Notes under the pieces: generated by a model | Databases searched by the model: none | Told to the model about the DNA's origin: nothing | What the model saw: the letters and a program-made list of their open reading frames with translations, nothing else | Shown here: one piece after another, positions 1 through 63,645 of the stretch | Numbering within the stretch: position 1 is the stretch's first letter | How the letters are laid out: the number at the start of each line of letters is the position of its first letter | Source of the DNA: Phycisphaerae bacterium | GTDB taxonomy: Bacteria; Planctomycetota; Phycisphaerae; FEN-1346 | DNA: 63,645 nucleotides | Assembly: GCA_046483505.1 (NCBI GenBank) | Contig: JAWODB010000309.1 | Location: forward strand, 1-63,645 | Direction: 5' to 3' | Made by a program: the position numbers and the translations under genes

Positions 1-13
1 TTTCCCCCAAGCA

Positions 14-45
14 TTTGAAATAAAAGGATTTGCGCTTTAGGTTTG
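14..45 (+). promoter_or_regulatory. Bacteroidota-type housekeeping promoter (-33 TTTG / -7 TAnnTTTG)
   Basis: TTTG at 14-17, 20-nt spacer, TAGGTTTG at 38-45; AT-rich leader without a Shine-Dalgarno before ATG 77. Confidence 0.6.
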
Positions 46-76
46 GTGTTGTAATTATTCACTAAACCTAAATTTT

Positions 77-820
77 ATGGCAAGACAAGAGAGTTTTTTG
101 AAGTTGAAAGGCAGGGTCGGTGACCTGACTTTCTACAAGAGTGGGGGCGAATACCTGGCCCGCACCAAAGGCGGTGTGGATGGCGACCGCATCAAAACGG
201 ATCCGCGATTTGCCCGCACCAGGGAAAACGGACAGGAGTTTATCCGGGCCATTAAAGCCGGAAAGCTGCTTCGGGATGCTTTCCGGGAACAGCTTGCTTT
301 GACTGCTGACAGGCGCATGAGTGGCCGTTTGAGCTCCATTTTTTCAAAGATCGTGAAAAGCGATGAAGAATCGGCCCGGGGTGAACGAAATGTGATGGCC
401 GGCGATGTTTCTTTGCTTTCAGGCTTTGAATTCAATGAAGCATCCAACTTGAAGAACCTTTTCTTTGAGGATTTTGATGTCAGCCTGACGGAAGGCGTGG
501 CCGATGTGACCATTTTGCCTTTCAATCCCCAAAACATCCGGAAACCTGATGGAGCTACCCATGCCCAGTTTGTAAGCGTGGCCGGATTCTTTGACTTCAA
601 CGGACTGGAATCATCCGTGTCACTGGCTGAAGGGGAATCGTTTGAGCTGAGTCAACCCGACCATGCCGAAGAGACCTTGACCACCGGCACGGTTGACACC
701 ATTGAAGGGGGCATCAGCGTTGTGATGCTGGGGCTTTTGTTCTGGCAGGAGGTGAATGGAGAACTCTACAAACTCAACAACGGGGCCAGAAATGCGCTCC
801 GCGTGATTGCCGTTGAATAA
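77..820 (+). CDS. Conserved hypothetical protein of Bacteroidota type
   Basis: 247 aa; N-terminus MARQESFLKLKGRVGDLTFYKS...DPRFARTRENGQEF resembles a widespread Bacteroidota hypothetical family (recalled); much lower GC than the rest of the window. Confidence 0.75.
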   Translation: MARQESFLKLKGRVGDLTFYKSGGEYLARTKGGVDGDRIKTDPRFARTRENGQEFIRAIKAGKLLRDAFREQLALTADRRMSGRLSSIFSKIVKSDEESARGERNVMAGDVSLLSGFEFNEASNLKNLFFEDFDVSLTEGVADVTILPFNPQNIRKPDGATHAQFVSVAGFFDFNGLESSVSLAEGESFELSQPDHAEETLTTGTVDTIEGGISVVMLGLLFWQEVNGELYKLNNGARNALRVIAVE

Positions 821-897
821 TGATGAATCCGGGGCACATAGATCGCAGCCAACAGGCGGGCTTTGTAGGCGGGACGCTGACGGGTGTTTTTACGAAC

Positions 898-1365
898 CCA
901 GTTCCGCACGTATCCCTTCTCCAGCATGGCCGCCGCAAAGTGGGCGCGGGTCAACGTACCCGCGGTCTGCTTTCGGGTCACGTCGTCCATCGTCAGGTCG
1001 AACCCGAGGTCGTTGAGGCGCTTCAGGATGGCGTCGTTGCGGCGCTCGCGCCCTTCGCGTGCGACCCTCAGCACGCCGGCCAAACCGGGGGCGTCCGGGT
1101 CGATGAAGTAGCCCAGGATGTGGCAGGCGCCGTCCTCGAACTCGCCGGAGATCTCGACGCCCGGAATGACCTCGATGCCGGCGTCCGGGCCGGCGGCCAG
1201 GGCCTCGGCCAGGCCGGCGGTCGTATCGTGATCCGTCAGGGCGACGGCCTTCAGGCCGACCTCGGCGGCCCGCTCGACCACCTCCCGCGGCGGGTAGGCG
1301 CCGTCGGAGGCACTCGAGTGGACGTGCAAATCCACCAGGTCGGGCTGCGGTACCTTGTCCGTCAC
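898..1365 (-). pseudogene. PHP-domain protein (TrpH/YciV-like), 3'-truncated at the sequence junction
   Basis: GTG 1365 with GGAGG RBS; motifs DLHVHSSASDG, ALTDHDT, GVEIS, HILGY; similarity stops after GYVRNW where composition changes. Confidence 0.8.
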
Positions 1366-1404
1366 GCCGTGCCTCCGAGCGGAAACGTGCGAGTCGAGCA
1401 CGGC

Positions 1405-1433
1405 ACTGTAGCGGGGCGACCCGGCGGGGTCAA
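1405..1433 (-). promoter_or_regulatory. Putative sigma70 promoter for the PHP gene
   Basis: TTGACC-17 nt-TACAGT on the minus strand. Confidence 0.55.
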
Positions 1434-1859
1434 GGCGGGAAAAGCCGGTGACCTCCCTTCGGGCGGGCGAATCACTGAAGGCGTTCCGCCCCCGGTGCCG
1501 ATGAGACAGGTGGCCCACCGCCGGAGAGAGGTCTCCGGCACCCGGTCACCGCCCCCTACGCGCGCCGAAAACCGGCCGACACGGGCCCTCACCGGAGGGC
1601 CGAAAATCGGACGTTTTTCGGCCGCGATGCGGACCGCGCACCCTGCGGACGCAAAACCCTCCCCTGCACGAAACGAGCCGAGGTGTCTGTAACCCGTTGC
1701 CTCATAAGGGTTTACAGTCGGCGTTTCGGCGAGCGGCCTCGCGGCGCGCCCGGCCGGGCCGACTCGTTTGACCGCCGCTCCCCTGCACGTAGGCTAACAA
1801 TACGGGTCATCGTATCCACGCACAGCCCCCGTGGCCCGTAGGTCTGGAAGGATACGCGC

Positions 1860-2972
1860 ATGGCGCATCTGAAGAAGCGAACGCTGTTGCCGATGGGCAT
1901 CCACGTGACGCCCGAGGCTGCCCACGTGGTCCAGTTCGAGCAGGCGGGCGACGAACTCGAACTGGTGTCGGAGGCCTCGTGTTCGTTCACCTCGCCGCAG
2001 GACGCCGTGGCGCGGCTGGTGTCGGCCGAGACGCCTCAGGGCATGGATGCCGACGAGCCGGACTATGCGCCGGCCCTGCGGTTCCTTCGCCAGGAACTGG
2101 GCTGGAACCACTTCAAGGGCAAGGACGCCGTCGTCAGCCTGCCCACCGACCGGGTGGCGGTGCAGCACGTCCGGATGCCGCCGATGCAGCCGGACGAACT
2201 GGCGGCGTCGCTGCCGTACGAACTGGAGGACAAACTGCCGTTCCCGCCGTCCCAGGCGGTGGTGCGGCACATCGTGGCCGGCTCGGTCGCCGAGAACAGC
2301 GAAACCAAGCAGGACGTGCTTGTGTTGGCCGTGCCGCGCCAAGTCGTCCAGTCCCACGTGGCCGCCGTCGCTCGCCTGAAACTGAACGTCGTGGGCGCCG
2401 GCATCGAGCCGTGCAGCATGTGCTACGGGTACGCGTACGCGTCGGAGCACTCCGGCCCGTCGCAGTCCGGCCCGCCGTGCCTGATGATCGTGTACCTGGG
2501 CTGGGAGCGCTCTCACGTGGCCATTCTGCGGGGCCAGGAGACGATGTTCGTCAAGCCGGTGGCCAAGGGGCTGGACCACGTGACGCAGGCCGTGGCGGCC
2601 GTGACCGAGGCGTCGCTGGAAGAGGCCTCGGAACAGGTGGCGGCCTGGCGCGAGGGCGGGACGGCCGAGGCCGTCGACGAGGCCGTCACGACCTACAACC
2701 GCTGCCGGGAGCCGGTCGGCCATCTGACCGACGAGATCCAGTCGTGCATGCGGTACCACGCGTCGCTGGCACGCGGGGCGCAGATCGACCGGCTCGTCTT
2801 CGTGGGCCCCGGCGCCCGGGACAAGGCCCTGGTCCGCGTGCTGAGCGCGAACCTGAGCGTGGCGTGCGAGATCGGCGACCCGATCGGGACGGCCACCGGC
2901 TCGCCGGACCCGGCGAACGCGCGTCCGGAAATGGCCGTTGCGGTCGGGCTCAGTCTCTTCGGGGCGTCCTGA
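1860..2972 (+). CDS. pilM: Type IV pilus assembly protein PilM (actin-like)
   Basis: 370 aa; LPYELEDKLPF, VLVLAVP, EIQSCMRY, FVGPGA, AVAVGLSL patterns; first gene of the pil operon. Confidence 0.85.
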   Translation: MAHLKKRTLLPMGIHVTPEAAHVVQFEQAGDELELVSEASCSFTSPQDAVARLVSAETPQGMDADEPDYAPALRFLRQELGWNHFKGKDAVVSLPTDRVAVQHVRMPPMQPDELAASLPYELEDKLPFPPSQAVVRHIVAGSVAENSETKQDVLVLAVPRQVVQSHVAAVARLKLNVVGAGIEPCSMCYGYAYASEHSGPSQSGPPCLMIVYLGWERSHVAILRGQETMFVKPVAKGLDHVTQAVAAVTEASLEEASEQVAAWREGGTAEAVDEAVTTYNRCREPVGHLTDEIQSCMRYHASLARGAQIDRLVFVGPGARDKALVRVLSANLSVACEIGDPIGTATGSPDPANARPEMAVAVGLSLFGAS

Positions 2973-2990
2973 GGACAAGGGAACGGGCGA

Positions 2991-3749
2991 ATGCTACGGG
3001 TTCTGAACTTCCTGCCGGATGATTACGTGAAGCGGCGCCGCGCCCGGCGCGCGAACCTCATCTGCGCGCTGATCGGTGCCGGCGGCCTGCTGTTTATCGG
3101 GGCCGCGGTCGGCCTGACGGCGATTCGGGCCGTCGGCGTGGCGGCCGCCCGAACCGCGGTCGACCGCCAGTACGAGCAGGCCCGCCTGAAGATCAAGGAC
3201 CTGAAGGAACTCGAGGAACGCAAGAAGGGCCTGCTCCACAAAGCGGAACTGAGCGCCACCCTCCTGGAACGCGTGCCCCGGAGCCATATCCTCGGCCGAC
3301 TGACCAACCTCCTGCCGCCCGACACGAGCCTGACCTCCCTGAGCATGGAACCGCACGAGATGCGCATCGAGACGCCGCAGCCGAAGGCCGAGGAGGCCAA
3401 GGCGAAGAAGGGCAAGGGCAAGAAGAAGGCGGCCCCGCCGGCGCAGACCGAGACGCGGTTCCGATTCCGGCTGGACGGCCTGGCCCAGACGGACGTGCAG
3501 GTAGCCGAGTACATCAGCCGGTTGGCCAACGATGCGCTGTTCGACAGCGTGGACCTCCAGTTCTCGGAGGCGTTTCCGTACGAGGAGGGGATCACGATGC
3601 GGCGGTTCCAGTTGGTGTTCCTGCTGGACAGGAAGGCGGCCACGGTGCTGGAGAAGGCCCCCCTGCCGCCCGGGGCCCCGGCGGATACCGCAGCCGCGAC
3701 CCAGGCCGTCGGCCGGGGGAAGCCGGCTGCGAACGAGGAGGCGTCATGA
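2991..3749 (+). CDS. pilN: PilN-domain fimbrial assembly protein
   Basis: N-terminal LNFLP motif, single TM, coiled coil; follows pilM. Confidence 0.85.
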   Translation: MLRVLNFLPDDYVKRRRARRANLICALIGAGGLLFIGAAVGLTAIRAVGVAAARTAVDRQYEQARLKIKDLKELEERKKGLLHKAELSATLLERVPRSHILGRLTNLLPPDTSLTSLSMEPHEMRIETPQPKAEEAKAKKGKGKKKAAPPAQTETRFRFRLDGLAQTDVQVAEYISRLANDALFDSVDLQFSEAFPYEEGITMRRFQLVFLLDRKAATVLEKAPLPPGAPADTAAATQAVGRGKPAANEEAS

Positions 3750-4273
3750 CGGGTCCGCTTCGCATTCTGCTGACGGCGGTGGCCCTGGCCGTCGTGGCCG
3801 GCATGGCCGCTGCCTTTATCCTCTGGCCGCTCCTGGAGCAGACGGCCGCCGACAGGGAGGCCATCCGGGCACGGCAGGCCGAACTGGTCAAGGTGCAGCG
3901 CGTCGTGCGCCGCATCCGCGACCTGAAGAAGGAGATCAAACGGCTGGAGGAGGCGCTGGCGTTCTTCGAGGACCGGTTGCCGGAAAAGCGCGAGATCGAC
4001 GTCATCCTGCGGGAAGTGTGGCTGATTGCCGACTCCAAGTCGCTCTCCCCCCGCCGCATCCAGACGGGCCGGTCGGAGAACGGGTCCCGCTACAACACGC
4101 AGCCGATCACCATGACCCTCGAAGGCCGGTTCGGCCAGTTCTACGAGTTCCTGCTGGGCCTGGAGCGGCTGCCGCGCATCACCAAGGTCCGGCAGATGCA
4201 GATCACGAAATCGCCCACGCAGGAAGGCGTGGTTGAAGTCGACGTCCTCATGGACATCTACTGCGAGAAATAG
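3746..4273 (+). CDS. pilO: Type IV pilus assembly protein PilO
   Basis: N-terminal TM, coiled coil, RLPEKREI, LEGRFGQFYEFL..LERLPRI; ATGA overlap with pilN. Confidence 0.85.
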   Translation: MTGPLRILLTAVALAVVAGMAAAFILWPLLEQTAADREAIRARQAELVKVQRVVRRIRDLKKEIKRLEEALAFFEDRLPEKREIDVILREVWLIADSKSLSPRRIQTGRSENGSRYNTQPITMTLEGRFGQFYEFLLGLERLPRITKVRQMQITKSPTQEGVVEVDVLMDIYCEK

Positions 4274-4275
4274 CC

Positions 4276-4995
4276 ATGGCGAGCAACGACGCCCCACGCA
4301 CAAACGACGTCCGCCTCTCGAAGAAGGGGCTGGAGACCCCGTCGCAGAAGGGCAAGGTCCAGGGAGGCTTCGGCGACACGAAGAAGGTCCTGATACTCGG
4401 CGCCCTGGGCCTGGTGGCCCTGGCGGTCGTGGCGTACCAGTTCCTCGGGGGCAGCGGCCCCGCGCCCGCCGAGGCCAGCCCGACCAAACCGGAGGCCCCG
4501 TCGGTGGCGCCGGCGGCGGCCGCGGCCGTCCCCGATGCCGGACCGGCCGACGTCAGTGCCGCCTTGGACCGCATCGGCAAGGGAGGCGAAGACGGCCTCT
4601 CGGTCGAACGGGTCGAAAACATGGTCAGCAAGTTCGACACGTACGTGCAGGAACGGCAGATTCCTCTGGCCAGTCTCGAGGTCAACCCCTTCCAGGTCGT
4701 CCGGGGCGGTGGAATCGAAGCCCAGGAGGACAAGAAGGCCCGGCAGCAGGCCAACGCCGAGGCGGAGGCCGAAGCCCGCCGGCAACGCATCCTCCAGGCG
4801 GCCGCCGAACTCAAACTCAGTACCGTCCTCATCGCCGGCTCGACCCGCACCGCCGTCATCGAAGGCCGGCTCTACCACGTGGGCGACGTGGTCGAAGGCA
4901 TGCGGGTGGCCAAGATCGAGCGCGACAACGTGACGCTGGCCTACGAGGATCAGACCGTTGACCTCCGGCTGAGGCCGGAGTGGCACGTGCCGTAA
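4276..4995 (+). CDS. Bitopic membrane protein in the PilP/GspC position
   Basis: Single TM, Pro/Ala linker, NPF motif, C-terminal AVIEGRLYHVGDVVEGMRVAKIERDNVTL beta-domain of PilP/GspC-HR type. Confidence 0.6.
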   Translation: MASNDAPRTNDVRLSKKGLETPSQKGKVQGGFGDTKKVLILGALGLVALAVVAYQFLGGSGPAPAEASPTKPEAPSVAPAAAAAVPDAGPADVSAALDRIGKGGEDGLSVERVENMVSKFDTYVQERQIPLASLEVNPFQVVRGGGIEAQEDKKARQQANAEAEAEARRQRILQAAAELKLSTVLIAGSTRTAVIEGRLYHVGDVVEGMRVAKIERDNVTLAYEDQTVDLRLRPEWHVP

Positions 4996-5004
4996 GGACC
5001 GCGC

Positions 5005-6861
5005 ATGCCGAACGATGCCACCCAACCCGACGCCCCCGCCGCCGTGGCGCAGGAGGCCCCCGCGCAGCCGCAGGGCCCGCCCCGGGCCGACTCGGACGGC
5101 TCCGGCGGGCGCCGTCCCATGCGCATGGGCGACCGCCTCGTCGAGACGGGCGTCATCACCCAGGCCCAACTGGAGGAGTGCCTGGAACTCCAGAAGTCGA
5201 GCCCCGGCGAGCGGCTCGGCCAGATACTCGTCCGCAAGGAGTACGCCACCGAAGCGGACGTCATGTCGTGCCTGGCGGCCGAGTACGGGCTGGAGTTCGT
5301 CCACGTCGGCCAGATGGAGGTTCCCGAGCGGGTCCGCGACCTGCTCCCGCTCGAATTCTGCCGCCAGCACAACGTCCTGGTCATCGACGCCGACCCCGAG
5401 GCCGGCGCCGCCACCGTCGCCACGGCCGACCCGGCGAATATCTTCCTTCTGGACGAGGTGCGGCGCCGGCTCGACTGCCGCGTCCAACTGGCGGTCAGCA
5501 CCGTCGCCGAGATCGCCAAGGCGCTGGAGGAACTGGCGGGCGGCGGCCAGGAGTTCCAACTCGACAACCTCATCCAGGACATCGCCGACGACGCCGTCGA
5601 GGTCGTCGACGAGGACGACGACGAGGTGGCGGACCTGGCCAAGGTCGCGGGCGAGTCGCCCGTCGTCCGCCTCGTCAACTACCTCATCTGCAACGCCGTC
5701 AAGGAGGGCGCCAGCGACATCCATATCGAGCCCGGCGAAAAGCGGATGCGCATCCGGTACCGCATCGACGGCATCCTGTTCGAGACGATGTCCCCGCCGC
5801 AGACCATGCACCCGGCCCTCGTGTCGCGGCTGAAGATCATGTCGAACCTCGACATTTCGGAGCGGCGGCTCCCGCAGGACGGCCGCATCCGCGCCATCGT
5901 CAACAACCGGTACGTCGACTTCCGCGTCAACACGCTGCCCACCACGCAGGGCGAGAAGGCGGTCATCCGGATCCTCGACAACCGCTCCATCCTCATCGGC
6001 CTGGAGCGTCTCGGCTTCGAGCCGGATCACCTGTCGGTCTTCAAGGAGGAGATCGCCCGGCCCCACGGCGTCATCCTCGTGACGGGGCCGACCGGCTCCG
6101 GCAAGACGACGACGCTGTACTCGGCCCTGATGACGATGGACGGCAGCACGATGAACATCTCGACCACCGAGGACCCGGTCGAGTACTTCCTCAGTTTCGC
6201 CAACCAGGTCCAGATCAACGATCGCATCGGGTTCACGTTCGCCAGCGCGCTGCGGGCGCTGCTGCGGCAGGACCCGGACGTCATCATGGTGGGCGAGATC
6301 CGCGACGAGGAGACCGCCCGCATCTGCGTCCAGGCCGCCCTGACCGGCCACCTCGTCCTCTCCACCCTGCACACCAACGACGCGCCGTCGAGCATCACGC
6401 GCCTGATCAACATCGGCATCGAGCCGTACCTCATCAGCGCGGCGGTCAACGCGGTCCTGGCCCAGCGGCTCGTCCGCCGCATCTGCGAGAACTGCAAGGA
6501 GGCGTACACGCCGAGCGACGAGATCCGCGCCGCCCTCGAACGCAACAACGTCGGCGCCGTCGAGGAACTCTACCGCGGCAAGGGCTGCGACAAGTGCCGG
6601 AACACCGGCTACAGCGGCCGGTCCGGCATCTATGAAATGGTCGTCCTGGACGACGGCTTCCGCGACCTGGTGGCCACCCGGCCCAGCGTCACGGAACTGC
6701 GCCGCTACGCCACGCAGCGGGGCATGGTGGGGCTGCGCGAGGACGGCCTCCGGAAGATGAAGCGCGGCATCACCACCATCGAGGAGGTGCTCCGCGCCAC
6801 CGAGGATGCCGGCCCGGCCGAGGCCAAGGCCGAGGACGAAACCGAAGGGGACACGGCATGA
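5005..6861 (+). CDS. pilB: Type IV pilus/T2SS extension ATPase (PilB/GspE)
   Basis: N-terminal RMGDRLV/RLGQILV (MshEN-like), ASDIHIEP, Walker A GPTGSGKT, LRQDPDVIMVGEIRD, tetracysteine motif. Confidence 0.95.
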   Translation: MPNDATQPDAPAAVAQEAPAQPQGPPRADSDGSGGRRPMRMGDRLVETGVITQAQLEECLELQKSSPGERLGQILVRKEYATEADVMSCLAAEYGLEFVHVGQMEVPERVRDLLPLEFCRQHNVLVIDADPEAGAATVATADPANIFLLDEVRRRLDCRVQLAVSTVAEIAKALEELAGGGQEFQLDNLIQDIADDAVEVVDEDDDEVADLAKVAGESPVVRLVNYLICNAVKEGASDIHIEPGEKRMRIRYRIDGILFETMSPPQTMHPALVSRLKIMSNLDISERRLPQDGRIRAIVNNRYVDFRVNTLPTTQGEKAVIRILDNRSILIGLERLGFEPDHLSVFKEEIARPHGVILVTGPTGSGKTTTLYSALMTMDGSTMNISTTEDPVEYFLSFANQVQINDRIGFTFASALRALLRQDPDVIMVGEIRDEETARICVQAALTGHLVLSTLHTNDAPSSITRLINIGIEPYLISAAVNAVLAQRLVRRICENCKEAYTPSDEIRAALERNNVGAVEELYRGKGCDKCRNTGYSGRSGIYEMVVLDDGFRDLVATRPSVTELRRYATQRGMVGLREDGLRKMKRGITTIEEVLRATEDAGPAEAKAEDETEGDTA

Positions 6862-7919
6862 GAAGCATCCACGACCTGCTCGAGCGCGCCATCGCCAACG
6901 GGGCCAGCGACATTCACCTCGTGGTCGGACTGCCGCCCCTCCAGCGCATTCACACGGTGCTGGCCGGCCTCGAGGACGAATCGCCCCTCGGGGCCGACGA
7001 GGCCGAGGCGTCCGTCCGGGAACTGCTCAACGACGATCAGTACCGGCAGTTCCAGGAGCAGCGGGACATGGATTTCTCCACCGCCCTGCCCTCCGGCGCG
7101 CGGTTCCGCGTCAACGCGCACTTCCAGCGCGGCACGCCGGCGCTGGCGTTCCGGGCGATTCCCAGCGAGGTGCCCGCGCTGGACACGCTGAACCTGCCGG
7201 AGGTCGTCGCCGACTTCGCCAACCTGCCCCAGGGCCTGGTGCTGGTGACCGGCGAGACGGGCTCCGGCAAGTCCACGACCCTGGCCTCGATGATCGACCA
7301 CATGAACCAGAAGTACCCGTACCACGTCATCACCCTGGAGGACCCGATCGAGTACTACATCCCCTCCCGCAAGTGCGTCGTGGAGCAGCGGGAGGTGGGG
7401 GCCGACGTGCCCAACTTCCGGTCGGGCCTTCGGCACGTGCTGCGGCAGGACCCGGACGTCATCCTGGTGGGCGAGATGCGCGACCTGGAGACCATCTCGA
7501 CGGCGCTGACGGCCGCCGAGACCGGCCACCTCGTCTTCTCGACCCTGCACACCAACGACGCCGCCTCCACCGTGCAGCGTGTCATCGACATGTTCCCGGC
7601 CGGCCAGCAGAACCAGGTCCGGTCGATGTTCGCCGACAGCCTGAAGGGGGTGCTGTGCCAGCGGCTGCTCTCGCGGGTGGACCGGCCGGGCATGATCCCG
7701 GCCGTCGAGGTCCTCGTCTCGACGCCGGCGGTCCGCAACTGCATCCGCGAGGACCGCATCTTCGAGATCCCCAACATCATGGAGACCAACCGGGCCCTCG
7801 GCATGCAGTTGTTCGACGAGTCGCTCAAGCAGCACTACTACGCCGGACGCATCAGCCGCGACACGGCCCTCAGCCACGCCAAGGGGCCCTCGGAACTCGA
7901 GCGGGCGCTCTCCGCCTAG
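6858..7919 (+). CDS. pilT: Type IV pilus retraction ATPase PilT
   Basis: ASDIHL, GETGSGKST, EDPIEY, AAETGHLVFSTLHT, AVRNCIRE (AIRNLIRE variant). Confidence 0.93.
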   Translation: MRSIHDLLERAIANGASDIHLVVGLPPLQRIHTVLAGLEDESPLGADEAEASVRELLNDDQYRQFQEQRDMDFSTALPSGARFRVNAHFQRGTPALAFRAIPSEVPALDTLNLPEVVADFANLPQGLVLVTGETGSGKSTTLASMIDHMNQKYPYHVITLEDPIEYYIPSRKCVVEQREVGADVPNFRSGLRHVLRQDPDVILVGEMRDLETISTALTAAETGHLVFSTLHTNDAASTVQRVIDMFPAGQQNQVRSMFADSLKGVLCQRLLSRVDRPGMIPAVEVLVSTPAVRNCIREDRIFEIPNIMETNRALGMQLFDESLKQHYYAGRISRDTALSHAKGPSELERALSA

Positions 7920-7926
7920 GTGAACC

Positions 7927-9147
7927 ATGAACATGTACCGCTACCAGATGAAGCGGCCGAACGGCGAGGTGGTGGTCGGCCAACTCAAGGCCGACAACCA
8001 GACCGTGGCGATGCAGCAGGTCCGTGAAATGGGCGGCGCCGTGCTCGACATCAGCGTGGTGGAGCCAGGGGCCGGGGCCAAGCCGAAGGCGGGCGGCATC
8101 CCGATCTTCAACCGCATCGGGGCGAAGGACCTGCTGGCCTTCACCCGCCAGTTGGGCGTCATGTCGAAGGCCGGCATCGGCCTGACGGCCGCCCTCGAGA
8201 GCATCACGGACCAGTTGAAGAACCCGCGGATGCAGACCGTCACGCGGGCCCTGAAGCGCGACGTCGAGGCCGGGTGCCAGTTCTCCGAGACCCTCCAGCG
8301 GTTCCCGAAGGTCTTCTCGCTCCTGTACATCAACATGGTCCGGGCGAGCGAACTCTCCGGCACCTTCGGCCACATGCTCGGCCGCATCGCCGAGTACCTC
8401 ACCCAGCAGGCCCAGACGAGGCGGCAGGTGACCGGGGCCATGGTCTACCCGGTCATCATCGTGATCATGGCGATCCTGACGACGATCTTCATGCTGACCT
8501 TCGTCCTGCCGCAGTTCATGGTCCTGTTCGAGGGCAAGGAAGACATCCTCCCCCTGCCCACCAAGATGCTGATGGCCATGAGCGCCTCGCTCACCGGCTA
8601 CTGGTACTTGTATATTGTGGTCATCGGCATGTTCGGCGGCGCCTTCATCTGGTTCATCCGCACCGACAAGGGCCGCGAACTCTGGGACCTGGCGAAACTC
8701 AGGATCCCGATCCTCCAGAAACTCTGCCACGCCCTGTACCTGTCGCGCGGTCTGCGGACTATGGGCGAACTCGTCAACGCCGGCGTCCCGATGCTCGACA
8801 CGATTGCGATTACCGCGGAGGTGTCGGGCAACGTGCACTACGCGCGCGTGTGGCACCGCGTCCACGCCGCCGTCCGCAAGGGCCAGCGCATCGCCCCGTC
8901 GCTGGCGAAGAGTTCGTATATTCCGGTCAGCGTCACCCAGATGATCTCCGCCGGCGAGGAGACCGGGACCCTCGGCGAAATCCTGAGCGACATCTCCGAC
9001 TTCTACGACGACCAGTTGAAAGCCACCATCAAGGCGGTGACCAGTGCCATCGAACCCTTGATGATCGTGCTGATGGGCGGCATCGTGGCGTTCATCGCCG
9101 CCTCGATTCTGCTGCCCATCTTCAAGATGTCGCAATTGGTGGGCTAA
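7927..9147 (+). CDS. pilC: Inner-membrane platform protein PilC/GspF
   Basis: FTRQLGVM, ASELSGT, AMVYP, AGEETGTL, IEPLMIV; two T2SSF repeats. Confidence 0.93.
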   Translation: MNMYRYQMKRPNGEVVVGQLKADNQTVAMQQVREMGGAVLDISVVEPGAGAKPKAGGIPIFNRIGAKDLLAFTRQLGVMSKAGIGLTAALESITDQLKNPRMQTVTRALKRDVEAGCQFSETLQRFPKVFSLLYINMVRASELSGTFGHMLGRIAEYLTQQAQTRRQVTGAMVYPVIIVIMAILTTIFMLTFVLPQFMVLFEGKEDILPLPTKMLMAMSASLTGYWYLYIVVIGMFGGAFIWFIRTDKGRELWDLAKLRIPILQKLCHALYLSRGLRTMGELVNAGVPMLDTIAITAEVSGNVHYARVWHRVHAAVRKGQRIAPSLAKSSYIPVSVTQMISAGEETGTLGEILSDISDFYDDQLKATIKAVTSAIEPLMIVLMGGIVAFIAASILLPIFKMSQLVG

Positions 9148-9149
9148 CC

Positions 9150-9647
9150 ATGCGCACACTCCGTCACACGCGAAACCGTACCCACCCGGGTGCCCGCCCC
9201 GCCGGCGGGTTCACCCTGGTGGAGGTCCTCATCGCCTCCGTCCTGGTGGTGCTGGCCTTCATCGCCCTGGTGGCGGCCTTCGGGTACGAGGGCGTCGTCA
9301 TCCAGCGGACCGAGGAGATCACCTACGGCACGTTCCTGGCGGGCGAGATTCACGACAAGGCCCTCCGCATGAACTTCGCCGATATCTTCGACCTCGACGG
9401 CACCGTCTACGACCCCGCCATCCTCAGCACCGGCACCACGCAGGAACGAGACGAGTTCGCGCAGACGGTCGAAGTGGTCCCCGTCGACGCCGCCGACCTC
9501 GGGGTCACCGTCGCCCAGTCCGGCGCCGAGGCCGCACGCCTCACCGTCACCCTCACCGCCCGCGACAAGCCGGTGGTCACCCAGACGTATTACGTCTTCG
9601 ACCTGAGCGACACGCCGTTTACCGACCGCCCCGAGATGCCCGGTTAG
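9150..9647 (+). CDS. Prepilin-type minor pilin (PilV-like)
   Basis: ATG 9150; class III signal GG|FTLVEVL followed by a hydrophobic helix; in frame of ORF 8274..9647. Confidence 0.85.
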   Translation: MRTLRHTRNRTHPGARPAGGFTLVEVLIASVLVVLAFIALVAAFGYEGVVIQRTEEITYGTFLAGEIHDKALRMNFADIFDLDGTVYDPAILSTGTTQERDEFAQTVEVVPVDAADLGVTVAQSGAEAARLTVTLTARDKPVVTQTYYVFDLSDTPFTDRPEMPG

Positions 9648-9728
9648 CCCGCGATGCGGTGCGGCCGGACCGATACGCAACCGTGTTTCTCACGCCCCGA
9701 CACGGCAGACCTGAAAGGAGGTTGTGCC

Positions 9729-11099
9729 ATGGCAACGGGGCTCATGCATCAGCGCGGTGCCCGCCGCGGCTCCGCCCTGTTCGTTGCGATGATTTTCGCG
9801 GCCATCTTCACCTGCATGGCGGTCGCCCTGGCGGTCGTTTCCGAGTCGAACCTGGCCATCTGCCGGAACCGGCTCGACGTCCAGCAGGCCTCGAACCTGG
9901 TGGAGACCGGGCTGCTCCTCGTCCAGCGCGAGATGGGTGGGCTGGAGGTCTCCGGGAGCGACGCCACCGCCCTCCACGCCGACCTGGCGGACCATTTCCG
10001 CACCGCCTGGGCCGACGCCGCCATGCTCGACGCCTCGCAGATCACCTCCGACGCCGGCGGCGTCGTCTTCCCGCCGATCTCGGTCCTCGGGCCGGACGGC
10101 CGCACGGGCACGATCGACCTCACCATCGTGGCCGACGGAGGCGTCGAGGACGCCTCGTGCGTCACCGTGACCGCGACCGGCCAGTACGGTGGGGCGGTCC
10201 GCAAGGCCTACTACGACTTCCACGTCGGAAGCGGGTACCAGTTGCTCCGCGATTTCGGCGTGGCGAGCCGGTCCCCCATCACGCTGGGCGGCGACGCCGT
10301 CATCGACGGCGCCAACAACGACAAGGAAGGCAGCCTGTTTTCGTGCAGCGAGGCGCAGAGCCGCGCCATCGAGTTGACGGACCTGTCGCAGATTACCGGC
10401 AACGCCGCCGTCAGCGCCGACGGCTGCGAGGTCTACAAGGGCCCGAGCGCCACGATCGGCGGCGAGATCCAGAACGACGCCCCCGAGCATCCCTGGCCCG
10501 AGATCGACACCGCCCAATTCGAGCAGTACGTCGAGACCGTCTACGACGGCGACGGCGACGAGCAGGACGCCACCTACGTCAACGTCCGCATCCCGCCGGG
10601 CACCAACCCGACGTTCAACGGCAACACGCAACTCTACGGCGTGGTGTACATCGAGTCGCCGAACACCGTCACGTTCAACGACACCGCGAGCGTCTGCGGC
10701 ATCGTGGTCTGCGAGGAGCCGGCCGTCGAGAATTTCGCCGACAACCAGATCCACTTCAACGGGACCCTGACGGCGTCGGGCGTGGAGTACCTGCCAGGCG
10801 ACAGCCGCTTCGACGGGCTTCGCGACAAGCAGGGCGCGTTCCTGCTGGCCCCCGGCTACGCCGCCACCTTTGCGGGCAACTTCAGCACCGTCAACGGCTT
10901 CGTGGCCGCCGGGCGGCTCGATTTCACGACGACGGCCAGCGGGACGGTCCGCGGCAACGTGCTGAACCTCTCCGATTCCGCCCTCACGCTTCAGGGAGAC
11001 GCCCACGTGACGATCGACAAGAGCAATGCGACGGAGCAGCCCGCCGGCATCGTGCCGCGGTATGCCCTGCTCTGCATTTCAGGCTCGTACAGGGAGTAG
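9729..11099 (+). CDS. PilX/GspK-like pilin with large C-terminal beta-rich domain, copy 1
   Basis: AAAGGAGG RBS; RRG|SALFVAM cleavage site lacking Glu5 (PilX hallmark); Gly/Asn/Thr-rich C-terminal half. Confidence 0.75.
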   Translation: MATGLMHQRGARRGSALFVAMIFAAIFTCMAVALAVVSESNLAICRNRLDVQQASNLVETGLLLVQREMGGLEVSGSDATALHADLADHFRTAWADAAMLDASQITSDAGGVVFPPISVLGPDGRTGTIDLTIVADGGVEDASCVTVTATGQYGGAVRKAYYDFHVGSGYQLLRDFGVASRSPITLGGDAVIDGANNDKEGSLFSCSEAQSRAIELTDLSQITGNAAVSADGCEVYKGPSATIGGEIQNDAPEHPWPEIDTAQFEQYVETVYDGDGDEQDATYVNVRIPPGTNPTFNGNTQLYGVVYIESPNTVTFNDTASVCGIVVCEEPAVENFADNQIHFNGTLTASGVEYLPGDSRFDGLRDKQGAFLLAPGYAATFAGNFSTVNGFVAAGRLDFTTTASGTVRGNVLNLSDSALTLQGDAHVTIDKSNATEQPAGIVPRYALLCISGSYRE

Positions 11100-11155
11100 C
11101 CGCCGGCCTCATGCAGCGCGGCGGCCAGTGATCGCCGAGTAACGGAGAATATCAT

Positions 11156-12538
11156 ATGCCTATACGGGGGAACATGCACAGAACCGTCGGCAGGGGGTCG
11201 GCCCTCCTGATCACCTTGATCTTCGTGGCGCTGTTCGCCTGCATGGCCGTGGCGCTGGCGGTGGCCGCCGAGTCGAACCTGGCCATCTCGCGCAACCGGC
11301 TCGACATCCAGCAGGCCCGGAACCTGACCGAGACCGGCCTCCTGCTCGTCCAGCGCGAGATGGGCGGCCTCGAGGTCACGGGCGCCGACGCGACGGCCGT
11401 CCACGCCTGCCTGGCCGACCACTTCAGCACCGCCTGGTCGGACGCGGCCATGCTCGACGCCGCTGACATCGCCGCCGATACCGCCGGTGTCACCTTCCCG
11501 CCCCTCACCGTCCCGGGGCGGGACGGCCGCACGGGCACCATCACGTTGACCATGCAAGCCGACGCCGGCGTGCAGGACAGCGCCACCATCACCGTGACCT
11601 CGACCGGCCGCTTCAACGACGCCACCCGGACGGCCTACTACGACTTCTACGTCCGCAGCGGCTACCGCATTTTCAGCGATTACGGCGTGGCCAGCAAGTC
11701 GCCCATCGAAGTCGGGGGTGGGGCCGTCGTTGACGGCGCCAACAACGACGGCGAAGGCAGCCTCTACTCCTCGTCCGACTCCGGCACGTACGGCATCGAG
11801 GTCACGGGCACCTCCCAGATCACCGGCGACGCCGCCGTCAGCGGCGACGGCGTGCTGATCGACAAAGGCAACAACGCCACGATCGGCGGCGACCAGGTGA
11901 CCGACGCGCCGGACCAGGACTGGCCCACCCCGGATCCCACCCACTTTGCCCAATACGTCGAGTCCACCTACATGGGGCTCAGCACGAGCGGCGGCGACGG
12001 CGACGAGCCCGAAAGCCTCAGCAATATCCGGATTCCCGCCGGCACCAACCCCAACTTCAGCGACGTGAACCTCTACGGCGTCGTCTACGTCGAGTCGCCC
12101 AATACGGTCACATTCAACGGGAACACGAACCTCTGCGGCATGGTCGTGTGCGAGGAACCTACCGTCGAGAACTACAACAGCAATAAACTCACGTTCAACG
12201 GGAACCTGACGGCGTCCGGCGTCGAGTACCTGCCGGACGACCCCCGCTACGACGGCATCCGAAGCGAGAAGGGCACGTTTCTGCTGGCGCCGGGCTTCTT
12301 CGCCAAGTTCAACGGCAACTTCACGACGATCCAGGGGTACCTGGCGGCCGGCAAGATGAAGTTCTCGGGCAACGCCGCCGGTACCGTCGAGGGCGGTATC
12401 CTCAACCTCTCCGATACCAGTCTCGAAATCGGCGGCGGCGCCCATCTGACCATCGACAAGGTGAACGCAGAGCAGCACCCGGCCGGCTTTGCCCGCCGGT
12501 ACTCGCTCATCTGCGCCTCCGGCTCATACAGGGAGTAA
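11156..12538 (+). CDS. PilX/GspK-like pilin, copy 2 (tandem paralogue)
   Basis: RG|SALLITL; colinear with 9729..11099, sharing ESNLAI.RNRLD.QQA, ESPNTVTFN, LTASGVEYLP, SGSYRE*. Confidence 0.75.
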   Translation: MPIRGNMHRTVGRGSALLITLIFVALFACMAVALAVAAESNLAISRNRLDIQQARNLTETGLLLVQREMGGLEVTGADATAVHACLADHFSTAWSDAAMLDAADIAADTAGVTFPPLTVPGRDGRTGTITLTMQADAGVQDSATITVTSTGRFNDATRTAYYDFYVRSGYRIFSDYGVASKSPIEVGGGAVVDGANNDGEGSLYSSSDSGTYGIEVTGTSQITGDAAVSGDGVLIDKGNNATIGGDQVTDAPDQDWPTPDPTHFAQYVESTYMGLSTSGGDGDEPESLSNIRIPAGTNPNFSDVNLYGVVYVESPNTVTFNGNTNLCGMVVCEEPTVENYNSNKLTFNGNLTASGVEYLPDDPRYDGIRSEKGTFLLAPGFFAKFNGNFTTIQGYLAAGKMKFSGNAAGTVEGGILNLSDTSLEIGGGAHLTIDKVNAEQHPAGFARRYSLICASGSYRE

Positions 12539-12542
12539 TGCC

Positions 12543-13517
12543 ATGACTACCGCGGCCCCTATCCGGCGCGGATTCACCGTCGCCGAGTTGCTCGTCGCAT
12601 TGGCGTTGACGGCTCTTCTCATGACGGCCATCGCCTTCGCCATGCACGGCGCCGAGCAGAGCAACCGTTACAATCGCACGAAGGCCGAACTCGTGGCCCG
12701 GTCCCGAGGCGTCCTGGACCGCATCGCCCGCGACGTCCGCTGTGCCGAAGCCACCATCGTGGCCAACGACGGCACCGCCCTGAACGTCATGGTCGTCCGC
12801 CAGGCGCAGGACGGGTCGATGACGAGCGTCTGGCGCCAGTACCGGTTCACCGGCGACGAGGTCCTCGTGTACGAGGACGCCTCGGCCATCCCCCTGCCGC
12901 CCACGGACCCCGAGGGCGTTTCCTCCGAGTCCCTGACCGGCGACGTCGACTACTTCCACGTCGAGACCCTGGTCAGCAGCACCCGGAGCATCACCGAGAC
13001 GCTCGCCTGCCTCGTCATCACGACCGGCTCGGCGCCGGAGGGGCAGGCCACCATCCCCCTGAAGGAGGGGCCCTACGTCCTCAAACTCTCCCAGACCCAG
13101 TTCGACGAACTCCAGGACATGGGCCAACTGCAGGAGGGCGTCGACGTGGACCCCCGCCCCTCCTACGAGCCCGACGACGACCCCGATACCTACTGGCTCT
13201 GCCTGGAGGACTGCCAGGCCCCGGAAACCTACTACGAGCCCTGGGCCGACTGGGACTTCGAGGACGTCCTCGTCAAGGTCACCGAGACCGCCAACAGCGT
13301 CGACATGGAGGTCTTCGCCGGCCACGGCGGGTACGAGTGGAACATCCTGGGACCCGACGGCGACATGCTGTGGGAAGACCTCAGCGGCAACCAGTCCTAC
13401 AGTTACACGCCCTACTGCTCCGACGCCGACACCGTCAGCGTCGAACTCGACCTCCAGCGCGACAACGTCCAGACGGGCGGCGAGATGACCGCCACCCAGC
13501 GAAAGGCCATCTTCTAG
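12543..13517 (+). CDS. Prepilin-type minor pilin (PilW-like) with an acidic inserted domain
   Basis: RRG|FTVAELL class III signal; LDRIARDVRCA helix typical of PilW/GspJ; long Asp/Glu-rich C-terminal part. Confidence 0.8.
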   Translation: MTTAAPIRRGFTVAELLVALALTALLMTAIAFAMHGAEQSNRYNRTKAELVARSRGVLDRIARDVRCAEATIVANDGTALNVMVVRQAQDGSMTSVWRQYRFTGDEVLVYEDASAIPLPPTDPEGVSSESLTGDVDYFHVETLVSSTRSITETLACLVITTGSAPEGQATIPLKEGPYVLKLSQTQFDELQDMGQLQEGVDVDPRPSYEPDDDPDTYWLCLEDCQAPETYYEPWADWDFEDVLVKVTETANSVDMEVFAGHGGYEWNILGPDGDMLWEDLSGNQSYSYTPYCSDADTVSVELDLQRDNVQTGGEMTATQRKAIF

Positions 13518-13521
13518 AAGA

Positions 13522-13632
13522 AATGACCAATGCCCAAACCCCAATGACCAAGAACGCTTCGCGTCGAGGATAACCGAACGGCGCACAGGCCGCAGGCCTC
13601 TTTGGTCATTGGGACTTGGTTATTGGGCATTG
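13522..13632. repeat. Heptamer-based inverted repeat element (family C); possible bidirectional terminator
   Basis: AATGACCAATGCCCAAACCCCAATGACCAA ... TTGGTCATTGGGACTTGGTTATTGGGCATT between convergent genes; left arm nearly identical to the reverse complement of 23296-23342. Confidence 0.8.
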
Positions 13633-13635
13633 TCT

Positions 13636-14652
13636 TCAGAATTGCCTGAGGAACCGCACGTCGTTTGCGAACAGCAGGCGGATGTCGTTGATGCCGTACC
13701 GCAGCATGGCCGACCGGTCGATGCCCAGGCCGAAGGCGAAGCCCGTCACCTGCTCCGGGTCGTAGCCGACCGCCTCGAAGACGTTCGGGTCCACCATGCC
13801 GCACCCGCCGATCTCCATCCACCCGGTCCGTTTGCAGGCGGGGCATCCCGCGCCGCCGCACAGGAGGCACGAGAGGTACAGTTCGGCGCTCGGCTCGGTG
13901 AACGGGAAGTAACTGGGCAGAAACCGCGTGCGGGCGTCCGCCCCGCCCCACGCCCGCGCAAACGCCGACAGCACCGCCTTCAGGTCCGCGAAGGTCACCC
14001 CCTCGTCCACCCACAGCCCTTCCAGTTGGTGGAACATGTTGGAGTGGCCGGCGTCGAGGGTGTCCGGCCGGTACACCCGCCCGGGGGCCACGAGCCGCAC
14101 CGGCGGGGGGCGGTTCTCCATGATGCGGATCTGCACCGTCGAGGTCTGTGTCCGCAGCAGCGCGTGGTCGGCCAGGAAGTAGTTGTCGAGCGGGTCGCGC
14201 GCCGGGTGGGCCGGCGGGATGTTCAGCCCCACGAAGTTGTGCCACTCGTCCTCGACCTCCGGCCCCTCGACGCGCTCGAAGCCGAGGCGGGCGAAGATCT
14301 CGACCATCTCCTGCGTGGCCCGCGTAATCGGATGCAGCCGGCCGAGACGCAGCGGCCGGCCGGGCAGCGTCACGTCGACGGCCGGCGGCGCGCCCGCGGC
14401 GGCCTCCACCTCCGCCCGGCGCTGCTCCAGGCGCTCGGCGACCGCGGCCTTGAGGGCGTTGACGGCCTGGCCGAAAGCGGCCCGATCCTCTTGCGGGACC
14501 GTCGGGATGGCCTTCATCAGGGCGGGGATGCGGCCGGCCTTGCGGCCGAGCCAGGCGATGCGGACGGCCTCCAGGGCCTCCGGGTCGTCGGCGGCCTCGA
14601 TGGCCCGCAGGGCCTCCTCGCGCAGCGCCTCGACCTCGGCCGCGGTGGCCAT
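13636..14652 (-). CDS. pheS: Phenylalanine--tRNA ligase alpha subunit
   Basis: HPARD, LLRTQTS, GRVYR, FHQLEGL, YFPFTEPS, GFAFGLGIDR. Confidence 0.97.
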   Translation of the reverse strand: MATAAEVEALREEALRAIEAADDPEALEAVRIAWLGRKAGRIPALMKAIPTVPQEDRAAFGQAVNALKAAVAERLEQRRAEVEAAAGAPPAVDVTLPGRPLRLGRLHPITRATQEMVEIFARLGFERVEGPEVEDEWHNFVGLNIPPAHPARDPLDNYFLADHALLRTQTSTVQIRIMENRPPPVRLVAPGRVYRPDTLDAGHSNMFHQLEGLWVDEGVTFADLKAVLSAFARAWGGADARTRFLPSYFPFTEPSAELYLSCLLCGGAGCPACKRTGWMEIGGCGMVDPNVFEAVGYDPEQVTGFAFGLGIDRSAMLRYGINDIRLLFANDVRFLRQF

Positions 14653-14653
14653 G

Positions 14654-15016
14654 TCAGTCTCCGTTGGCGGCGGCGGAGGCCTGTTCGACGACGGCATCGA
14701 AGGCCTTCGGATCGTTCAGGGCCAGGTCGGCCAGCATCTTGCGGTTCAGTTCGACGCCGACCTTCTTCAGGCCGCCCACGAACTGGCTGTACGACGTGCC
14801 GCGCTGCCGGCAGGCCGCGCTGATGCGCGTGATCCAGAGCCTCCGGAAGTCGCGTTTGCGGTTCCGGCGGTCCCGGTAGGCGTACTGGTCGGCCTTCATG
14901 CGGGTCTGCTTCGCGACCCGGTACAGTTTGCCGCGCGCCCCCACGTACCCCTTGGTCCGTTTGAGCAGCCGCTTCTTCTTCTCGTGCCGCTTGGTGCCTT
15001 TTCGCGTTCGAGGCAT
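14654..15016 (-). CDS. rplT: 50S ribosomal protein L20
   Basis: YAYRDRRNRKRDFRRLWITRISAA, LNRKMLADLA. Confidence 0.98.
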   Translation of the reverse strand: MPRTRKGTKRHEKKKRLLKRTKGYVGARGKLYRVAKQTRMKADQYAYRDRRNRKRDFRRLWITRISAACRQRGTSYSQFVGGLKKVGVELNRKMLADLALNDPKAFDAVVEQASAAANGD

Positions 15017-15052
15017 GGTCCTGCTCCTGTTCTGTGCCTTCGGCCGGTCGGT

Positions 15053-15265
15053 TTACTTGCCGGGCTTGAGCACGTGCTGGTACCGCTTGGCCAGGTTCCC
15101 CTTGACGGTGTCCTTGCCGCGCAGCCGGCGTCTGCGTTTGCCGGACTTGGTGCTCATCAGGTGGCCGCGGTTGGCCTTGTTCCGGAGGATTTTGCCGGTG
15201 CGCGTCTTGCGGACGCGTTTGGCCAATCCCTTGTGCGTCTTTCCGGTCTTGTTTGCCTTGGGCAT
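15053..15265 (-). CDS. rpmI: 50S ribosomal protein L35
   Basis: KTHKGLAKR, TGK, HLMSTKSGKRRRRLR; lies between infC and rplT. Confidence 0.93.
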   Translation of the reverse strand: MPKANKTGKTHKGLAKRVRKTRTGKILRNKANRGHLMSTKSGKRRRRLRGKDTVKGNLAKRYQHVLKPGK

Positions 15266-15370
15266 GTCGGCCCTTTCGGATTCGCAGGGGTCCAAATGGA
15301 AACGCTTCCCCCCTTGCCGTCGGCGACGGCTCGATTCGCGTCGGTCAGGGTGACGAGGGTGCGGCGAGGG

Positions 15371-15895
15371 TCAGGTCGGCTTCTTCTTGGTCGGGGCCAG
15401 GATGAGGATCATGCGCCGTCCCTCGCGCGAGGGGCCGCGCTCCACCGTGGCCACGTCGCCCAGGGACTCGACGAACGCCTGCATGTTCTGGGCGGCGAAG
15501 TCCAGGTGGGTCATCTCCCGGCCGCGGAACAGCATGTTGACCATGACCTTGTCGCCGTCTTCGAGGAACTCCCGTGCCCGCCGGATCTTGAACTCCAGGT
15601 CGTGCTTCTCGGTCTTGGGCCGGACCCGGATTTCCTTCTGCTTGACCTCGTGGCTCTTGGCCCGGCTCTTGTGGCTCTTCTTGGCCTGGTCGTACTTGTA
15701 CTTGCCGTAGTCCATGATCCGGCACACCGGCGGCCGAACGTGCGGCGCCACTTCCACGAGGTCGAGGCCGGCCTCCTGGGCAATCTGGAGCGCCTCGTCA
15801 CGTTCCAGGATGCCCATCTGTTCGCCGTCGGTCCCGATCACCCGCAGCGGCGAGATCTTGATCTGATCGTTGACCCGCTGCCTCTGATCCTTCAA
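15371..15895 (-). CDS. infC: Translation initiation factor IF-3
   Basis: TTG start after AAGGAGGAG; LDLVEVAP, PPVCRIMDYGKYKY, FRGREM. Confidence 0.97.
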   Translation of the reverse strand: MKDQRQRVNDQIKISPLRVIGTDGEQMGILERDEALQIAQEAGLDLVEVAPHVRPPVCRIMDYGKYKYDQAKKSHKSRAKSHEVKQKEIRVRPKTEKHDLEFKIRRAREFLEDGDKVMVNMLFRGREMTHLDFAAQNMQAFVESLGDVATVERGPSREGRRMILILAPTKKKPT

Positions 15896-15928
15896 GCGCT
15901 CCTCCTTATTACGGGTAGCCTGATATTG

Positions 15929-15954
15929 CGCGGCGGGTCTCCGTACCCGCCGCG
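15929..15954. repeat. REP-like hairpin (family B)
   Basis: CGCGGCGGGTCTCCGTACCCGCCGCG; many copies in the window. Confidence 0.85.
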
Positions 15955-15971
15955 GTCCGGTTTGATTCTGC

Positions 15972-16118
15972 TGTCATTCTGAGCAGGCCGTGAGGCCGAC
16001 GAAGCCTGCCCCGAGCGAGGCGAAGCCGAGGCGAACGGGAATCTCGCCCTGGTCTTTGCCTTCTCTTTTGTCGCACGGCGAGATTCTTCGGCCCCGCAAG
16101 CGGGGCCTCAGAATGACA
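15972..16118. repeat. Palindromic element family A with a nested 35-bp insert
   Basis: TGTCATTCTGAG...GACGAAG[16005-16039]AATCTC...GAGATTCTTC...CTCAGAATGACA. Confidence 0.85.
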
Positions 16119-16153
16119 TCATGAGCCACCCGCCAACGCGCCGATACAACCCG

Positions 16154-18148
16154 CTACGCCTCCTCCGGCGCCGGCCGGAGCCGCTTCTCCGCGATCTCCG
16201 TCTTGGCCCGGTCGATGAACGCTTCGAGGCCGTCGGCCCCCAGGTCGCCGCGGGCCTTGTCGCGGACGCTGACGGTGCCGGCCCCCTCCTCCTTCTCGCC
16301 GACGATCAGCATGTACGGGATCTTGCGGAGCGTGGCCCGGCGGATCTTGGCCCCGACCTTCTCGCTGCCGTCGTCCAGTTCGGCCCGCAGGCCCGCTTCC
16401 TTCAAGGCATCGAGCACCGTCTCGCCGTAGGCGTTGAACTTATCGCTCACGGGCAGGACGGCGGCCTGGACGGGCGCCAGCCACAGGGGGAAGTCGCCCC
16501 CGTAATGCTCGATCAGGATACCCAGGAACCGCTCGATGCTCCCCAGGATGGCCCGGTGAATCATCGCCGGCCGGTGCTCGGTGTTGTCCCGGCCCACGTA
16601 GGTCAGGTCGAACCGTTCGGGCATGGCCAGGTCGACCTGGATCGTCCCGCACTGCCACGACCGGCCGAGGCAGTCGCGGATGTGGTAATCGATCTTCGGG
16701 GCGTAGAACGCCCCCTCCCCCTCGTTGACCGTGTAGTCCATGCCGCACGTCTCCAGCGCCCCGCGGAGGGCCCCGGTGGCGTGCTCCCACATCTCGTCCG
16801 TGCCGATGGAATGTTCCGGGCGGGTCGAGAGTTCCACCCGCACCTGGTCGAAGCCGAACGTCCGGTAGATCTCGTCCACCAGCCGGATGACGCCCACGAC
16901 CTCGTCTTCCAACTGCTCCGGCAGGCAGTAGATGTGGGCGTCGTCCTGCGTGAACTGGCGCACCCGCAGCAGCCCGTGCAGCACGCCGCTCTTCTCGTGC
17001 CGGTGCACCAGGCCCAGTTCCGCCACTCGCATCGGGAATTCGCGATACGAATGCTTCGTGTTCCGGTAGACGAGCAGCCCGCCGGGGCAGTTCATCGGCT
17101 TGACGGCGAACGCCTCGTCGTCGATTTCCGTGAAGTACATCGCCTCGCGGTAATTATCCCAGTGCCCGCTCCGGTGCCACAAGGCCTCGCTCAAAATGGT
17201 GGGCGTGCGGATTTCCTGGTACCCGGCCTCGGCGTGCAGCCGGCGCCAGTATGCCAGGATCTCGTTCAGCACGCGCATGCCGGCGTGATGCATGAACGCA
17301 AAGCCCGGCCCCTCCTCGTGAAAACTGAACAGGTCCAGGTCCTTGCCGATACGGCGATGGTCGCGTTTGGCGGCCTCCTGGCGGCGGGCGAGGTAGTTCT
17401 TCAGGTCCTTCTCCGAGAAGAACGCCGTCCCGTAAATCCGCTGGAGCATCGGGCGGGTCTCGTCGCCCCGCCAGTAACTGCCCGCCACGCTCAGCAGTTT
17501 GAACGCGGGGATGCGGCCGGTGTCGGGAATATGCGGCCCGCGGCACAGATCCGTGAACCCCCCCGTGTGGTACAGCGTGACGGTGCCGTCCGGCGCGGGC
17601 TTGGCCTCGGCGCGGTCGACCTGCTCGCCCTCGACGGGACCGGCGGCGGCCATGTCGCGGAGGAGTTCCACCTTGTACGTCTGGCCCTCGGCCTCCATCC
17701 GGACGCGGGCGTCCCGGAGCGTCACCGCTTCCCGCTCGAACGGGGCCGCCTCGGCGATGATCTCGGCCATTTCCTCTTCGATGCGGGGCAGGTCGTCCTC
17801 GGCCAGGCCGCCGGGCACCTCGAAATCGTAATAGAACCCGTCCTCGATGGCCGGGCCGATGCCGAAGCGCACGCCGTCCCCGAAGAGGCGGCGCACCGCC
17901 GCCGCCATGACATGAGCCGTGGAGTGGCGCAGAATCGAGAGGGCTTCGTCGCTTTTGTCGGTCAGGATCTCCACCTCCGGCGTCCCGTCATCGGGCACCG
18001 GGGCCGACAGATCCACCGACTTGCCGTTCAGCCTGGCAGCGACGGCGGCTTTAGCCAGGCCTGAACCGATGCGTTTGGCAACGTCCGCGACGCATGCCCC
18101 ATCGGCCACTTCCAGCGTATCGCCATCAGGAAGTCGGACCGTAGGCAT
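16154..18148 (-). CDS. thrS: Threonine--tRNA ligase
   Basis: TGS domain, LRHSTAH, DLCRGPH, KRDHRRIG, KPMNCP, RVRQFTQDDAH, IHRAILGSIERF; start taken at MPTVRLPDG. Confidence 0.98.
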   Translation of the reverse strand: MPTVRLPDGDTLEVADGACVADVAKRIGSGLAKAAVAARLNGKSVDLSAPVPDDGTPEVEILTDKSDEALSILRHSTAHVMAAAVRRLFGDGVRFGIGPAIEDGFYYDFEVPGGLAEDDLPRIEEEMAEIIAEAAPFEREAVTLRDARVRMEAEGQTYKVELLRDMAAAGPVEGEQVDRAEAKPAPDGTVTLYHTGGFTDLCRGPHIPDTGRIPAFKLLSVAGSYWRGDETRPMLQRIYGTAFFSEKDLKNYLARRQEAAKRDHRRIGKDLDLFSFHEEGPGFAFMHHAGMRVLNEILAYWRRLHAEAGYQEIRTPTILSEALWHRSGHWDNYREAMYFTEIDDEAFAVKPMNCPGGLLVYRNTKHSYREFPMRVAELGLVHRHEKSGVLHGLLRVRQFTQDDAHIYCLPEQLEDEVVGVIRLVDEIYRTFGFDQVRVELSTRPEHSIGTDEMWEHATGALRGALETCGMDYTVNEGEGAFYAPKIDYHIRDCLGRSWQCGTIQVDLAMPERFDLTYVGRDNTEHRPAMIHRAILGSIERFLGILIEHYGGDFPLWLAPVQAAVLPVSDKFNAYGETVLDALKEAGLRAELDDGSEKVGAKIRRATLRKIPYMLIVGEKEEGAGTVSVRDKARGDLGADGLEAFIDRAKTEIAEKRLRPAPEEA

Positions 18149-18232
18149 CGTCTTGTGCGTCCGGCCGGGGGTGCCCCGCTCCGGACGGGTGTCCTCCATG
18201 CTGATCGTGGATTCACCGATGAATGCGGACAA

Positions 18233-18261
18233 AGCATACGGCCGGCGGGGCCGCCTGTCAA
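18233..18261 (-). promoter_or_regulatory. Putative sigma70 promoter of thrS
   Basis: TTGACA-17 nt-TATGCT on the minus strand. Confidence 0.7.
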
Positions 18262-18288
18262 GCGCTTTCGGGCCTCACCGGCCTCCGG

Positions 18289-18714
18289 TCAATCGCGGTG
18301 GGCGGGCGGCGAGACCTGAGTGGCGGCGTCACGGGTCAACTCGGCCACCTCGTACCCGCGTTCTCGCCACACCCGACGGTCACGGTCGAGGCGGGTCTTC
18401 AGTGCCGCGATATCCTTCTCCAGGGCGTTGAGACGCTCCTGGGTCTTGCGCACCTGGTCGCCTCGGTGCAGGCCGTGCGGCGGGGCGAGGTCGCCCGCCT
18501 CGTTGTGCGTCCAGCCCTCCTCCAGGAGTCCGGCCTTCAGGCGGCTGAGGTCGGCCTGCTTGGCGGCCAGTTCCTGCTGGGCCTCGGCGTGGTCCTTCCT
18601 GATCTCGCTCTTCGTCCGGCTGTCGCCTTTCATGGCCCGGACGTTGCACCCCGCGGCAAGGCACGCGGCGGCTGGCACCAGGACGCAAAGCGCCGTCATC
18701 CATCTCGTAGGCAT
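18289..18714 (-). CDS. Hypothetical coiled-coil lipoprotein
   Basis: GAGAGGAG RBS; lipobox LAAG|C; two heptad helices. Confidence 0.7.
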   Translation of the reverse strand: MPTRWMTALCVLVPAAACLAAGCNVRAMKGDSRTKSEIRKDHAEAQQELAAKQADLSRLKAGLLEEGWTHNEAGDLAPPHGLHRGDQVRKTQERLNALEKDIAALKTRLDRDRRVWRERGYEVAELTRDAATQVSPPAHRD

Positions 18715-18765
18715 CGCGGTGGCTCCTCTCGGCATTCGTGTCACGCGCGCGGCAACGGCCGGCGG

Positions 18766-19824
18766 CTACCGGCGGAAGTCCGGGCACCCCGGGCGGCAGG
18801 GACCCCGCCCCGGTCCCCGGATGATCGTCGGCGGGCGGACCACGTGGACCCGGATCACGCGGATGTGCGAGGTCACGTCCATCGGCCCGCCCGTGGTCGG
18901 CGTGGCACCGACCGACTCGCCCGGTAACCGGACCGGCTGCTCCGTCCGGTCGTTGCACGTCTGGTTGACCCAGTTGACGTGATTCGCCCAGTCCTGCCCC
19001 AGTTCGTCGAAGGCCGGGTCCACGGCGTACGTGTTCACGTAGTTTCCGGCAGCGCTGCCGGCCACAGCGCCGGTGAGGATGATGATCCAGCCGACCGGTC
19101 CCGACCCGACGCCTGCGACGGTGACGATGAGGGCCCCGCCTGCGCCACCCAGCGCGCCGGTGCCCATCCCGACGCCGGTCTTGACGGTCGCGCGGCCTCC
19201 CTCGATCACGATCAGGCCGGGGTCGGCGTTGGGGTGGGTGGCCTCGCCCAGGAACTCGGCGGCCGGTCCGACGGCGGCCATCCAGGGAGCCCACTTCTCG
19301 CCGGCCTCCTCGCCGAGCACGTGGATGAGCCCCTGCTTGACGCCTTCGCCGGCCGGGCCGCCGCTCGGGCTGACGGCGCCGTCGACGAGCGGCTGCAGGT
19401 ACTCAGGGACTTTGATGGTGCCCCCCTCGGGCGCGGGGCCGGGCGGGGACCTGTCGGACAGGCCGGACGTGGTCGGTGTCCGCCCCACGCTGGAGACGTC
19501 GATGCCGTTGATCTCGCCGGGCGGATCCGCCCTGGGGCTCTCTGTCACCGGTTGCAGGGGGCCGCGCGGGTCGGGGGCGTTCCCGGAAGGCGGCGGCCCC
19601 AATCCCAACTCGCCGACCGTGTTCGCGGTGTACGCGTCCGCCGGGCCGCTGTAGTCGTCCGGCGACACGAGGGTCGGCGACGGTGGCACGCTCGTTACCC
19701 CGGGGCCGGCAAGGGCGGGGGCCGCCGGCCCGCCGACTACCAGAAGCCCCGCGGCCATCGCCAGCACGCCGACCCACGGGACCACCGCCAGGGGCCGCCG
19801 ACTGCTTTTGTATGTGGTTTGCAT
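18766..19824 (-). CDS. Hypothetical secreted protein with Pro-rich N-half and glycine-zipper-like hydrophobic segment
   Basis: AAAGGAGA RBS; signal-like N-terminus ending APALA; GVGMGTGALGGAGGALIVTVAGVGSGPVGWIIILTGAVAGSAAG. Confidence 0.7.
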   Translation of the reverse strand: MQTTYKSSRRPLAVVPWVGVLAMAAGLLVVGGPAAPALAGPGVTSVPPSPTLVSPDDYSGPADAYTANTVGELGLGPPPSGNAPDPRGPLQPVTESPRADPPGEINGIDVSSVGRTPTTSGLSDRSPPGPAPEGGTIKVPEYLQPLVDGAVSPSGGPAGEGVKQGLIHVLGEEAGEKWAPWMAAVGPAAEFLGEATHPNADPGLIVIEGGRATVKTGVGMGTGALGGAGGALIVTVAGVGSGPVGWIIILTGAVAGSAAGNYVNTYAVDPAFDELGQDWANHVNWVNQTCNDRTEQPVRLPGESVGATPTTGGPMDVTSHIRVIRVHVVRPPTIIRGPGRGPCRPGCPDFRR

Positions 19825-19916
19825 CGGTCTGTCTCCTTTCGCTGCTGCGGCGCAGGGCGCGATGCCTATGCCCGCGCCCCTGGCCGTCCACCAGAAGACG
19901 GGCGCGGCCGCGCCGA

Positions 19917-21116
19917 CTACGGCTTGCGGCGTGCGGCCGCCTGGGCGGGCTCGCCGGCGTCCTGTTTCTTGCGGACCCGGGCGTACGCCCGGCAATTGAC
20001 ATAATCGATGCGCCTCAGCGACCACGTGTCTTCCTGGTCGCCGGGGACGAAACTGAAGCACAGGAAAGCGTTCTGCTGGTCCCAACGCGTGGTGAACGCG
20101 AAGGCGGCCTTCTCGTCCGGCCCCACCGCGTACGAGACGAGGGCCTGGTTCTTCCAGTCGGCGGGGTCCACCTCGCGGATGGCGCCGGCCGCCGGCGCGG
20201 GGGTGTCCTCGGCCCGGGCCAGGACCCGCTCCGCCCGGCCGGCCACCAGGTCGTCGAACACCGCGTTCACCGCCTCCATCAGGAACTTGCGTCTGGTGGT
20301 GTTCTTCAGAATGTCCAGCGCCAGCAGGTTCAGGCGGAGCCGGGCCCCGGCGCAGACGCGGTTGCCGGTCTGCGCCTTGCCGCCGGCCAGGCCGGGCGCA
20401 TGGGATCGCCAGTCGGCCAGGCGCTCAAGCATCGCCTCGACCTCGGTGTTGCTCATCGTCTCGACCTTCTCTCTTGGAGGGGGCCGGAGCCCGGCGAACA
20501 AGCGGCCGAAGCCTTCCGTCGTTTCGTAGGTCGTCTCGGCGACGGCGGCGGCGGCCAGGGCCTCCCGCGCGCGCCAGCCGGCGGCCGGGCTGTACGGGGG
20601 CCGGTGCCGCCCGCGAAGGTAGTCGCCCGTCAGGACCTCGGCGTCGCCGACACGGAGACCTTCGTCCGTCTCGTCCCACCGCAGGATGGCCGCCGTGTCC
20701 GTGTACGGGTTGTAGAAGAGGACCAGCGCGCTCTTCGGCCCCGGGTAATGGACCATGTAGATGGACGTGTCGAAGAAGTACCGCCAGGCCCGCCGGAAAA
20801 CCGCCGGCGGCACCCGGCCGTCCGGATACGACGGCCCGTACGCCGCGTCCAGGACCTCGTGAAAGACCGTCGCCGCCTCCGGCGCCATGCGGTCCGGGAT
20901 GGCCTGTTCGGGGTCGGCGTGGATGCACGTGCGGAAGTGCTCGACGTCGGCCACCAGGAACTTCGGCTGGAGCGTCCAGGTGGCGTACGAACCGGCCTGC
21001 TGACACCCGGCGGCACCGGCGGCCAGGGCGGCCAGGACCAGCACCACGCCCAGGCGCCACGCCGCCGGCCCCGTCCCCGGCTCATCCGCCCGCCAGGCCG
21101 TCCCTCGGTACCTCAT
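19917..21116 (-). CDS. Hypothetical lipoprotein (399 aa)
   Basis: GGAGA RBS; hydrophobic stretch ending AAG|C; globular, aromatic-rich body; no family recognised. Confidence 0.7.
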   Translation of the reverse strand: MRYRGTAWRADEPGTGPAAWRLGVVLVLAALAAGAAGCQQAGSYATWTLQPKFLVADVEHFRTCIHADPEQAIPDRMAPEAATVFHEVLDAAYGPSYPDGRVPPAVFRRAWRYFFDTSIYMVHYPGPKSALVLFYNPYTDTAAILRWDETDEGLRVGDAEVLTGDYLRGRHRPPYSPAAGWRAREALAAAAVAETTYETTEGFGRLFAGLRPPPREKVETMSNTEVEAMLERLADWRSHAPGLAGGKAQTGNRVCAGARLRLNLLALDILKNTTRRKFLMEAVNAVFDDLVAGRAERVLARAEDTPAPAAGAIREVDPADWKNQALVSYAVGPDEKAAFAFTTRWDQQNAFLCFSFVPGDQEDTWSLRRIDYVNCRAYARVRKKQDAGEPAQAAARRKP

Positions 21117-21289
21117 CAGGCGTCTCCTCAGGAATGCGGGTACCCTGCCGCCGCGGCACGTTTTGTACCGGTTGCATTGTACGGCGCGGACGTGGGATGT
21201 GCCGCCCTCATTGCACGAAAACGGCCGGCCGCCCCGTCGCCCCGACGGATCGACAGGCCGTTGAACGATGTCGCGTCACCGAATGGACC

Positions 21290-21775
21290 CTAGTGGCTGT
21301 GGCCGGTGCACGGGGGCTTGCCGCCCGTCGGCACGCTTACGCTGCCCGCAGCACCAGCACCTCGCCGGCTGACGTCCGATCCAGTACTGCTCCTGCTGCT
21401 CTCGGCCTCCTGGGCGTCTGCCAGTTCCTCTCGCAGGTCCGAAAGCGAGGCCATGTAGCGGTTATGCTGCCCGATCAGCGTCTGCTTCTCCGCCTGCAAG
21501 TCGGTAGACGTTATGGCAAGGGGTCCCCTTCCTCCGTAGCCCCTCGAAAACTGGCCCGTCGAGGCGTCGTACTCGCTGCCGTGGACCTCCGCCAGTTGCT
21601 TCCGGATCTCCGCGGCGCGCTTCTCGGCGCTGGCGATATCGGCTTGGATATCGCTCGTCTTGCGCTGGTTGCAGGCCATGTGGGAGAAGGCAGCCAGGGT
21701 CACCGCCAAAGCCAGAACCACCAGCGGCAGATGTGCCAACCTGCGGCGCAGACCTCGCACGGCCCGATCGTTCAT
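21290..21775 (-). CDS. Hypothetical coiled-coil (lipo)protein
   Basis: GAAGGAGAG RBS; basic n-region, h-region, HMA|C; two heptad helices and a Ser/Gly tail. Confidence 0.65.
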   Translation of the reverse strand: MNDRAVRGLRRRLAHLPLVVLALAVTLAAFSHMACNQRKTSDIQADIASAEKRAAEIRKQLAEVHGSEYDASTGQFSRGYGGRGPLAITSTDLQAEKQTLIGQHNRYMASLSDLREELADAQEAESSRSSTGSDVSRRGAGAAGSVSVPTGGKPPCTGHSH

Positions 21776-21864
21776 GACACGCTCTCCTTCCCTAACCCCT
21801 CATGACGTGCATGTCACCAACCTGCGGGCAACCAGGGGTCTCCGGCCGCGATGAACGCCTGCCG

Positions 21865-22869
21865 TCAGAAGGAGAACGAAAGCCCCAGGTTCACCGCGTG
21901 GTTCTCGTACGACTCGTTGCCCACGTCGGCGGTGTACTGGGCGTACAGTTCGAGGTTCTTCGTCAGGTAGTAGCGCACCTTGCCGCCCAGGGTGAACCAG
22001 CAGTGGTCCGGATCCTCGAGGGGGGCGATGTTGGTGTACTCTTCCTGAAGCACGCGGTTCCAGTCGAAGATGCCCGTCACGATGCACTGGTCGGACATGG
22101 CGTAATCGGCCCGGTTCATCAGGACCAGGGTGCCGTCGCTGGAATCGTCGCTGGCGATGTTCCGGTTGTAGTTGAACTGCTGCCACCGCCACACCATCGT
22201 CAGGGTCGAGTAGGCCGTCAGCGGTCCCTGCTGGAAGGCGGCCACGCCCACGTACGGCGCCAGGACGAAGGTGTTGGCGTCGACGACGGTCCGCCGCCCC
22301 GCGCCCCCCGCCCGCGTCCGGATGTTCGTGTCGCTGAACGTGAACGAGGAGCCGAAGTACAACAGGTCCACGTTCTTCGACAGGAAGAACGTGAACGAGT
22401 TGGTGTCCATGTCGTTGTCGACCTGGCCCGGCCCGACGCCCGTGCCGTAGGTGTAATCGTACATCAGGCCGACGATGATGTCGTCGATGGAGCGGAACGT
22501 CATGCCCACGGTGCCGCCGTTCAGGTCCGTATCGAGCCCGCCGGTCCGGCGGTCGCGGTTGCTGCCGTAATGGTACTCGAAGAACGGGATGGGGTCGTTG
22601 AACCATCCGCCGGGCGCATCGGCGGGCGGCGGGGGGGCGTCCGCTTCCATGGCGGCCGCCTGCATATTGGCCAGGCCGTCCATCCGGTAATTCAGCGCCA
22701 GAATCGGCGCCAGCGTGGCCTGACGGAGTCCGACGCCGGCCGGGTTCCCGGCCCCGAACAACTGCTGCATGACGTTGTTCTCACGCCGGACCGTCGCCGA
22801 GGCGTCCGCCGCCATCGTCCCCACCACGACGGCCAGAACCAACGTGCCCACCAGTGTGCGTGCCTTCAT
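21865..22869 (-). CDS. Outer-membrane beta-barrel protein, autotransporter-beta-domain-like
   Basis: AAGGAG RBS; signal peptide ending ASA; alternating aromatic strands; C-terminal NLGLSFSF (BAM-type signal). Confidence 0.7.
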   Translation of the reverse strand: MKARTLVGTLVLAVVVGTMAADASATVRRENNVMQQLFGAGNPAGVGLRQATLAPILALNYRMDGLANMQAAAMEADAPPPPADAPGGWFNDPIPFFEYHYGSNRDRRTGGLDTDLNGGTVGMTFRSIDDIIVGLMYDYTYGTGVGPGQVDNDMDTNSFTFFLSKNVDLLYFGSSFTFSDTNIRTRAGGAGRRTVVDANTFVLAPYVGVAAFQQGPLTAYSTLTMVWRWQQFNYNRNIASDDSSDGTLVLMNRADYAMSDQCIVTGIFDWNRVLQEEYTNIAPLEDPDHCWFTLGGKVRYYLTKNLELYAQYTADVGNESYENHAVNLGLSFSF

Positions 22870-23116
22870 GGGACACTCCTTCCGCGTAGAGACCCGTGCC
22901 GGGTCAGTTCGCTGGACGAGGTTACTAGAACCCCTCCCGTGTGCTCATGCAACAAAAATCTGGCGCGACTTTGTATCTTAAAAGAACCTTCGCCCTCGCA
23001 CGCCGCTCGCCCGGTTTATCGGCGTTCACGATGCCCCGCGGCCACTGATTCCCAGCAAGGGCCTCTGACGCGATCCGCTCGCGACATCGCCAACGCGCCG
23101 GACAAGTCCGGCGGCC

Positions 23117-23286
23117 ACTGATCCCGGCAAAAGTAATGTCCGGGGTTGTCATTCTGAGGAGCGGCGAAGCCGCGACGAAGAATCTCGCCTTGTCACCTTT
23201 CGCACGGCGAGGTTTTTCGGCTCCGCAAGCGGAGCCTCAGAATGACAGCCTGGCCCGATGAGGACATTACTTTTCCTGGGCTCAGT
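23117..23286. mobile_element. MITE-like element with ~25-bp imperfect terminal inverted repeats enclosing a family A palindrome (23147-23247)
   Basis: ACTGATCCCGGCAAAAGTAATGTCC (23117-23141) vs GGACATTACTTTTCCTGGGCTCAGT (23262-23286). Confidence 0.65.
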
Positions 23287-23295
23287 AAAGGTTAC

Positions 23296-23342
23296 CCTTA
23301 CGCGCAGCGTTCTTGGTCATTGGGACTTGGGCATTGGTCATT
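23296..23342. repeat. Family C heptamer repeat arm
   Basis: TTGGTCATTGGGACTTGGGCATTGGTCATT; overlaps the stop codon of the IMPase-family gene. Confidence 0.75.
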
Positions 23343-24132
23343 CGCGGCTCGCCACCAGCGGCGCGAGCCGCGCGACCGTTTCGGCGTGCCCGCTGATCAT
23401 CGGCCGCACCACGTCCTCCCCCGCCATGTACGCCATGAGGTCCACGTCCGTGCCGTCGAAATACCGGGTCACGCCGCCGGCGGCGGCGACCATGGCCATG
23501 CCCGAGGCGATGTCCCACACGTGCACGTCGCCCAGGACGACGGCGTCGGCGCAGCCGGCCGCCACGTACGCCAGGTGCCCGACGGTCGTGCCGACGCTCC
23601 GCACCTTCCCGGGAAAGGAGGGATCCAGCGCGAACCGCTTGTGGAACCCGGAATCGACGAAGATGGCCGACTCGCGATGGAACGGCTGCGGCCGGCGCAG
23701 GCCGGCCGGTTCGAGGGGGGCCTGCGGGTCCGACGCCGCCCGCATCCCGGCGTCCGGGCCGGCCTCGAACACCTCGCCCGTCACGGGCAGATGGAACCAG
23801 CCGGCCACGGCCCGGCCGTCGTCGACGAGGCCGACCGAGACGCCCCATCCCGGCAGGCCGGACGCGTACGAGGCCGTGCCGTCGATCGGGTCCAGCACCC
23901 ACAGCCGCCGGGCGGACGGGGCCTCGCGGCCGACGTCCTGCTCCTCGGCCACGAAGCCGTCGTCGGGGTAGCGCCGGCCGAGTTCCTCGATGAGGGTGGT
24001 CTGGACGGCCAGGTCGGCGTCGGTGACGAACGAGCGGTCGGCCTTGCGATGGACGGCGGCCTCGCCGCGCATCCGGAGGGCCATGTCGCCGGCCGCCAGG
24101 ACGAGGGTGCGTACGGCTTCCATCTCGGACAT
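23338..24132 (-). CDS. Inositol monophosphatase family protein
   Basis: FVTDAD, AEE, WVLDPIDGT, WDIASG motifs. Confidence 0.9.
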   Translation of the reverse strand: MSEMEAVRTLVLAAGDMALRMRGEAAVHRKADRSFVTDADLAVQTTLIEELGRRYPDDGFVAEEQDVGREAPSARRLWVLDPIDGTASYASGLPGWGVSVGLVDDGRAVAGWFHLPVTGEVFEAGPDAGMRAASDPQAPLEPAGLRRPQPFHRESAIFVDSGFHKRFALDPSFPGKVRSVGTTVGHLAYVAAGCADAVVLGDVHVWDIASGMAMVAAAGGVTRYFDGTDVDLMAYMAGEDVVRPMISGHAETVARLAPLVASRE

Positions 24133-24189
24133 GGGGACGTCCGCCCTTTCCGGCCCGTCCGCGGCATCGTGCCGCGGGAGGAGCCTCAC

Positions 24190-24218
24190 ACCTTACCGCC
24201 TCGCGGGGCCGGTGTCCA
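24190..24218 (-). promoter_or_regulatory. Putative sigma70 promoter of the IMPase-family gene
   Basis: TGGACA-17 nt-TAAGGT on the minus strand. Confidence 0.45.
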
Positions 24219-24612
24219 GTGGCATACGGGGCCTGTTCCATGCCGGAGCGCGCTTTTAGTTCATATGGACGGCCGTTGATGATGGTTCAAAAACGCGAAA
24301 AAACGGGGGCATTTCCGGCGCGTTTTCGCGCGTTTCCGAAAAAAGCGGTACAAAAGTCGCGCGTTTCGCCTTACCCATTTTAACATTCGACCCCCAAATC
24401 GTCCCTGGCGCGTCAGAATCGACGATCCGGGTTCCGAAAACAGCCATTTTCGGGATCCCGGCGAAATCGCGTTTTCCTAGAATATCGATGAAGGCTCCGC
24501 CCGGGCAACCATTGAGCCGGCGACGGTACGTCGCCGCGGGCATGCGACGCGGTTCAGGGGCCGAAACAACCGGGCGACCTGCAGCCGCCGGCTCCACCTC
24601 GCGTACCGCCCC

Positions 24613-25254
24613 TCACCCCCCTTGTGCCAGGACCTTCTCGACCGCCAGTTTGGCGAAGAGGCCGGCCATGACGAACAGGATGCCCGCACAGACGGCGAGC
24701 AGGCCTTTGTAGAATCGGCCCTGGAGCAGCCTCTTGCCCCTAGCCACGCTCAGCGAGGCCGCCGAGAACCACGCCAGGTCCGCCGAGATGTGGCCGATGA
24801 AGAACGCCGCCACCCCCAGCCACCCCATCGCGGCCGCCCCCGCCAGCAGCAGCGTCGGCTGGGTCACCCACCAGAGGTACCAGTACGGGTTGACGAGGCT
24901 CGTGATCAGGCCCGTCGGGACGGACCCCAGGCGGACGAAGCCCGGTTCCGGGGCGGTCTCGTCCCGGCCCATCCGGCGCAGGAGGCCCACGCCCATCCAG
25001 GCGAGGGCCACGGCCCCGACGCTCCCGATGGCCGTCAGCACCCACCGGTTCTCCAGAAACGAGGAGATGCCCAGCAGGAGCAGGACCACGACGGGGATCT
25101 CGGCCAGGGCGTGGCCGAGGACCACCCCCGGCCCGAACCAGAAGCCGCGGCGATGACTGCCCGCCAGCGTCGCCGAGAGCATCGGCCCGGGCACCAGCGC
25201 CCCCGAGAGCGCCAGGACGAAACTGCCGAACGCCAGTCCCACCAGGTCCAGCAC
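24613..25254 (-). CDS. LysE family translocator
   Basis: LSGALVPGP, GHALAE, SLVNPYWYLWW; about six TM helices. Confidence 0.88.
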   Translation of the reverse strand: MLDLVGLAFGSFVLALSGALVPGPMLSATLAGSHRRGFWFGPGVVLGHALAEIPVVVLLLLGISSFLENRWVLTAIGSVGAVALAWMGVGLLRRMGRDETAPEPGFVRLGSVPTGLITSLVNPYWYLWWVTQPTLLLAGAAAMGWLGVAAFFIGHISADLAWFSAASLSVARGKRLLQGRFYKGLLAVCAGILFVMAGLFAKLAVEKVLAQGG

Positions 25255-25281
25255 GAGGACGGTCTCCTTCCGCGACGCTCG

Positions 25282-25310
25282 ATTCTAAGCCCCCGAACGG
25301 CCTCAGGCAA
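25282..25310 (-). promoter_or_regulatory. Putative sigma70 promoter of the LysE-family gene
   Basis: TTGCCT-17 nt-TAGAAT on the minus strand. Confidence 0.55.
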
Positions 25311-25670
25311 CGGCTGAACGGCCGGCACGCGGGATTCGGGATTCGGCATTAGCCAACGGTCCAAGCGTCGCAGGGGCGTCGAGGCGCGCAGAGGCGCCCG
25401 TGTTCGCCGGGCCGCCCGCCGGCCGCGCGCCGTTTGCCACAGGCCGGAGGCCTGCCTGGTCACCCGCCTTCGCCGGGATAAGGGGCTTCGGCGGCCATGT
25501 TGGGTATGGGTCACTGGGCATTGGCCCCGGCCCATTTCACAACTTTGCGGCCGACCCCCTTGTCGGCCCTGCGTAATTCCGTTACAATTGCCGCAAGCGT
25601 GGAGCCGATATAACCCTGGGGAAGGTCTCGAGCGAGGGGCACGCCAAGCGCATCGACAGGGTGGGATGAC

Positions 25671-26306
25671 GTGAACCACGAGTTGAAACTCCGGGCCCAT
25701 GCCGAGTTCTCCGGCTGGGCCGAGACCTACGACCATCACTGGCTCAACCGGTTTCTCTTCGAGCCGGCCCACGCCATGCTGCTGAAGGAACTCCGGACGA
25801 TCCCGCCCGGCCGGGTGCTGGACGTGGGCTGCGGCACGGGGGAACTCGTCGGGCGCCTGGCCGGCCGAGGTTGGGACGTCGTCGGCCTCGACCTGTGCGA
25901 GCCCATGGTCCGCCGCGCCAACCACAAACTCAACGGCCACGCCGACCGCGTCCGCCTGACGGTGGCCGACAGCGAGCACCTGCCCTTCGACAGCCGGGCC
26001 TTCGACGTCGTCACGTGCGCCAACTCGTTCCACCACTATCCCCATCAGGAGGCGGTCGTCCGCGAGTTGTACCGCGTGCTGAAGCCCGGCGGCCGTCTCT
26101 TGCTGCTCGACGGCTGGTCCGACCATTTCCTGGGGCGGATCATCTACGACATCGTCATCACGCACGTCGAGGGCGGCACGATCCGCCACCGCGACGCCCC
26201 CGAACTGCACGCCATGTTCCGGCGCGTCGGATTCCGTCCGGTCATCCAGCGGCGGCAATACGCCGTCTTCCCGATTCTTCTGACGCAGGGCACCGTGCCG
26301 CGGTAG
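25671..26306 (+). CDS. Class I SAM-dependent methyltransferase
   Basis: VLDVGCGTG, LPFDSRAFDVV, RVLKPGG. Confidence 0.92.
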   Translation: MNHELKLRAHAEFSGWAETYDHHWLNRFLFEPAHAMLLKELRTIPPGRVLDVGCGTGELVGRLAGRGWDVVGLDLCEPMVRRANHKLNGHADRVRLTVADSEHLPFDSRAFDVVTCANSFHHYPHQEAVVRELYRVLKPGGRLLLLDGWSDHFLGRIIYDIVITHVEGGTIRHRDAPELHAMFRRVGFRPVIQRRQYAVFPILLTQGTVPR

Positions 26307-26333
26307 GCCGACCGCTTTCCCTGAGACCACCCG

Positions 26334-27218
26334 ATGCGCCGACGCTCACCACCGCCCACCCGCCCCGGCCTCCGCACCGCGTCCACGCGGCGACGGGTGC
26401 CGCGGACGGTGATGCTCCTGGCCGCCGTGGTGGCGCTTGCTGCGGTTGCGGCGTCGGACGCCGCCCAGCCGGCGGCGACGGGACCCGAGGCGGCCGCCGG
26501 GTCGGTCGACTACCCCCAGTCCCGCGAGGCGCTGGAGCCGGTCGTCCGCAAGGACCCGCTGGCGTTTCTTCAGCGCGCCCGCGACTGGGCCGACGGCCGC
26601 ATCCGCGATTACACCTGCCACTTCCAGAAACTGGAGCGCGTGGGCGGCAAACTCCAAAAGCCCGAGCAGATGCGGATGAAGTTCCGCGCCGAGCCGTTCA
26701 GCGTCTACCTGAAGTGGGTCGGCGGCCCGTCCGAGGGCCAGGAGGTCCTCTACGTCGAGGGCCAGTACAAGGGCAAGATCCAGGCCCATCCGTCCGGTAT
26801 CCTCGGGGTCATCTTCCGGAAGGTGGCGCTCGACCCCGAGGGCAAGATCGCCGTCAAGCACAGCCGCCGGCCCCTGACGAAGGCCGGCATGGTCAACATG
26901 GTCCGCCTCATCGCGCGGCAGTGCGAGGAGGCCCACGAGCGGGGCGACCTGACGCTCACCTACGAGGGCGTCCGGGTCGAGGCCGACCGCCCCGCCTTCG
27001 TCCTGAAACGCCTCCTGCCCCCCGACAAGGGCTACCCCTGCGAGACCCTCGTCATCTTCATCGACACCGAGACCCTGGCCTGCGTCCGCTCCGACGCCTA
27101 CGACTGGGACGGCGAACTCATCAGCCACTACTTCTATACGAACATCAACTTCACGCCCGGCCTGACGGACCGCGACTTCGACACCGACAACCCCGATTAC
27201 GGCTATCGCCTCTTCTGA
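26334..27218 (+). CDS. DUF1571-domain secreted protein
   Basis: DYTCHFQKLERVGGKL, MKFRAEPFSVYLKW, GQEVLYVEG, FDTDNPDYGY; start uncertain. Confidence 0.75.
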   Translation: MRRRSPPPTRPGLRTASTRRRVPRTVMLLAAVVALAAVAASDAAQPAATGPEAAAGSVDYPQSREALEPVVRKDPLAFLQRARDWADGRIRDYTCHFQKLERVGGKLQKPEQMRMKFRAEPFSVYLKWVGGPSEGQEVLYVEGQYKGKIQAHPSGILGVIFRKVALDPEGKIAVKHSRRPLTKAGMVNMVRLIARQCEEAHERGDLTLTYEGVRVEADRPAFVLKRLLPPDKGYPCETLVIFIDTETLACVRSDAYDWDGELISHYFYTNINFTPGLTDRDFDTDNPDYGYRLF

Positions 27219-27232
27219 GCGTCGTTGGAATG

Positions 27233-27517
27233 CCCTCTCCCCCGGCGGGAGAGGGTCAGATCGGGTATCGCAGCGACTCGTGCTTCGCAGCGGAGCACTG
27301 CTTTGTAGAGTAGCGGGTGAGCGTGATTGGGCTCCAGGCCACAAGCCTCAAGCCACAAGCCTCAAGCGACAACCCACGACAACGGCGCGCGGTTGTCGTC
27401 GTCTTTGCTTGCGGCTTGCGGCTTGGAGCCTTCGGCTTTCACCCTCACCCCTTCCCTCTCGCGCCTGCGCGGCCGAAGCCCGCTACGGCGGGCCAAGGCC
27501 CGTCAAGGGAGAGGGGG
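27233..27517. repeat. Cluster of palindromes: family F (27233-27255), family C-type heptamer arms (27338-27426), family F with nested insert (27442-27516)
   Basis: CCCTCTCCC..GGGAGAGGG; CACAAGCCTCAAGC/GCTTGCGGCTTG; 39-bp insert at 27461-27499. Confidence 0.8.
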
Positions 27518-27540
27518 GCTTGACGAAAGGGGTCCTCTCC

Positions 27541-28281
27541 GTGTTCGCTCGCGCCGAGGCCGTCCTGTTCGACATGGGCGGCACGCTGATCGATTACCCG
27601 CTGCCGAGTTGGCCCGTCATAGCCGGCCGGTGCGTGCAGGGGGTCGTCAGCGGCCTGGTGCTCGGCAACGAATCGGCCCTGCCGCCGGCCGCCACGGTGC
27701 CCGACCCCGCCCATGCGCCGTCGAAGCGTCCGTCGGACCCCGAGGGCGCCCTGCCGTACCGGGTGACGATGGCCCTTCGGCGCGTGGTCCGCAGCGTCAG
27801 CGGCCTGACGCTGCCGACGCTCGGCGAGATGTGCGCCCGTCCCCTGGTGGCGGAGGGGTCCGTCGTGCCCGGCGCGCGGGAGACCCTCGCCGTCCTCCGG
27901 GCCCGCGGGTACCGCCTGGGGCTCGTCTCCAACACGCCGTGGGGCACGCCCGATTACCTCTGGACGGGCCAACTCGAACGGTTCGGCCTGGCGGACTTCT
28001 TCGAGGTCGCCTGCTTCTCGAGCGACGTGGGGTTCCGCAAGCCGGACCCGCGCATCTTCCGGGCGGCGCTGCGGACGCTCGGCGTGCCGGCCGGCCGGGC
28101 CGTGTTCGTCGGCGACGAGCCGGAGGCCGACATCGGCGGCGCCCGGGCGGCGGGCCTGGCGTGCGTCTGGGTCGACCGCCATCACCGCGCCCCGCCCGAC
28201 CCGCCGGCCGACCTGGCGATCACCCGCCTCGAGGACCTGGACGACCACCTGCCCGGCGTGTCTGCAAGCGAAAACCATTGA
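27541..28281 (+). CDS. HAD-superfamily hydrolase
   Basis: VLFDMGGTL, LVSNT, RKPDPRIF, FVGDEPEADIGGA; start 27541 or 27520. Confidence 0.88.
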   Translation: MFARAEAVLFDMGGTLIDYPLPSWPVIAGRCVQGVVSGLVLGNESALPPAATVPDPAHAPSKRPSDPEGALPYRVTMALRRVVRSVSGLTLPTLGEMCARPLVAEGSVVPGARETLAVLRARGYRLGLVSNTPWGTPDYLWTGQLERFGLADFFEVACFSSDVGFRKPDPRIFRAALRTLGVPAGRAVFVGDEPEADIGGARAAGLACVWVDRHHRAPPDPPADLAITRLEDLDDHLPGVSASENH

Positions 28282-28306
28282 CACCCCCCGCCGGGTGCCC
28301 TAGCAT
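28278..28306 (+). promoter_or_regulatory. Putative sigma70 promoter
   Basis: TTGACA-17 nt-TAGCAT. Confidence 0.6.
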
Positions 28307-28440
28307 GGGCGATTCGACACGGGCACCTCGACGGGATCGTAAGATTGACGTGTTTCAAATAGTGGTCTACATGAGCACCGCTTTGCCCTGATCTCGGCGG
28401 CGGTGACGGGCAAGATCGACGTGCTCGGAGAAGTGGGCGG

Positions 28441-29604
28441 ATGAACAGAGTTACCGTCAGCACGGATGTTCTGCACTGGGCGGTCCACCGTTCGGGGCGG
28501 TCGCTGGACTCCCTCGCATCCCGACCCCAACTCCGGAGAGTTGAAGAGTGGGTGGCGGGTGAGACACGCCCCACGCTGCGCCAGTTGGAGAACCTGGCCA
28601 AGGCGACGGCGACGCCGTTCGGCTTTTTCTTCCTCGAAGAACCGCCCAAAGAGCGCCTGCCGGTTCCGTACTTCCGGACGCTCCGCAGCGACTCTCCGGA
28701 GGAACCCAGCCCGGACCTTCTTGAAACCATCCAGACGATGCAGCAGCGGCAGGCGTGGATGCGCGAGTTTCTGATCGAGGAAGGCCAAGAGCGCCTCCCC
28801 TTCGTCGCCGCGGCGCGGGCTGAAGAGGAGCGCCCGGCCGTCGCCGAACGCATGCGCAGGGCGCTGGGCGTTGGGCCGGACTGGGCTTCGAACCATCGGA
28901 CGTGGAGCGACGCGCTGCGCGCCCTGCGCGAGACAATCGATGAGGCAGGAATCCTCGTAGCCGTCAACGGCGTTGTGGGCAACAACACCCATCGGAAACT
29001 GGACCCGCACGAGTTCCGCGGTTTTGTGCTGGTGGACGAGTATGCGCCGCTTCTCTTCGTCAACGGGGCGGATGGCAAAGCGGCGCAGATGTTCACGCTC
29101 GCCCACGAACTGGCCCATGTGTTTTTCGGGAGCAGCGCGGCCTTTGACCTTCGCCAACTCATGCCCGCTGAGGACGACACGGAGCGGGTCTGTAACCAGG
29201 TGGCAGCCGAGTTCCTTGTTCCTGAACGGCTGATGCGCCAGGTGTGGCCGTCCGTTTCCGATGGCCCGGAGCCCTTCCAGCAGATGGCGAGTCGGTTCAA
29301 GGTTAGCGAGATCGTGGTGGCTCGCCGGGCCCTGGACCTGGGCTTGATTCGCAGAAACGAGTTCTTCGCCTTTTACGAGTCCTACCGGAGCGCCGAGAGG
29401 CGTACGACATCGCAACAGCCCTCCGGCGGAGACTTCTACGCAACGCAGAATCTACGCATCGGCCACCGATTTGCCAGGACCGTGGTCCGGGCGGCCAAGG
29501 CGGATCGGCTACTTTATTCCGAGGCTTACCGGCTGACGGGACTTTGGGGCAAGACTTTTGACGCCTACGCCGCTTCGCTCGGAATGGAGGGGCCGCGGCG
29601 ATGA
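28441..29604 (+). CDS. Xre-HTH + ImmA/IrrE-family metallopeptidase
   Basis: N-terminal W..GETRPTLRQLENLAK HTH; FTLAHELAH (HExxH); ERVCNQVAAEFLVP. Confidence 0.9.
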   Translation: MNRVTVSTDVLHWAVHRSGRSLDSLASRPQLRRVEEWVAGETRPTLRQLENLAKATATPFGFFFLEEPPKERLPVPYFRTLRSDSPEEPSPDLLETIQTMQQRQAWMREFLIEEGQERLPFVAAARAEEERPAVAERMRRALGVGPDWASNHRTWSDALRALRETIDEAGILVAVNGVVGNNTHRKLDPHEFRGFVLVDEYAPLLFVNGADGKAAQMFTLAHELAHVFFGSSAAFDLRQLMPAEDDTERVCNQVAAEFLVPERLMRQVWPSVSDGPEPFQQMASRFKVSEIVVARRALDLGLIRRNEFFAFYESYRSAERRTTSQQPSGGDFYATQNLRIGHRFARTVVRAAKADRLLYSEAYRLTGLWGKTFDAYAASLGMEGPRR

Positions 29605-30098
29605 ACGGCGGCAGGTACGTCCTGGATGCCAGCGTCTTCATCGAGGCGGCCCGTCGGTACTACGCTTTCGATTTCGCTCCCCGGTTCTGGGAAAGCCTCG
29701 TCGAGCAGGCCAAGGCTGGGCGTGTGATGAGCATCGACCGCGTGCAGGATGAACTTGAGCGAGGAAACGACGAACTCGCGATGTGGGCCAACGGGCGCTT
29801 CGGCAGTGCGTTCATGGCAACGGACGACTCGCAGGTCATTGATCGCTACCGGGAGTTGATGGAGTGGGTGCAATCACAAGACCAGTTTTCAGACGCGGCA
29901 AAAGCCGATTTCGCATCCAAGGCCGATGGATGGCTTGTGGCCTATGCAAGGGTGAACGGTTGTATGGTGGTAACCCAGGAGGTTATCAACCCCGACGTGA
30001 AGCGTAAAGTCCCGATCCCAAACCTTTGTGAGGCGTTTGATGTGCCTTGGATCGATACGTTTGCCATGCTGCGCAACCTGGGGATACGGTTTGCCTAA
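29601..30098 (+). CDS. DUF4411-family PIN-like protein
   Basis: YVLDASVFIEA, YYAFDFAPRFW, ADGWLVAYA, VVTQE, KVPIPNLC; ATGA overlap with the upstream gene. Confidence 0.85.
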   Translation: MNGGRYVLDASVFIEAARRYYAFDFAPRFWESLVEQAKAGRVMSIDRVQDELERGNDELAMWANGRFGSAFMATDDSQVIDRYRELMEWVQSQDQFSDAAKADFASKADGWLVAYARVNGCMVVTQEVINPDVKRKVPIPNLCEAFDVPWIDTFAMLRNLGIRFA

Positions 30099-30273
30099 AC
30101 CCAAACCCTAACTGGCACAACGTCACTCCGGGGGCATGTAGCGCAATGTAAGGGAATGTGTACTGGCACGGTGCGGATTCGCATCCCGGCCGGATAAGCC
30201 CACCGGGCCACACAAGGGCGGTCGCTTACGCAAGCCGTCCGGCGTAACGCAAACCATGATTGTGGAGGAACGT

Positions 30274-31368
30274 ATGGCTCACGACGTCACCCTCGTCACC
30301 GGCGACGGCGTCGGGCCGTCGCTGGCGGCCGTCACGCGCGACGTGGTCGACGCCACCGGTGTCGCCATCCACTGGGACGAGCAGGAGGCGGGCACCGACT
30401 GCCTCGAGCGGTACGGCACCCCCCTGCCCGAACCGCTCATGGAGAGCATCCGCCGGACGGGCGTGGCCCTGAAGGCCCCCGTCACCACGCCCGTCGGCAA
30501 GGGGTTCCGCAGCGTCAACGTGCACCTGCGGCAGACGTTCAACCTGTACGCGTGCCTGAGGCCGTGCAAGTCGTACCCCGGCGTGCGGTCGCGGTACGAG
30601 AACATCGACCTCATCGTCGTCCGCGAGAACACCGAGGACCTGTACGCCGGCGTGGAGTTCCCCAAGGGTGACCAGGCCACGCGCACACTCATCCGCACCA
30701 TCAACGATCTCTCGACGGACAAGAAGGTCGTGACGGGCGAGGACACCACCGGCATCAGCATCAAGCCCATCAGCGTGGAAGGGACCGAGCGGGTCCATCA
30801 CTTCGCCTTCCGCTACGCGCGCGAACACGGGCGGAAGAAGGTCACCACGGTCCACAAGGCCAATATCATGAAGCATTCCGACGGCCTGTGGCTGGACGTG
30901 GCCCGCAGCGTGGCCGAGGCGTACGACGACATCGAGTTCGAGGACCGCATCGTCGATAATATGTGCATGCAACTCGTCCAGAAGCCCGAACTGTATGACG
31001 TGCTCGTCCTGCCGAACCTGTACGGCGACATCGTCAGCGACCTGTGCGCGGGCCTGGCGGGCGGCCTGGGCGTGGCGCCGGGGGCGAACATCGGCGACGA
31101 GATGGCCGTCTTCGAGGCCACCCACGGCTCCGCCCCGAAATACAAGGGACTGAACAAGGTGAACCCGACGGCCCTGATCCTGTCGGGGATGCTGATGCTC
31201 GACCACCTGGGCGAGAAGGACGCCGCCCGGCGCCTCGAGGCGGCCGTCGCCGCCGTCATCGCCGAGGGCAAGGACGTCACCTACGACATGAAGCCGAACC
31301 GCGACGACCCGACGGCCGTCGGCACCCGCGAAATGGGCCAGGCGATTATCGAGAAGATGCAGGCGTAG
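30274..31368 (+). CDS. Isocitrate/isopropylmalate dehydrogenase family (probable isocitrate dehydrogenase)
   Basis: [52 protein letters not shown]. Confidence 0.92.
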
Positions 31369-31390
31369 ATTGCCGGCCGGCCCAACCGGA

Positions 31391-31510
31391 TGTCATTCTG
31401 AGGAGGCCGTAAGGCCGACGAAGAATCTCGCCGCGGTCGTCGCCGTTTTGCCGCTGGCACGGCGAGACCCTTGGCCCGCCTTCGGCGGATGAACTTCGCT
31501 CAGGGTGACA
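31391..31510. repeat. Family A palindrome with a nested CCCGCCTTCGGCGGATGAAC unit
   Basis: TGTCATTCTGAGGAGGCC...GACGAAGAATCTC...GAGACCCTT[insert]TCGCTCAGGGTGACA. Confidence 0.8.
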
Positions 31511-31556
31511 ACGTAAGAGGCCGGTGGCACCCCGCCCTCGCGTCGGAACGACGGGC

Positions 31557-32714
31557 ATGGACTCGCGTCCCTCCAACCGGGCTTCCGACGTGCCGCGCGG
31601 CGCGCCGTCCCGCTGGCGGGCCGTCGTCTCCGGCCAGGCGGCCGGCCTCGGCCCGGCGCTGGCCCGGGCGGGGCTGGCGGTCCTGGCGGGCGGCTACCGC
31701 GCCGGCCTCGCCGCCGCCAACCTTGCCCGCCGGCTGGGCGGCACCCCCCGCCGCGCCCCCTGCCCCGTCATCAGCGTCGGCAACCTGACCGTGGGTGGGA
31801 CAGGCAAGACGCCGATGGTCGCGTATCTTGCGACGCTCCTCGCGGCCGAAGGGTACCGCCCGCTCATCGCGAGCCGCGGCTACGGGGCCGAGGGGGGTGC
31901 CGCGAACGAGGAGGCGGCCGAACTCGCCCTCCGCTGCCCCCAGGTCCCACACGTTCAGGACCCCGACCGCCTGCGGGCTATCCGCGACGCCGCCGCTTCC
32001 GGTGAGGCGTTTGACGTCGCCATCCTCGACGACGGCTTCCAGCACCGCCGCCTCGCCCGCGACCTGGACATCATCCTGCTCGACGCCCTGTGCCCGTTCG
32101 GCCACGGTCACCTCCTGCCGCGCGGTCTCCTGCGCGAGCCGCCGACGGCCCTGCACCGGGCCGACGTGGTCGTCGTCACGCGGGCGGACCTCGTGGACCC
32201 GGCCGCCCTGGCCGATATCAAGGCCGCCGCGGGCCACTATGCCGCCCCCGGCACGCCCGTCCTGACGGCCGAGCATCGGCCCGCGGGCGTCGTCTTCGCG
32301 GACGGTTCCCGCGCCCCGGCCGACTGGCTCGACGGCCGGACCGTCGCGGCCGCGTGCGGCATCGGGAACCCGGAGGCGTTCCGGCGGACGCTCGAGCGGC
32401 TGGGCGCGCCCGTCGCCCGGTTCGACGCCTTCCGCGACCATCACGCCTACACCGCCGACGAGGTGTCGCACCTCCGCGCCGCCGCCCGCGACGCAGGCGC
32501 GGCCGCGCTTGTCACCACGGCCAAGGATTTTGTAAAATGGCGTCCGCTGCTCGCCGATGAAGCGGCGGGAGAGGCAACTCGCGAGAGCCGCGCGGCCGCT
32601 GCCGTCCGCATCGCCGCCCTGGAGGTGGCCATGCACCTGGTCGACGGCGAGGACGTCCTCCGCCGCCGCGTCCTGGACGTGCTGCCCGAACCCCGACCCG
32701 GGGGAGACCGCTGA
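31557..32714 (+). CDS. lpxK: Tetraacyldisaccharide 4'-kinase
   Basis: VISVGNLTVGGTGKTP, SRGYG, LDDGFQH, LLPRGLLRE, GIGNP, DHH, TTAKD. Confidence 0.95.
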   Translation: MDSRPSNRASDVPRGAPSRWRAVVSGQAAGLGPALARAGLAVLAGGYRAGLAAANLARRLGGTPRRAPCPVISVGNLTVGGTGKTPMVAYLATLLAAEGYRPLIASRGYGAEGGAANEEAAELALRCPQVPHVQDPDRLRAIRDAAASGEAFDVAILDDGFQHRRLARDLDIILLDALCPFGHGHLLPRGLLREPPTALHRADVVVVTRADLVDPAALADIKAAAGHYAAPGTPVLTAEHRPAGVVFADGSRAPADWLDGRTVAAACGIGNPEAFRRTLERLGAPVARFDAFRDHHAYTADEVSHLRAAARDAGAAALVTTAKDFVKWRPLLADEAAGEATRESRAAAAVRIAALEVAMHLVDGEDVLRRRVLDVLPEPRPGGDR

Positions 32715-33664
32715 TGCGTCAGCCCAAGCCGTACCCGCCCATCGACCTGGCGCGGCTGGAGACGTTTCCGATTAGCGAGCGGACGCACAAGGTGCGCCTG
32801 GCGGACCTGGCCCGTCCCGCCGGGGCGGACGCCACGCTCGGCGAGTTCGTCGCGTCCCTGCCCACCACGCCCGTGACGGACGGCCTGCGCGCCCTGGCCG
32901 CGGCCGTCGCCGACGCCGTCCGGGCCGACGCGCCGGTCGTGGCGGCGTTCGGCGGCCACGTGGTCAAGTGCGGCCTGGGGCCGATCCTGATCGACCTGAT
33001 GGAGCGTGGCATCGTGACGGCCGTCGCCACCCACGGCGCCGGCGCCATCCACGACGTGGAACTGGCGTTCCACGGCGAGACGAGCGAGGACCCCGCCCAG
33101 ACGATGCGCGACGGCCGCTTCGGCATGGTCCATGAGACGCCCGGTTACCTGAACGATGCGGCCCGCCTCGGGCGGCACCGCGGCCTCGGCCAGGCCGTCG
33201 GCGACCTGATGAACGAGGACCCGCAGGAGTTTCCGCACGCCGACCGCAGCGTCCTCGCCGCCGCCGCCCGCCTCGGCTGTACGGCGACCGTGCACGTCGC
33301 CATCGGGACGGACACCGTCCACATGCACCCGGAGGCGGCGGGGGCGGACATCGGCGAGGCCACCCTCATCGATTTCCGCAAACTCTGCGCCGTGGTGGCC
33401 GACATGGCCCGAGGCGTGTGGCTCAACCTCGGCTCCGCCGTCGTCCTGCCGGAGGTCTTCATGAAGGCGTACACGGTGGCGGCCAACCTCGGGGCGTCGC
33501 TCGACGGGATGACGACGGCGAACCTCGACCAGATTCAGCACTACCGGCCGCGGCAGAATGTCCTGTGCCGCCCGACGGAGCGCGGCGTGGCCCTGACCGG
33601 CCATCACGAGATCATGGTGCCGCTGCTCCGGCACCTCGTGCTGACGGAACTGGAGACGGAGTAG
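32714..33664 (+). CDS. Conserved hypothetical protein, possible deoxyhypusine-synthase-like fold
   Basis: GGHVVKCGL, HVAIGTDTVHMHP, NLGSAVVLPEVFMKA, TGHHEIM; translationally coupled to lpxK. Confidence 0.6.
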   Translation: MRQPKPYPPIDLARLETFPISERTHKVRLADLARPAGADATLGEFVASLPTTPVTDGLRALAAAVADAVRADAPVVAAFGGHVVKCGLGPILIDLMERGIVTAVATHGAGAIHDVELAFHGETSEDPAQTMRDGRFGMVHETPGYLNDAARLGRHRGLGQAVGDLMNEDPQEFPHADRSVLAAAARLGCTATVHVAIGTDTVHMHPEAAGADIGEATLIDFRKLCAVVADMARGVWLNLGSAVVLPEVFMKAYTVAANLGASLDGMTTANLDQIQHYRPRQNVLCRPTERGVALTGHHEIMVPLLRHLVLTELETE

Positions 33665-33675
33665 CAAAGGAGTCT

Positions 33676-33876
33676 TGCGCGGCGGGTCTCCGCACCCGCC
33701 GCGTGAATGTCATTCCGAGCGAGCGCAGCGAGTCGAGGAATCTCGCTGTTGGGCCGAGCAGCGGGGACGGTTGCCTGCTTGAACCCAACGACGAGATTCC
33801 TCCGCTCGGCCCTGCGGGCCTCGGTCGGAATGACATACGTAACGCACGCGCGGCGGGTACGGAGACCCGCCGCGCA
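33676..33876. repeat. Inverted pair of family B hairpins enclosing a family A palindrome (33707-33836)
   Basis: TGCGCGGCGGGTCTCCGCACCCGCCGCG...ATGTCATTCCGAG...GGAATGACAT...CGCGGCGGGTACGGAGACCCGCCGCGCA. Confidence 0.85.
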
Positions 33877-33893
33877 CAACCGCGAGGCGACAC

Positions 33894-35423
33894 GTGTACC
33901 GCGAACTCATCAAGATGGTCGAAGGCCTCGGCCGGCCGCGCATCCTCGTCGTCGGCGACCTCATCCTCGACCGGTACGTCTTCGGCGACGCCGAGCGGAT
34001 CAGCCCGGAGGCGCCGATCCAGGTCCTCCGCGTCGACTACGAGGAGACCCGCCTCGGCGGCGCGGGGGCCGTCGTCAACAACCTCCGGACCCTCGGGGCC
34101 GACGTGGAGGTCTTCGGCGTCGTCGGCACCGACCCGGACGGCGAGCACGTCCTGGCGGAACTGGGGCGCATCGGCGCCGGCACGGACGAGGTTCTTCGAA
34201 GCCCCGACCGGCCGACCACGCGCAAGACGCGGTTCGTCGGCCGGGCCCAGCACCGCATACCCCAGCAGGTCCTGCGCGTCGACTGGGAACAGCCGGACGA
34301 CCTCTCGGACGCCGACCAGTCCGCCGTCGTCACGGCCTTCGAGCGGAGCCTGACCGGCCACCCGCCCGGCGCCGTCCTGCTGAGCGATTACGGCAAGGGC
34401 GTCCTGACGGCCGGCCTGACCGCCCGGCTCATCGAGGCCGCGGCCGCCGCGGAGCCGGCCGTTCCCGTCATCGTCGACCCCCTGAAATCCGCCGACTACG
34501 GCAAGTACCGCGGGGCCACCGTCCTGACGCCCAACCGCGACGAGGCCCAGACGGCCTCCGGCGTGCCGCTCGCCGGTGACGACGCGTCGGCCCTGGAACG
34601 CGCCGCCGCCGGACTCGTCGGCGACGTCGACCTCGACGCCCTCGTCATCACGCTCGACAAGGCGGGGGCGTACCTGCGGCGGCGCGGGGAGGCGGCGGGC
34701 GCGCTCGTCCCCACGCGGCCGCGGCACGTGTACGACAACGCCGGCGCGGGCGACATGGTCGTCGCCGTCATGGCCCTGGCGCTGGCCGGCGGGACCGACT
34801 TCCGCGAGGCCGTCCAACTCGCGAACGTGGCCGGCGGCCTGGAGGTCGAGAAGTTCGGCGTCCAGCCCGTCACGCGCGAGGAGATGGTCCTGGACCTCCT
34901 CGGCGAGGCCCGCCGCTCCGGCGACAAGGTCCGCTCTACGGACGGTCTGCTCGCCGACCTCAGCCGGCACCGCGCCCGCGGCGAGACGGTCGTCTTCACG
35001 AACGGGTGCTTCGACATCCTGCACGCCGGCCACATCGAGTACCTCGCGTTCGCCAGCCGCCAGGGCGACGTGCTCGTCGTCGGCCTGAACTCCGACCGCA
35101 GCGTCCGGTCCATCAAGGGGCCGGAGCGGCCCGTCTGCCCCCAGGACCAGCGGGCCCGGGTCCTCTCGGCCATCGAGGCCATTGACTACATCGTCCTCTT
35201 CGACGAGGATACCCCCCAGCGCCTCATCGAGGCGGTCCGCCCCGACGTCCTCGTCAAGGGCGAGGACTGGCGCGACAAGGGCGTCGTGGGGCGCGAGTTC
35301 GTCGAGTCGCACGGCGGCCGGGTCGTCCTCGCGCCGCTTGTCGAGGGCCTCAGCACGACGGACCTGGTCAGCCGCATCCGCGAGAACGGTGCGGCCGAGG
35401 GGTCGAAAGGGGACGCGCCATGA
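33894..35423 (+). CDS. hldE: Bifunctional heptose 7-phosphate kinase / heptose 1-phosphate adenylyltransferase
   Basis: VGDLILDRY, RISPEAP, LSDYGKG, TPNRDEA, GAGD; C-terminal TNGCFDILHAGH, LVKGEDW. Confidence 0.95.
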   Translation: MYRELIKMVEGLGRPRILVVGDLILDRYVFGDAERISPEAPIQVLRVDYEETRLGGAGAVVNNLRTLGADVEVFGVVGTDPDGEHVLAELGRIGAGTDEVLRSPDRPTTRKTRFVGRAQHRIPQQVLRVDWEQPDDLSDADQSAVVTAFERSLTGHPPGAVLLSDYGKGVLTAGLTARLIEAAAAAEPAVPVIVDPLKSADYGKYRGATVLTPNRDEAQTASGVPLAGDDASALERAAAGLVGDVDLDALVITLDKAGAYLRRRGEAAGALVPTRPRHVYDNAGAGDMVVAVMALALAGGTDFREAVQLANVAGGLEVEKFGVQPVTREEMVLDLLGEARRSGDKVRSTDGLLADLSRHRARGETVVFTNGCFDILHAGHIEYLAFASRQGDVLVVGLNSDRSVRSIKGPERPVCPQDQRARVLSAIEAIDYIVLFDEDTPQRLIEAVRPDVLVKGEDWRDKGVVGREFVESHGGRVVLAPLVEGLSTTDLVSRIRENGAAEGSKGDAP

Positions 35424-36007
35424 TCGAGTCCATCCGGGCGCACCTGCGCATGGGCTCCGGCCTGTACGCGCAGATGGCGGAGGACCTGGCCGAGCCCGCC
35501 GCCCAGGCCGCCGAGATGCTCATCGGCGCCCTCCGCGCCGGGCACCGCGTGTACGTGTGCGGCGACGGGGGCAGCGCCGGCCAGGCCCAGCACGTCGCCG
35601 GCGAACTCATCGGCCGCTTCCTCAAGGACCGCGGGCCCCTGCCCTGCGTCGCCCTGACCACCGACACGAGCGTCCTGACGGCCGTGGCCAACGACTACGA
35701 GTTCGAGAGCGTCTTCGCCCGCCAGGTGGAGGCCCTCGTCGAAGAGGGCGACGTGCTGTGGGCCCTGTCGACGAGCGGCAACAGCGCGAACGTCCTCAAG
35801 GCCGCCTCCGCCGCCGGCCGGCGCGGCGCCCGCCTGCTCGGCATGACCGGCCGCGACGGCGGCCACCTGAAGGAACTCTGCGACGTCGTCCTGCGGGTGC
35901 CGGCCGACTCCAGCCCGCCCGTCCAGGAGGGCCACCTCGCCCTCATCCACATTCTGTGCGGCCTGGTGGAGCAGGCCCTCTTTGCCGATGGCGAACCCCA
36001 GGCGTAA
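35420..36007 (+). CDS. gmhA: D-sedoheptulose 7-phosphate isomerase
   Basis: SIS fold; GDGGSAGQAQH, LTAVANDY, FARQVEAL, STSGNSANV, QEGH; next to hldE. Confidence 0.88.
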   Translation: MIESIRAHLRMGSGLYAQMAEDLAEPAAQAAEMLIGALRAGHRVYVCGDGGSAGQAQHVAGELIGRFLKDRGPLPCVALTTDTSVLTAVANDYEFESVFARQVEALVEEGDVLWALSTSGNSANVLKAASAAGRRGARLLGMTGRDGGHLKELCDVVLRVPADSSPPVQEGHLALIHILCGLVEQALFADGEPQA

Positions 36008-36016
36008 GGTGACCCC

Positions 36017-37309
36017 GTGTCCGACCCTGCCGTCTTCCTCGACCGCGACGGAACGCTCATCGAAGAGGTCGGCTTCGCCTCGCGGCCGGAGCAGATTCGC
36101 ATCCTGGGCGGCGTGGCCCAGGCCCTTTCGGAACTCGCCGACGCCGGCTACCGGCTCATCGTCGTCACGAACCAGTCGGGCATCGCGCGCGGCTACATGA
36201 CCGAGGAGGACCTGGAACGGTTCCACGACGCCCTGGACCAGCAGTTGCATCTCCTCGGCGCCGCCGTCGACGCCTACTACGCGTGCCCGCACCACCCGCA
36301 GCCCGGGGCCATGGCGCGGCCGGACCTGGCCGTCGAGTGCGACTGCCGCAAGCCCAGGCCCGGCCTCATCCTGCGGGCCGCCGAGGACTTCCGCATCGAC
36401 CTGAAGGCCTCCTGGACCGTCGGCGACACGTGGCGCGACATCGCGGCGGGCCAGGCGGCCGGCACCCGGACCATCAAACTCCCCGCCGACGCGGCCCACC
36501 GGGCGCCGCGGCCCGTCGGCGTGGACCCGCCGACGGCGGAGGTCCGCGGCCTGGCGGAGGCCGCCCGCGTCATCCTCGGCCGCGAGCAGCCCTCGCTCGC
36601 CGAAACGGCCGCCGCGACGACCGAGGACGAGGACGAAGGCCTCGCCGCGGCCGAGGAACCGCCGCCGACACCCGCCGCGCTCGCGGCCGACACCTTCCCG
36701 GACGAAACGCACGCCGCCGATATCGAGGCGCAATCGGATGCCGCCGAGGAAGAGTTGCAAGCAGAAGCGCCCGAGCCGGAACCGATCATCACGGAGGCTG
36801 AGGCCCAGGAGGTAGCCGAGACCGAGGAGGATACGGAACCGGAAACGACCGGCGACACCCTCGCCCCGTCCCTCTCCCGTCAAGGGAGAGGGGGAAACGA
36901 TTCCCCCGCCCCGGCCGCGGAAGATGCAGCCGACGAAACCCACTGCGCCCGCTGCGGCCGCGACATCGCCGCCGCCGACATCGTTCGCGGCGAGGCCGTG
37001 GAGCGCGACGGCTTCCTCCTCTGCCCGGAGTGCCTGGCCGAGCAGCCGCGCGAACCCGGCGCCGGCCCGGACGCCTCCACGGAGGACCTTTTGCGCCTCG
37101 TCCTGGCGGAACTGCAGCGGATGCGGCGTGCCCAGCGGCCGTCCAGCCTCTCGCTGTTCCGGCTCCTGGCCTACATCGTGCAGGCGGGGGCCCTGTTCTT
37201 CGGCTTCGGCCTGGCCGTCGTCGGCGACGAGCCGGACCTGTACCTGCGGGTCGCCCTGCTTCTGCAACTGCTCGTCCTGGCGCTGCTGCTGTTCGAGAGG
37301 CGGTCATGA
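36017..37309 (+). CDS. gmhB: Heptose 1,7-bisphosphate phosphatase with long C-terminal extension (acidic linker, Cys4 motif, two TMs)
   Basis: FLDRDGT, TNQSGIARG, CPHHP, CDCRKPRPG, VGDTWRD; extension contains CARC...CPEC. Confidence 0.88.
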   Translation: MSDPAVFLDRDGTLIEEVGFASRPEQIRILGGVAQALSELADAGYRLIVVTNQSGIARGYMTEEDLERFHDALDQQLHLLGAAVDAYYACPHHPQPGAMARPDLAVECDCRKPRPGLILRAAEDFRIDLKASWTVGDTWRDIAAGQAAGTRTIKLPADAAHRAPRPVGVDPPTAEVRGLAEAARVILGREQPSLAETAAATTEDEDEGLAAAEEPPPTPAALAADTFPDETHAADIEAQSDAAEEELQAEAPEPEPIITEAEAQEVAETEEDTEPETTGDTLAPSLSRQGRGGNDSPAPAAEDAADETHCARCGRDIAAADIVRGEAVERDGFLLCPECLAEQPREPGAGPDASTEDLLRLVLAELQRMRRAQRPSSLSLFRLLAYIVQAGALFFGFGLAVVGDEPDLYLRVALLLQLLVLALLLFERRS

Positions 37310-38316
37310 CGATTGCGGTGGCCTTGCCGAACTGGGTGGGCGACGCCGTCATGGCCACGCCCACCCTGCGGGCGCTGCGGCGCCGGTTCCCCCGGGAGCG
37401 GCTGCTGGCCGTCCTCCGCCCGTACGTTCGCCCCGTCCTCGATCCGAATCCGTGGACGGATGCGTTTATCGAGATCGACAAGACCGTGCTTGGGATGAAC
37501 CGCGCGGCCTGGGCGCTTCGGCGCGAGGCGCCGGACGTGGGCGTCCTGTTGCCGAACAGCCTCCGCAGCGCCGTGCTGATGCGCCTCGGCGGGGCGCGCC
37601 GCCGCATCGGCTATCGGCGGGGCGGGCGCGGCTGGCTCCTGACCGACGCCCTCGACCCCCCGCGCGACGGCCGCCGCTTCGTCCCCACGCCGCAGGTCAC
37701 CTACTACCTGGCCCTGGCGGAGGTGCTCGGCGCCCCGACGGACGACGTTCGCCTCGAACTCACGACGACCGAGGCCGACGAGGCCGACGCCGAGGCCGCC
37801 TTCGCCGGCGCGGGCCTGGACCCGTCGCGGACGCTCCTCCTCTGCCCCGGCTACGCCTTCGGCCCGGCGAAGGGCTGGCCGGCGGGGCATTGGGCGGAGG
37901 TGGTCCGCGGGGCGCGGGAGCGGTTCGGCCTCGACGCCGCCGTCCTGGCGGGCCCGACCGAGGCGGACGTGGCCCGCGCCATCTGCGACGCCGCCGGCTG
38001 CGCCACGCTCCACGAGGCGGGCCTGACGCTCGCCTCCGCCCGGGCCGTCGTCCGGCGCGCGCGGGCGATGGTGACCGTCGACAGCGGCCTGCGGCACTAT
38101 GCGGCCGCGTTCGACCGGCCGGTCGTCGCCCTCTTCGGCCCGACGCACGCCGGGTGGACGGAGACGTGGCACGCGAAGGAGGTCCGCCTCCAGGCCGACG
38201 TGCCGTGCGGCCCGTGCCAGCAGCCCGTCTGCCCGACCGGGACGGGCGAGTGCATGGTCAAGGTTGAACCGGACGAGGTCCTCGACGCGCTCGGCGATGC
38301 GCTGGCGCGCGGCTGA
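37306..38316 (+). CDS. waaF: LPS heptosyltransferase II (GT9)
   Basis: PNWVGDAVMATP, LPNSLRSA, PGYAFGPAKGWP, DSGLRHYAAA, LFGPT. Confidence 0.9.
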   Translation: MTIAVALPNWVGDAVMATPTLRALRRRFPRERLLAVLRPYVRPVLDPNPWTDAFIEIDKTVLGMNRAAWALRREAPDVGVLLPNSLRSAVLMRLGGARRRIGYRRGGRGWLLTDALDPPRDGRRFVPTPQVTYYLALAEVLGAPTDDVRLELTTTEADEADAEAAFAGAGLDPSRTLLLCPGYAFGPAKGWPAGHWAEVVRGARERFGLDAAVLAGPTEADVARAICDAAGCATLHEAGLTLASARAVVRRARAMVTVDSGLRHYAAAFDRPVVALFGPTHAGWTETWHAKEVRLQADVPCGPCQQPVCPTGTGECMVKVEPDEVLDALGDALARG

Positions 38317-38334
38317 GCAAGCGACTACAGAGAA

Positions 38335-38362
38335 GCGCGGTGGGTCTCCGCACCCACCGCGC
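38335..38362. repeat. Family B hairpin
   Basis: GCGCGGTGGGTCTCCGCACCCACCGCGC. Confidence 0.8.
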
Positions 38363-38553
38363 TCGAAATGGGGGGCATGCTTTCGCGCCGTTGCGAAAGC
38401 ATGTGGCTGGATTTGCGGGTCACACGCTGCCGCCGGGCTAGCCCGGCGCGCGGAGCGACCGGCGACGTGCCGTCGCCGGCTCAACGAGGAAAACCCGGCG
38501 GGTGTCCCTTCGCTACGGTCGGGACAGGCTCCGACCCGCCGGGCCCAGGTGAT

Positions 38554-39411
38554 ATGCTCGACACCGCCCAACTCGAAGCGATCCGCGACGGCCGCAAGAC
38601 GCCCGACGACCTGGCGTCCATCGTCATCCCGCATTACCGGACGCCGGACCTGGCGCGGCTGTGCCTGCGGGCCATCCGCCGCCTCACGGACCATCCGTAC
38701 GAGGTCATCGTCGTCGACAATCACAGCGACGACGGCTCCGCGGAGGCGCTCGACGAAATCGCCTGGATTCGTCTCATCCGCCGCGGCCCGGAGACCGAGG
38801 CCGAGGCCGTCTACGCCCACGCCGCCGCGATGGACCTCGGCACCCGCCAGGCCCGCGGACGCTGGCTTGTGAGCCTGCATACCGATACAATCGTCCGCCG
38901 CGAGGGCTGGCTCGGCGACCTGGTCGGCCGGCTGAAGGCGGCCGCGAACGCCGCCGCCCTCGGCTCGGGCAAACTCGACCCCGATCCCGGCTGGTACCGC
39001 GCCATGAAACGCCTGTGGGACACGCACCGCATGAAGGCGGCCCTTCGGCGGCTGCTCCGGCTGCCGCCCGACCCGCGCCTGGAGCCCGCCCCGTGGTACC
39101 CGCGCTCCTACTGCGCGGTGTACGACCTGGAGGCGGTCCGGGACCTCGGCCTCTCGTGGCAGCCGGCGCCGGGCCATCCGACCGGCGACCTCTTATACCG
39201 CGGTCTCGTGGAGGCCGGCTACGACGCCGTCCGCCTGCCGCCCCAGGTGATGCAGCAGTACGTGGAGCACGTGGCCCACGCGACGGCGCTCCTCGGCCGC
39301 GACGGCCTCGGCCACTGGCGGGGCAACGCGAAGGTCCGGCGGGCCCTGGCGCGGGTCATGGGCTCCGACCTGGCGCGCCAACTCCTCGCCGACGACTCGC
39401 TCGACCGGTAG
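38554..39411 (+). CDS. Glycosyltransferase family 2
   Basis: SIVIPHY, EVIVVDNHSDDGS, LHTD. Confidence 0.87.
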   Translation: MLDTAQLEAIRDGRKTPDDLASIVIPHYRTPDLARLCLRAIRRLTDHPYEVIVVDNHSDDGSAEALDEIAWIRLIRRGPETEAEAVYAHAAAMDLGTRQARGRWLVSLHTDTIVRREGWLGDLVGRLKAAANAAALGSGKLDPDPGWYRAMKRLWDTHRMKAALRRLLRLPPDPRLEPAPWYPRSYCAVYDLEAVRDLGLSWQPAPGHPTGDLLYRGLVEAGYDAVRLPPQVMQQYVEHVAHATALLGRDGLGHWRGNAKVRRALARVMGSDLARQLLADDSLDR

Positions 39412-39416
39412 ACCGC

Positions 39417-41162
39417 ATGGCCACCCTCGTCATCCATCCCGACTACCGCGCGCCGCTGGCGGCGGCGGGTCTGGACACGTTCGACGCCCTCTGGCAGGCG
39501 GCCGAGGGGCCGACCGTGGACGGCCACGCCACGCGAAGCGTCTCGCGGGTCGAATTGGCCGGGGAGGCCGACCGCCGCGTCGGCGTCTACGTCAAACGAT
39601 TCTGGGGGCGCGAGGCCCGACGCTCGTGGCGGTGCGTCCGCCTGTTTCGAGGGCCCCTCACACCGGCCGAGTACGAGTGGCAGAGTGCCCATCAGTTGCT
39701 GGACGCCGGCGTCGACGTGGCCCGTCCGGTGGCGTGGGGCCACCGCCGGGAAGCGGGACCGCCGCGGGCCCTGGTGGCCTTCCGCGAGGTGGAAGGCCCG
39801 TCGCTGGCCCAGTGGCTGTCGCGTCAGCCGACGGGCGTTGTCGTGGGGCGGGAGGGGCGCGTGCGGCACGCGGTCGCCACGGCCCTCGGGCGCGCCGTGC
39901 GCCGCATCCACGCCGCCGGCTTCACCTACCCCGACCTCTACGCCAAGCACGTGTACCTGGTGGACGCCGAAACGGTGAACCCGCGCGTCGTGCTCATCGA
40001 CGTTCAGCGTCTGCGGATGCGGCTGCCGTTTCGGACGGCCCGCGACCTGGCGGCCCTGTACGTTTCGGCGGCGGCGTACGGCGTCCGGCGAACGGACGTG
40101 ACCCGGTTTCTGCGGGCGTACCTCGGCCGCCGCGTTTCGGGGCCGCGCGGGCGGCGGCTCATTCGGTCGGTGCGGCGACGGGCCGAGCGGATGCCCGGCC
40201 GCGGACGCGACCCGAACCTGATTCCCGGCCGCCGCCACGCCCCGCCGGGCGTCGTCCCGCTGGCCGAGGAAGAGATGCCGCTCGCCGACGCCGGCCGGGT
40301 GCACGTTAACGAGGCGTTCCGCCCGATGCTCGAGGCGGCCGGCCTCGCGACCCTCGACGCCCTCATGGCCGTCGGCGGCGGCGAGACCTACCGCGAGGCC
40401 GCCGGACGCTCCACGGTCCGCCTCGTCCTGGACGACCCGGCGACCGGCGGCACACGGGCCGTCTACCTGAAGCGCTACACCGCCGTGCCGTGGCGGGTCC
40501 GGCTTCGCCGAACGCTCAGCCTGCACCCGGGTGAGACCTTGGCGCGGCGCGAGGTCGGCGGCCTGGTGCGCCTGGCGGACGCCGGCATTGCAAGCATGCG
40601 GCCGGTGGCGTTCGGCGGCGAGATGCGCCGCGGCGGCCGCGACGAACGCAGCGTCGTCGTCACGGAGGAGATCGCCGGCGCCATCCAGGCCGACGACTTC
40701 TGCGAGGCGCGGTACGCCGGCCCCCTCTCGCCGGGGCGGACGGCCGAGAAGCGCCGTCTCATCCGGCGGATGGCCGACCTGGCGAGCCGGATGCACGCGG
40801 CCAACCTGTCGCATCGCGACTTCTACTTGTGTCACATTATGGTCCGGCCGGTCGAGGGCGGCGAGTTCGTGCTCCACCTCATCGACCTCCAGCGGCTGAC
40901 GCATCACCGGCGCGGCCTCGGGCGGCGGTGGATCGTCAAGGACCTGGCCGCCCTGCTCTTCTCCTCGTGGCCGGGACCCGCCACGGGCATCCGCTCGCCG
41001 GTGTTCACGCGGACGGACCGGCTGCGTTTTGCGCGGGCGTACTTCGGGGCGGATCGCCTGACGGCGGCGCACAAGCGGCTGCTGCGCGCCGTGGTCCGAA
41101 AGGCCCGGCGCATCGGCCGGCACGATGCGCGGAAGCGCGCACGCACGGGGGGCGGCACGTGA
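39417..41162 (+). CDS. Tandem LPS kinase (WaaP/Kdo-kinase family, two domains)
   Basis: Domain 1: VYVKR, YPDLYAKH, IDVQR, RDLAAL; domain 2: VYLKR, HRDFYLCH, IDLQR, KDLAAL. Confidence 0.85.
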   Translation: MATLVIHPDYRAPLAAAGLDTFDALWQAAEGPTVDGHATRSVSRVELAGEADRRVGVYVKRFWGREARRSWRCVRLFRGPLTPAEYEWQSAHQLLDAGVDVARPVAWGHRREAGPPRALVAFREVEGPSLAQWLSRQPTGVVVGREGRVRHAVATALGRAVRRIHAAGFTYPDLYAKHVYLVDAETVNPRVVLIDVQRLRMRLPFRTARDLAALYVSAAAYGVRRTDVTRFLRAYLGRRVSGPRGRRLIRSVRRRAERMPGRGRDPNLIPGRRHAPPGVVPLAEEEMPLADAGRVHVNEAFRPMLEAAGLATLDALMAVGGGETYREAAGRSTVRLVLDDPATGGTRAVYLKRYTAVPWRVRLRRTLSLHPGETLARREVGGLVRLADAGIASMRPVAFGGEMRRGGRDERSVVVTEEIAGAIQADDFCEARYAGPLSPGRTAEKRRLIRRMADLASRMHAANLSHRDFYLCHIMVRPVEGGEFVLHLIDLQRLTHHRRGLGRRWIVKDLAALLFSSWPGPATGIRSPVFTRTDRLRFARAYFGADRLTAAHKRLLRAVVRKARRIGRHDARKRARTGGGT

Positions 41163-42328
41163 GGATCGGCTTCCAGATCGAGCACCTCGACCCGTCGCGC
41201 GGCGGGGCGGAGACGTACGTCCACCGCCTGGCCCGCGACCTGCTCGCCGCCGGGCACCAGGTGCACCTCTTCGCCGCGGCCATCGAGGATCCGCCCGAGG
41301 GGGCGACGCTGCATCACGTGCTCCGCCGTGGCCTGACGCGGCCGGAGTGCGACCTGCGGTTCGCGCGGGCCGTCGGCAAGGCCACGCGCCGGGCGGAGGT
41401 CGACGTGGCGGTCGCCGTCGGCCGCACCTTCGGCGCCACCGTCCTCCAGCCGCACGGCGGCACGCTGCCGGGCAGCCGGCGCCAGAACGCCCGGCTGGTG
41501 CGGCCGGCGTGGCTGGCCGGCCTCAAGCGGGCGTCCGACCGGCTGAACCCGCGGATCCGGGTCCAGGCCTGGATCGAGCGGCGGCAGTACCGGGCCGACC
41601 CGCCGCCCGACGTCGTCGCCATCAGCCGGATGGTCCATCGCGATATGCAGGCCTTTTACGACGTGCCGGACGAGCGGCTGCACCTGGTGTACAACGGCGT
41701 GGACACGGCGCGGTTCAGTCCCGAGGCGTGCGCGGCGGCGCGCGAGGCGGCCCGGCGGGCGTGGAACCTGGCGCCGGAGGAGACGTGTTTCCTCATGGTC
41801 GCGCACAATCCGCGGCTGAAAGGCTTGCGCGAACTGCTCGGGGCCGCCGCCCGCCTCGGCCGCGGAGAGCCGTGGCGGATCGTGGTCGTCGGCCGGGCCC
41901 GCGAGCGGCGGTTCCGCGAGCAGGCCGCGCGGCTCGGCATCGCCGACCGGCTGTTCCTCGCCGGTCCGATGGACGACGTGCTGCCCGCGTACGCGGCGTG
42001 CGATGCGTACGTCCAGCCCACGTGGTACGACCCGTGCAGCCTGGTGGTGCTGGAGGCGCTGGCGTGCGGCCGGCCGGTCGTGACGACCCGTTTCAACGGG
42101 GCCAGCGAGTTGATGGACGACGGGCGGGAGGGGGTCGTCCTGGACGCGCCGGACGAACTCGACCGACTGGCCGAGGCGCTCCACGCCCTGCAGGACGCGG
42201 ACGTGCGGCGCCGGATGGGCGCGGCCGCACGCGAGGTGGCCGAGCAGCACACCATCGAACGGAACGTGCGGGAGATGACGGCCGTCTTCGAGACCGCCGC
42301 GGCGCGGAAGGAGGCCCTTGGCCGATGA
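41159..42328 (+). CDS. Glycosyltransferase family 4 (WaaG-like)
   Basis: GGAETY, VYNGVD, LKGL, PTWYDPCSLVVLEALACG. Confidence 0.9.
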   Translation: MRIGFQIEHLDPSRGGAETYVHRLARDLLAAGHQVHLFAAAIEDPPEGATLHHVLRRGLTRPECDLRFARAVGKATRRAEVDVAVAVGRTFGATVLQPHGGTLPGSRRQNARLVRPAWLAGLKRASDRLNPRIRVQAWIERRQYRADPPPDVVAISRMVHRDMQAFYDVPDERLHLVYNGVDTARFSPEACAAAREAARRAWNLAPEETCFLMVAHNPRLKGLRELLGAAARLGRGEPWRIVVVGRARERRFREQAARLGIADRLFLAGPMDDVLPAYAACDAYVQPTWYDPCSLVVLEALACGRPVVTTRFNGASELMDDGREGVVLDAPDELDRLAEALHALQDADVRRRMGAAAREVAEQHTIERNVREMTAVFETAAARKEALGR

Positions 42329-42987
42329 CTCCCTGGCTCATCACGGCGGCGCTGCTCGTGGGGGCGTACCTGTGCGGGTCCATCCCGTTCGGCTGGCTCA
42401 TCGGGAAGATGCGCGGCGTCGACATCCGCGAGCACGGATCGAAGAATATCGGTGCGACGAACTGCGGCCGGGTGTGCGGATGGCCGTGGGGCATCCTCGC
42501 GTTCGTCCTGGACGTGGCCAAGGGGTTCGGGCCGGTGAGGTCGGCCGTCGTCCTCCTGCCGGGTGTTGTGGGTGGCGAGGGGCCGCGGGCCGTCTGGCTC
42601 GCCCTGGTGATCGTGGCGGTGGGGCCGATTCTGGGTCACACCTTCCCCGTATGGCTGAAGTTCAAGGGCGGCAAGGCCGTGGCGACCAGCCTGGGCGTCC
42701 TCCTCGCCCTGCCGCCGCTGTGGTGGATCGCGCTGGCGGCCCTTGGGGTGTGGATCGTCGTGACGGCCGCCACGGCGTACGTCTCCGTCGGCTCGACGGT
42801 GGCGGCCCTGGCGTTCGGAGGCATCTACGGCGGGTATTACCGGGGCGAGGCGCTGGGCGAGTTCCTGCCCGTGACGGTCTTCGTGGCGGCGATCGTGGTC
42901 CTGGTCATCGTCCGGCACAAGGCGAACTACGTGCGGCTGGCGCGGGGAGAGGAGAACCGGGTGTGGGGACGCAAGCGAGCTCGTTGA
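42325..42987 (+). CDS. plsY: Glycerol-3-phosphate acyltransferase
   Basis: YLCGSIPFG, GSKNIGATN, DVAKG, GHTFP, FKGGKAVATS, RHKAN. Confidence 0.95.
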   Translation: MTPWLITAALLVGAYLCGSIPFGWLIGKMRGVDIREHGSKNIGATNCGRVCGWPWGILAFVLDVAKGFGPVRSAVVLLPGVVGGEGPRAVWLALVIVAVGPILGHTFPVWLKFKGGKAVATSLGVLLALPPLWWIALAALGVWIVVTAATAYVSVGSTVAALAFGGIYGGYYRGEALGEFLPVTVFVAAIVVLVIVRHKANYVRLARGEENRVWGRKRAR

Positions 42988-43183
42988 GCCGTCGACCGAA
43001 GGTCGACGCGGCGCACGGGGCCCGTGAAACGGCAACGGCCGCCGACGCGTGAGTCGGCGGCTCAACGGGTCGCCAAGCGTTGCGCGGCGGGTCTCCGTAC
43101 CCGCCGCGCTTGAGCGCATACGTCCTGAAACGCGCGGTGGGTGCGGAGACCCACCGCGCTTCATCTTGGGGTCACCCACCGCG
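42982..43183. repeat. Family E palindrome (42982-43067) followed by family B hairpins
   Basis: CGTTGAGCCGTCGAC...GTCGGCGGCTCAACG (contains the plsY stop); B copies near 43082 and 43132. Confidence 0.8.
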
Positions 43184-43196
43184 CTTCGTCTCTGCG

Positions 43197-44743
<1,547 letters not shown>

Positions 44744-44747
<4 letters not shown>

Positions 44748-46234
44748 GCCGATTCCTCGCAGACGGGCGGGCGTCGGTCGGCCCAGCCGGTGGCGCGTTC
44801 GACCATGCGGGCGATGCGGAGCAGCCGGTCCTCCGTGAAGACGCCCGAGAGGATCTGGAGGCCCACCGGCAGCCCGTCGTCCGTGAAGCCCGCCGGGATG
44901 CTGACGCCGGCGATGGCGGCCATGCTCGCCCCCACCGTGAAGAGGTCCGAGAGGTACATGGCGAGCGGGTCGTCGAGGCGTTCGCCCAGGCGGAAGGCGG
45001 CCGTCGGGCTCGTCGGGCCCATGATGCAGTCGCACCGCTCGAAGGCGGCGTCGAAGTCCTGCCGCACCAGCCGCCGCACCTTCAGGGCCTGCTTGTAGTA
45101 CGCATCGTAGTAGCCGGAGGAGAGGGCGAACGTGCCGAGCATGATCCGCCGCTTGACCTCGTCGCCGAAGCCCTCGCTGCGGCTGCGCTTGACCATGTCG
45201 ATCATGTCGGCGGCCTCGCTTGAGCGGTGGCCGTAGTGCACGCCGTCGTACCGGGCCAGGTTCGAGGACGCCTCGCTCGGGGCCACGATGTAGTACGTGG
45301 CGATGGCGTAATCGGTGGCGTGCGGCAGGTCGACCTCGACGACCTCGGCGCCGAGGCCCTCGTACACGGCGACGGCCTCGCGGACCACGCGCTCGACCTC
45401 GGCGTCGAGGCCTTCGCCGAAGAACTCCTTCGGCACGCCGATGCGCAGCGGCTCGACGGGTTCTTCGAGGGCGGCGAGGTAGTCCGGCACCGGGGCGTCG
45501 GCCTCCGGGGCGCTGGTGGAGTCGCGCGGGTCGTGGCCGGCGACGGCCTGCAGGAGCAGGGCGGCGTCGCCGACGGTGCGGGCGATGGGGCCGATCTGGT
45601 CGAGGCTGGAGGCAAACGCGACGAGACCGTACCGGCTCACCCGGCCGTAAGTCGGCTTCAGGCCGACGACGCTGCACAGGCTGGCGGGCTGGCGGATGGA
45701 GCCGCCCGTGTCGGAGCCGAGGGCCACGGGGACCATGCGGGCCGCGACGGCGGCGGCGCTGCCGCCGCTCGACCCGCCGGGCACGCGGTCGAGGTCCCAC
45801 GGGTTGTGCGTCGGGCCGAAGCAGGAGTGCTCGGTGGACGAGCCCATGGCGAACTCGTCCATGTTGGTCTTGCCGACGATGACGGCCCCCTCGGCCAGAA
45901 GCCGCTCCACGACGTGGGCGTTGTACGGGGCGTGCCAGGTGCGGAGGATGTCGCTGCCGCAGGCGGTCGGCAGGCCGTCGGCGGTGGCCATGTTGTCCTT
46001 GACGGCGACGGGCAGGCCCGCGAGGAGGCCGACGTCCTCGCCGGCCGCGCGGCGGCGGTCGATCTCGGCGGCCCGGGCGCGGGCGGCGTCGGCGCCAATG
46101 GAGGCGAAGGCGTGGACCGCCGGCTCGAGGCGGTCGACGGCGTCGAGGCAGGCGTCGGCGGCCTCGACGGCCGTCAGGTCGCCCCGGCGGAGGGCGTCGC
46201 ACAGGTCGCAGGCGGTTTGGTCGAGGATGGACAT
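44744..46234 (-). CDS. gatA: Asp/Glu-tRNA amidotransferase subunit A
   Basis: KDN, GKTNMDEFAMGSS, PGGSSGGS, GSDTGGSIRQP, SSNLARYDG, EVKRRIMLG. Confidence 0.97.
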
Positions 46235-46305
46235 GGGTGTCGTTGAGTTCGCGGCGTTTCGGGCTGCGCAGGGGCGCCGCACATTCTTGCTACGGCACGC
46301 GCGGC

Positions 46306-46371
46306 GCAAGCGCCGCGGCGAACAGAAGCGTTCATACGCGCGTCAACGTATGTGTTCGCCGCCCCGCTTGC
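46306..46371. repeat. Palindromic element between gatC and gatA
   Basis: GCAAGCGCCGCGGCGAACA...TGTTCGCCGCCCCGCTTGC. Confidence 0.65.
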
Positions 46372-46396
46372 GGGGCGCGTGCCTCTTGTATACGCC

Positions 46397-46699
46397 TTAC
46401 GCGCTGCTGCCGTCGTCGATAACACGGGGGACGCGGAAGCATCCGCCGGCGGCGTCGGGCGCCCCGCCGAGGGCCTCCTCGTTCGAGAGTCCCGGCCGCG
46501 GCACGTCGGGCCGCAGGACGTTGCGCAGCGGCAGCGCGTGGGCGAGCGGCTCGACGCCGCCGGTGTCGAGTTCGCCCAACTGGTTCACGTAATCGACGAT
46601 GGAGGATAACTGGTCGGCGAACTTCGCGACGTCCTCGTCGGAGAGGTGGATGCGGCCGAGGTGGGCCACGTGGAGCACGTCCTCTGGCGAGAGGCCCAT
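46397..46699 (-). CDS. gatC: Asp/Glu-tRNA amidotransferase subunit C
   Basis: VLHVAHLGRI, LDTGGVEP, NVLRPD, FRVPRV. Confidence 0.93.
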   Translation of the reverse strand: MGLSPEDVLHVAHLGRIHLSDEDVAKFADQLSSIVDYVNQLGELDTGGVEPLAHALPLRNVLRPDVPRPGLSNEEALGGAPDAAGGCFRVPRVIDDGSSA

Positions 46700-46732
46700 C
46701 GGAGTTCTCCGAGCGCAGGGGTACAGGCGCAT

Positions 46733-46806
46733 GTGCCCCGGCGGGTCTTGTCCCGCCGTGTTCTTCCCCGGTCGAACGCACGGCCGGGCAAGGCCGGCCG
46801 TGGCAC
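46733..46806. repeat. Family D double hairpin
   Basis: GTGCCCCGGCGGGTCTTGTCCCGCCGTG...CACGGCCGGGCAAGGCCGGCCGTGGCAC; near-identical to 47397-47470. Confidence 0.85.
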
Positions 46807-46844
46807 GGGGCGCGAGGAAGCGGGCGAGGGCGCGGCCGCGGCGG

Positions 46845-47102
46845 CTACGTCGATTCGACGGCCGGGCGCTTGCCGGGTTTCTTCACCTTGCCGCTGCGGA
46901 GGCACTGGGCGCAGATGCGCATCCGTTTGCGGGTGCCGTCCGGCAGTTCGACGCGGACGCGCTGAAGGTTCGGCTGGAACTTTCGCCGGCTGATGCCGGT
47001 GACCTTGCGTCCGACGCCGCCGAGGTACTTGGCCTTGCCGCGGCGTGTGATGGAGTTGCCCATCCGGCCGCCCTTGCCGCAGATTTCGCACTTCGCTGCC
47101 AC
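46845..47102 (-). CDS. rpmB: 50S ribosomal protein L28 (Cys4 zinc-ribbon form)
   Basis: CEICGK, GVGRKVTG, RKFQPNLQ, CAQCLRSG. Confidence 0.95.
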   Translation of the reverse strand: MAAKCEICGKGGRMGNSITRRGKAKYLGGVGRKVTGISRRKFQPNLQRVRVELPDGTRKRMRICAQCLRSGKVKKPGKRPAVEST

Positions 47103-47147
47103 GATCCGTCCTCCGTCCGTTGGTTTCCGCCTGCGCTAAGACGGCAC

Positions 47148-47175
47148 AGTATACGCGTTTCGCGGGCGGCTTCAA
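47148..47175 (-). promoter_or_regulatory. Putative sigma70 promoter of rpmB-gatCAB
   Basis: TTGAAG-16 nt-TATACT on the minus strand. Confidence 0.5.
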
Positions 47176-47299
47176 GGGGATTTCGGGCGCGGCACATCAC
47201 CCGAGCCGGCTGCGGAAGCGGCCGGGCATCACCATCGGCCTTGGCACCTGCCATGGCGGATGAGGATGACCCGCCGCTCCCGGGGCGGGCTCGAACGGC

Positions 47300-47497
47300 G
47301 CGAGGCCTCGGTCGGAATGACAAATCGTGGGCACGGCCGGGCAAGACCGGCCGTGGCACAGCCCCGCCTACTCCTCCGCCGCGCCTAAGTCGGCATGTGC
47401 CACGGCGGGCCTTGTCCCGCCGTGTTCTACGCCGGCTGAACGCACGGCCGGGCAAGGCCGGCCGTGGCACGGGGCCTCTACTCTTCCGCCGCGCCTA
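47300..47497. repeat. Family A half-element, family D elements and a duplicated gene 3' end
   Basis: D arms at 47331-47359 and 47397-47470; CTACTC(C/T)TCCGCCGCGCCTA at 47368-47387 and 47478-47497. Confidence 0.8.
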
Positions 47498-49105
47498 TCT
47501 CCCGGCGGAGCCAGGCGGCGGCCTGGTCGGCGGTGCGGCTGTCCTCGTCGCGCATGACCTGGTAGTTCGCCCGGCGCATCGTCTCGACGGGAATCGCCCG
47601 GACCAGCGGCCGCAGCGCCCGGGCCAGGGCCTCGTCCTCGGCCACGCCGGGCGCGAGCAGCAGCACCGCGTCGTACGGTGGGATGATTTGCTTCGGATCC
47701 TCGAGGACCACGAGGTCGTAGGCGGCGATGCGGCCGTCGCTCGTGAAGGCGGCGATGACGTCCACCTCGCCCGTCGCGACGGCCTTGTACATGAAGGTGG
47801 CCTGGTACTGCTTGCGGCCGGCGAACGCGAGGCCGTAGGCGTCGCGGAGGCGGGTCCATTCCGGCCGGCCGAAGAACTCGTAACTGCCGCCGATCTTCAG
47901 GTCCGCCGACACCTCGGCCAGGTCGTCGATGGAATCGACGCCGAGGGCCTCGGCCCGCTCCCGCTTCATCGCCAGGGCGTAGGCGTTCTCGAAGCCGAGC
48001 GGCCCGAGGCAGCGGATGCCCTTCCGGCGTGCCAGCCACCACGTCATGTCCGTCAGGACGGTCTGCGGGTCGGCCACCGTATCGCGTTTCATCTGGTTGA
48101 CCCAGATTGTGCCGGAGTAATCGACGTAGACGTCGATCTCGCCGGAGGCCAGGGCCCGGAAGACGACGGCCGAGCCGAGCCCCTCGCGCATGCGCGTGCC
48201 GAGGCCGGCGTCCTCCAACTGGTCGCGGATGGCGGCCGCCAGGACGTACTGCTCGGCGAACGTCTTGGAGCCGATGGCGTAAACGTCCTTGGTGGCTTCG
48301 GCGGGGCCCTCTTCGGTGTCCTTGCGGAACCATCCGCGGAAGAGCCCTTCCCCCTGGAGGGCCGGCAGCGCCAGGCCCCCGAGGATCACCACGCCCAGGC
48401 CGACGGCGGCGCCGGCGACGCGGCCGCGGCTCCGCAGATCCACGCCCGTCTGCATGAGACCGATCAACTGGTCCAGCACCAGGGCCAGGGCGGCCGCGAA
48501 CACGCATCCGAACAGGACGGCGATCCAGTTCTCCATGTACAGGCCGCTGAAGATGTACGTGCCCAGGCTCGTCTGGCCGATGGGGGCCGACAGCGTGGCG
48601 ATGCCGACGACCAGACCGTGGCGGTCCGGACGCCCGCGATGATGACCGGCAGGGCGAGCGGCAGTTCGACTTTCAGCAGCACCTGCCGCGGCCGCATGCC
48701 CAGCCCGCGGGCCGCCTCCGTCATGGCCGGGTCCACCCCCGTGATCGCCGTCACCGTGTTCCGAAGCACCGGCAGCATGCTGTAGAGCGTGAGGGCGATG
48801 ATCGTCGGCAGGAACCCGAGGGCCGATATCGAGACGCCCACCAGCCGGTTCGTCACGTACGACACGCCCACCAGCACCGGGAAGAAGAGGGCCAGCAGCG
48901 CCATGCTCGGAATCGTCTGGATGATGCTGGCGGCCGTCAGGACCGGCCACCTCAGCGCCTTGCTCCGGGCCCCGAGGATGGCGAGCGGCAGGCTGACCAC
49001 GATGCCGATGCCGAGGGCCAGCGCGCTGATCAGCACGTGCTGGCCGAGGTAACTCGGCAGGTTCCGGAGGCACTCGCCGATCTGTTGCCAGACCTCGCCG
49101 GTCAT
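47478..49105 (-). CDS. Fused ABC permease/substrate-binding protein, glycine betaine/osmoprotectant (Opu) type; one frameshift near 48611
   Basis: QTIPSMALLAL, EAARGLGM, VRTATVW then VVGIATL in another frame (one G missing); IGSKTFAEQY, YVDYSGT, LGFENAYALA, PPYDA. Confidence 0.88.
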
Positions 49106-49884
49106 GAGGCGTCGGCCCCCTCGTCCTGGACGATTTGCTCGAGACGGTCGGCCTGTTCCTTGGGCGTGTCCATGAGGCTGCGGACGAAGCCGTCCTGCGG
49201 GTTCGTCATGAGGTCGTGGGGGGAGCCGACCTGGACGATCTCGCCGCTGCGCATGCAGGCGATGCGGTCGGCCATCAGGAGGGCCTCGGTCATGTCGTGG
49301 GTGACCATGACGCTCGTCAGGCCGAGGCGGCCGTGGATGCGGCGGTACTCGTCCTGGAGGCTGGCCCGGGTCAGCGGGTCGAGGGCGCCGAACGGTTCGT
49401 CCATGAGCATGATGTTCGAGCGGGCGGCCAGGGCCCGCGCCACGCCGACGCGCTGCTGCTGCCCGCCGGACAGGTTCCGCGGCATGCGGTCGCGGAAGGC
49501 GCCGGGGTCGAGGTCGACCATGGCGAGGAGGTCGTCGACGCGGTGGGCGATGGTCGGCTTGTCCCAGCCGAGGAGTTTCGGGACGACGGCCACGTTCTCG
49601 CCGACCGTCATGTGCGGGAAGAGGCCGATCCGCTGGAAGACGTAGCCGATGCGGCGGCGGAGGCCGACGGGGTCCTGGTCGCGGACGGCCTGGCCGTCCA
49701 CCTCGATGCGTCCCTCGGTGGCGTCGATGAGGCGGTTGATCATCTTCAGGGTGGTCGTCTTGCCGCAGCCGGATTCGCCGAGGAGGACCACCAACTCGCC
49801 CTCGCGGACGTGGAGGTCGAGGCGGCGGACGGCCCACGTGGCGCCGCCGTCGTACGATTTGCCGACCTGGTCGAGGCGGATCAT
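49102..49884 (-). CDS. Osmoprotectant ABC transporter ATP-binding subunit
   Basis: GESGCGKTT, LRRRIGYVFQ, LSGGQQQRVGVARAL, MDEPFGALDP. Confidence 0.92.
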   Translation of the reverse strand: MIRLDQVGKSYDGGATWAVRRLDLHVREGELVVLLGESGCGKTTTLKMINRLIDATEGRIEVDGQAVRDQDPVGLRRRIGYVFQRIGLFPHMTVGENVAVVPKLLGWDKPTIAHRVDDLLAMVDLDPGAFRDRMPRNLSGGQQQRVGVARALAARSNIMLMDEPFGALDPLTRASLQDEYRRIHGRLGLTSVMVTHDMTEALLMADRIACMRSGEIVQVGSPHDLMTNPQDGFVRSLMDTPKEQADRLEQIVQDEGADAS

Positions 49885-49920
49885 GGCTGCCCTGCTGGTG
49901 CGTCGTAACGCCGACATTCC

Positions 49921-50448
49921 GCGCGGTGGGCCTCCCGGCCCACCGCGCCGACTGCTTCCGTCTCCCCTTTGCGCGGCAGCCTGGGAAGGCCGCCGCGCGG
50001 GAAATCGCGCCGCTGCCCTGGACCCTAGGCGCTCGGGCGCGGGCTGTCAACGGCAAAGCGGGACGCGGGTGCCACCGATTGCTTGTCAATCGGTGCTTCC
50101 CGTTCCCGGGACACGGTTTGACGAGCAAACCGTGGCACCCGCTTCACCCGTTGAGCCGTCGACGGTACGTCGACGGTCGGCCGCTTCGAGAAGTGCCCGG
50201 CTTCTCCCGTCGACCCTCGGTCGACGGCTCAACGCTCAGCACTCAACACGGGCGTGCGTCAGAATTCTCTGGCAAGCCATACCCGCGGCGGTGGCATGGC
50301 CACGCCCCGCGTGACCATGGGATTGGCGCGGCGGGCAGTCTTGCCCGCCGCGCGGTGCCCAAGACTGGGCACCGCGCGATATCGGCCTTACGAGACCTCA
50401 TGACCACCCGCCATGAAGCGGTGGCGCACCCCAACACGGGCGTGCGCC
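49921..50448. repeat. Dense cluster of family B, D and E palindromes in the divergent intergenic region
   Basis: B-like at 49921-49948 and 50326-50378; D-like at 50068-50140, 50271-50311, 50413-50448; E at 50149-50234. Confidence 0.8.
50022..50050 (-). promoter_or_regulatory. Putative sigma70 promoter of the Opu operon
   Basis: TTGACA-17 nt-TAGGGT on the minus strand. Confidence 0.6.
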
Positions 50449-50566
50449 ATTTTTTGCTTGCCCGCAGCGGCCGGCGGCGGTACAAAACGCGGCCCTCGGT
50501 TGGCGGGTTTCCCCCCTGAGACGCAGGGCGCCCATACTATCCTCCATCCAGCGGAAAGGGCCGGGC

Positions 50567-53215
<2,649 letters not shown>

Positions 53216-53229
53216 TACCACCACACGAA

Positions 53230-53311
53230 CGCGCGGGCGGCGGGTCTCCGTACCCGCCGCGCCCTCGCACGAACGCTTTTCCCGCGCGGTGGGTGCGGAG
53301 ACCCACCGCGC
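53230..53311. repeat. Inverted pair of family B hairpins
   Basis: GGCGGGTCTCCGTACCCGCCGCG...CGCGGTGGGTGCGGAGACCCACCGCG. Confidence 0.8.
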
Positions 53312-53339
53312 CCTATGCTGTCATGGCGACGTCGCCGTA

Positions 53340-53747
53340 ATGGCCAAAGCCAACAGTCAAGCGCGCCGGCTGGCGGTTCACCTGGCCCGCGTGTGCGCCG
53401 AGAACCGCTGCCGCGACGTCGCCGTCCTCGACCTCACGGACCTCTCGCCCGTGACGGATTTCTTCGTCATCGCCACCGGCACGTCGCCGCGGCAGATGCG
53501 GGCCGCCGCCCATTTCCTGGCCGAGGCGGGCGAGGCACTCGGGGACAAGGCGTTCGGCGTGGAGGGGCTGGAGACGGCCGACGAGGCCCAGGAGGCCCGC
53601 TGGATCCTCGTCGATTACGTCGACGTGGTGGTCCACGTCTTCTCGGCCGACTCGCGATCGTACTACGACCTGGACCTCCTCTGGGGCGACGCCCCGCGCG
53701 TGGACTGGCAGAAAGGCTGGACGCCGGGGCAGGAGAATGAAGAATGA
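53340..53747 (+). CDS. rsfS: Ribosome silencing factor
   Basis: DFFVIATGTS, WILVDYVDVVVHVF, YYDLDLLWGDA. Confidence 0.93.
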   Translation: MAKANSQARRLAVHLARVCAENRCRDVAVLDLTDLSPVTDFFVIATGTSPRQMRAAAHFLAEAGEALGDKAFGVEGLETADEAQEARWILVDYVDVVVHVFSADSRSYYDLDLLWGDAPRVDWQKGWTPGQENEE

Positions 53748-53813
53748 CGAATGATAAATGCCAAAGTTCGGGCCTTCGGCCCGAGAGGGTAGCCGGCCCC
53801 CCGGCGGCCGATT

Positions 53814-54033
53814 TGTCATTCTGAGGAGCCCGTAGGGCGACGAAGAATCTCGCCGTGGCCGTGTCGGTGCTGTGGCGCTTTGCCGTTGTCGTCCATCGGT
53901 CTTCTCCTTATGCCGTCTTTGCGGCTTGGCGCCCCACCTCCGGCGGGTAAACTTTGCGTGAGGCCTGTCGTTGCCGTTTTGCCGTCCGCACGGCGAGATG
54001 CTTCGGCCCTGCAAGCGCGGCCTCAGCATGACA
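53814..54033. repeat. Family A palindrome expanded by a nested family H element (53912-53964)
   Basis: TGTCATTCTGAGGAGCCC...GACGAAGAATCTC...[GCCGTCTTTGCG...CTTTGCGTGAGGC]...GAGATGCTTC...CTCAGCATGACA. Confidence 0.85.
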
Positions 54034-54044
54034 GAAGGAATCCC

Positions 54045-55970
54045 ATGCCCAACATCCGCGCCCTTCTCGACGCCCGCGTCTCGGCCGCGATTGCCGCGGC
54101 GTTTCCCGACGCCGCCGACGCCCCCGCCATCGTCCAGCCCGCCCAGGACCCGCGGTTCGGCGACTACCAGGCGAACGGGGCGATGGCCCTGGCGAAAGAG
54201 CTGAAGGCCAATCCCCGCGAGGTCGCCGGCCGCGTCGTCGAGCAACTCCGAGCCGACCCGCAACTCGCTGAGATGGTCGATACGGAGGAGCGGGACGAAG
54301 GCGACGCGCCGCCGCCCGGCATCGCGATTGCCGGCCCCGGGTTCATCAACTTCCGCCTCCGCCCCGAGTGGGTGGCCGAGCAACTCGGCCGGGTGAACAC
54401 CGACGTCGCTGACGGCTCCGGAACGCGGCCCCAGGGCGAGGAGCGGCTGGGCGTCGAGCCTGCCCAAAAACCCGAAACGGTCGTCGTCGATTACTCCGCC
54501 CCGAACCTGGCGAAAGAGATGCACGTGGGGCACCTCCGCTCCACGATCATCGGCGACGCCCTGGTGCGCATGCTGGAGTTCGCCGGGCACACGCCCGTGA
54601 AGCAGAACCACGTCGGCGATTGGGGGACGCAGTTTGGGATGCTGTGTGAATACCTAATTGACAGCGGAATCGTTACTTTGGGGGGACATATGCTCCCAAC
54701 GGTCGCGGGGTGGGAGTTGCAGGACATTGAGGAGACCTACCGCCGCGCGAAGTCCAGATTCGACGAAGACCCGGCTTTCGCAGACCGCGCAAGAGAGCGC
54801 GTTGTGCTACTCCAGAACGAGGATCCATATACAGGGCTCACGTGGTCCTTTTTCGTCGGGTTCTCGTTAGATCACTGCCAGGAAATCTACCGCCGGCTGG
54901 GGGTTCTTCTTTCGCGTGACGACAACCGCGGCGAGAGCCGTTACAGGTACGTCCTGGCCGACATCGTTAACACCCTGGCAGAAAAGGGCATGCTTGCCGA
55001 GTCCGAAGGCGCCCAGTGCGTCTTCCTTTCCGACGCCGACGGCGATTCGCTGTTCGTCAACAAAGAAGGCGATCCCCTGCCCCTCATCGTCCAGAAGGCC
55101 GACGAGGGGTATCTGTACTCGACGACCGACCTGGCGGCCATCGCCTTCCGGACCGGCTATTTCAGCGAGTTGCCGGACGGGTCGAAATCGCCTCAGGCAA
55201 ACCGCATCCTGTATACGGTCGACGCCCGCCAAGCCCTCCATTTCCAGATGGTCTTCGAGTGCGCCTACCAGGCCGGCTTCGCCGACCGGGACGAGCACGA
55301 ACTCGTCCACGTCGCCTTCGGCACGATGATGGATGAGGCGGGCAAACCGTTCAAGACCCGCGAGGGCGGCACCGTCAAACTCATGGACCTCCTGGACGAG
55401 GCCGAACGCCGCGCACGCGACCTCGTCGAACAGAAACAGGCCGACCTGCCCGACGACCAGCCGCGCCTCTCCGAGGAGGAGAAGGACCGCATCGCCCATA
55501 TCGTCGGCATCGGCGGCGTCAAGTACGCCGACCTCGCCCAGAACCGCACCTCCGATTACGTCTTCTCGTGGGACAAGATGCTCAGCCTCCAGGGCAACAC
55601 GGCCCCGTACATGCAGTACGCCTACGCCCGCGTCCGCAGCATTTTCCGCAAGGGCGAGCACGATGAGAGCGAGACACGCGGCGACGCCTCGCCCATCCCC
55701 GTCCCGGACCCCGCCGAGGCCGCCCTCGCGAAGATGCTCCTCCGCTTTCCCGAGACGCTGGACCGGGCCCTCGCGGACTATCGGCCGAACGTCCTGGCGG
55801 CGTACCTCTTCGACCTGGCCCAGGCGTTCACGGCCTTCTACGATGCGTGCCCCGTGCTGAAGAGCGAGGAGCGGAAGCGCCGCCACCGCCTCCGGCTTTG
55901 CGACCTCACGGCCCGCGTCATCGCGAAGGGCCTGGACCTCCTCGGCATCGAAACCGCGGAACGGATGTAA
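54045..55970 (+). CDS. argS: Arginine--tRNA ligase
   Basis: FGDYQAN, GPGFIN, VDYSAPNLAKEMHVGHLRST, NHVGDWGTQFG, FKTREG, GNTAPYMQYAYAR. Confidence 0.97.
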   Translation: MPNIRALLDARVSAAIAAAFPDAADAPAIVQPAQDPRFGDYQANGAMALAKELKANPREVAGRVVEQLRADPQLAEMVDTEERDEGDAPPPGIAIAGPGFINFRLRPEWVAEQLGRVNTDVADGSGTRPQGEERLGVEPAQKPETVVVDYSAPNLAKEMHVGHLRSTIIGDALVRMLEFAGHTPVKQNHVGDWGTQFGMLCEYLIDSGIVTLGGHMLPTVAGWELQDIEETYRRAKSRFDEDPAFADRARERVVLLQNEDPYTGLTWSFFVGFSLDHCQEIYRRLGVLLSRDDNRGESRYRYVLADIVNTLAEKGMLAESEGAQCVFLSDADGDSLFVNKEGDPLPLIVQKADEGYLYSTTDLAAIAFRTGYFSELPDGSKSPQANRILYTVDARQALHFQMVFECAYQAGFADRDEHELVHVAFGTMMDEAGKPFKTREGGTVKLMDLLDEAERRARDLVEQKQADLPDDQPRLSEEEKDRIAHIVGIGGVKYADLAQNRTSDYVFSWDKMLSLQGNTAPYMQYAYARVRSIFRKGEHDESETRGDASPIPVPDPAEAALAKMLLRFPETLDRALADYRPNVLAAYLFDLAQAFTAFYDACPVLKSEERKRRHRLRLCDLTARVIAKGLDLLGIETAERM

Positions 55971-55971
55971 C

Positions 55972-56070
55972 GAATGCGGAATTCGGATCGCGGATTTCGG
56001 ATTGGCGCATGAGACCGGCCCAGCAGCCCCGTGTGCCAATCCCAAATCCGAAATCCCAAATCCGAAATTC
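55972..56070. repeat. Family C-type heptamer inverted repeat
   Basis: GAATGCGGAATTCGGATCGCGGATTTCGGATT...AATCCCAAATCCGAAATCCCAAATCCGAAATTC. Confidence 0.75.
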
Positions 56071-56076
56071 CACGCC

Positions 56077-56706
56077 ATGAACGTCTACGAAATCTTCCGC
56101 AGCCTCCAGGGCGAGACGAGCCGGGCGGGCGTGCCGATGGATTTCGTGCGCCTCGCCGGCTGCGACCTGGCGTGCACGTACTGCGACACGGCGGCCGCCC
56201 GCAACCCGTCGGCCGGGCGCCAGATGGCCGTGCCGGAGGTCGTTGCCGCCCTCCCCTCGCCGCCGCTTCCGTGGGTCGCCGTGACGGGCGGCGAGCCCCT
56301 TCTGCAACTCGACGAGGTGAACGCTCTTGTCGCCGCCCTCGCCGACACCGGCCGGCGCGTCCTCGTCGAAACGTGCGGCGCCCATCCCGTGGCCGCCCTC
56401 GACGCCCGGGCCGTGCGGATTCTGGACGTCAAGACACCCGGCAGCGGCATGGCCGACCGCATGGTCTGGGCCAATCTCGACCGTCTCCGCCCCACGGACG
56501 AGGTCAAGTTCGTCCTCACCGGCCGGGCCGATTACGAATGGGCCTGCCGGGTGGTGGACCGCCACAATCTGGCCGCGCGGACCGTGGTGCTGATGGGTCC
56601 GGCCCGGCCGTCGCTGGAGGCGGCGACGGTGGCGAAATGGCTCCTGGCCGACGGCCGGCCCGTCCGCCTTAACCTCCAAATCCACAAGGACTTAGGGCTT
56701 CATTAG
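56077..56706 (+). CDS. queE: 7-carboxy-7-deazaguanine synthase (radical SAM)
   Basis: EIFRSLQGE, FVRLAGCDLACTYCDT, TGGEPLLQ, DVKTPGSG, KFV, LQIHK. Confidence 0.88.
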   Translation: MNVYEIFRSLQGETSRAGVPMDFVRLAGCDLACTYCDTAAARNPSAGRQMAVPEVVAALPSPPLPWVAVTGGEPLLQLDEVNALVAALADTGRRVLVETCGAHPVAALDARAVRILDVKTPGSGMADRMVWANLDRLRPTDEVKFVLTGRADYEWACRVVDRHNLAARTVVLMGPARPSLEAATVAKWLLADGRPVRLNLQIHKDLGLH

Positions 56707-56742
56707 GTTCCCGGTAAGTCTGAAAGTTGCCGCCGCACTGTC

Positions 56743-56771
56743 TTGACAACGCATCCCCCGTCGCTTATACT
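56743..56771 (+). promoter_or_regulatory. Near-consensus sigma70 promoter of dksA-lspA-ribD
   Basis: TTGACA-17 nt-TATACT. Confidence 0.75.
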
Positions 56772-56821
56772 GCACCGCTCTACGGATAGCCGTTGGACAT
56801 CCAGAACGAGGGGATGGCCTC

Positions 56822-57199
56822 ATGCGGTCACGCGAACTCGAACAATTCCGCAAACTGCTTCTGGCGAAGCGGCGGATGCTGGCAGGCGACGTCAGCGGCC
56901 TGGAGAAGGCCGCGCTCCAGAACAGCCGGCAGGATGCGAGCGGCGACCTCTCCAAGATGCCGCTCGACATGGCCGACGTGGGCTCCGATAATTACGAGCA
57001 GGAATTCACCCTCAGCCTGATCGAGACCGAGCAGGCGACGCTTCAGGAGATCGACGAGGCCCTCGAACGCATCGAGAACAAGACGTTCGGCAAGTGCGAG
57101 GGCTGCGAGCAGCCGATCCCCAAAGCCCGCCTGAAGGTCCGGCCCCACGCCAAGTACTGCATCGAATGCAAACGCCGCCAAGAACAGGGCTCGCTGTAA
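56822..57199 (+). CDS. TraR/DksA family C4 zinc-finger protein
   Basis: Coiled coil with DMADVGSD; IDEALERI..TFGKCEGC...ARL..RP..KYCIEC. Confidence 0.92.
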   Translation: MRSRELEQFRKLLLAKRRMLAGDVSGLEKAALQNSRQDASGDLSKMPLDMADVGSDNYEQEFTLSLIETEQATLQEIDEALERIENKTFGKCEGCEQPIPKARLKVRPHAKYCIECKRRQEQGSL

Positions 57200-57774
57200 G
57201 AGACGCCCGGAGCCACGCGCGCCTCTGGGGCGTGGCGGCCGGCGGCGTGGCGGTGGACCTGGCGAGCAAGTCCCTCCTCTGGCAGTACCTGGCCGGCCCG
57301 CCCGACGTGGGTGGCCGGATCGTCGATCTCCTCCCCGGCCTTCTTCGGCTGGTGGCCAGCCGCAATCCCGGCATCGTCTTCGGCATCAACGTCGCGGAGT
57401 GGTTCTCGCTGGGCGCGGGCGCCGGCCAGGCGCTGACGGCCGCCCTGACGGTCCTGACGGCCGGGCTCATCCTCTACGTCTTCGCGACCACGCCGCCCAC
57501 CCGGCGGTGGGCGCACGTCTGGTGCGGCCTGATCCTGGCCGGGGCCCTCGGGAACCTGTACGACCGCCTCCTCTTCGGCTACGTACGCGACGTGTTCCAG
57601 TTCACGCTGACGGTGGGCGGCCGGACCCTCTGGCCGTTCGTGTTCAACGCGGCCGACGTTTTCCTGGTCCTGGGCGTGGCGCTGCTGGCCGTGGCGATCC
57701 TGTTTGCGCCCCGCCCGGACGAGACGGCCTCGTCCGAAAGGACCTCGGAGGCTCCCGCCCGTGAGCGCGCCTGA
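57166..57774 (+). CDS. lspA: Lipoprotein signal peptidase II
   Basis: DLASK, NPGIVFG, GALGNLYDR, VRD, FNAAD; start uncertain (57166 or 57232). Confidence 0.9.
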   Translation: MQTPPRTGLAVRDARSHARLWGVAAGGVAVDLASKSLLWQYLAGPPDVGGRIVDLLPGLLRLVASRNPGIVFGINVAEWFSLGAGAGQALTAALTVLTAGLILYVFATTPPTRRWAHVWCGLILAGALGNLYDRLLFGYVRDVFQFTLTVGGRTLWPFVFNAADVFLVLGVALLAVAILFAPRPDETASSERTSEAPARERA

Positions 57775-58888
57775 GACCGACATCGCCATGATGCGGCGGG
57801 CCCTGGCCCTGGCGCGCCGCGGCCTCGGGCGCGTCGAGCCGAATCCGATGGTCGGGGCCGTCGTCGTCCGCGACGGGCGCATCGTCGGCGAGGGGTACCA
57901 CGCCCGTTTCGGCGGCCCGCACGCCGAGGTCGTCGCCCTGGAGGCGGCCGGTCCCGACGCGCGCGGGGCCGACCTCTTCGTCACGCTCGAGCCGTGCTGC
58001 CACCACGGCAAGACGCCGCCGTGCACGGAGGCGATCCTGGCGGCGGGCGTCGCGCGCCTCGTGGCGGCGGTGGCGGACCCCTTCCCGGAGGTGTCCGGCC
58101 GGGGCCTCGCGCGCCTGCGGGAGGGCGGCGTCGAGGTGACCGTCGGCGTCCTGGAGGAGGAGGCCCGCCGCGCGAACGCCGCCTTCTTCAAACGCACCCG
58201 GACGGGCCGGCCGCTCGTCATCGCCAAGTGGGCGATGACGCTCGACGGCCGCCTGGCGGACGGCTCCGGCACGAGCCGCTGGATCTCCGGCCAGGCGAGC
58301 CGCCGCCGCGTCCACGAGGTCCGCCGCGTGTGCGAGGCCGTCGTCGTCGGGTCCGGGACGGCCCTGGCGGATGCGCCGTCGCTGACGGTGCGGCACGTGG
58401 ACCCGCTGCCGGAGCGGGGCCAGCCGACGCGGGGGATCCTGGACGGGCGGCTGCGTCTCGCGCCGGACGCCGAGCCGGCCGCCTCCGCCCGCCAGGTGCC
58501 GGTCATCGTCTACACCCGCGAGGCCGCCGACGTGGAGAGGGGCGAGCGGGCGGCCGCCCTCCGCGCCGCCGGGTGCGAGGTCGTGCCGCTTCCCGCCGGG
58601 ACGGGCGGCCTGGATTTGGGGGCCGTCCTGGACGACCTCGGCCGACGGGGCGCGAGCCGGGTGCTCATCGAGGGCGGAGCGACGGTCCTGGGATCGCTGC
58701 TCGCCGAGGGGCTGGCGGACCGCGTGATGGTCTTCATCGCCCCGCGTCTGCTGGCGTCGGACGACGCCCGGTCGCCGCTGGACGGGCCGGCGGGACGGGC
58801 GCTCGCCGATGCGGTCGCCCTCCGTGACCTCACCGTGGAGCGCGTGGGCGAGGACGTGCTCATCGAAGGGCGGGTCGGCGAGTTCTGA
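57761..58888 (+). CDS. ribD: Riboflavin biosynthesis deaminase/reductase
   Basis: PNPMVG, HAEV, TLEPCCHHGKTPPC, KWAMTLDG, SRWIS, IEGG. Confidence 0.96.
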   Translation: MSAPETDIAMMRRALALARRGLGRVEPNPMVGAVVVRDGRIVGEGYHARFGGPHAEVVALEAAGPDARGADLFVTLEPCCHHGKTPPCTEAILAAGVARLVAAVADPFPEVSGRGLARLREGGVEVTVGVLEEEARRANAAFFKRTRTGRPLVIAKWAMTLDGRLADGSGTSRWISGQASRRRVHEVRRVCEAVVVGSGTALADAPSLTVRHVDPLPERGQPTRGILDGRLRLAPDAEPAASARQVPVIVYTREAADVERGERAAALRAAGCEVVPLPAGTGGLDLGAVLDDLGRRGASRVLIEGGATVLGSLLAEGLADRVMVFIAPRLLASDDARSPLDGPAGRALADAVALRDLTVERVGEDVLIEGRVGEF

Positions 58889-58897
58889 GCAGGAACG

Positions 58898-59257
58898 TGC
58901 CACGGCCGGTCTTGCCCGGCCGTGCATGTGGACTCCGCGTGGTGGGCCTCCCGGCCCACCGCGCGCGATGTGCGGCCGATGTGCGCCCCCAGCCGTTGAG
59001 CCGCCGACGGCACGTCGGCGGCCGTTCGGAAAACCTCTGGCCCATCGCGTCGCCCTGCGGTCGACGGCTCAACGGATGGGGTGCGTGGCCGCATATAAGA
59101 TAAAGCGCGGTGGGCAAGACTGCCCGCCGCGCAGATGCGCACAGATTCGAAGTAGAACACGGCGGGACAAGGCCCGCCGTGGCACCCGCCGCGCAAACTC
59201 ACACACACTCAGATACGTCACCCTCACGCCATCCGTCTCCCGTCACGGGAGAGGGAG
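58898..59257. repeat. Nested cluster D-B-E-B-D plus a family F element
   Basis: D arm 58898-58925, B-like 58936-58965, E 58993-59075, B-like 59106-59132, D arm 59158-59185, F 59221-59255. Confidence 0.8.
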
Positions 59258-59265
59258 ACAGTCGT

Positions 59266-59817
59266 TCACCACGGCCCGTAGCGGGCCTTCCAGAGGTCGA
59301 GGAGGCGGCGGGCCCGGGCCTCGTCGTCCATCCCCTCAAGCACCGCCTGGTCCTGCGGGCTGAGGCTGGCGACGAATGCCTTGAGTTTGGCGGCCCGGTC
59401 ACGGAGGAACGCCCGGCGCGCCTCCGGCAGATTGCGGAACGCCGCGTAGCGATCGATGAGCGCCTCGCGCTCGCCGGCGTCGAGGCCCGCCAGGTCCCAG
59501 TACCGGTCGAGCAGGCGGCGGCGCCGGGGGCCGGACATCTTCTGCCAGCGGATGGCGTTGGCCTGCGTCTCGCGCGGGTCGAGGGCCAGGCGGGCCGGCA
59601 GGTCGAGGGGCGTGGCGGCGGCATCGGCCGCAACCGGGGCGTCCGCCGATGGGACCGCCGCGACGCCGACACCGGTGCCGCCGATCAGAATCCGGGGGCC
59701 GACGAGGCCGGCCACCGTCCCGCACGCCACGGCGGTCACCACGCACACCAGCAGCAGCCGGACGCGGCGCCGGCGGCGCCGGAGCAGGCGGGCGAGTTGG
59801 GCGCGGCGGGGATCCAT
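59266..59817 (-). CDS. Membrane-anchored DUF3106-like helical-repeat protein
   Basis: Single TM, then repeats WQKMS..RRRRL, YWDL..GEREAL, FRNLPEARRAFL, SLSPQDQ; downstream of the anti-sigma gene. Confidence 0.6.
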   Translation of the reverse strand: MDPRRAQLARLLRRRRRRVRLLLVCVVTAVACGTVAGLVGPRILIGGTGVGVAAVPSADAPVAADAAATPLDLPARLALDPRETQANAIRWQKMSGPRRRRLLDRYWDLAGLDAGEREALIDRYAAFRNLPEARRAFLRDRAAKLKAFVASLSPQDQAVLEGMDDEARARRLLDLWKARYGPW

Positions 59818-59818
59818 G

Positions 59819-60331
59819 TCAGGCTCCGTCCGGCTCGTCGGCGTCGGGGGCGTCGTCGGGGTCGCGGTCGAGGTGGTCCATCGCCTGGATGACCGCCACC
59901 TCGTCGAGCAGGTCCACGTCCTCCAGGAACGACACGTGCCGGCTGACCTCGCACTCCACCGGGCTGGCCGGCGTCTCGGCGCTGCCCGTCCAGGCGTAGA
60001 CGGCGAAGCCGAAGACGAGTCCGGCGGCCACGCCGAGGACGGAGGCGATCGCGTTGCGCCGGCGCTCGTGCGGCGCCAGGCGCGCCGCGAAGCGGCTCAG
60101 GTCCTTCTCCTCCACCACGCGGGCCATCATCCGCTCCGTGAACCCCGACCGGACGGGCGCGGGCGGCATCTCGTCCAGGAGGCGCCAACTTTCCTGGAGC
60201 AGGCGCAACTGGGCGCGGCACGATTCGCACCGCGCCAGGTGCCGGCGCACGGCCTCCGCCGTCGACGGCCGCAACTCGCCGTCGAGGTACGCGACCAGCA
60301 CGCTACGCACCCATTGACATGGAGGAGACAT
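59819..60331 (-). CDS. Zinc-finger (zf-HC2) anti-sigma factor
   Basis: LVAYLDGEL, HLARCESC (HxxxCxxC), one TM; follows the ECF sigma. Confidence 0.88.
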   Translation of the reverse strand: MSPPCQWVRSVLVAYLDGELRPSTAEAVRRHLARCESCRAQLRLLQESWRLLDEMPPAPVRSGFTERMMARVVEEKDLSRFAARLAPHERRRNAIASVLGVAAGLVFGFAVYAWTGSAETPASPVECEVSRHVSFLEDVDLLDEVAVIQAMDHLDRDPDDAPDADEPDGA

Positions 60332-60365
60332 TCCGTCCGCCTTGCCTGGACGTTGGTTCACCCGG

Positions 60366-60476
60366 TTAACACTACAACGCTAAGTCGGCCATACCCACCG
60401 CGCTCGAAACGGCCTTTCCAGGGCTGGGCGGCGGGTACGGAGACCCGCCGCGCACGAGTTAGCGTTGTAGTGTTAA
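60366..60476. mobile_element. MITE-like element with perfect 18-bp terminal inverted repeats enclosing family B hairpins
   Basis: TTAACACTACAACGCTAA (60366-60383) / TTAGCGTTGTAGTGTTAA (60459-60476). Confidence 0.7.
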
Positions 60477-60525
60477 ACCCCCGGGTGTCGGGCAGGTACT
60501 GCAAAAAGGCGGGGAAGCCTCGGGC

Positions 60526-61185
60526 CTATCCGACGCGCTGCCGGCCCCGGCCCGTGCGGATGTAGAGCAGGAGGTGGTCCTTGAGGTTGTCGCGGGCGCG
60601 GGCCAGGAGGCTCTTGACGGCCATGGTGCTGCACCCGATGGTGTGGGCGATCTCGGCGTAACTCATGCCCTCGTACTTGTTGAGGACGACGGCGACCTGT
60701 TGTTTTTCGGGGAGTTCGCCGATCGCCTCGCGGACCTTCTCCTGCAGTTCCTCCTGGTGCAGGTCGTGGTCCGGCATCTTGCTGTCCGGGTCGGGCATGG
60801 CCCGCGGGCCGTCGCCGAAGTCCGTCACCTGGTCGATCGAGACGTCGTCCTTGCGGTGGGCGCGGCTTCGGAGGGCGTTCAGGCTGACGTTGGCCGTAAT
60901 GCGGAACATCCACGTCGAGAACTTCGCGGTGGGCTTGTACGTCTTGCGGGCCCGGTAGATGCGGAGGAACACCTCCTGGGCCAGGTCCTCGGCGTCGGAG
61001 GCGTCGCTGATGAAGCGGTAGATGAGGCCGACGACGCGGTTGTGGTTCCGCTCGACCAGTTCCTGAAAGGCCAGTTCGTCGCCCTTCTGGAACCGGAGCA
61101 TCAGGCCCACGTCGTAGTCGGCGGCGGCCCCCCGTCGGCCTGCCTGTTCGTACGAACGGCCGACAGCGGCGATGGCCTTGGCCAT
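60526..61185 (-). CDS. ECF RNA polymerase sigma factor
   Basis: AFQELVER, DAEDLAQEVFLR, FSTWMFRI, LPEKQQ, MSYAEIA, AVKSLLARAR. Confidence 0.95.
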   Translation of the reverse strand: MAKAIAAVGRSYEQAGRRGAAADYDVGLMLRFQKGDELAFQELVERNHNRVVGLIYRFISDASDAEDLAQEVFLRIYRARKTYKPTAKFSTWMFRITANVSLNALRSRAHRKDDVSIDQVTDFGDGPRAMPDPDSKMPDHDLHQEELQEKVREAIGELPEKQQVAVVLNKYEGMSYAEIAHTIGCSTMAVKSLLARARDNLKDHLLLYIRTGRGRQRVG

Positions 61186-61348
61186 ATCGGCTCCGATCGC
61201 TCAGGAGGGACACCGACCGTATGCGTGTGGACTTCAGCCCTGGCGCAGGCGGGCGCCCCTTCGCTCGCGTCTTACTCTTTGATACGATTTGGCGGGCGGA
61301 TGTCCAGCAAAAAATCGCCCGCGTGTGCGGCTTGTCCGCTGTTCGGTT

Positions 61349-61526
61349 TTAACGCAGAGAGCGCGGAGAACGCAGAGTACGGCGGAGAACGACGACAGAC
61401 TGAGCACGCCGGAGGCGCTGCGTCAACATGCCATCCGCCGTTGTTATGCTTGCCTTTACTCAGCCTCCGCTTTTGCTGTTGCCCTGTCTATGCTTTCCTC
61501 TGCGTTCTCTGCGATCTCTGCGTTAA
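61349..61526. repeat. Nonamer-based inverted repeat element (family G)
   Basis: TTAACGCAGAGAGCGCGGAGAACGCAGAG...CTCTGCGTTCTCTGCGATCTCTGCGTTAA. Confidence 0.8.
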
Positions 61527-61579
61527 TAACGGAGGACCGGAGTCCTCCGCCCTTGCCACGGACGTTGCCGAGGCGTCGG

Positions 61580-62422
61580 CTATTCACTCTCCATTCTCGC
61601 GAGGAGGGCCTCGAGCGTCTCTCGGGCCCGCGTGAGGTCGCCGACGCGGTCCTGGCCGGCCTCACGCTCGACGATGAGGCCGCCCGTGAACCCGCCCTCC
61701 TGGAGCGTGCGGATGACATCCTGCAGGGGCACCTCGCCGGTGCCGAGCGGCACATCCTCGCCCCAGACCTCGCCGGGCCGGTCGGAGGCCGTCCCGTCCT
61801 TCATGTGGGCCATGGAGGTGCGCGGACCCAGGAGGCGGGCCGCCTCCAGCGGGTCGTCCGACCCGTACAGGATGAAGTTCGCCGGGTCGAAGTTGACGGT
61901 CAGGTCGTCGCGCCCCAGTTCGTCCATGGCGGCCAGGAGATGTTCGGCCGACTCCTGGCCCGTCTCCAGGCCGATCGTCAGGCCCGACTCGTGGATGGCG
62001 TCGACGGCCGTGGCGAGGCGCTCCATGAACGCGTCGTGGCCCTCGTCGCCGGCCGGCGGGATGAACCCGGCGTGGATCGTCACGTTGCCGATGCCGAGGT
62101 CCGCGAACGCCCGCGACCACACCTTGCACTGCTCGAGCCGGTCGGGGAAATCGGCCGGGTCGATGAACCCGCCCGTGGCCCGGATGGATTCGATGGACGA
62201 GTAGTCCTCGCCGGGAAAGATGATGCACGCCGCGGGCACCGCCAGGCCCGTCCGCTCGATGGCCTCCCGGATGCGCGCCACGCCCTCCGGCGTGGTGTCG
62301 GACGGCTGGCGAAACGTCAACTGGACGGCTTCGTAGCCGATCTCCTTCACCTTGTCGAGCGAGGCGACCGTGTCGTCCATCGCGAGCGACCAGAGTGCGG
62401 CTCCGACGAGGTGCTTGGCCAT
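61580..62422 (-). CDS. Sugar phosphate isomerase/epimerase (xylose-isomerase-like TIM barrel)
   Basis: HAGFIP, LETGQE, NFDPAN, HMKD, LGTGEV, IVERE. Confidence 0.88.
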   Translation of the reverse strand: MAKHLVGAALWSLAMDDTVASLDKVKEIGYEAVQLTFRQPSDTTPEGVARIREAIERTGLAVPAACIIFPGEDYSSIESIRATGGFIDPADFPDRLEQCKVWSRAFADLGIGNVTIHAGFIPPAGDEGHDAFMERLATAVDAIHESGLTIGLETGQESAEHLLAAMDELGRDDLTVNFDPANFILYGSDDPLEAARLLGPRTSMAHMKDGTASDRPGEVWGEDVPLGTGEVPLQDVIRTLQEGGFTGGLIVEREAGQDRVGDLTRARETLEALLARMESE

Positions 62423-62492
62423 GGTTCGTCCTCCCGGGGCGTGCGGTTCCGGATTGCCTTAAGTTGCCCGTCCGGCGGCACCGATACCGTCG

Positions 62493-62765
62493 GTGAGCGA
62501 GGACTACCCTACCGTGCCGCAGGACACACGTCAAGACGGGCGTCCGCTGTACCGCATCGGCGAGGTGGCCGAGATGGCCGGCGTCTCCCGCCAGGTCGTC
62601 AGCACGTACTGCATGTACGGCCTGATTCAGGAGACGGCCCGGACGCCGGGCGGGCATCGGCTGTTCGACGAATCCACCGCCCGCCGCATCCGGCTGATCC
62701 AAGAATTGAAGAAACGATATACGCTGGGCGAGATCCGCGAGATCTTCATCCGCGACCGGTTTTGA
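62493..62765 (+). CDS. MerR-type HTH domain protein
   Basis: YRIGEVAEMAGVS, GLI...RTPGGHRLF, YTLGEIRE; no effector domain. Confidence 0.85.
   Translation: MSEDYPTVPQDTRQDGRPLYRIGEVAEMAGVSRQVVSTYCMYGLIQETARTPGGHRLFDESTARRIRLIQELKKRYTLGEIREIFIRDRF
62506..62534 (-). promoter_or_regulatory. Putative sigma70 promoter of the isomerase gene
   Basis: TTGACG-17 nt-TAGGGT on the minus strand, overlapping the MerR 5' end. Confidence 0.5.
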
Positions 62766-62783
62766 CACATGTCGGTGGTCCTT

Positions 62784-62853
62784 TGTCATTTGTCATTTGT
62801 CCGCCGTTGCCGTCTTTGCGGCCCGCCTCCGGCGGGTGAACTTTGCGTGAGGC
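62784..62853. repeat. Heptamer remnant plus family H arm
   Basis: TGTCATTTGTCATTTG; GCCGTCTTTGCGGCCCGCCTCCGGCGGGTGAACTTTGCGTGAGGC (62809-62853). Confidence 0.75.
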
Positions 62854-62892
62854 ATGTCGTTCGCCGTTTGTCGTTGGCGCCGCGCACGCCAC

Positions 62893-62921
62893 TTGACGCC
62901 GCACCTGCCGTGTGACATACT
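62893..62921 (+). promoter_or_regulatory. Putative promoter of the toxin-antitoxin pair
   Basis: TTGACG-17 nt-CATACT with TGn extension. Confidence 0.5.
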
Positions 62922-62989
62922 TCGGGCGGCACGATGATCGGGCCGCACCTCTCGCGGCCCGCAAGCGGGCCGGGAAGGAGCGCATACGT

Positions 62990-63172
62990 ATGACGGTCAA
63001 AGAGCAGATGAAAGAAGTCATCGAGCATCAGCCCGACGACGCCACCTACGAGGAGATTCTGCGCGAACTGGCGTTTGCCGGGATGGTGGAGCGCGGCCTG
63101 GCCGATGCCCGGGAAGGGCGTGTCGTCTCGAACGACGAGATGGGCGAGCGGATTCGCCGATGGCAGAGATAA
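62990..63172 (+). CDS. Putative antitoxin (60 aa)
   Basis: AAGGAG RBS; QPDDATYEEIL...VERGLADAREGRVVS; overlaps the toxin start. Confidence 0.8.
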   Translation: MTVKEQMKEVIEHQPDDATYEEILRELAFAGMVERGLADAREGRVVSNDEMGERIRRWQR

Positions 63173-63452
63173 GGTGGACCCACGAAGCCGCTGCCTGGCT
63201 CGAAGACGTTCACGCTTACATCGCCGCGGACAACCCGGAGGCGGCTGCACGGGTCGTCCACGACCTGTTCGACCGCGTTCAGTCCCTCGCCGAGTTTCCC
63301 GAATGGGCTACGTCTATCGGACCGAACCGGAGGGCGACGTGCGCGTGCTGGTGCACGGGCATTACCGTATTGCCTACCTGGTCCGCGAGACGGATACGCT
63401 TGAGGTTCTCGGCGTCTTTCACGGCGCGCTGGACATCGACCGGTACCTTTAA
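63160..63452 (+). CDS. RelE/ParE-family toxin, one frameshift near 63300
   Basis: IRWTHEA...YIAADNPEAA...LAEFP then (other frame) RMGYVYR...YRIAY...VLGVFHGA; one C missing from a C-run. Confidence 0.85.
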
Positions 63453-63496
63453 CGGCGTTTCTCCCACCTCGAACGGCAACAGCCACGGCAACGGCG

Positions 63497-63549
63497 GCCT
63501 CACGCAAAGTTTACCCGCCGGAGGTGGGGCGCCAAGGCGCAAAGACGGC
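63497..63549. repeat. Family H arm, inverted
   Basis: Reverse complement matches 53912-53964 at 52 of 53 nt. Confidence 0.85.
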
Positions 63550-63645
63550 CAAGGCAGGCAATCGGCGACAGCCAACAGGCGAGCGACAACGGCGAACAGC
63601 AACGGCCACGACGTATGACCGGGCACATTCAGCCGCCGGGCTTCC

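Follow-up and report, generated by a model that had tools for sequence, protein, structure and literature searches.

Among the closest described counterparts of the repeats analyzed here are REP/REPIN-RAYT systems, known from Pseudomonas fluorescens SBW25, E. coli, Stenotrophomonas maltophilia, and Rhodopirellula baltica. They comprise GC-rich short hairpins in hundreds of extragenic copies, inverted doublets that fold as one long hairpin and, for each family, one Y1 HUH gene flanked by its own hairpins. A published study (PMC3733652) describes REPs "inserted within small palindromes" for T. roseum, A. variabilis, and H. neapolitanus, as well as REP variants with long self-complementary loops. 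Enterobacterial BIMEs are alternating-orientation mosaics of different hairpin subfamilies with recurring spacers. IS200/IS605 elements and their gene-less derivatives (PATEs), which insert 3′ of a tetra- or pentanucleotide, have hairpin ends and make no target duplication, and DDE-type MITEs are short, gene-less, high-copy units with terminal inverted repeats (TIRs). Finally, the name-giving PF05635 genes sit in stem-flanked 23S rRNA intervening sequences.

We analyzed 63,645 nucleotides of a Phycisphaerae bacterium (assembly GCA_046483505.1, contig JAWODB010000309.1; hereafter the window), in which a first-pass annotation had described at least eight families of short palindromes, A to H, inserted into one another. 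Direct reading of the seven stretches presented as nested found the palindromes as described, and their arms were recovered by an independent inverted-repeat scan (pairs I4, I5, I12, I13, I15, I19, and I22 of 106 in total). The A end 12-mer, with at most one mismatch, occurs 8 times in the window versus 0.11 expected, and none of 100 shuffles reached 8. Forty-two segments of the window, totaling 5,100 bases (4,053 within 15929 to 63549), each have at least five other genomic BLAST matches. Every family has a high copy number across the genome (counts on both strands: A end, 166; B 26-mer, 149; D 10-mer, 406; E 10-mer, 217; F 9-mer, 321; H 10-mer, 66); the commonest B 16-mer has 390 occurrences in the genome. 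The eight families are real, but their number exceeds eight, as 16-mers present at least 15 times form 117 overlap components. Likewise, palindromes lie within the range originally delimited, 15929 to 63549, but the same kind is also found outside, where inverted AATGACC-type heptamer arrays with a 50-nt spacer occupy 13522 to 13631 (class C; scan pair I7, also a TRF pair).

The best explanation as a whole, to which we assign a probability of roughly 60%, is that no fewer than three kinds of mobile palindromic DNA have accumulated intergenically, in part within each other. The first would be REP/REPIN-type hairpins (B, D, E, several unlisted families, and a 20-bp hairpin, M3), each family probably having a Y1 HUH enzyme of its own, encoded outside the window in the same genome, that mobilizes it in the form of single-stranded DNA. 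The second, family A, would be a ~100-bp pair of inverted, individually folding arms without target duplication. It would represent a pan-bacterial element in its gene-less state, other copies of which carry, between their arms, a gene for a small GIY-YIG nuclease of the UPF0213 type. The third would be inverted arrays of tandem 7- to 9-mers (C, G, and H), an architecture that also brackets PF05635 four-helix-bundle genes. Nesting may have followed two routes: modules of 19 to 35 nt would enter existing elements directly 3′ of a short NAAG, typically exposed in hairpin loops, and composites, after their formation, would be amplified as units.

Six PF01797 matches were found in the genome. Five of the proteins have a Y[IV]-x-x-NP motif and are RAYT-like, and one (HVH...YISNQ) is an IS200-like TnpA. 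Family-specific hairpins were read beside each of the six genes: those on C84, C104, C290, and C68 have hairpins on both flanks, one family per gene, that on C79 has two hairpins of another family downstream, and the C21 TnpA gene is flanked by GTAG-tagged hairpins and M3. No enzyme for D, E, or F was identified. The window itself holds no cognate enzyme, as first noted; the proposal that HUH (RAYT) enzymes spread the repeats fits the five RAYT-like and one IS200-like genes elsewhere in the genome but would not extend to family A, which goes with a GIY-YIG gene rather than an HUH gene. These repeats share with REP/REPIN-RAYT systems the hairpin type, copy number, doublets, and gene neighborhoods and, as described in PMC3733652, insertion in small palindromes and long-loop variants. 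They differ in scale, with 117 k-mer components and three-level nests; in having dedicated 19- to 35-nt modules almost only inside other families; in the extra 19- to 22-bp TIR of the B-REPIN; and in the GTAG tag, seen only beside the C21 TnpA gene and not on B, D, or E.

In the window, a single B hairpin (REP) at 15929 to 15955 has decayed copies at the same site in the relatives G002 and G003, and a B doublet (REPIN core) with a 22-nt spacer lies at 43082 to 43159. A palindrome with 39-nt arms at 46292 to 46386 belongs to an ACGCGCC-stem-CAAG-stem family, and a D hairpin cluster at 47189 to 47494 (arms, 47332 to 47470) includes a solo A end at about 47322. Same-genus relatives have empty sites, the presence/absence polymorphism that had been proposed as a check. 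Thus, the D-type hairpin pair at 46727 to 46825 lies in a 139-bp gap, whereas the corresponding gaps of G001 (67 bp) and G003 (69 bp) have no hairpin, and the B doublet at 53237 to 53309 lies in a ~118- to 124-bp insert between the H+-pyrophosphatase and rsfS genes, which overlap (TAATG) in G001, G002, and G014 (gap of 124 versus 0 and 0 bp). BIME-like mosaics occur upstream of the H+-pyrophosphatase gene at 49912 to 50383 (B variants, a D-variant doublet at 50054 to 50153, an E doublet at 50149 to 50234, and B2 variants at 50290 to 50383) and at 58897 to 59185, where D - B variant - E is followed symmetrically by E - B variant - D. Sub-blocks of the latter are found again elsewhere in the genome, and what had been called a D-B-E-B-D nest (58898 to 59185) is a recurring mosaic. 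In contrast to BIMEs, the units come from unrelated families, each probably with its own enzyme, and part of the clusters are symmetric about a center.

Part of the repeats are truly inserted within other families, and two nested insertions can be dated. The infC/thrS gap holds a family A double hairpin (15972 to 16118, starting one base 5′ of the motif given before), whose left arm carries a 35-bp module, M1, 3′ of GAAG on the + strand (16005 to 16039). The orthologous A of G002 and G003 lacks the module, with boundaries precise to ≤1 nt, confirming the suspected insertion. Similarly, the A element at 53814 to 54033, downstream of rsfS, has a central H-type heptamer array that is absent from the orthologous A of G001, as the reading of H inside A implied; this array itself carries M3 (about 53933 to 53952), making three levels. 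Ten of the 12 M1 copies share a single position within A arms, which represent three subtypes, and M1-type guests occur in five hairpin contexts, always 3′ of NAAG and in one orientation. Of the 39 copies of M3, 37 lie within members of four other repeat families and the remaining 2 flank the TnpA gene; within hosts M3 is always directly 3′ of NAAG and always followed by TT(N)G. It is found in the right arm of the A element at 31391 to 31510 (M3, 31475 to 31494), in place of which G003 has a B-type hairpin pair, and in an H-type heptamer array at 62796 to 62879 on the + strand (M3, 62822 to 62841).

A further guest is found at 27233 to 27540, a cluster wholly absent in G002 and G003 (gaps of 21 and 17 bp versus 325 bp), in which an F hairpin and inverted GCCACAA heptamer arrays (27338 to 27425) precede an F with a 39-nt guest in its loop (27461 to 27499). 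This guest resembles the long loops (45 and 48 nt) found in another two F hairpins and sustains the claim of a guest inside F. Loops fall into discrete length classes (6 and 30 nt in B, 6 and 31 in D, 3 and 36 in E, 5 and 45/48 in F), and 90 long-loop hosts in total belong to families otherwise short-looped. Neither M1 nor the F guest has a significant fold of its own. Loop targeting is not general, since M3 breaks up one strand of the stem in the GGTGGCATG family and is placed between tandem units in H. Some elements do lie inside others, as had been proposed, but the small guests follow NAAG and are not always in the apical loop. NAAG alone is too common a motif to account for their confinement to repeats. 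The fixed orientation of M3 and M1-type guests to a short motif, the lack of target duplication, the hairpin ends, and the M3 copies around the IS200-like TnpA gene recall IS200/IS605 elements and PATEs; the differences are that M3 is just 20 bp, that its hosts are other repeats, and that we infer the target rule and the enzyme here.

The Russian-doll appearance may, however, be mostly not hairpin-targeted: a few chance insertions, or mere neighborhood, would have made composites that were then copied whole, in which case nesting frequency says little about target choice. Several arrangements favor this account, which we nevertheless hold to be rather doubtful. A unit of the form TIR-B-spacer-B-TIR, with terminal repeats of 19 to 22 bp, is exactly 130 bp in 31 of 42 pairs, and 9 others are exactly 24 nt longer, the guest being always in the same B hairpin's loop. 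The supposed B inside an 18-bp TIR element (60366 to 60476) is a copy of this constitutive unit, shortened to 111 bp by the loss of 19 bp from one B hairpin. The supposed A inside a TIR element at 23117 to 23286 is a composite of a 25-bp outer inverted repeat and A (23147 to 23247) that recurs at least five times in the genome, and no TIR pair was found without A. B-A-B and B-E-E blocks also recur; the B hairpin, A (33708 to 33835), and inverted B hairpin at 33676 to 33876 are such a mosaic, although their site is empty in G001 (gap of 39 versus 259 bp), with the right half conserved in G002. H and related heptamer arrays, a single host type, account for about 13 of the 39 M3 copies. Each host family has its own guest subtype, which together with the recurring composites means that few independent insertions followed by amplification could explain most nested copies. 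Against whole-composite copying as the main cause, M3 is in four unrelated host families, M1-type guests follow NAAG in five contexts, M1 is at the same base in three A subtypes, and a single lineage shows M1 inserted into an orthologous A that was already in place. Moreover, hairpin loops make up about 1.1% of non-coding space (an approximate figure from rough gene calls), and even four to five independent events all falling in repeats would be unlikely by chance.

Family A has 114 complete pairs in the genome, with a modal length of about 100 bp. In the approximately 385 arms, the inner 5-mers are perfectly complementary in 271, across 8 variant 5-mers, versus 78 on average and at most 97 in shuffled pairings; the fold z is -6.1 (DNA parameters). 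Target duplication was found to be absent in 84 of 114 elements, the same as with shuffled flanks. The infC/thrS element has orthologues in G002 and G003, so that three species keep A at this site, and that between rsfS and argS is present in two species, the G001 orthologue measuring 113 bp. The arm motif was found in at least 129 stretches with record titles from more than 15 phyla, and A ends are most numerous in G002 (362). Family A and the 130-bp unit resemble DDE-type MITEs, but A is devoid of target-site duplication, its arms covary as internal hairpins, and no related DDE insertion sequence was seen here.

A GIY-YIG ORF lies between A arms in the same-genus relatives G001 and G003 (PF01541 domain, 54 bits), the protein being closest to solved UPF0213 proteins (PDB 1zg2 and 1ywl). 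The same arrangement is found in a Gracilibacteria record, with a protein 56% identical to that of G001, and both ORFs have the same RDSSLRSE-stop inside the arm; that arm sequence supplies the last codons and the stop in two phyla points to a unit of long standing. At 80 metagenomic loci of homologues, arms flank both sides in 44 and one side in 24, versus 0 and 2 in reversed control sequences. The suggestion that similar motifs flank GIY-YIG genes elsewhere was correct for both relatives, the Gracilibacteria record, and the metagenomic loci. Weighing against the preferred explanation, only 4 of 401 genomes sampled from the phylum had the G001-type protein, in each case with in-frame stops; no small GIY-YIG gene was found in this genome (89% complete) despite its approximately 385 arms, and the small GIY-YIG gene of G002, the relative richest in A ends, is not within A arms. 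A patchy cross-phylum distribution, fitting a selfish gene, and the GIY-YIG domain are shared with free-standing homing endonuclease genes, the domain also with UPF0213/YhbQ-like small proteins. Homing endonuclease genes are not known from a position like that of the A-arm gene, between hairpin arms that also occur as hundreds of gene-less copies, and our literature search turned up no publication that connects palindromic repeats of bacteria with GIY-YIG genes.

It is unlikely, in our estimation, that HUH (RAYT or IS200-like) enzymes move all families including A, with the GIY-YIG gene as a passenger or a separate selfish cassette favoring A-arm gaps. Such a scheme would agree with the lack of target duplication and the REPIN-like inverted hairpins of A, with an A element ~420 bp from the C21 TnpA gene, and with the A arms of this genome, where no small GIY-YIG gene was found. 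Small GIY-YIG genes of G021 lie beside duplicated tRNA 3′ ends, which is also compatible with that scheme and indicates that other contexts are possible for such genes. However, A arms bracket none of the six Y1 genes, at least one arm is present at 68 of 80 homologue loci versus 2 of 80 controls, and arm sequence forms the ORF end and stop in two phyla.

Families C, G, and H are built of tandem 7- to 9-mers arranged as inverted arrays. In the window, such arrays include CGGATTT heptamers with a 34-nt spacer in the gap between argS and the next gene (55977 to 56072) and GCAGAGAAC-like nonamers with a 98-nt spacer (class G; 61344 to 61531, scan pair I1). Ten of the 13 PF05635 four-helix-bundle genes of the genome are between long inverted repeats (TRF). 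Similar motifs had been suggested to flank such genes; the flanks here are heptamer arrays and not A arms, and no DUF559 gene, for which the same had been suggested, was found in this genome. As in the 23S rRNA intervening sequences, the genes are between long inverted repeats; unlike there, the arms are tandem arrays with a unit that differs among copies, the genes occupy ordinary intergenic gaps, and many array palindromes are gene-less (115 pairs have a spacer of ≤150 nt, and the units are GC-poor in about half of these).

That the elements function chiefly as structured RNAs (as terminators, processing sites, or regulators) under RNA-level selection, with spread and nesting secondary, is very improbable. 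In favor of this view, compensatory variation within A arms is strong, A is kept at infC/thrS and rsfS/argS, and predicted folds are stable; against it, the folds were computed with DNA parameters only, single-strand DNA substrates predict hairpin conservation equally, no Rfam family reached threshold in a scan of the window, hundreds of copies lie in unrelated gaps with empty sites in sister species, and transposase and nuclease genes are neighbors.

Under the preferred reading of piled-up mobile palindromes, the intergenic gaps of this genome are densely filled with many small hairpin-forming repeat families. Most families go with known hairpin-cutting transposases, and one widespread family, A, goes with a small GIY-YIG nuclease gene.

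The assembly (G000; 4.82 Mb, 352 contigs, 69.7% G+C, 89% complete) contains the window as one whole contig, with the housekeeping genes infC, thrS, rsfS, argS and that of an H+-pyrophosphatase. No tRNA genes were found in it, and no Rfam family matched within it at gathering score. We read all seven stretches that the first-pass annotation had listed as nested repeats; they are as described, and an independent inverted-repeat scan recovered the same arms. The end 12-mer of family A, a double hairpin of ~100 bp, occurs eight times in the window with at most one mismatch, against 0.11 expected. Forty-two window segments (5,100 bases) each have at least five further BLAST matches in the genome, and genome-wide counts showed every family motif to be high-copy beyond the window, the commonest 16-mer of the REP-type family B being present 390 times. 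The proposal of at least eight families was sound as to their reality but too low, as the 16-mers that occur at least 15 times group into 117 overlap components, and these into perhaps 15 or more families and superfamilies. Genes were delimited by rough calls of our own, from which non-coding space was derived. Contigs of three public DNA runs covering the stretch end at repeats, and the joints have 21 to 33 letters on their shorter side.

The usual picture of REP-type repeats is of a single family per genome served by a single RAYT, a Y1 HUH enzyme, and their nesting has received only passing mention. A stem-pair scan (perfect stem of at least 9 bp, loop of 3 to 8 nt) gave 2,364 hairpins genome-wide, 1,769 of them in stem families with at least 10 members. 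B and the other simple hairpin families are short, imperfect, high-copy and mostly extragenic palindromes, as in REP/REPIN-RAYT systems. The genome has six matches to PF01797 (Y1 HUH), none of which lies in the window, bearing out the earlier statement that no cognate enzyme is encoded there; the enzymes are encoded elsewhere. Five of the six have a RAYT-like Y[IV]-x-x-NP motif, and the match on contig C21 (91 bits) has IS200-like HVH and YISNQ motifs. Hairpins of B lie on both sides of the Y1 gene of C84, those of the variant B2 on both sides of that of C104, and the genes of C290 and C68 are each bracketed by one further hairpin family, so that these four genes are flanked by their own hairpins as RAYT genes are. 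The Y1 gene of C79 is followed, on one side, by two hairpins of another family. GTAG-tagged hairpins (GGTAG-CCCCGG) bracket the C21 TnpA gene, together with, likewise on both sides, copies of M3, a 20-bp hairpin found as a guest in other repeats; other conserved tails were seen on B, D and E. No enzyme for families D, E and F was found among the PF01797 matches of the genome. Y1 genes are widespread in the lineage: matches number 0 to 11 per genome, and 36 of 41 relatives have at least one.

Several of the arrangements first described as nestings proved to be standing composites. The terminal inverted repeat (TIR) of the element at 60366-60476, into which B had been thought to be inserted, defines 42 pairs in the genome. 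Since 31 of the 42 share an exact 130-bp layout of TIR, B hairpin, 22-nt spacer, second B hairpin and TIR, B is the constitutive core of a REPIN-like unit and not a guest. The window copy is only 111 bp long because 19 bp of one B hairpin have been deleted. Another nine of the 42 measure exactly 154 bp, and it is always the same B hairpin whose loop holds a 24-nt guest. The B doublet has a predicted fold of -35.8 kcal/mol (z = -7.2), and the 42 pairs thus show the inverted doublet with a short spacer, folding as one hairpin, of REPINs. Likewise, the supposed insertion of A into a TIR element (23117-23286) is a composite that recurs at least five times, and every repeat pair found contained A. 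The D-B-E-B-D series recurs as a block, as does A between inverted B arms, although the B-A-B site is empty in the same-genus relative G001; both are best called BIME-like mosaics rather than nestings. In G002, another relative of the genus, a run of N (withheld or masked bases; L170:~2270-2370) interrupts the orthologous B-A-B region, which is therefore not comparable.

Pairing of left and right ends yielded 114 complete A elements of 97 to 220 bp (mode ~100) and 191 unpaired ends; a looser pattern gave 385 arms. Each arm is a hairpin supported by covariation: in 271 of the 385, the 5-mer after TGTC is perfectly complementary to that before CTCG, against 78 on average and 97 at most in shuffled pairings, and eight different complementary 5-mers are used. 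The two arms of a single element can differ. The predicted fold of a 101-nt copy reaches -32.7 kcal/mol (z = -6.1). We observed no target-site duplication, as 84 of the 114 pairs share no flanking base and 24 share one, compared with 80 and 22 for shuffled flanks. The possibility that A is a MITE derived from a DDE transposase was rejected on this ground. The orientations of A centers and of M3 relative to gene strands gave small counts, and the A measure favored one contig strand overall, which cannot be biological.

Exact A ends number 122 to 362 in the four genomes from this genus; two genomes of a second genus have 66 and 22, the rest of the family has 0 to 7, and 19 of 20 genomes of other families have none. 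The arm motif, a pattern of 11 + 8 fixed bases, reaches much further and is pan-bacterial: at least 129 stretches contain it, and their record titles name more than 15 phylum-level groups. Among the 80 of these at least 129 stretches that were read, many are laid out alike, with a spacer between a left and a right arm, and the complete architecture of A is present in one Anaerolineales record. The frames flanking these cross-phylum arms (150 of 332 scanned, from the same 80 stretches) are ordinary genes and one GIY-YIG gene.

GIY-YIG genes do occur between A arms. In G001, a 115-aa GIY-YIG ORF (L177:1495-1842) lies between two left and two right A arms, the outer right arm containing M3; in G003, a third relative of the genus, a 122-aa homologue (L178:1495-1863) lies between left arms and one right arm; and in a Gracilibacteria record, such an ORF (L067:826-1155) lies between A-type arms, its product being 56% identical to that of G001 across phyla. 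In all three, the right arm includes the stop codon and the eight codons before it (RDSSLRSE). These loci have the structure proposed for the parent of A, namely a GIY-YIG ORF with a left-type arm upstream of it and a right-type arm downstream. N runs interrupt the left arms of the G003 element (L178:1332-1430), and this region is not comparable. The three proteins score 54.0, 53.5 and 59.4 bits against PF01541 (gathering cut-off, 22.6), and residues Y4, Y7, Y17, R26, R27, H31, E64 and N83 are invariant in their alignment, as expected of the GIY-YIG superfamily; by analogy with I-TevI, the invariant Tyr, Arg, His, Glu and Asn are presumably catalytic. The closest solved structures are the UPF0213 proteins 1zg2 and 1ywl. 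NCBIfam gave no family for the three proteins, two of which were scanned with out-of-frame coordinates.

The association was also seen in metagenomes. A scan with the GIY-YIG alignment returned at least 600 pattern matches, of which 555 were confirmed, and arms were sought by structure only (GTC-N5-GA, then the complement of N5). Among the best 80 of the at least 555 loci, 44 had both arms, 15 only an upstream arm, 9 only a downstream arm and 12 none, while reversed control sequences gave none with both arms and two with one. The suggestion in the first-pass annotation that similar motifs flank GIY-YIG genes was borne out by the three elements and by the 68 of those best 80 loci with at least one arm. 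Its counterpart for DUF559 genes was not, no DUF559 having been found in G000. Several findings speak against a simple version of this link. Matches to the G001-type protein occur in only 4 of 401 sampled genomes of the phylum, all with in-frame stops. No small GIY-YIG gene was found in G000, an assembly that is 89% complete and breaks at repeats; its sole PF01541 match is a 658-aa open frame, which we take to be UvrC. G002, the genome richest in A ends, has a different small GIY-YIG gene (L179), not within arms and immediately following an apparent tRNA 3' end. In G021, a further relative with small GIY-YIG genes, one of a different type (L181:380-850) is bracketed by directly repeated copies of a tRNA 3' end. 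The tRNA 3' ends at L181 and L179 suggest a second integration route for GIY-YIG cassettes.

Two nested insertions are polarized by comparison with relatives. G000, G002 and G003 share an orthologous A element between infC and thrS, and the 35-bp module M1 (16005-16039), claimed as an insertion into A, is present in G000 only, with boundaries precise to 1 nt or less; it is a dated insertion into a pre-existing A. Of 12 copies of M1, 10 occupy one base of A arms of three subtypes. The second case, an H array inside A (53814-54033), also held: the element downstream of rsfS is 220 bp long in G000, with an H array in its center that itself carries M3, making three levels. The G001 orthologue measures 113 bp, with an identical left arm and at an equal distance from the start of argS; the corresponding gap in four other genera is 39 to 58 bp.

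The placement of the guests suggests a simple rule. By hand count of the 39 copies of M3, heptamer arrays (H and others) hold 13, the apical loops of two CAAG-loop families account for 10 and those of A arms for 9, a further 5 sit within a stem strand of one other family, and the last 2 adjoin the TnpA gene. All 37 nested copies are followed by TT(N)G, that is, preceded by NAAG on the other strand, and M1-type guests directly follow GAAG or CAAG. Both therefore show insertion in one orientation 3' of a short motif and without duplication, as in the IS200/IS605 family. No gene turned up beside M1-type guests. The possibility that M1 and the F guest are independent hairpins was rejected, as neither has a significant predicted fold. 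At least one module is present in 26 of the 114 A pairs (M2 in 13, M3 in 10, M1 in 6 and a fourth type in 3, tallied by eye from a listing). Loop lengths fall into discrete classes, with 90 long-loop members in otherwise short-looped families, and related guests begin with GCCTG or GCATG. As hairpin loops make up ~1.1% of the rough non-coding space, guests reside inside repeats far more often than random placement would give. However, the copies do not represent independent events: every host family carries a guest subtype of its own, and composites are found repeatedly.

Families C, G and H belong to a different class, that of inverted tandem arrays of 7- to 9-mers. All 13 PF05635 four-helix-bundle genes of G000 (loci L007-L014 and L167, e.g., L167:337-630) lie between such arrays, and the array unit differs at every locus. 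TRF confirmed the inverted arrays at 10 of the 13; of the remaining three, two lie at contig ends, and the arrays of the third have diverged but can be made out by eye. The suggestion that four-helix-bundle genes are flanked by similar motifs needs amending here, as their flanks hold heptamer-type arrays rather than A arms. Like PF05635 cassettes, C, G and H consist of inverted 7- to 9-mer arrays around a gene or a short spacer. Gene-less palindromes with short spacers, at first described as heptamer and nonamer arms, are frequent, and four lie in the window (13522-13631, 27338-27425, 55977-56072 and 61344-61531). H is a CTTTGCG-type array whose 12-mer signature has 58 copies, often in inverted pairs and adjoining other arrays. 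A nonamer-array palindrome occupies the gap between rsfS and argS in another genus. Heptamer arrays on contigs C225 (L164:~300-560) and C311 (L165) also enclose a conserved non-coding element of ~240 nt and low G+C; its seed k-mer occurs 29 times, and two copies gave only a chance-level miRNA match in Rfam. It may be an RNA gene of a new kind or another cargo of array palindromes.

Synteny is kept around the pyrophosphatase gene in seven relatives, and over much of 14 to 56 kb in the three same-genus genomes, where orthologous gaps revealed the predicted presence/absence differences. The gap at 27216-27540 (325 bp) is 21 bp in G002 and 17 bp in G003; that at 33635-33893 (259 bp) is 39 bp in G001; that at 46712-46850 (139 bp) is 67 bp in G001 and 69 bp in G003; and that at 53213-53336 (124 bp) is 0 bp in G001 and G002, where the two genes overlap as TAATG. 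At 31363-31538, an A element in G000 faces a B-type pair in G003. By these comparisons, some elements are old copies maintained by vertical descent and others were gained in particular lineages. Gains occur in relatives too, as the G002 gap (L168:~2160-2283) opposite 15017-15058 is 82 bp longer and holds a hairpin that G000 and G003 lack. Two larger differences were noted. The segment 18166-23292 (5.1 kb), which holds several genes, is missing from the syntenic position in G002 and G003, and only 393 and ~909 bp separate the blocks on either side there; its right border abuts the TIR + A composite at 23117-23286. The gap of ~2 kb between rough gene calls at 28258-30255, 292 bp in G003, represents either missed genes or a lineage-specific segment.

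The most probable scheme joins these observations as follows. RAYT and TnpA enzymes would move simple hairpins and M3 as single strands, guests would enter after NAAG where the strand is exposed, a GIY-YIG nuclease would act on A arms, and the composites would then be amplified. In a bolder reading, A would be the non-autonomous form of a pan-bacterial palindromic element, whose autonomous copies encode a small UPF0213-type GIY-YIG nuclease that would act on extruded arms and whose frame ends in the right arm. Together with HUH-driven REPs entering exposed strands after NAAG, this would make hairpins preferred landing pads and produce multi-level nests across enzyme classes. We hold this bolder reading tentatively, at roughly one chance in three.

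REPINs inserted into REPINs are already noted in a passage of one report (PMC3116915), and REPs inside small palindromes in a passage of another (PMC3733652); on the strength of these passages, the nesting idea itself is not new. What is new here is the depth of nesting, the dedicated guests and the GIY-YIG link. We found no description of an A-type element class in the literature, and literature searches returned nothing linking GIY-YIG genes to bacterial palindromic repeats. The small UPF0213-type GIY-YIG family has solved structures and, to our knowledge, no assigned function. In practice, repeats of this sort fragment metagenome assemblies (352 contigs here) and give rise to spurious ORFs, and cataloguing them helps annotation. 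Orthologous copies with and without an inner module make the order of insertion readable. The observations also suggest a simple target rule, by which guests would insert after NAAG where strands are exposed. An arm motif of many phyla tied to a small GIY-YIG family would give that family a role, and bacterial palindromic repeats a second enzyme class.

Follow-up and report, generated by a model that had tools for sequence, protein, structure and literature searches.

Type Va autotransporters such as NalP, EspP, EstA, Hbp, BrkA and AIDA-I end in a 12-strand C-terminal barrel with a pore helix and a terminal aromatic motif. Among the small lipoproteins of the envelope, Lpp is a helical protein, a short trimeric coiled coil joined to peptidoglycan through its C-terminal Lys, while outer-membrane lipoproteins of the SlyB type are glycine-zipper proteins. 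A full-text literature search for natural passenger-less autotransporters found nothing relevant.

The Pseudomonas functional-amyloid system Fap has FapF as its outer-membrane channel. FapF has been described as a barrel of 12 strands, blocked by a helix and strikingly similar to type Va autotransporters; it secretes its operon partners, which its periplasmic coiled coil is proposed to recruit (PMC5557850). For its partner FapC a conserved CxxC motif has been reported (PMC6173800). SadA, a trimeric autotransporter, is a type Vc adhesin with a large passenger. The lipoprotein SadB is encoded with SadA and aids its surface display (PMC3953254). Glycine-zipper segments occur in the contact-dependent bacteriocins CdzC and CdzD of Caulobacter (86 and 84 aa). 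These leave the cell through the type I system CdzAB, are accompanied by the small inner-membrane immunity protein CdzI and are patchily distributed among close relatives (PMC5380434).

In this study, we analyse a cluster of five genes, g1 to g5, in a stretch of 63,645 nucleotides (the window). The source organism is an uncultured sediment bacterium. The five genes form an unannotated envelope cluster without a known family and with a passenger-less barrel.

Five exported proteins encoded in a row

The five open reading frames are co-oriented on the minus strand, and each has an ATG, an export signal and a strong GGAG-type Shine-Dalgarno sequence (GGAAGGAG, GGGAAGGAGAG, TGAGGAGA, AAAGGAGA and GAGAGGAG for g1 to g5, respectively). 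The features of the locus are as follows.

21865-22869, minus strand: g1, 334 aa, C-terminal end LSFSF
21290-21775, minus strand: g2, 161 aa
19917-21116, minus strand: g3, 399 aa
18766-19824, minus strand: g4, 352 aa from its ATG; the longest open reading frame, with a TTG start, reaches 20085
18289-18714, minus strand: g5, 141 aa; start moved from GTG at 18744 to ATG at 18714
18238-18254, minus strand: terminator-like GC-rich hairpin with T-run, 35 nt past the g5 stop (from a consensus scan, which is not evidence of function)
18261-18233: sigma-70-like site TTGACA-17-TATGCT in front of thrS, overlapping the hairpin (likewise a consensus match and not evidence of function)
18166-23290: presence/absence block of 5.1 kb comprising g1 to g5, the region upstream of them and a single copy of a dispersed palindromic repeat
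23117-23290: the dispersed palindromic repeat, within the block
16154-18148/18232: thrS, flanking the block
23338-24189: inositol-monophosphatase gene, flanking the block

The Shine-Dalgarno sequence GAGAGGAG lies ahead of the ATG at 18714 rather than the GTG at 18744, and the g5 start was placed accordingly. No additional gene preceded by a Shine-Dalgarno sequence is present in region 18166-23290, and by Pfam and NCBIfam profiles the cluster encodes neither an enzyme nor an ATPase nor any other source of energy. Neighbouring genes encode an inositol monophosphatase, a LysE translocator and a methyltransferase. The cluster is neither a chance arrangement nor an assembly artefact, since metagenome contig L023 carries the same five genes in identical order, contig L024 carries the first four in order and then ends, and contigs from a run of a second study match 17900-22547 with 0-1 differing letters per piece (eight pieces among the matches listed) and span the g4/g3 and g2/g1 junctions.

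Much of the original prediction is read directly in the sequence: five co-oriented genes with good ribosome-binding sites and export signals, a barrel ending in FSF with only a short N-terminal segment (residues 27-43 before the helix), a 399-aa lipoprotein (g3) and a protein with a Pro-rich N-terminal half and a Gly/hydrophobic segment (g4). It had also named g2 and g5 as coiled-coil lipoproteins. Their export signals and invariant Cys bear this out, with an atypical lipobox in g2, while the coiled coil is a matter of sequence pattern and of weak, sub-threshold matches to coiled-coil families.

A type Va beta-domain without passenger

The g1 product is homologous to the beta-domains of type Va autotransporters. 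Its parts are:

residues 1-26: signal peptide (MKAR, hydrophobic core, then ASA/T)
residues 27-43: conserved peptide with a GAGNPA motif
residues 44-65: predicted pore helix
residues 66-88: Ala/Pro linker
residues 91-332: 12-strand barrel, followed by the C-terminal FSF

The AF2 model (pLDDT 74.3, pTM 0.70) has strands over residues 91-332. Each of its best 11 Foldseek matches is an autotransporter beta-domain (E 1e-11 to 1e-8). VIA-align gives Z 22-30 for type Va structures in general, with Z 24-26 for EspP, EstA, AIDA-I and Hbp and Z 29.9 for NalP (1uyn; rmsd 1.9 A, 259/279 residues aligned). Since the aligned range, model residues 38-334 against 790-1084 of the NalP chain, starts at residue 38, helix 44-65 would overlie the NalP pore helix; it is modelled with moderate confidence (pLDDT 53-76) and its sequence is poorly conserved among family members. 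At the sequence level g1 scores 19.1 bits against TIGR01414 (cutoff 16) and 18.6 against PF03797, below the gathering score of 26, and the latter profile matches 10 of 11 g1 family members at E<=0.01 (best 4e-6).

Fold and family profile are thus those of a type Va autotransporter, but the passenger is absent: only residues 27-43 (~17) lie between the ASA/T cut and the helix, and the 11 family members in the alignment all have lengths of 324-364 aa. Further differences from type Va proteins are the long Ala/Pro linker between helix and strand 1 and the separately encoded small lipoproteins that always accompany the barrel. No paralogue of g1 is found elsewhere in the genome. FapF also matches the g1 fold (Z 19.8), more weakly than the autotransporters do. 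Its trimerising coiled coil is fused to the barrel, whereas g1 has no long N-terminal coiled coil of this type and the helical parts are separate lipoproteins. Partners of the FapA-E kind (amyloid subunits, C39-like protease) have no Pfam or NCBIfam match in g2-g5 at E<=1.

A private lipoprotein family with a His/Cys tail

The g5 product is a 141-aa helical lipoprotein with the lipobox CLAAGC/N, whose Cys23 is invariant in 6/6 aligned sequences, and it ends in YEVAELTRDAATQVSPPAHRD. The g2 product is a small exported, two-helix, coiled-coil-like protein that ends in SDVSRRGAGAAGSVSVPTGGKPPCTGHSH. The Cys of its signal FSHMAC is likewise invariant (6/6), but the residue at -3 is H, Q or C, none of them canonical for a lipobox, which makes the assignment of g2 as a lipoprotein less sure. 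Mature g2 and g5 comprise 110-130 residues. Profile comparison identifies g2 and g5 as paralogues (hhalign probability 97.1%, E 5e-11, 122 columns). A genome-wide search with the g2 profile gives g5 (E 3.5e-4) as the sole other match at E<=0.1, the next frame scoring E 0.17, and the genome holds no further paralogue of the two beyond the cluster. Iterated profiles unite 18 of 25 small proteins from barrel loci (12 seeds and 6 recruited at E 5e-5 to 3e-9), with a genome background never better than E 0.03. The other seven, namely all those of G004 and G012 and two of G020, have no detectable homology to the rest. G004 and G012 are the most distant barrel-positive genomes.

Like Lpp, g2 and g5 are small and helical; they differ from it in being two-helix proteins that end in His, Asp or Pro instead of Lys (GHSH in g2, AHRD in g5). 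From SadB they differ as a private family present in 1-4 copies, beside a barrel that is monomeric, type Va-like and free of a passenger, where SadA is trimeric.

Towards their C-terminus the lipoproteins have a short amphipathic stretch that is conserved, then a spacer rich in Pro and Thr, and finally a His/Cys tail, which typically reads P-x-H-x-[H/D/P]. His or Cys occurs in the last 8 residues of 23/25 small proteins, compared with 20.9% of 4,759 background frames, and at least two such residues occur in 17/25 compared with 2.8%, an enrichment that is not an independent test as the 25 proteins are kin. A single one lacks the tail entirely. In a pair of paralogues at one locus (L043) overall identity is 35%, yet 17 of the 19 last residues are identical, which amounts to concerted evolution of the tail. 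A Pro-rich spacer and a terminal His/Cys tail are also found in g4, which ends in CRPGCPDFRR in 6/6 sequences; of the 12,457 frames of the genome no other carries this ending, and one G012 lipoprotein ends in GCPGPRR.

Such tails could coordinate Zn, Ni or Cu within the periplasm or on the cell surface, so that the cluster would capture or buffer metal with the barrel as a small channel. The strong enrichment (PHHH, HIH, CTGHSH, GCGCSN, CRPGC) would suit this function, as would the presence of channels among the other 12-strand barrels that match the g1 fold (COG4313, Z 21.4; KdgM/NanC, Z 17.5-18.7). Each tail, however, has only 1-3 His or Cys, the nearest relatives of g1 in both sequence and fold are autotransporters and not channels, and by Pfam and NCBIfam profiles the cluster contains neither a known metal-binding domain nor a metal regulator or a transporter. 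We consider a metal module very unlikely.

An accessory block with a conserved barrel-lipoprotein core

The gene after the barrel encodes a small helical protein with signal peptide and Cys in 11/11 lineages with downstream sequence, a count that leaves out two further loci ending at the barrel. This adjacency holds down to 43% barrel identity, and the small lipoproteins come in 1-4 tandem copies directly after the barrel. Matches to the g2/g5 profiles are confined to the barrel locus (3/6 barrel-positive and 0/16 barrel-negative family genomes). The barrel is present in 5/21 other genomes of the family. A single-protein query found it in 0/39 genomes from other families of the class, and a profile (E<=1e-5) in 0/300 genomes across the phylum.

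Within the genus the whole block is dispensable. By DNA alignment, congeneric G002 covers 15288-18165 and 23291-24219 of the window and has only 393 bp separating the two segments; in G003 the match stops at 18165 and resumes at 23295, with 909 bp separating the two parts. Compared with both congeners the block is a clean 5.1-kb indel, and the barrel and lipoprotein profiles have no match in G001-G003.

Five unrelated envelope genes might be neighbours by chance, in keeping with accessory content that varies by lineage and with the separability of g3-g4 from the rest (see below). Against this stand the strict adjacency of barrel and lipoprotein, the tail common to lipoproteins and g4, and the gain or loss of the whole block as a single unit. 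Chance neighbourhood is a most improbable explanation, and for the barrel-lipoprotein core it is largely refuted by the synteny counts.

The small helical lipoproteins, with their variable tandem copy number beside a barrel, would also fit a structural scaffold or tether without export, in which periplasmic helical lipoproteins, acting like Lpp or like other coiled coils anchored in the outer membrane, and the barrel as membrane partner stiffen or space the envelope. The Ala/Pro linker between helix and strand 1, in this reading periplasmic and variable across the g1 family (25-45 residues), and the missing energy source agree with such a role. A core tether would not be expected to be as patchy as this module, nor to be absent in congeners; moreover, just 1/25 lipoproteins ends in Lys, and Pfam detects no peptidoglycan-binding domain (OmpA_C, LysM, SLH). 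This explanation appears rather unlikely.

The original prediction had placed the module upstream of thrS. This position is kept in 7/9 lineages where it could be checked, but since thrS has a promoter-like site of its own and a terminator-like hairpin follows g5, the neighbourhood looks like one of position rather than function.

A separable g3-g4 cassette

The g3 product has the lipobox LAAGAAGC/QQ, with Cys38 invariant in 7/7 sequences. It has no Pfam, NCBIfam or PDB sequence match, and its homologues form only 5 clusters among 5.8 billion proteins. The AF2 model is poor overall (mean pLDDT 47.9) and reaches 61-89 over residues 270-370. In a wide VIA-align search with this model, residues ~270-380 matched mostly NTF2-like and related alpha+beta cone folds, in which helices pack against a curved sheet, among the best 50 (Z 5.4-7.2), and the ESM Atlas leads are NTF2-like DUFs, every score below 0.9. 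The model thus predicts an NTF2-like (cystatin-like cone) fold for the C-terminal domain, and another domain of this kind may make up the N-terminal half.

The g4 product is a Sec-exported, Pro-rich glycine-zipper orphan. Its export signal (KSSRR, hydrophobic core, then ALA/G) is followed by a Pro-rich disordered region with one repeat copy (GPLQPV...PGEINGI.VSSVG) and a conserved domain (residues 140-352), which contains a two-segment Gly/Ala-rich hydrophobic hairpin (~215-262), the beta-like HIRVIRVHVV and the terminal CRPGCPDFRR. Relatives are 221-391 aa long and form 4 clusters among 5.8 billion proteins, one being g4 itself; among 1.84 billion, 2 representatives were found at E<=0.001. 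No Pfam family matches at E<=1, glycine-zipper families included, and the sole related match of the NCBIfam type is YiaD_Gzip_OmpA (E 0.82). Unlike SlyB-type proteins, with which it shares the Gly-zipper hairpin, g4 has no lipobox. It is not a detectable relative of FapC.

The two genes are adjacent in the window, in L023, in L024 and on a contig of G015 (C74), and they are a separable two-gene cassette that is not tied to the barrel. The cassette lies inside the cluster, between the two lipoprotein genes, in the window, L023 and L024. L023 and L024, both near relatives, are only 2 of the 11 lineages; the other nine have the barrel-lipoprotein core without g3-g4, five of them with a different ~290-aa lipoprotein in its place and the others with neither. 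In G015 the pair resides on a contig apart from barrel, g2 and g5. Conservation of the gene neighbourhood, set beforehand as a test, hence holds for barrel and small lipoprotein but not for g3-g4, and the notion of five genes co-inherited as one unit had to be given up.

The original prediction had named a toxin-immunity module as one option and had pointed to Cdz as a known glycine-zipper system. In such a module g4 would act as a pore-former of the glycine-zipper type that reaches the outside or the surface with help from the barrel, and g3 would be a lipoprotein immunity factor. The pair is portable, and congeners differ in whether they have the block. Between window and L023, the g4 C-domain has diverged far faster (49% identity) than the barrel (88%) and g3 (73%), and the g4 of the window is no more distant from its counterpart in the remote G015 (55%) than from that of L023, a pattern known from polymorphic toxins. 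The T6SS immunity protein Tai3 is among the fold matches of the g3 C-domain (rank 42, Z 5.5), and ESM Atlas leads for the g4 C-domain are Gly-zipper_Omp (0.88) and colicin-like (0.87), both below the bar of 0.9. However, fast divergence is seen also in g2 (68%) and g5 (55%) and is a property of the whole non-barrel part, g3 identities (73%, 66%, 66%) roughly track organism relatedness and do not follow the g4 pattern, and NTF2-like folds are very common and uninformative on function. No cluster protein matches a toxin, bacteriocin or immunity family at any level, and most lineages have the core without the pair. The likeness to Cdz ends at the hydrophobic glycine-zipper segment and the patchy distribution: g4 is a 352-aa protein with a Sec signal, neither the five genes nor their neighbours encode a type I system (ABC, membrane-fusion protein), and region 18166-23290 has no small transmembrane immunity gene like cdzI, g3 being a 399-aa lipoprotein. 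A toxin-immunity function of the pair finds no positive support and is decidedly unlikely.

Discussion

As a possible rather than a probable reading, we tentatively favour a barrel and partner envelope module for docking or export. The barrel g1 would be the outer-membrane docking or translocation partner of the tail-tagged proteins. These would be exported by Sec, with lipidation of the lipoproteins, after which their C-terminal tags would be recognised at the barrel. The latter may either anchor the tagged proteins at the periplasmic face or thread them to the surface, a form of autotransport 'in trans' that can be likened to the helix-plugged 12-strand FapF exporting proteins of its own operon.

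Several findings support the docking or export module: the passenger-less autotransporter beta-domain fold of g1, its strict association with the lipoproteins (11/11), the single family formed by g2 and g5 together with a tag common to g4, the FapF precedent and the accessory status of the module. It is weakened by the narrow 12-strand pore, which is modelled plugged by g1's own helix and which folded helical lipoproteins could not pass, and because classical autotransport requires a covalent link to the passenger. The helix itself is moderately confident and poorly conserved. The tag might just as well be a metal-binding tail, or a low-complexity end that plays no part in recognition, and 7/25 lipoproteins are not detectably homologous, while 1/25 is tail-less. 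Finally, g3-g4 is not tied to the barrel and the lipobox of g2 is atypical.

The data show anatomy, homologies, synteny and conservation of the tag, whereas partner binding, topology, export and any metal binding by the tails are our inference. Taken as a whole, the cluster is an accessory module of the outer membrane that belongs to one family of uncultured bacteria, probably planctomycetes.

Gene organisation of the cluster

Five co-oriented open reading frames (ORFs) had been predicted at 18289..22869, and all of them are present on the minus strand, each with an ATG and a GGAG-type ribosome-binding site 5-9 nt 5' of it. They are designated g1 to g5 in the direction of transcription:

21865-22869, minus strand: g1, passenger-less barrel, 334 aa
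21290-21775, minus strand: g2, small helical lipoprotein, 161 aa
19917-21116, minus strand: g3, lipoprotein with a putative NTF2-like domain, 399 aa
18766-19824, minus strand: g4, Pro-rich glycine-zipper protein, 352 aa
18289-18714, minus strand: g5, small helical lipoprotein, 141 aa

The position of its ribosome-binding site sets the start of g5 at 18714, not at 18744. Overlapping and opposite-strand ORFs of the region are a common by-product of 64-74% G+C. Signal-peptidase-I type signals are found in g1 (cut between ASA and T) and g4 (between ALA and G), a canonical lipobox with invariant Cys in g3 and g5, and an atypical box with invariant Cys (FSHMAC) in g2. Twin-arginine export of g4, prompted by the motif SRRPLAV, was ruled out as the RR is not conserved among relatives. 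Since the same gene order recurs in related metagenome loci (all five genes in L023, the first four followed by the contig end in L024), and since run contigs from a second study span 17900-22547 (eight pieces among those listed, 0-1 differences) and bridge the g4/g3 and g2/g1 junctions, misassembly does not explain the arrangement.

The g5-thrS interval has a terminator-like hairpin and a sigma-70-like site, both of them consensus matches only; the promoter-like TTGACA-17-TATGCT is at 18261-18233, by the thrS start. The longest thrS ORF begins with TTG at 18232, and the ATG at 18148 is favoured by relatives and by the conserved N-terminus MPTVRLPDG.

g1 is an autotransporter barrel without passenger

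Sequence comparison of g1 with the Pfam Autotransporter family gave a sub-threshold match (E 0.0017, 18.6 bits, gathering score 26), and NCBIfam TIGR01414 (autotransporter barrel) was matched at 19.1, above its cutoff of 16. Within the g1 family, 10 of 11 aligned members match PF03797 at E<=0.01, the best at 4e-6. An AF2 model built on the 11-sequence alignment (pLDDT 74.3, pTM 0.70) shows a helix at 44-65 followed by 12 strands within residues 91-332. In a Foldseek search with this model, ranks 1-11 were all type Va autotransporter beta-domains (E 1e-11 to 1e-8). VIA-align superposed it best on NalP (Z 29.9, rmsd 1.9 A over 259 residues, model 38-334 on chain 790-1084), followed by EspP, EstA, AIDA-I and Hbp at Z 24-26, whereas non-autotransporter 12-strand barrels scored lower (COG4313 channel 21.4, FapF 19.8, KdgM/NanC 17.5-18.7). 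Only ~17 residues, with a conserved GAGNPA motif, separate the signal-peptide cut from the helix. Together with the family and fold matches this identifies g1 as a homologue of autotransporter beta-domains that has no passenger.

The barrel is patchily distributed and followed by a small lipoprotein in all 11 lineages

The barrel is single-copy in the 4.82-Mb assembly, which is 89% complete. Single-protein and profile searches agree that 5 of the 21 other family genomes have it; a single-protein query found it in none of 39 genomes from other families of the class, and the profile at E<=1e-5 in none of 300 taken from across the phylum. A collection of 5.8 billion proteins holds 9 clusters of homologues. 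Ten metagenome loci and one extra genome locus (L043) were added for context. After merging of evident duplicates (L029=L012, L032=L011, L026=L031; L041, L042 and L044 equal genomes G015, G004 and G012), 11 lineages with sequence 3' of the barrel remained, L030 and G017, which end at the barrel, being left out.

Gene neighbourhood of the barrel in related lineages
Small helical lipoprotein (1-4 copies) as next gene after the barrel: 11/11 lineages
thrS after the cluster: 7/9 lineages reaching far enough (exceptions G015, G004)
Family-less ~290-aa lipoprotein closing the cluster: 5/11 lineages
g3-g4 inside the cluster: 2/11 lineages (L023, L024)

Conservation of the neighbourhood thus holds for one part of the predicted module, barrel then lipoprotein, but not for g3-g4, which share the cluster in just two lineages. 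That the five genes are chance neighbours, as the scattered occurrence of g3-g4 might suggest, is highly improbable, barrel and lipoproteins being adjacent in all 11 lineages. Profile matches of g5 and g2 are confined to barrel loci (window genome, G015, G020) and were obtained in none of the 16 barrel-negative genomes of the family; the lipoprotein family is private and strictly linked to the barrel.

The ~290-300-aa lipoprotein that closes the cluster in five related lineages is 48-54% identical between them. It has a conserved ILDAC[HYF]A motif, which recalls the Cys site of caspase-like enzymes, and no Pfam match, and tblastn did not find it in the window's genome. Its positions are:

L009:6107-6985, minus strand: ~290-aa lipoprotein
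L010:6078-6917, minus strand: ~290-aa lipoprotein
L011:8755-9627, plus strand: ~290-aa lipoprotein
L028:10204-11106, plus strand: ~290-aa lipoprotein
L029:3185-4087, plus strand: ~290-aa lipoprotein

The whole block is accessory

In two congeners (G002, G003) ThrRS is 90% identical to that of the window. DNA alignment with them breaks at window positions 18165 and 23291/23295, between which they hold 393 and 909 bp; the 5.1-kb block between the inositol-monophosphatase gene (PF00459) and thrS is therefore a presence/absence polymorphism, and the whole of it is accessory. Identities of barrel and ThrRS fall roughly together (88/89% in L023, 55/79% in L027, 43/72% in G012), and vertical descent with repeated loss would fit these values better than recent transfer. 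Two studies have metagenome runs, from freshwater sediment and from sediment, with near-identical DNA, and the organism is probably a member of the Planctomycetota.

Upstream of the inositol-monophosphatase gene, G002 (L037, G002:C25, ~1200-4300, thrS-forward) appears by eye to have a NikR-type regulator and then CbiM/Q/O-type transporter genes, whose place in the window is taken by genes for a LysE translocator and a methyltransferase; this flank, too, therefore varies between congeners. A palindromic repeat with arms GTCATTCTGAGGAGC...GCCTCAGAATGAC, ~100-195 bp long, is dispersed through the genome; its copies in the window are at 23117-23290, 16019-16118, 13524-13575, 31388-31432 and 53813-54034. 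One copy is directly 5' of the barrel; the copy in the thrS-infC interval is also present in G002 and G003. A 471-bp intergenic query containing the repeat gave 136 BLAST segments over many contigs of the genome, and contig depth in public runs rises 10-20 fold across it.

The small lipoproteins share a terminal tail

Profile-profile comparison relates the g2 and g5 families (97.1% probability, E 5e-11, 122 columns). Searched against the whole genome, the g2 profile had g5 as its sole other match at E<=0.1 (E 3.5e-4), the next-best frame reaching E 0.17. The set of small proteins comprised 25 signal-peptide/Cys proteins downstream of the barrel in 11 lineages. Three rounds of iterated profiles from 12 seeds recruited six further proteins (E 5e-5 to 3e-9; best genome background frame E 0.03 or worse), and seven of the 25 were not joined (lipoproteins of G004 and G012, two of G020). 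All have the same layout: lipobox, helix, conserved loop and second helix, after which come a brief conserved stretch (DVAELTRDAA or SDVSRxGAGAA), a Pro/Thr spacer and the tail at the C-terminus. A periplasmic scaffold or tether built from such helical lipoproteins is a doubtful alternative reading.

The last 8 residues hold His or Cys in 23 of the 25 proteins and at least two such residues in 17, against 20.9% and 2.8%, respectively, of 4,759 high-GC3 frames of this genome, although binomial P values overstate this enrichment as the proteins are kin. In L043 the g5-type and g2-type paralogues (2722-3201 and 3360-3803; common tail VAD.SRDA.TGTTGVPPHMH) are 35% identical over 101 residues but agree at 17 of the final 19 positions. 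The tail is therefore kept alike within a genome, and these sequences suggest either gene conversion or selection acting on it. The terminal CRPGCPDFRR of g4 is invariant in 6 of 6 sequences and resembles the GCPGPRR end of one G012 lipoprotein. The lipoproteins and g4 have a C-terminal tag in common, and it evolves in concert. Metal handling by the tails, which would account for the His and Cys residues, we regard as very unlikely.

A role of the tail as genome-wide sorting signal was rejected: among 12,457 frames of the genome no other ends in the g4 motif, and the terminal His pairs of 36 of them appear unrelated.

g3 and g4 form a separable pair

Clear homologues of both g3 (E 4e-161, 65%) and g4 (E 1e-55, 55% over residues 138-352) were found among 60 relatives only in G015. 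There the two genes are adjacent on contig C74, next to ArsR- and ACR3-like ORFs, while contig C9 carries barrel, g2, g5 and the ~290-aa lipoprotein as one contiguous run; the pair is separable from the barrel cluster.

For g3, 5 homologous clusters and no family (Pfam, NCBIfam) or PDB sequence match were obtained. AF2 modelled it poorly (mean pLDDT 47.9), with residues 270-370 at 61-89. Among the VIA-align matches listed for this C-terminal part, all of middling Z (5.4-7.2), most are NTF2-like folds or related alpha+beta cones. ESM Atlas scores of g3 and g4 are all <0.9 and were taken as leads only; they include NTF2-like DUFs for the N-terminal half of g3, and the clusters nearest g3 are commonest in Planctomycetota.

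The conserved C-domain of g4 holds a two-segment Gly/Ala hydrophobic hairpin. g4 is an orphan with 4 clusters, and a sensitive profile search of 1.84 billion representatives gave 2 proteins at E<=0.001, both of its own narrow family. Sequence searches of solved structures with g5, g4 and g3 profiles yielded nothing better than E 0.57. PADLOC and PHROGs matches were at chance level (LeoBC, E 0.008, on a Gly-rich stretch; head scaffold, E 0.065). In the Pro-rich part of g4, a repeat of ~45 residues (GPLQPV..PGE.NG.NVSSVGPSPVTYD) has a single copy in the window, two copies each in L023, L024 and the related protein P0013, and none in the G015 protein:

19400-19700, minus strand: g4 repeat region (residues ~60-140)
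L023:3743-4903: locus with two repeat copies
L024:4569-5744: locus with two repeat copies

g4 diverges fast and out of step with its neighbour genes.

Pairwise protein identity (g4 C-domain, barrel, g3, g2, g5)
Window vs L023: 49%, 88%, 73%, 68%, 55%
Window vs G015: 55%, 62%, 66%, 38%, 46%
L023 vs G015: 40%, 60%, 62%, 37%, 48%

The original prediction proposed a candidate secretion, surface-display or toxin-immunity module and pointed to Caulobacter CdzC/D. Set against the Cdz features described in PMC5380434, the likeness breaks down in size, in secretion route and in the immunity gene. A toxin-immunity system centred on g3-g4 would suit the hydrophobic hairpin and fast divergence of g4 and leaves the barrel clusters that lack the pair to be explained otherwise; it seems unlikely.

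Discussion

The textbook autotransporter barrel is a pore that serves its own fused passenger only. Each part found here is of a known kind: autotransporter barrel, lipoprotein, putative NTF2-like domain. No description was found of their combination, in which the barrel lacks a passenger, tagged lipoproteins always accompany it and a Gly-zipper cassette is present in some lineages; full-text searches outside subscription journals gave nothing relevant on natural passenger-less autotransporters.

We tentatively suggest that the tagged proteins have the barrel as their partner in the membrane, which may serve their docking or export. A more specific form of this proposal, to which we assign a low probability, is a split, type V-like path operating 'in trans'. 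The minimal barrel, having lost its passenger or never had one, would dock proteins encoded by other genes or export them to the cell surface. The cargo would be the private helical lipoproteins and, where present, the glycine-zipper protein, recognised by their short His/Cys tag at the C-terminus, whose evolution is concerted within each genome. FapF offers a parallel: according to PMC5557850 it is a helix-plugged 12-strand barrel exporting proteins of its own operon, for which a periplasmic coiled coil was proposed as recruiter; FapC has a CxxC motif (PMC6173800). By analogy, g1 might export the products of neighbouring genes.

The toxin reading is displaced as default by a sharper question, whether the C-terminal tag binds the barrel. 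Practical value is modest at present, the lineage being uncultured and narrow, the module dispensable and its function inferred. A natural barrel without passenger that always stands beside tagged lipoproteins would represent a new use of the autotransporter fold, either as an in-trans exporter or display device, as FapF, or as the membrane anchor of a periplasmic scaffold. It would also open one of the few ways into the outer membrane of planctomycete-like bacteria, of which little is known.
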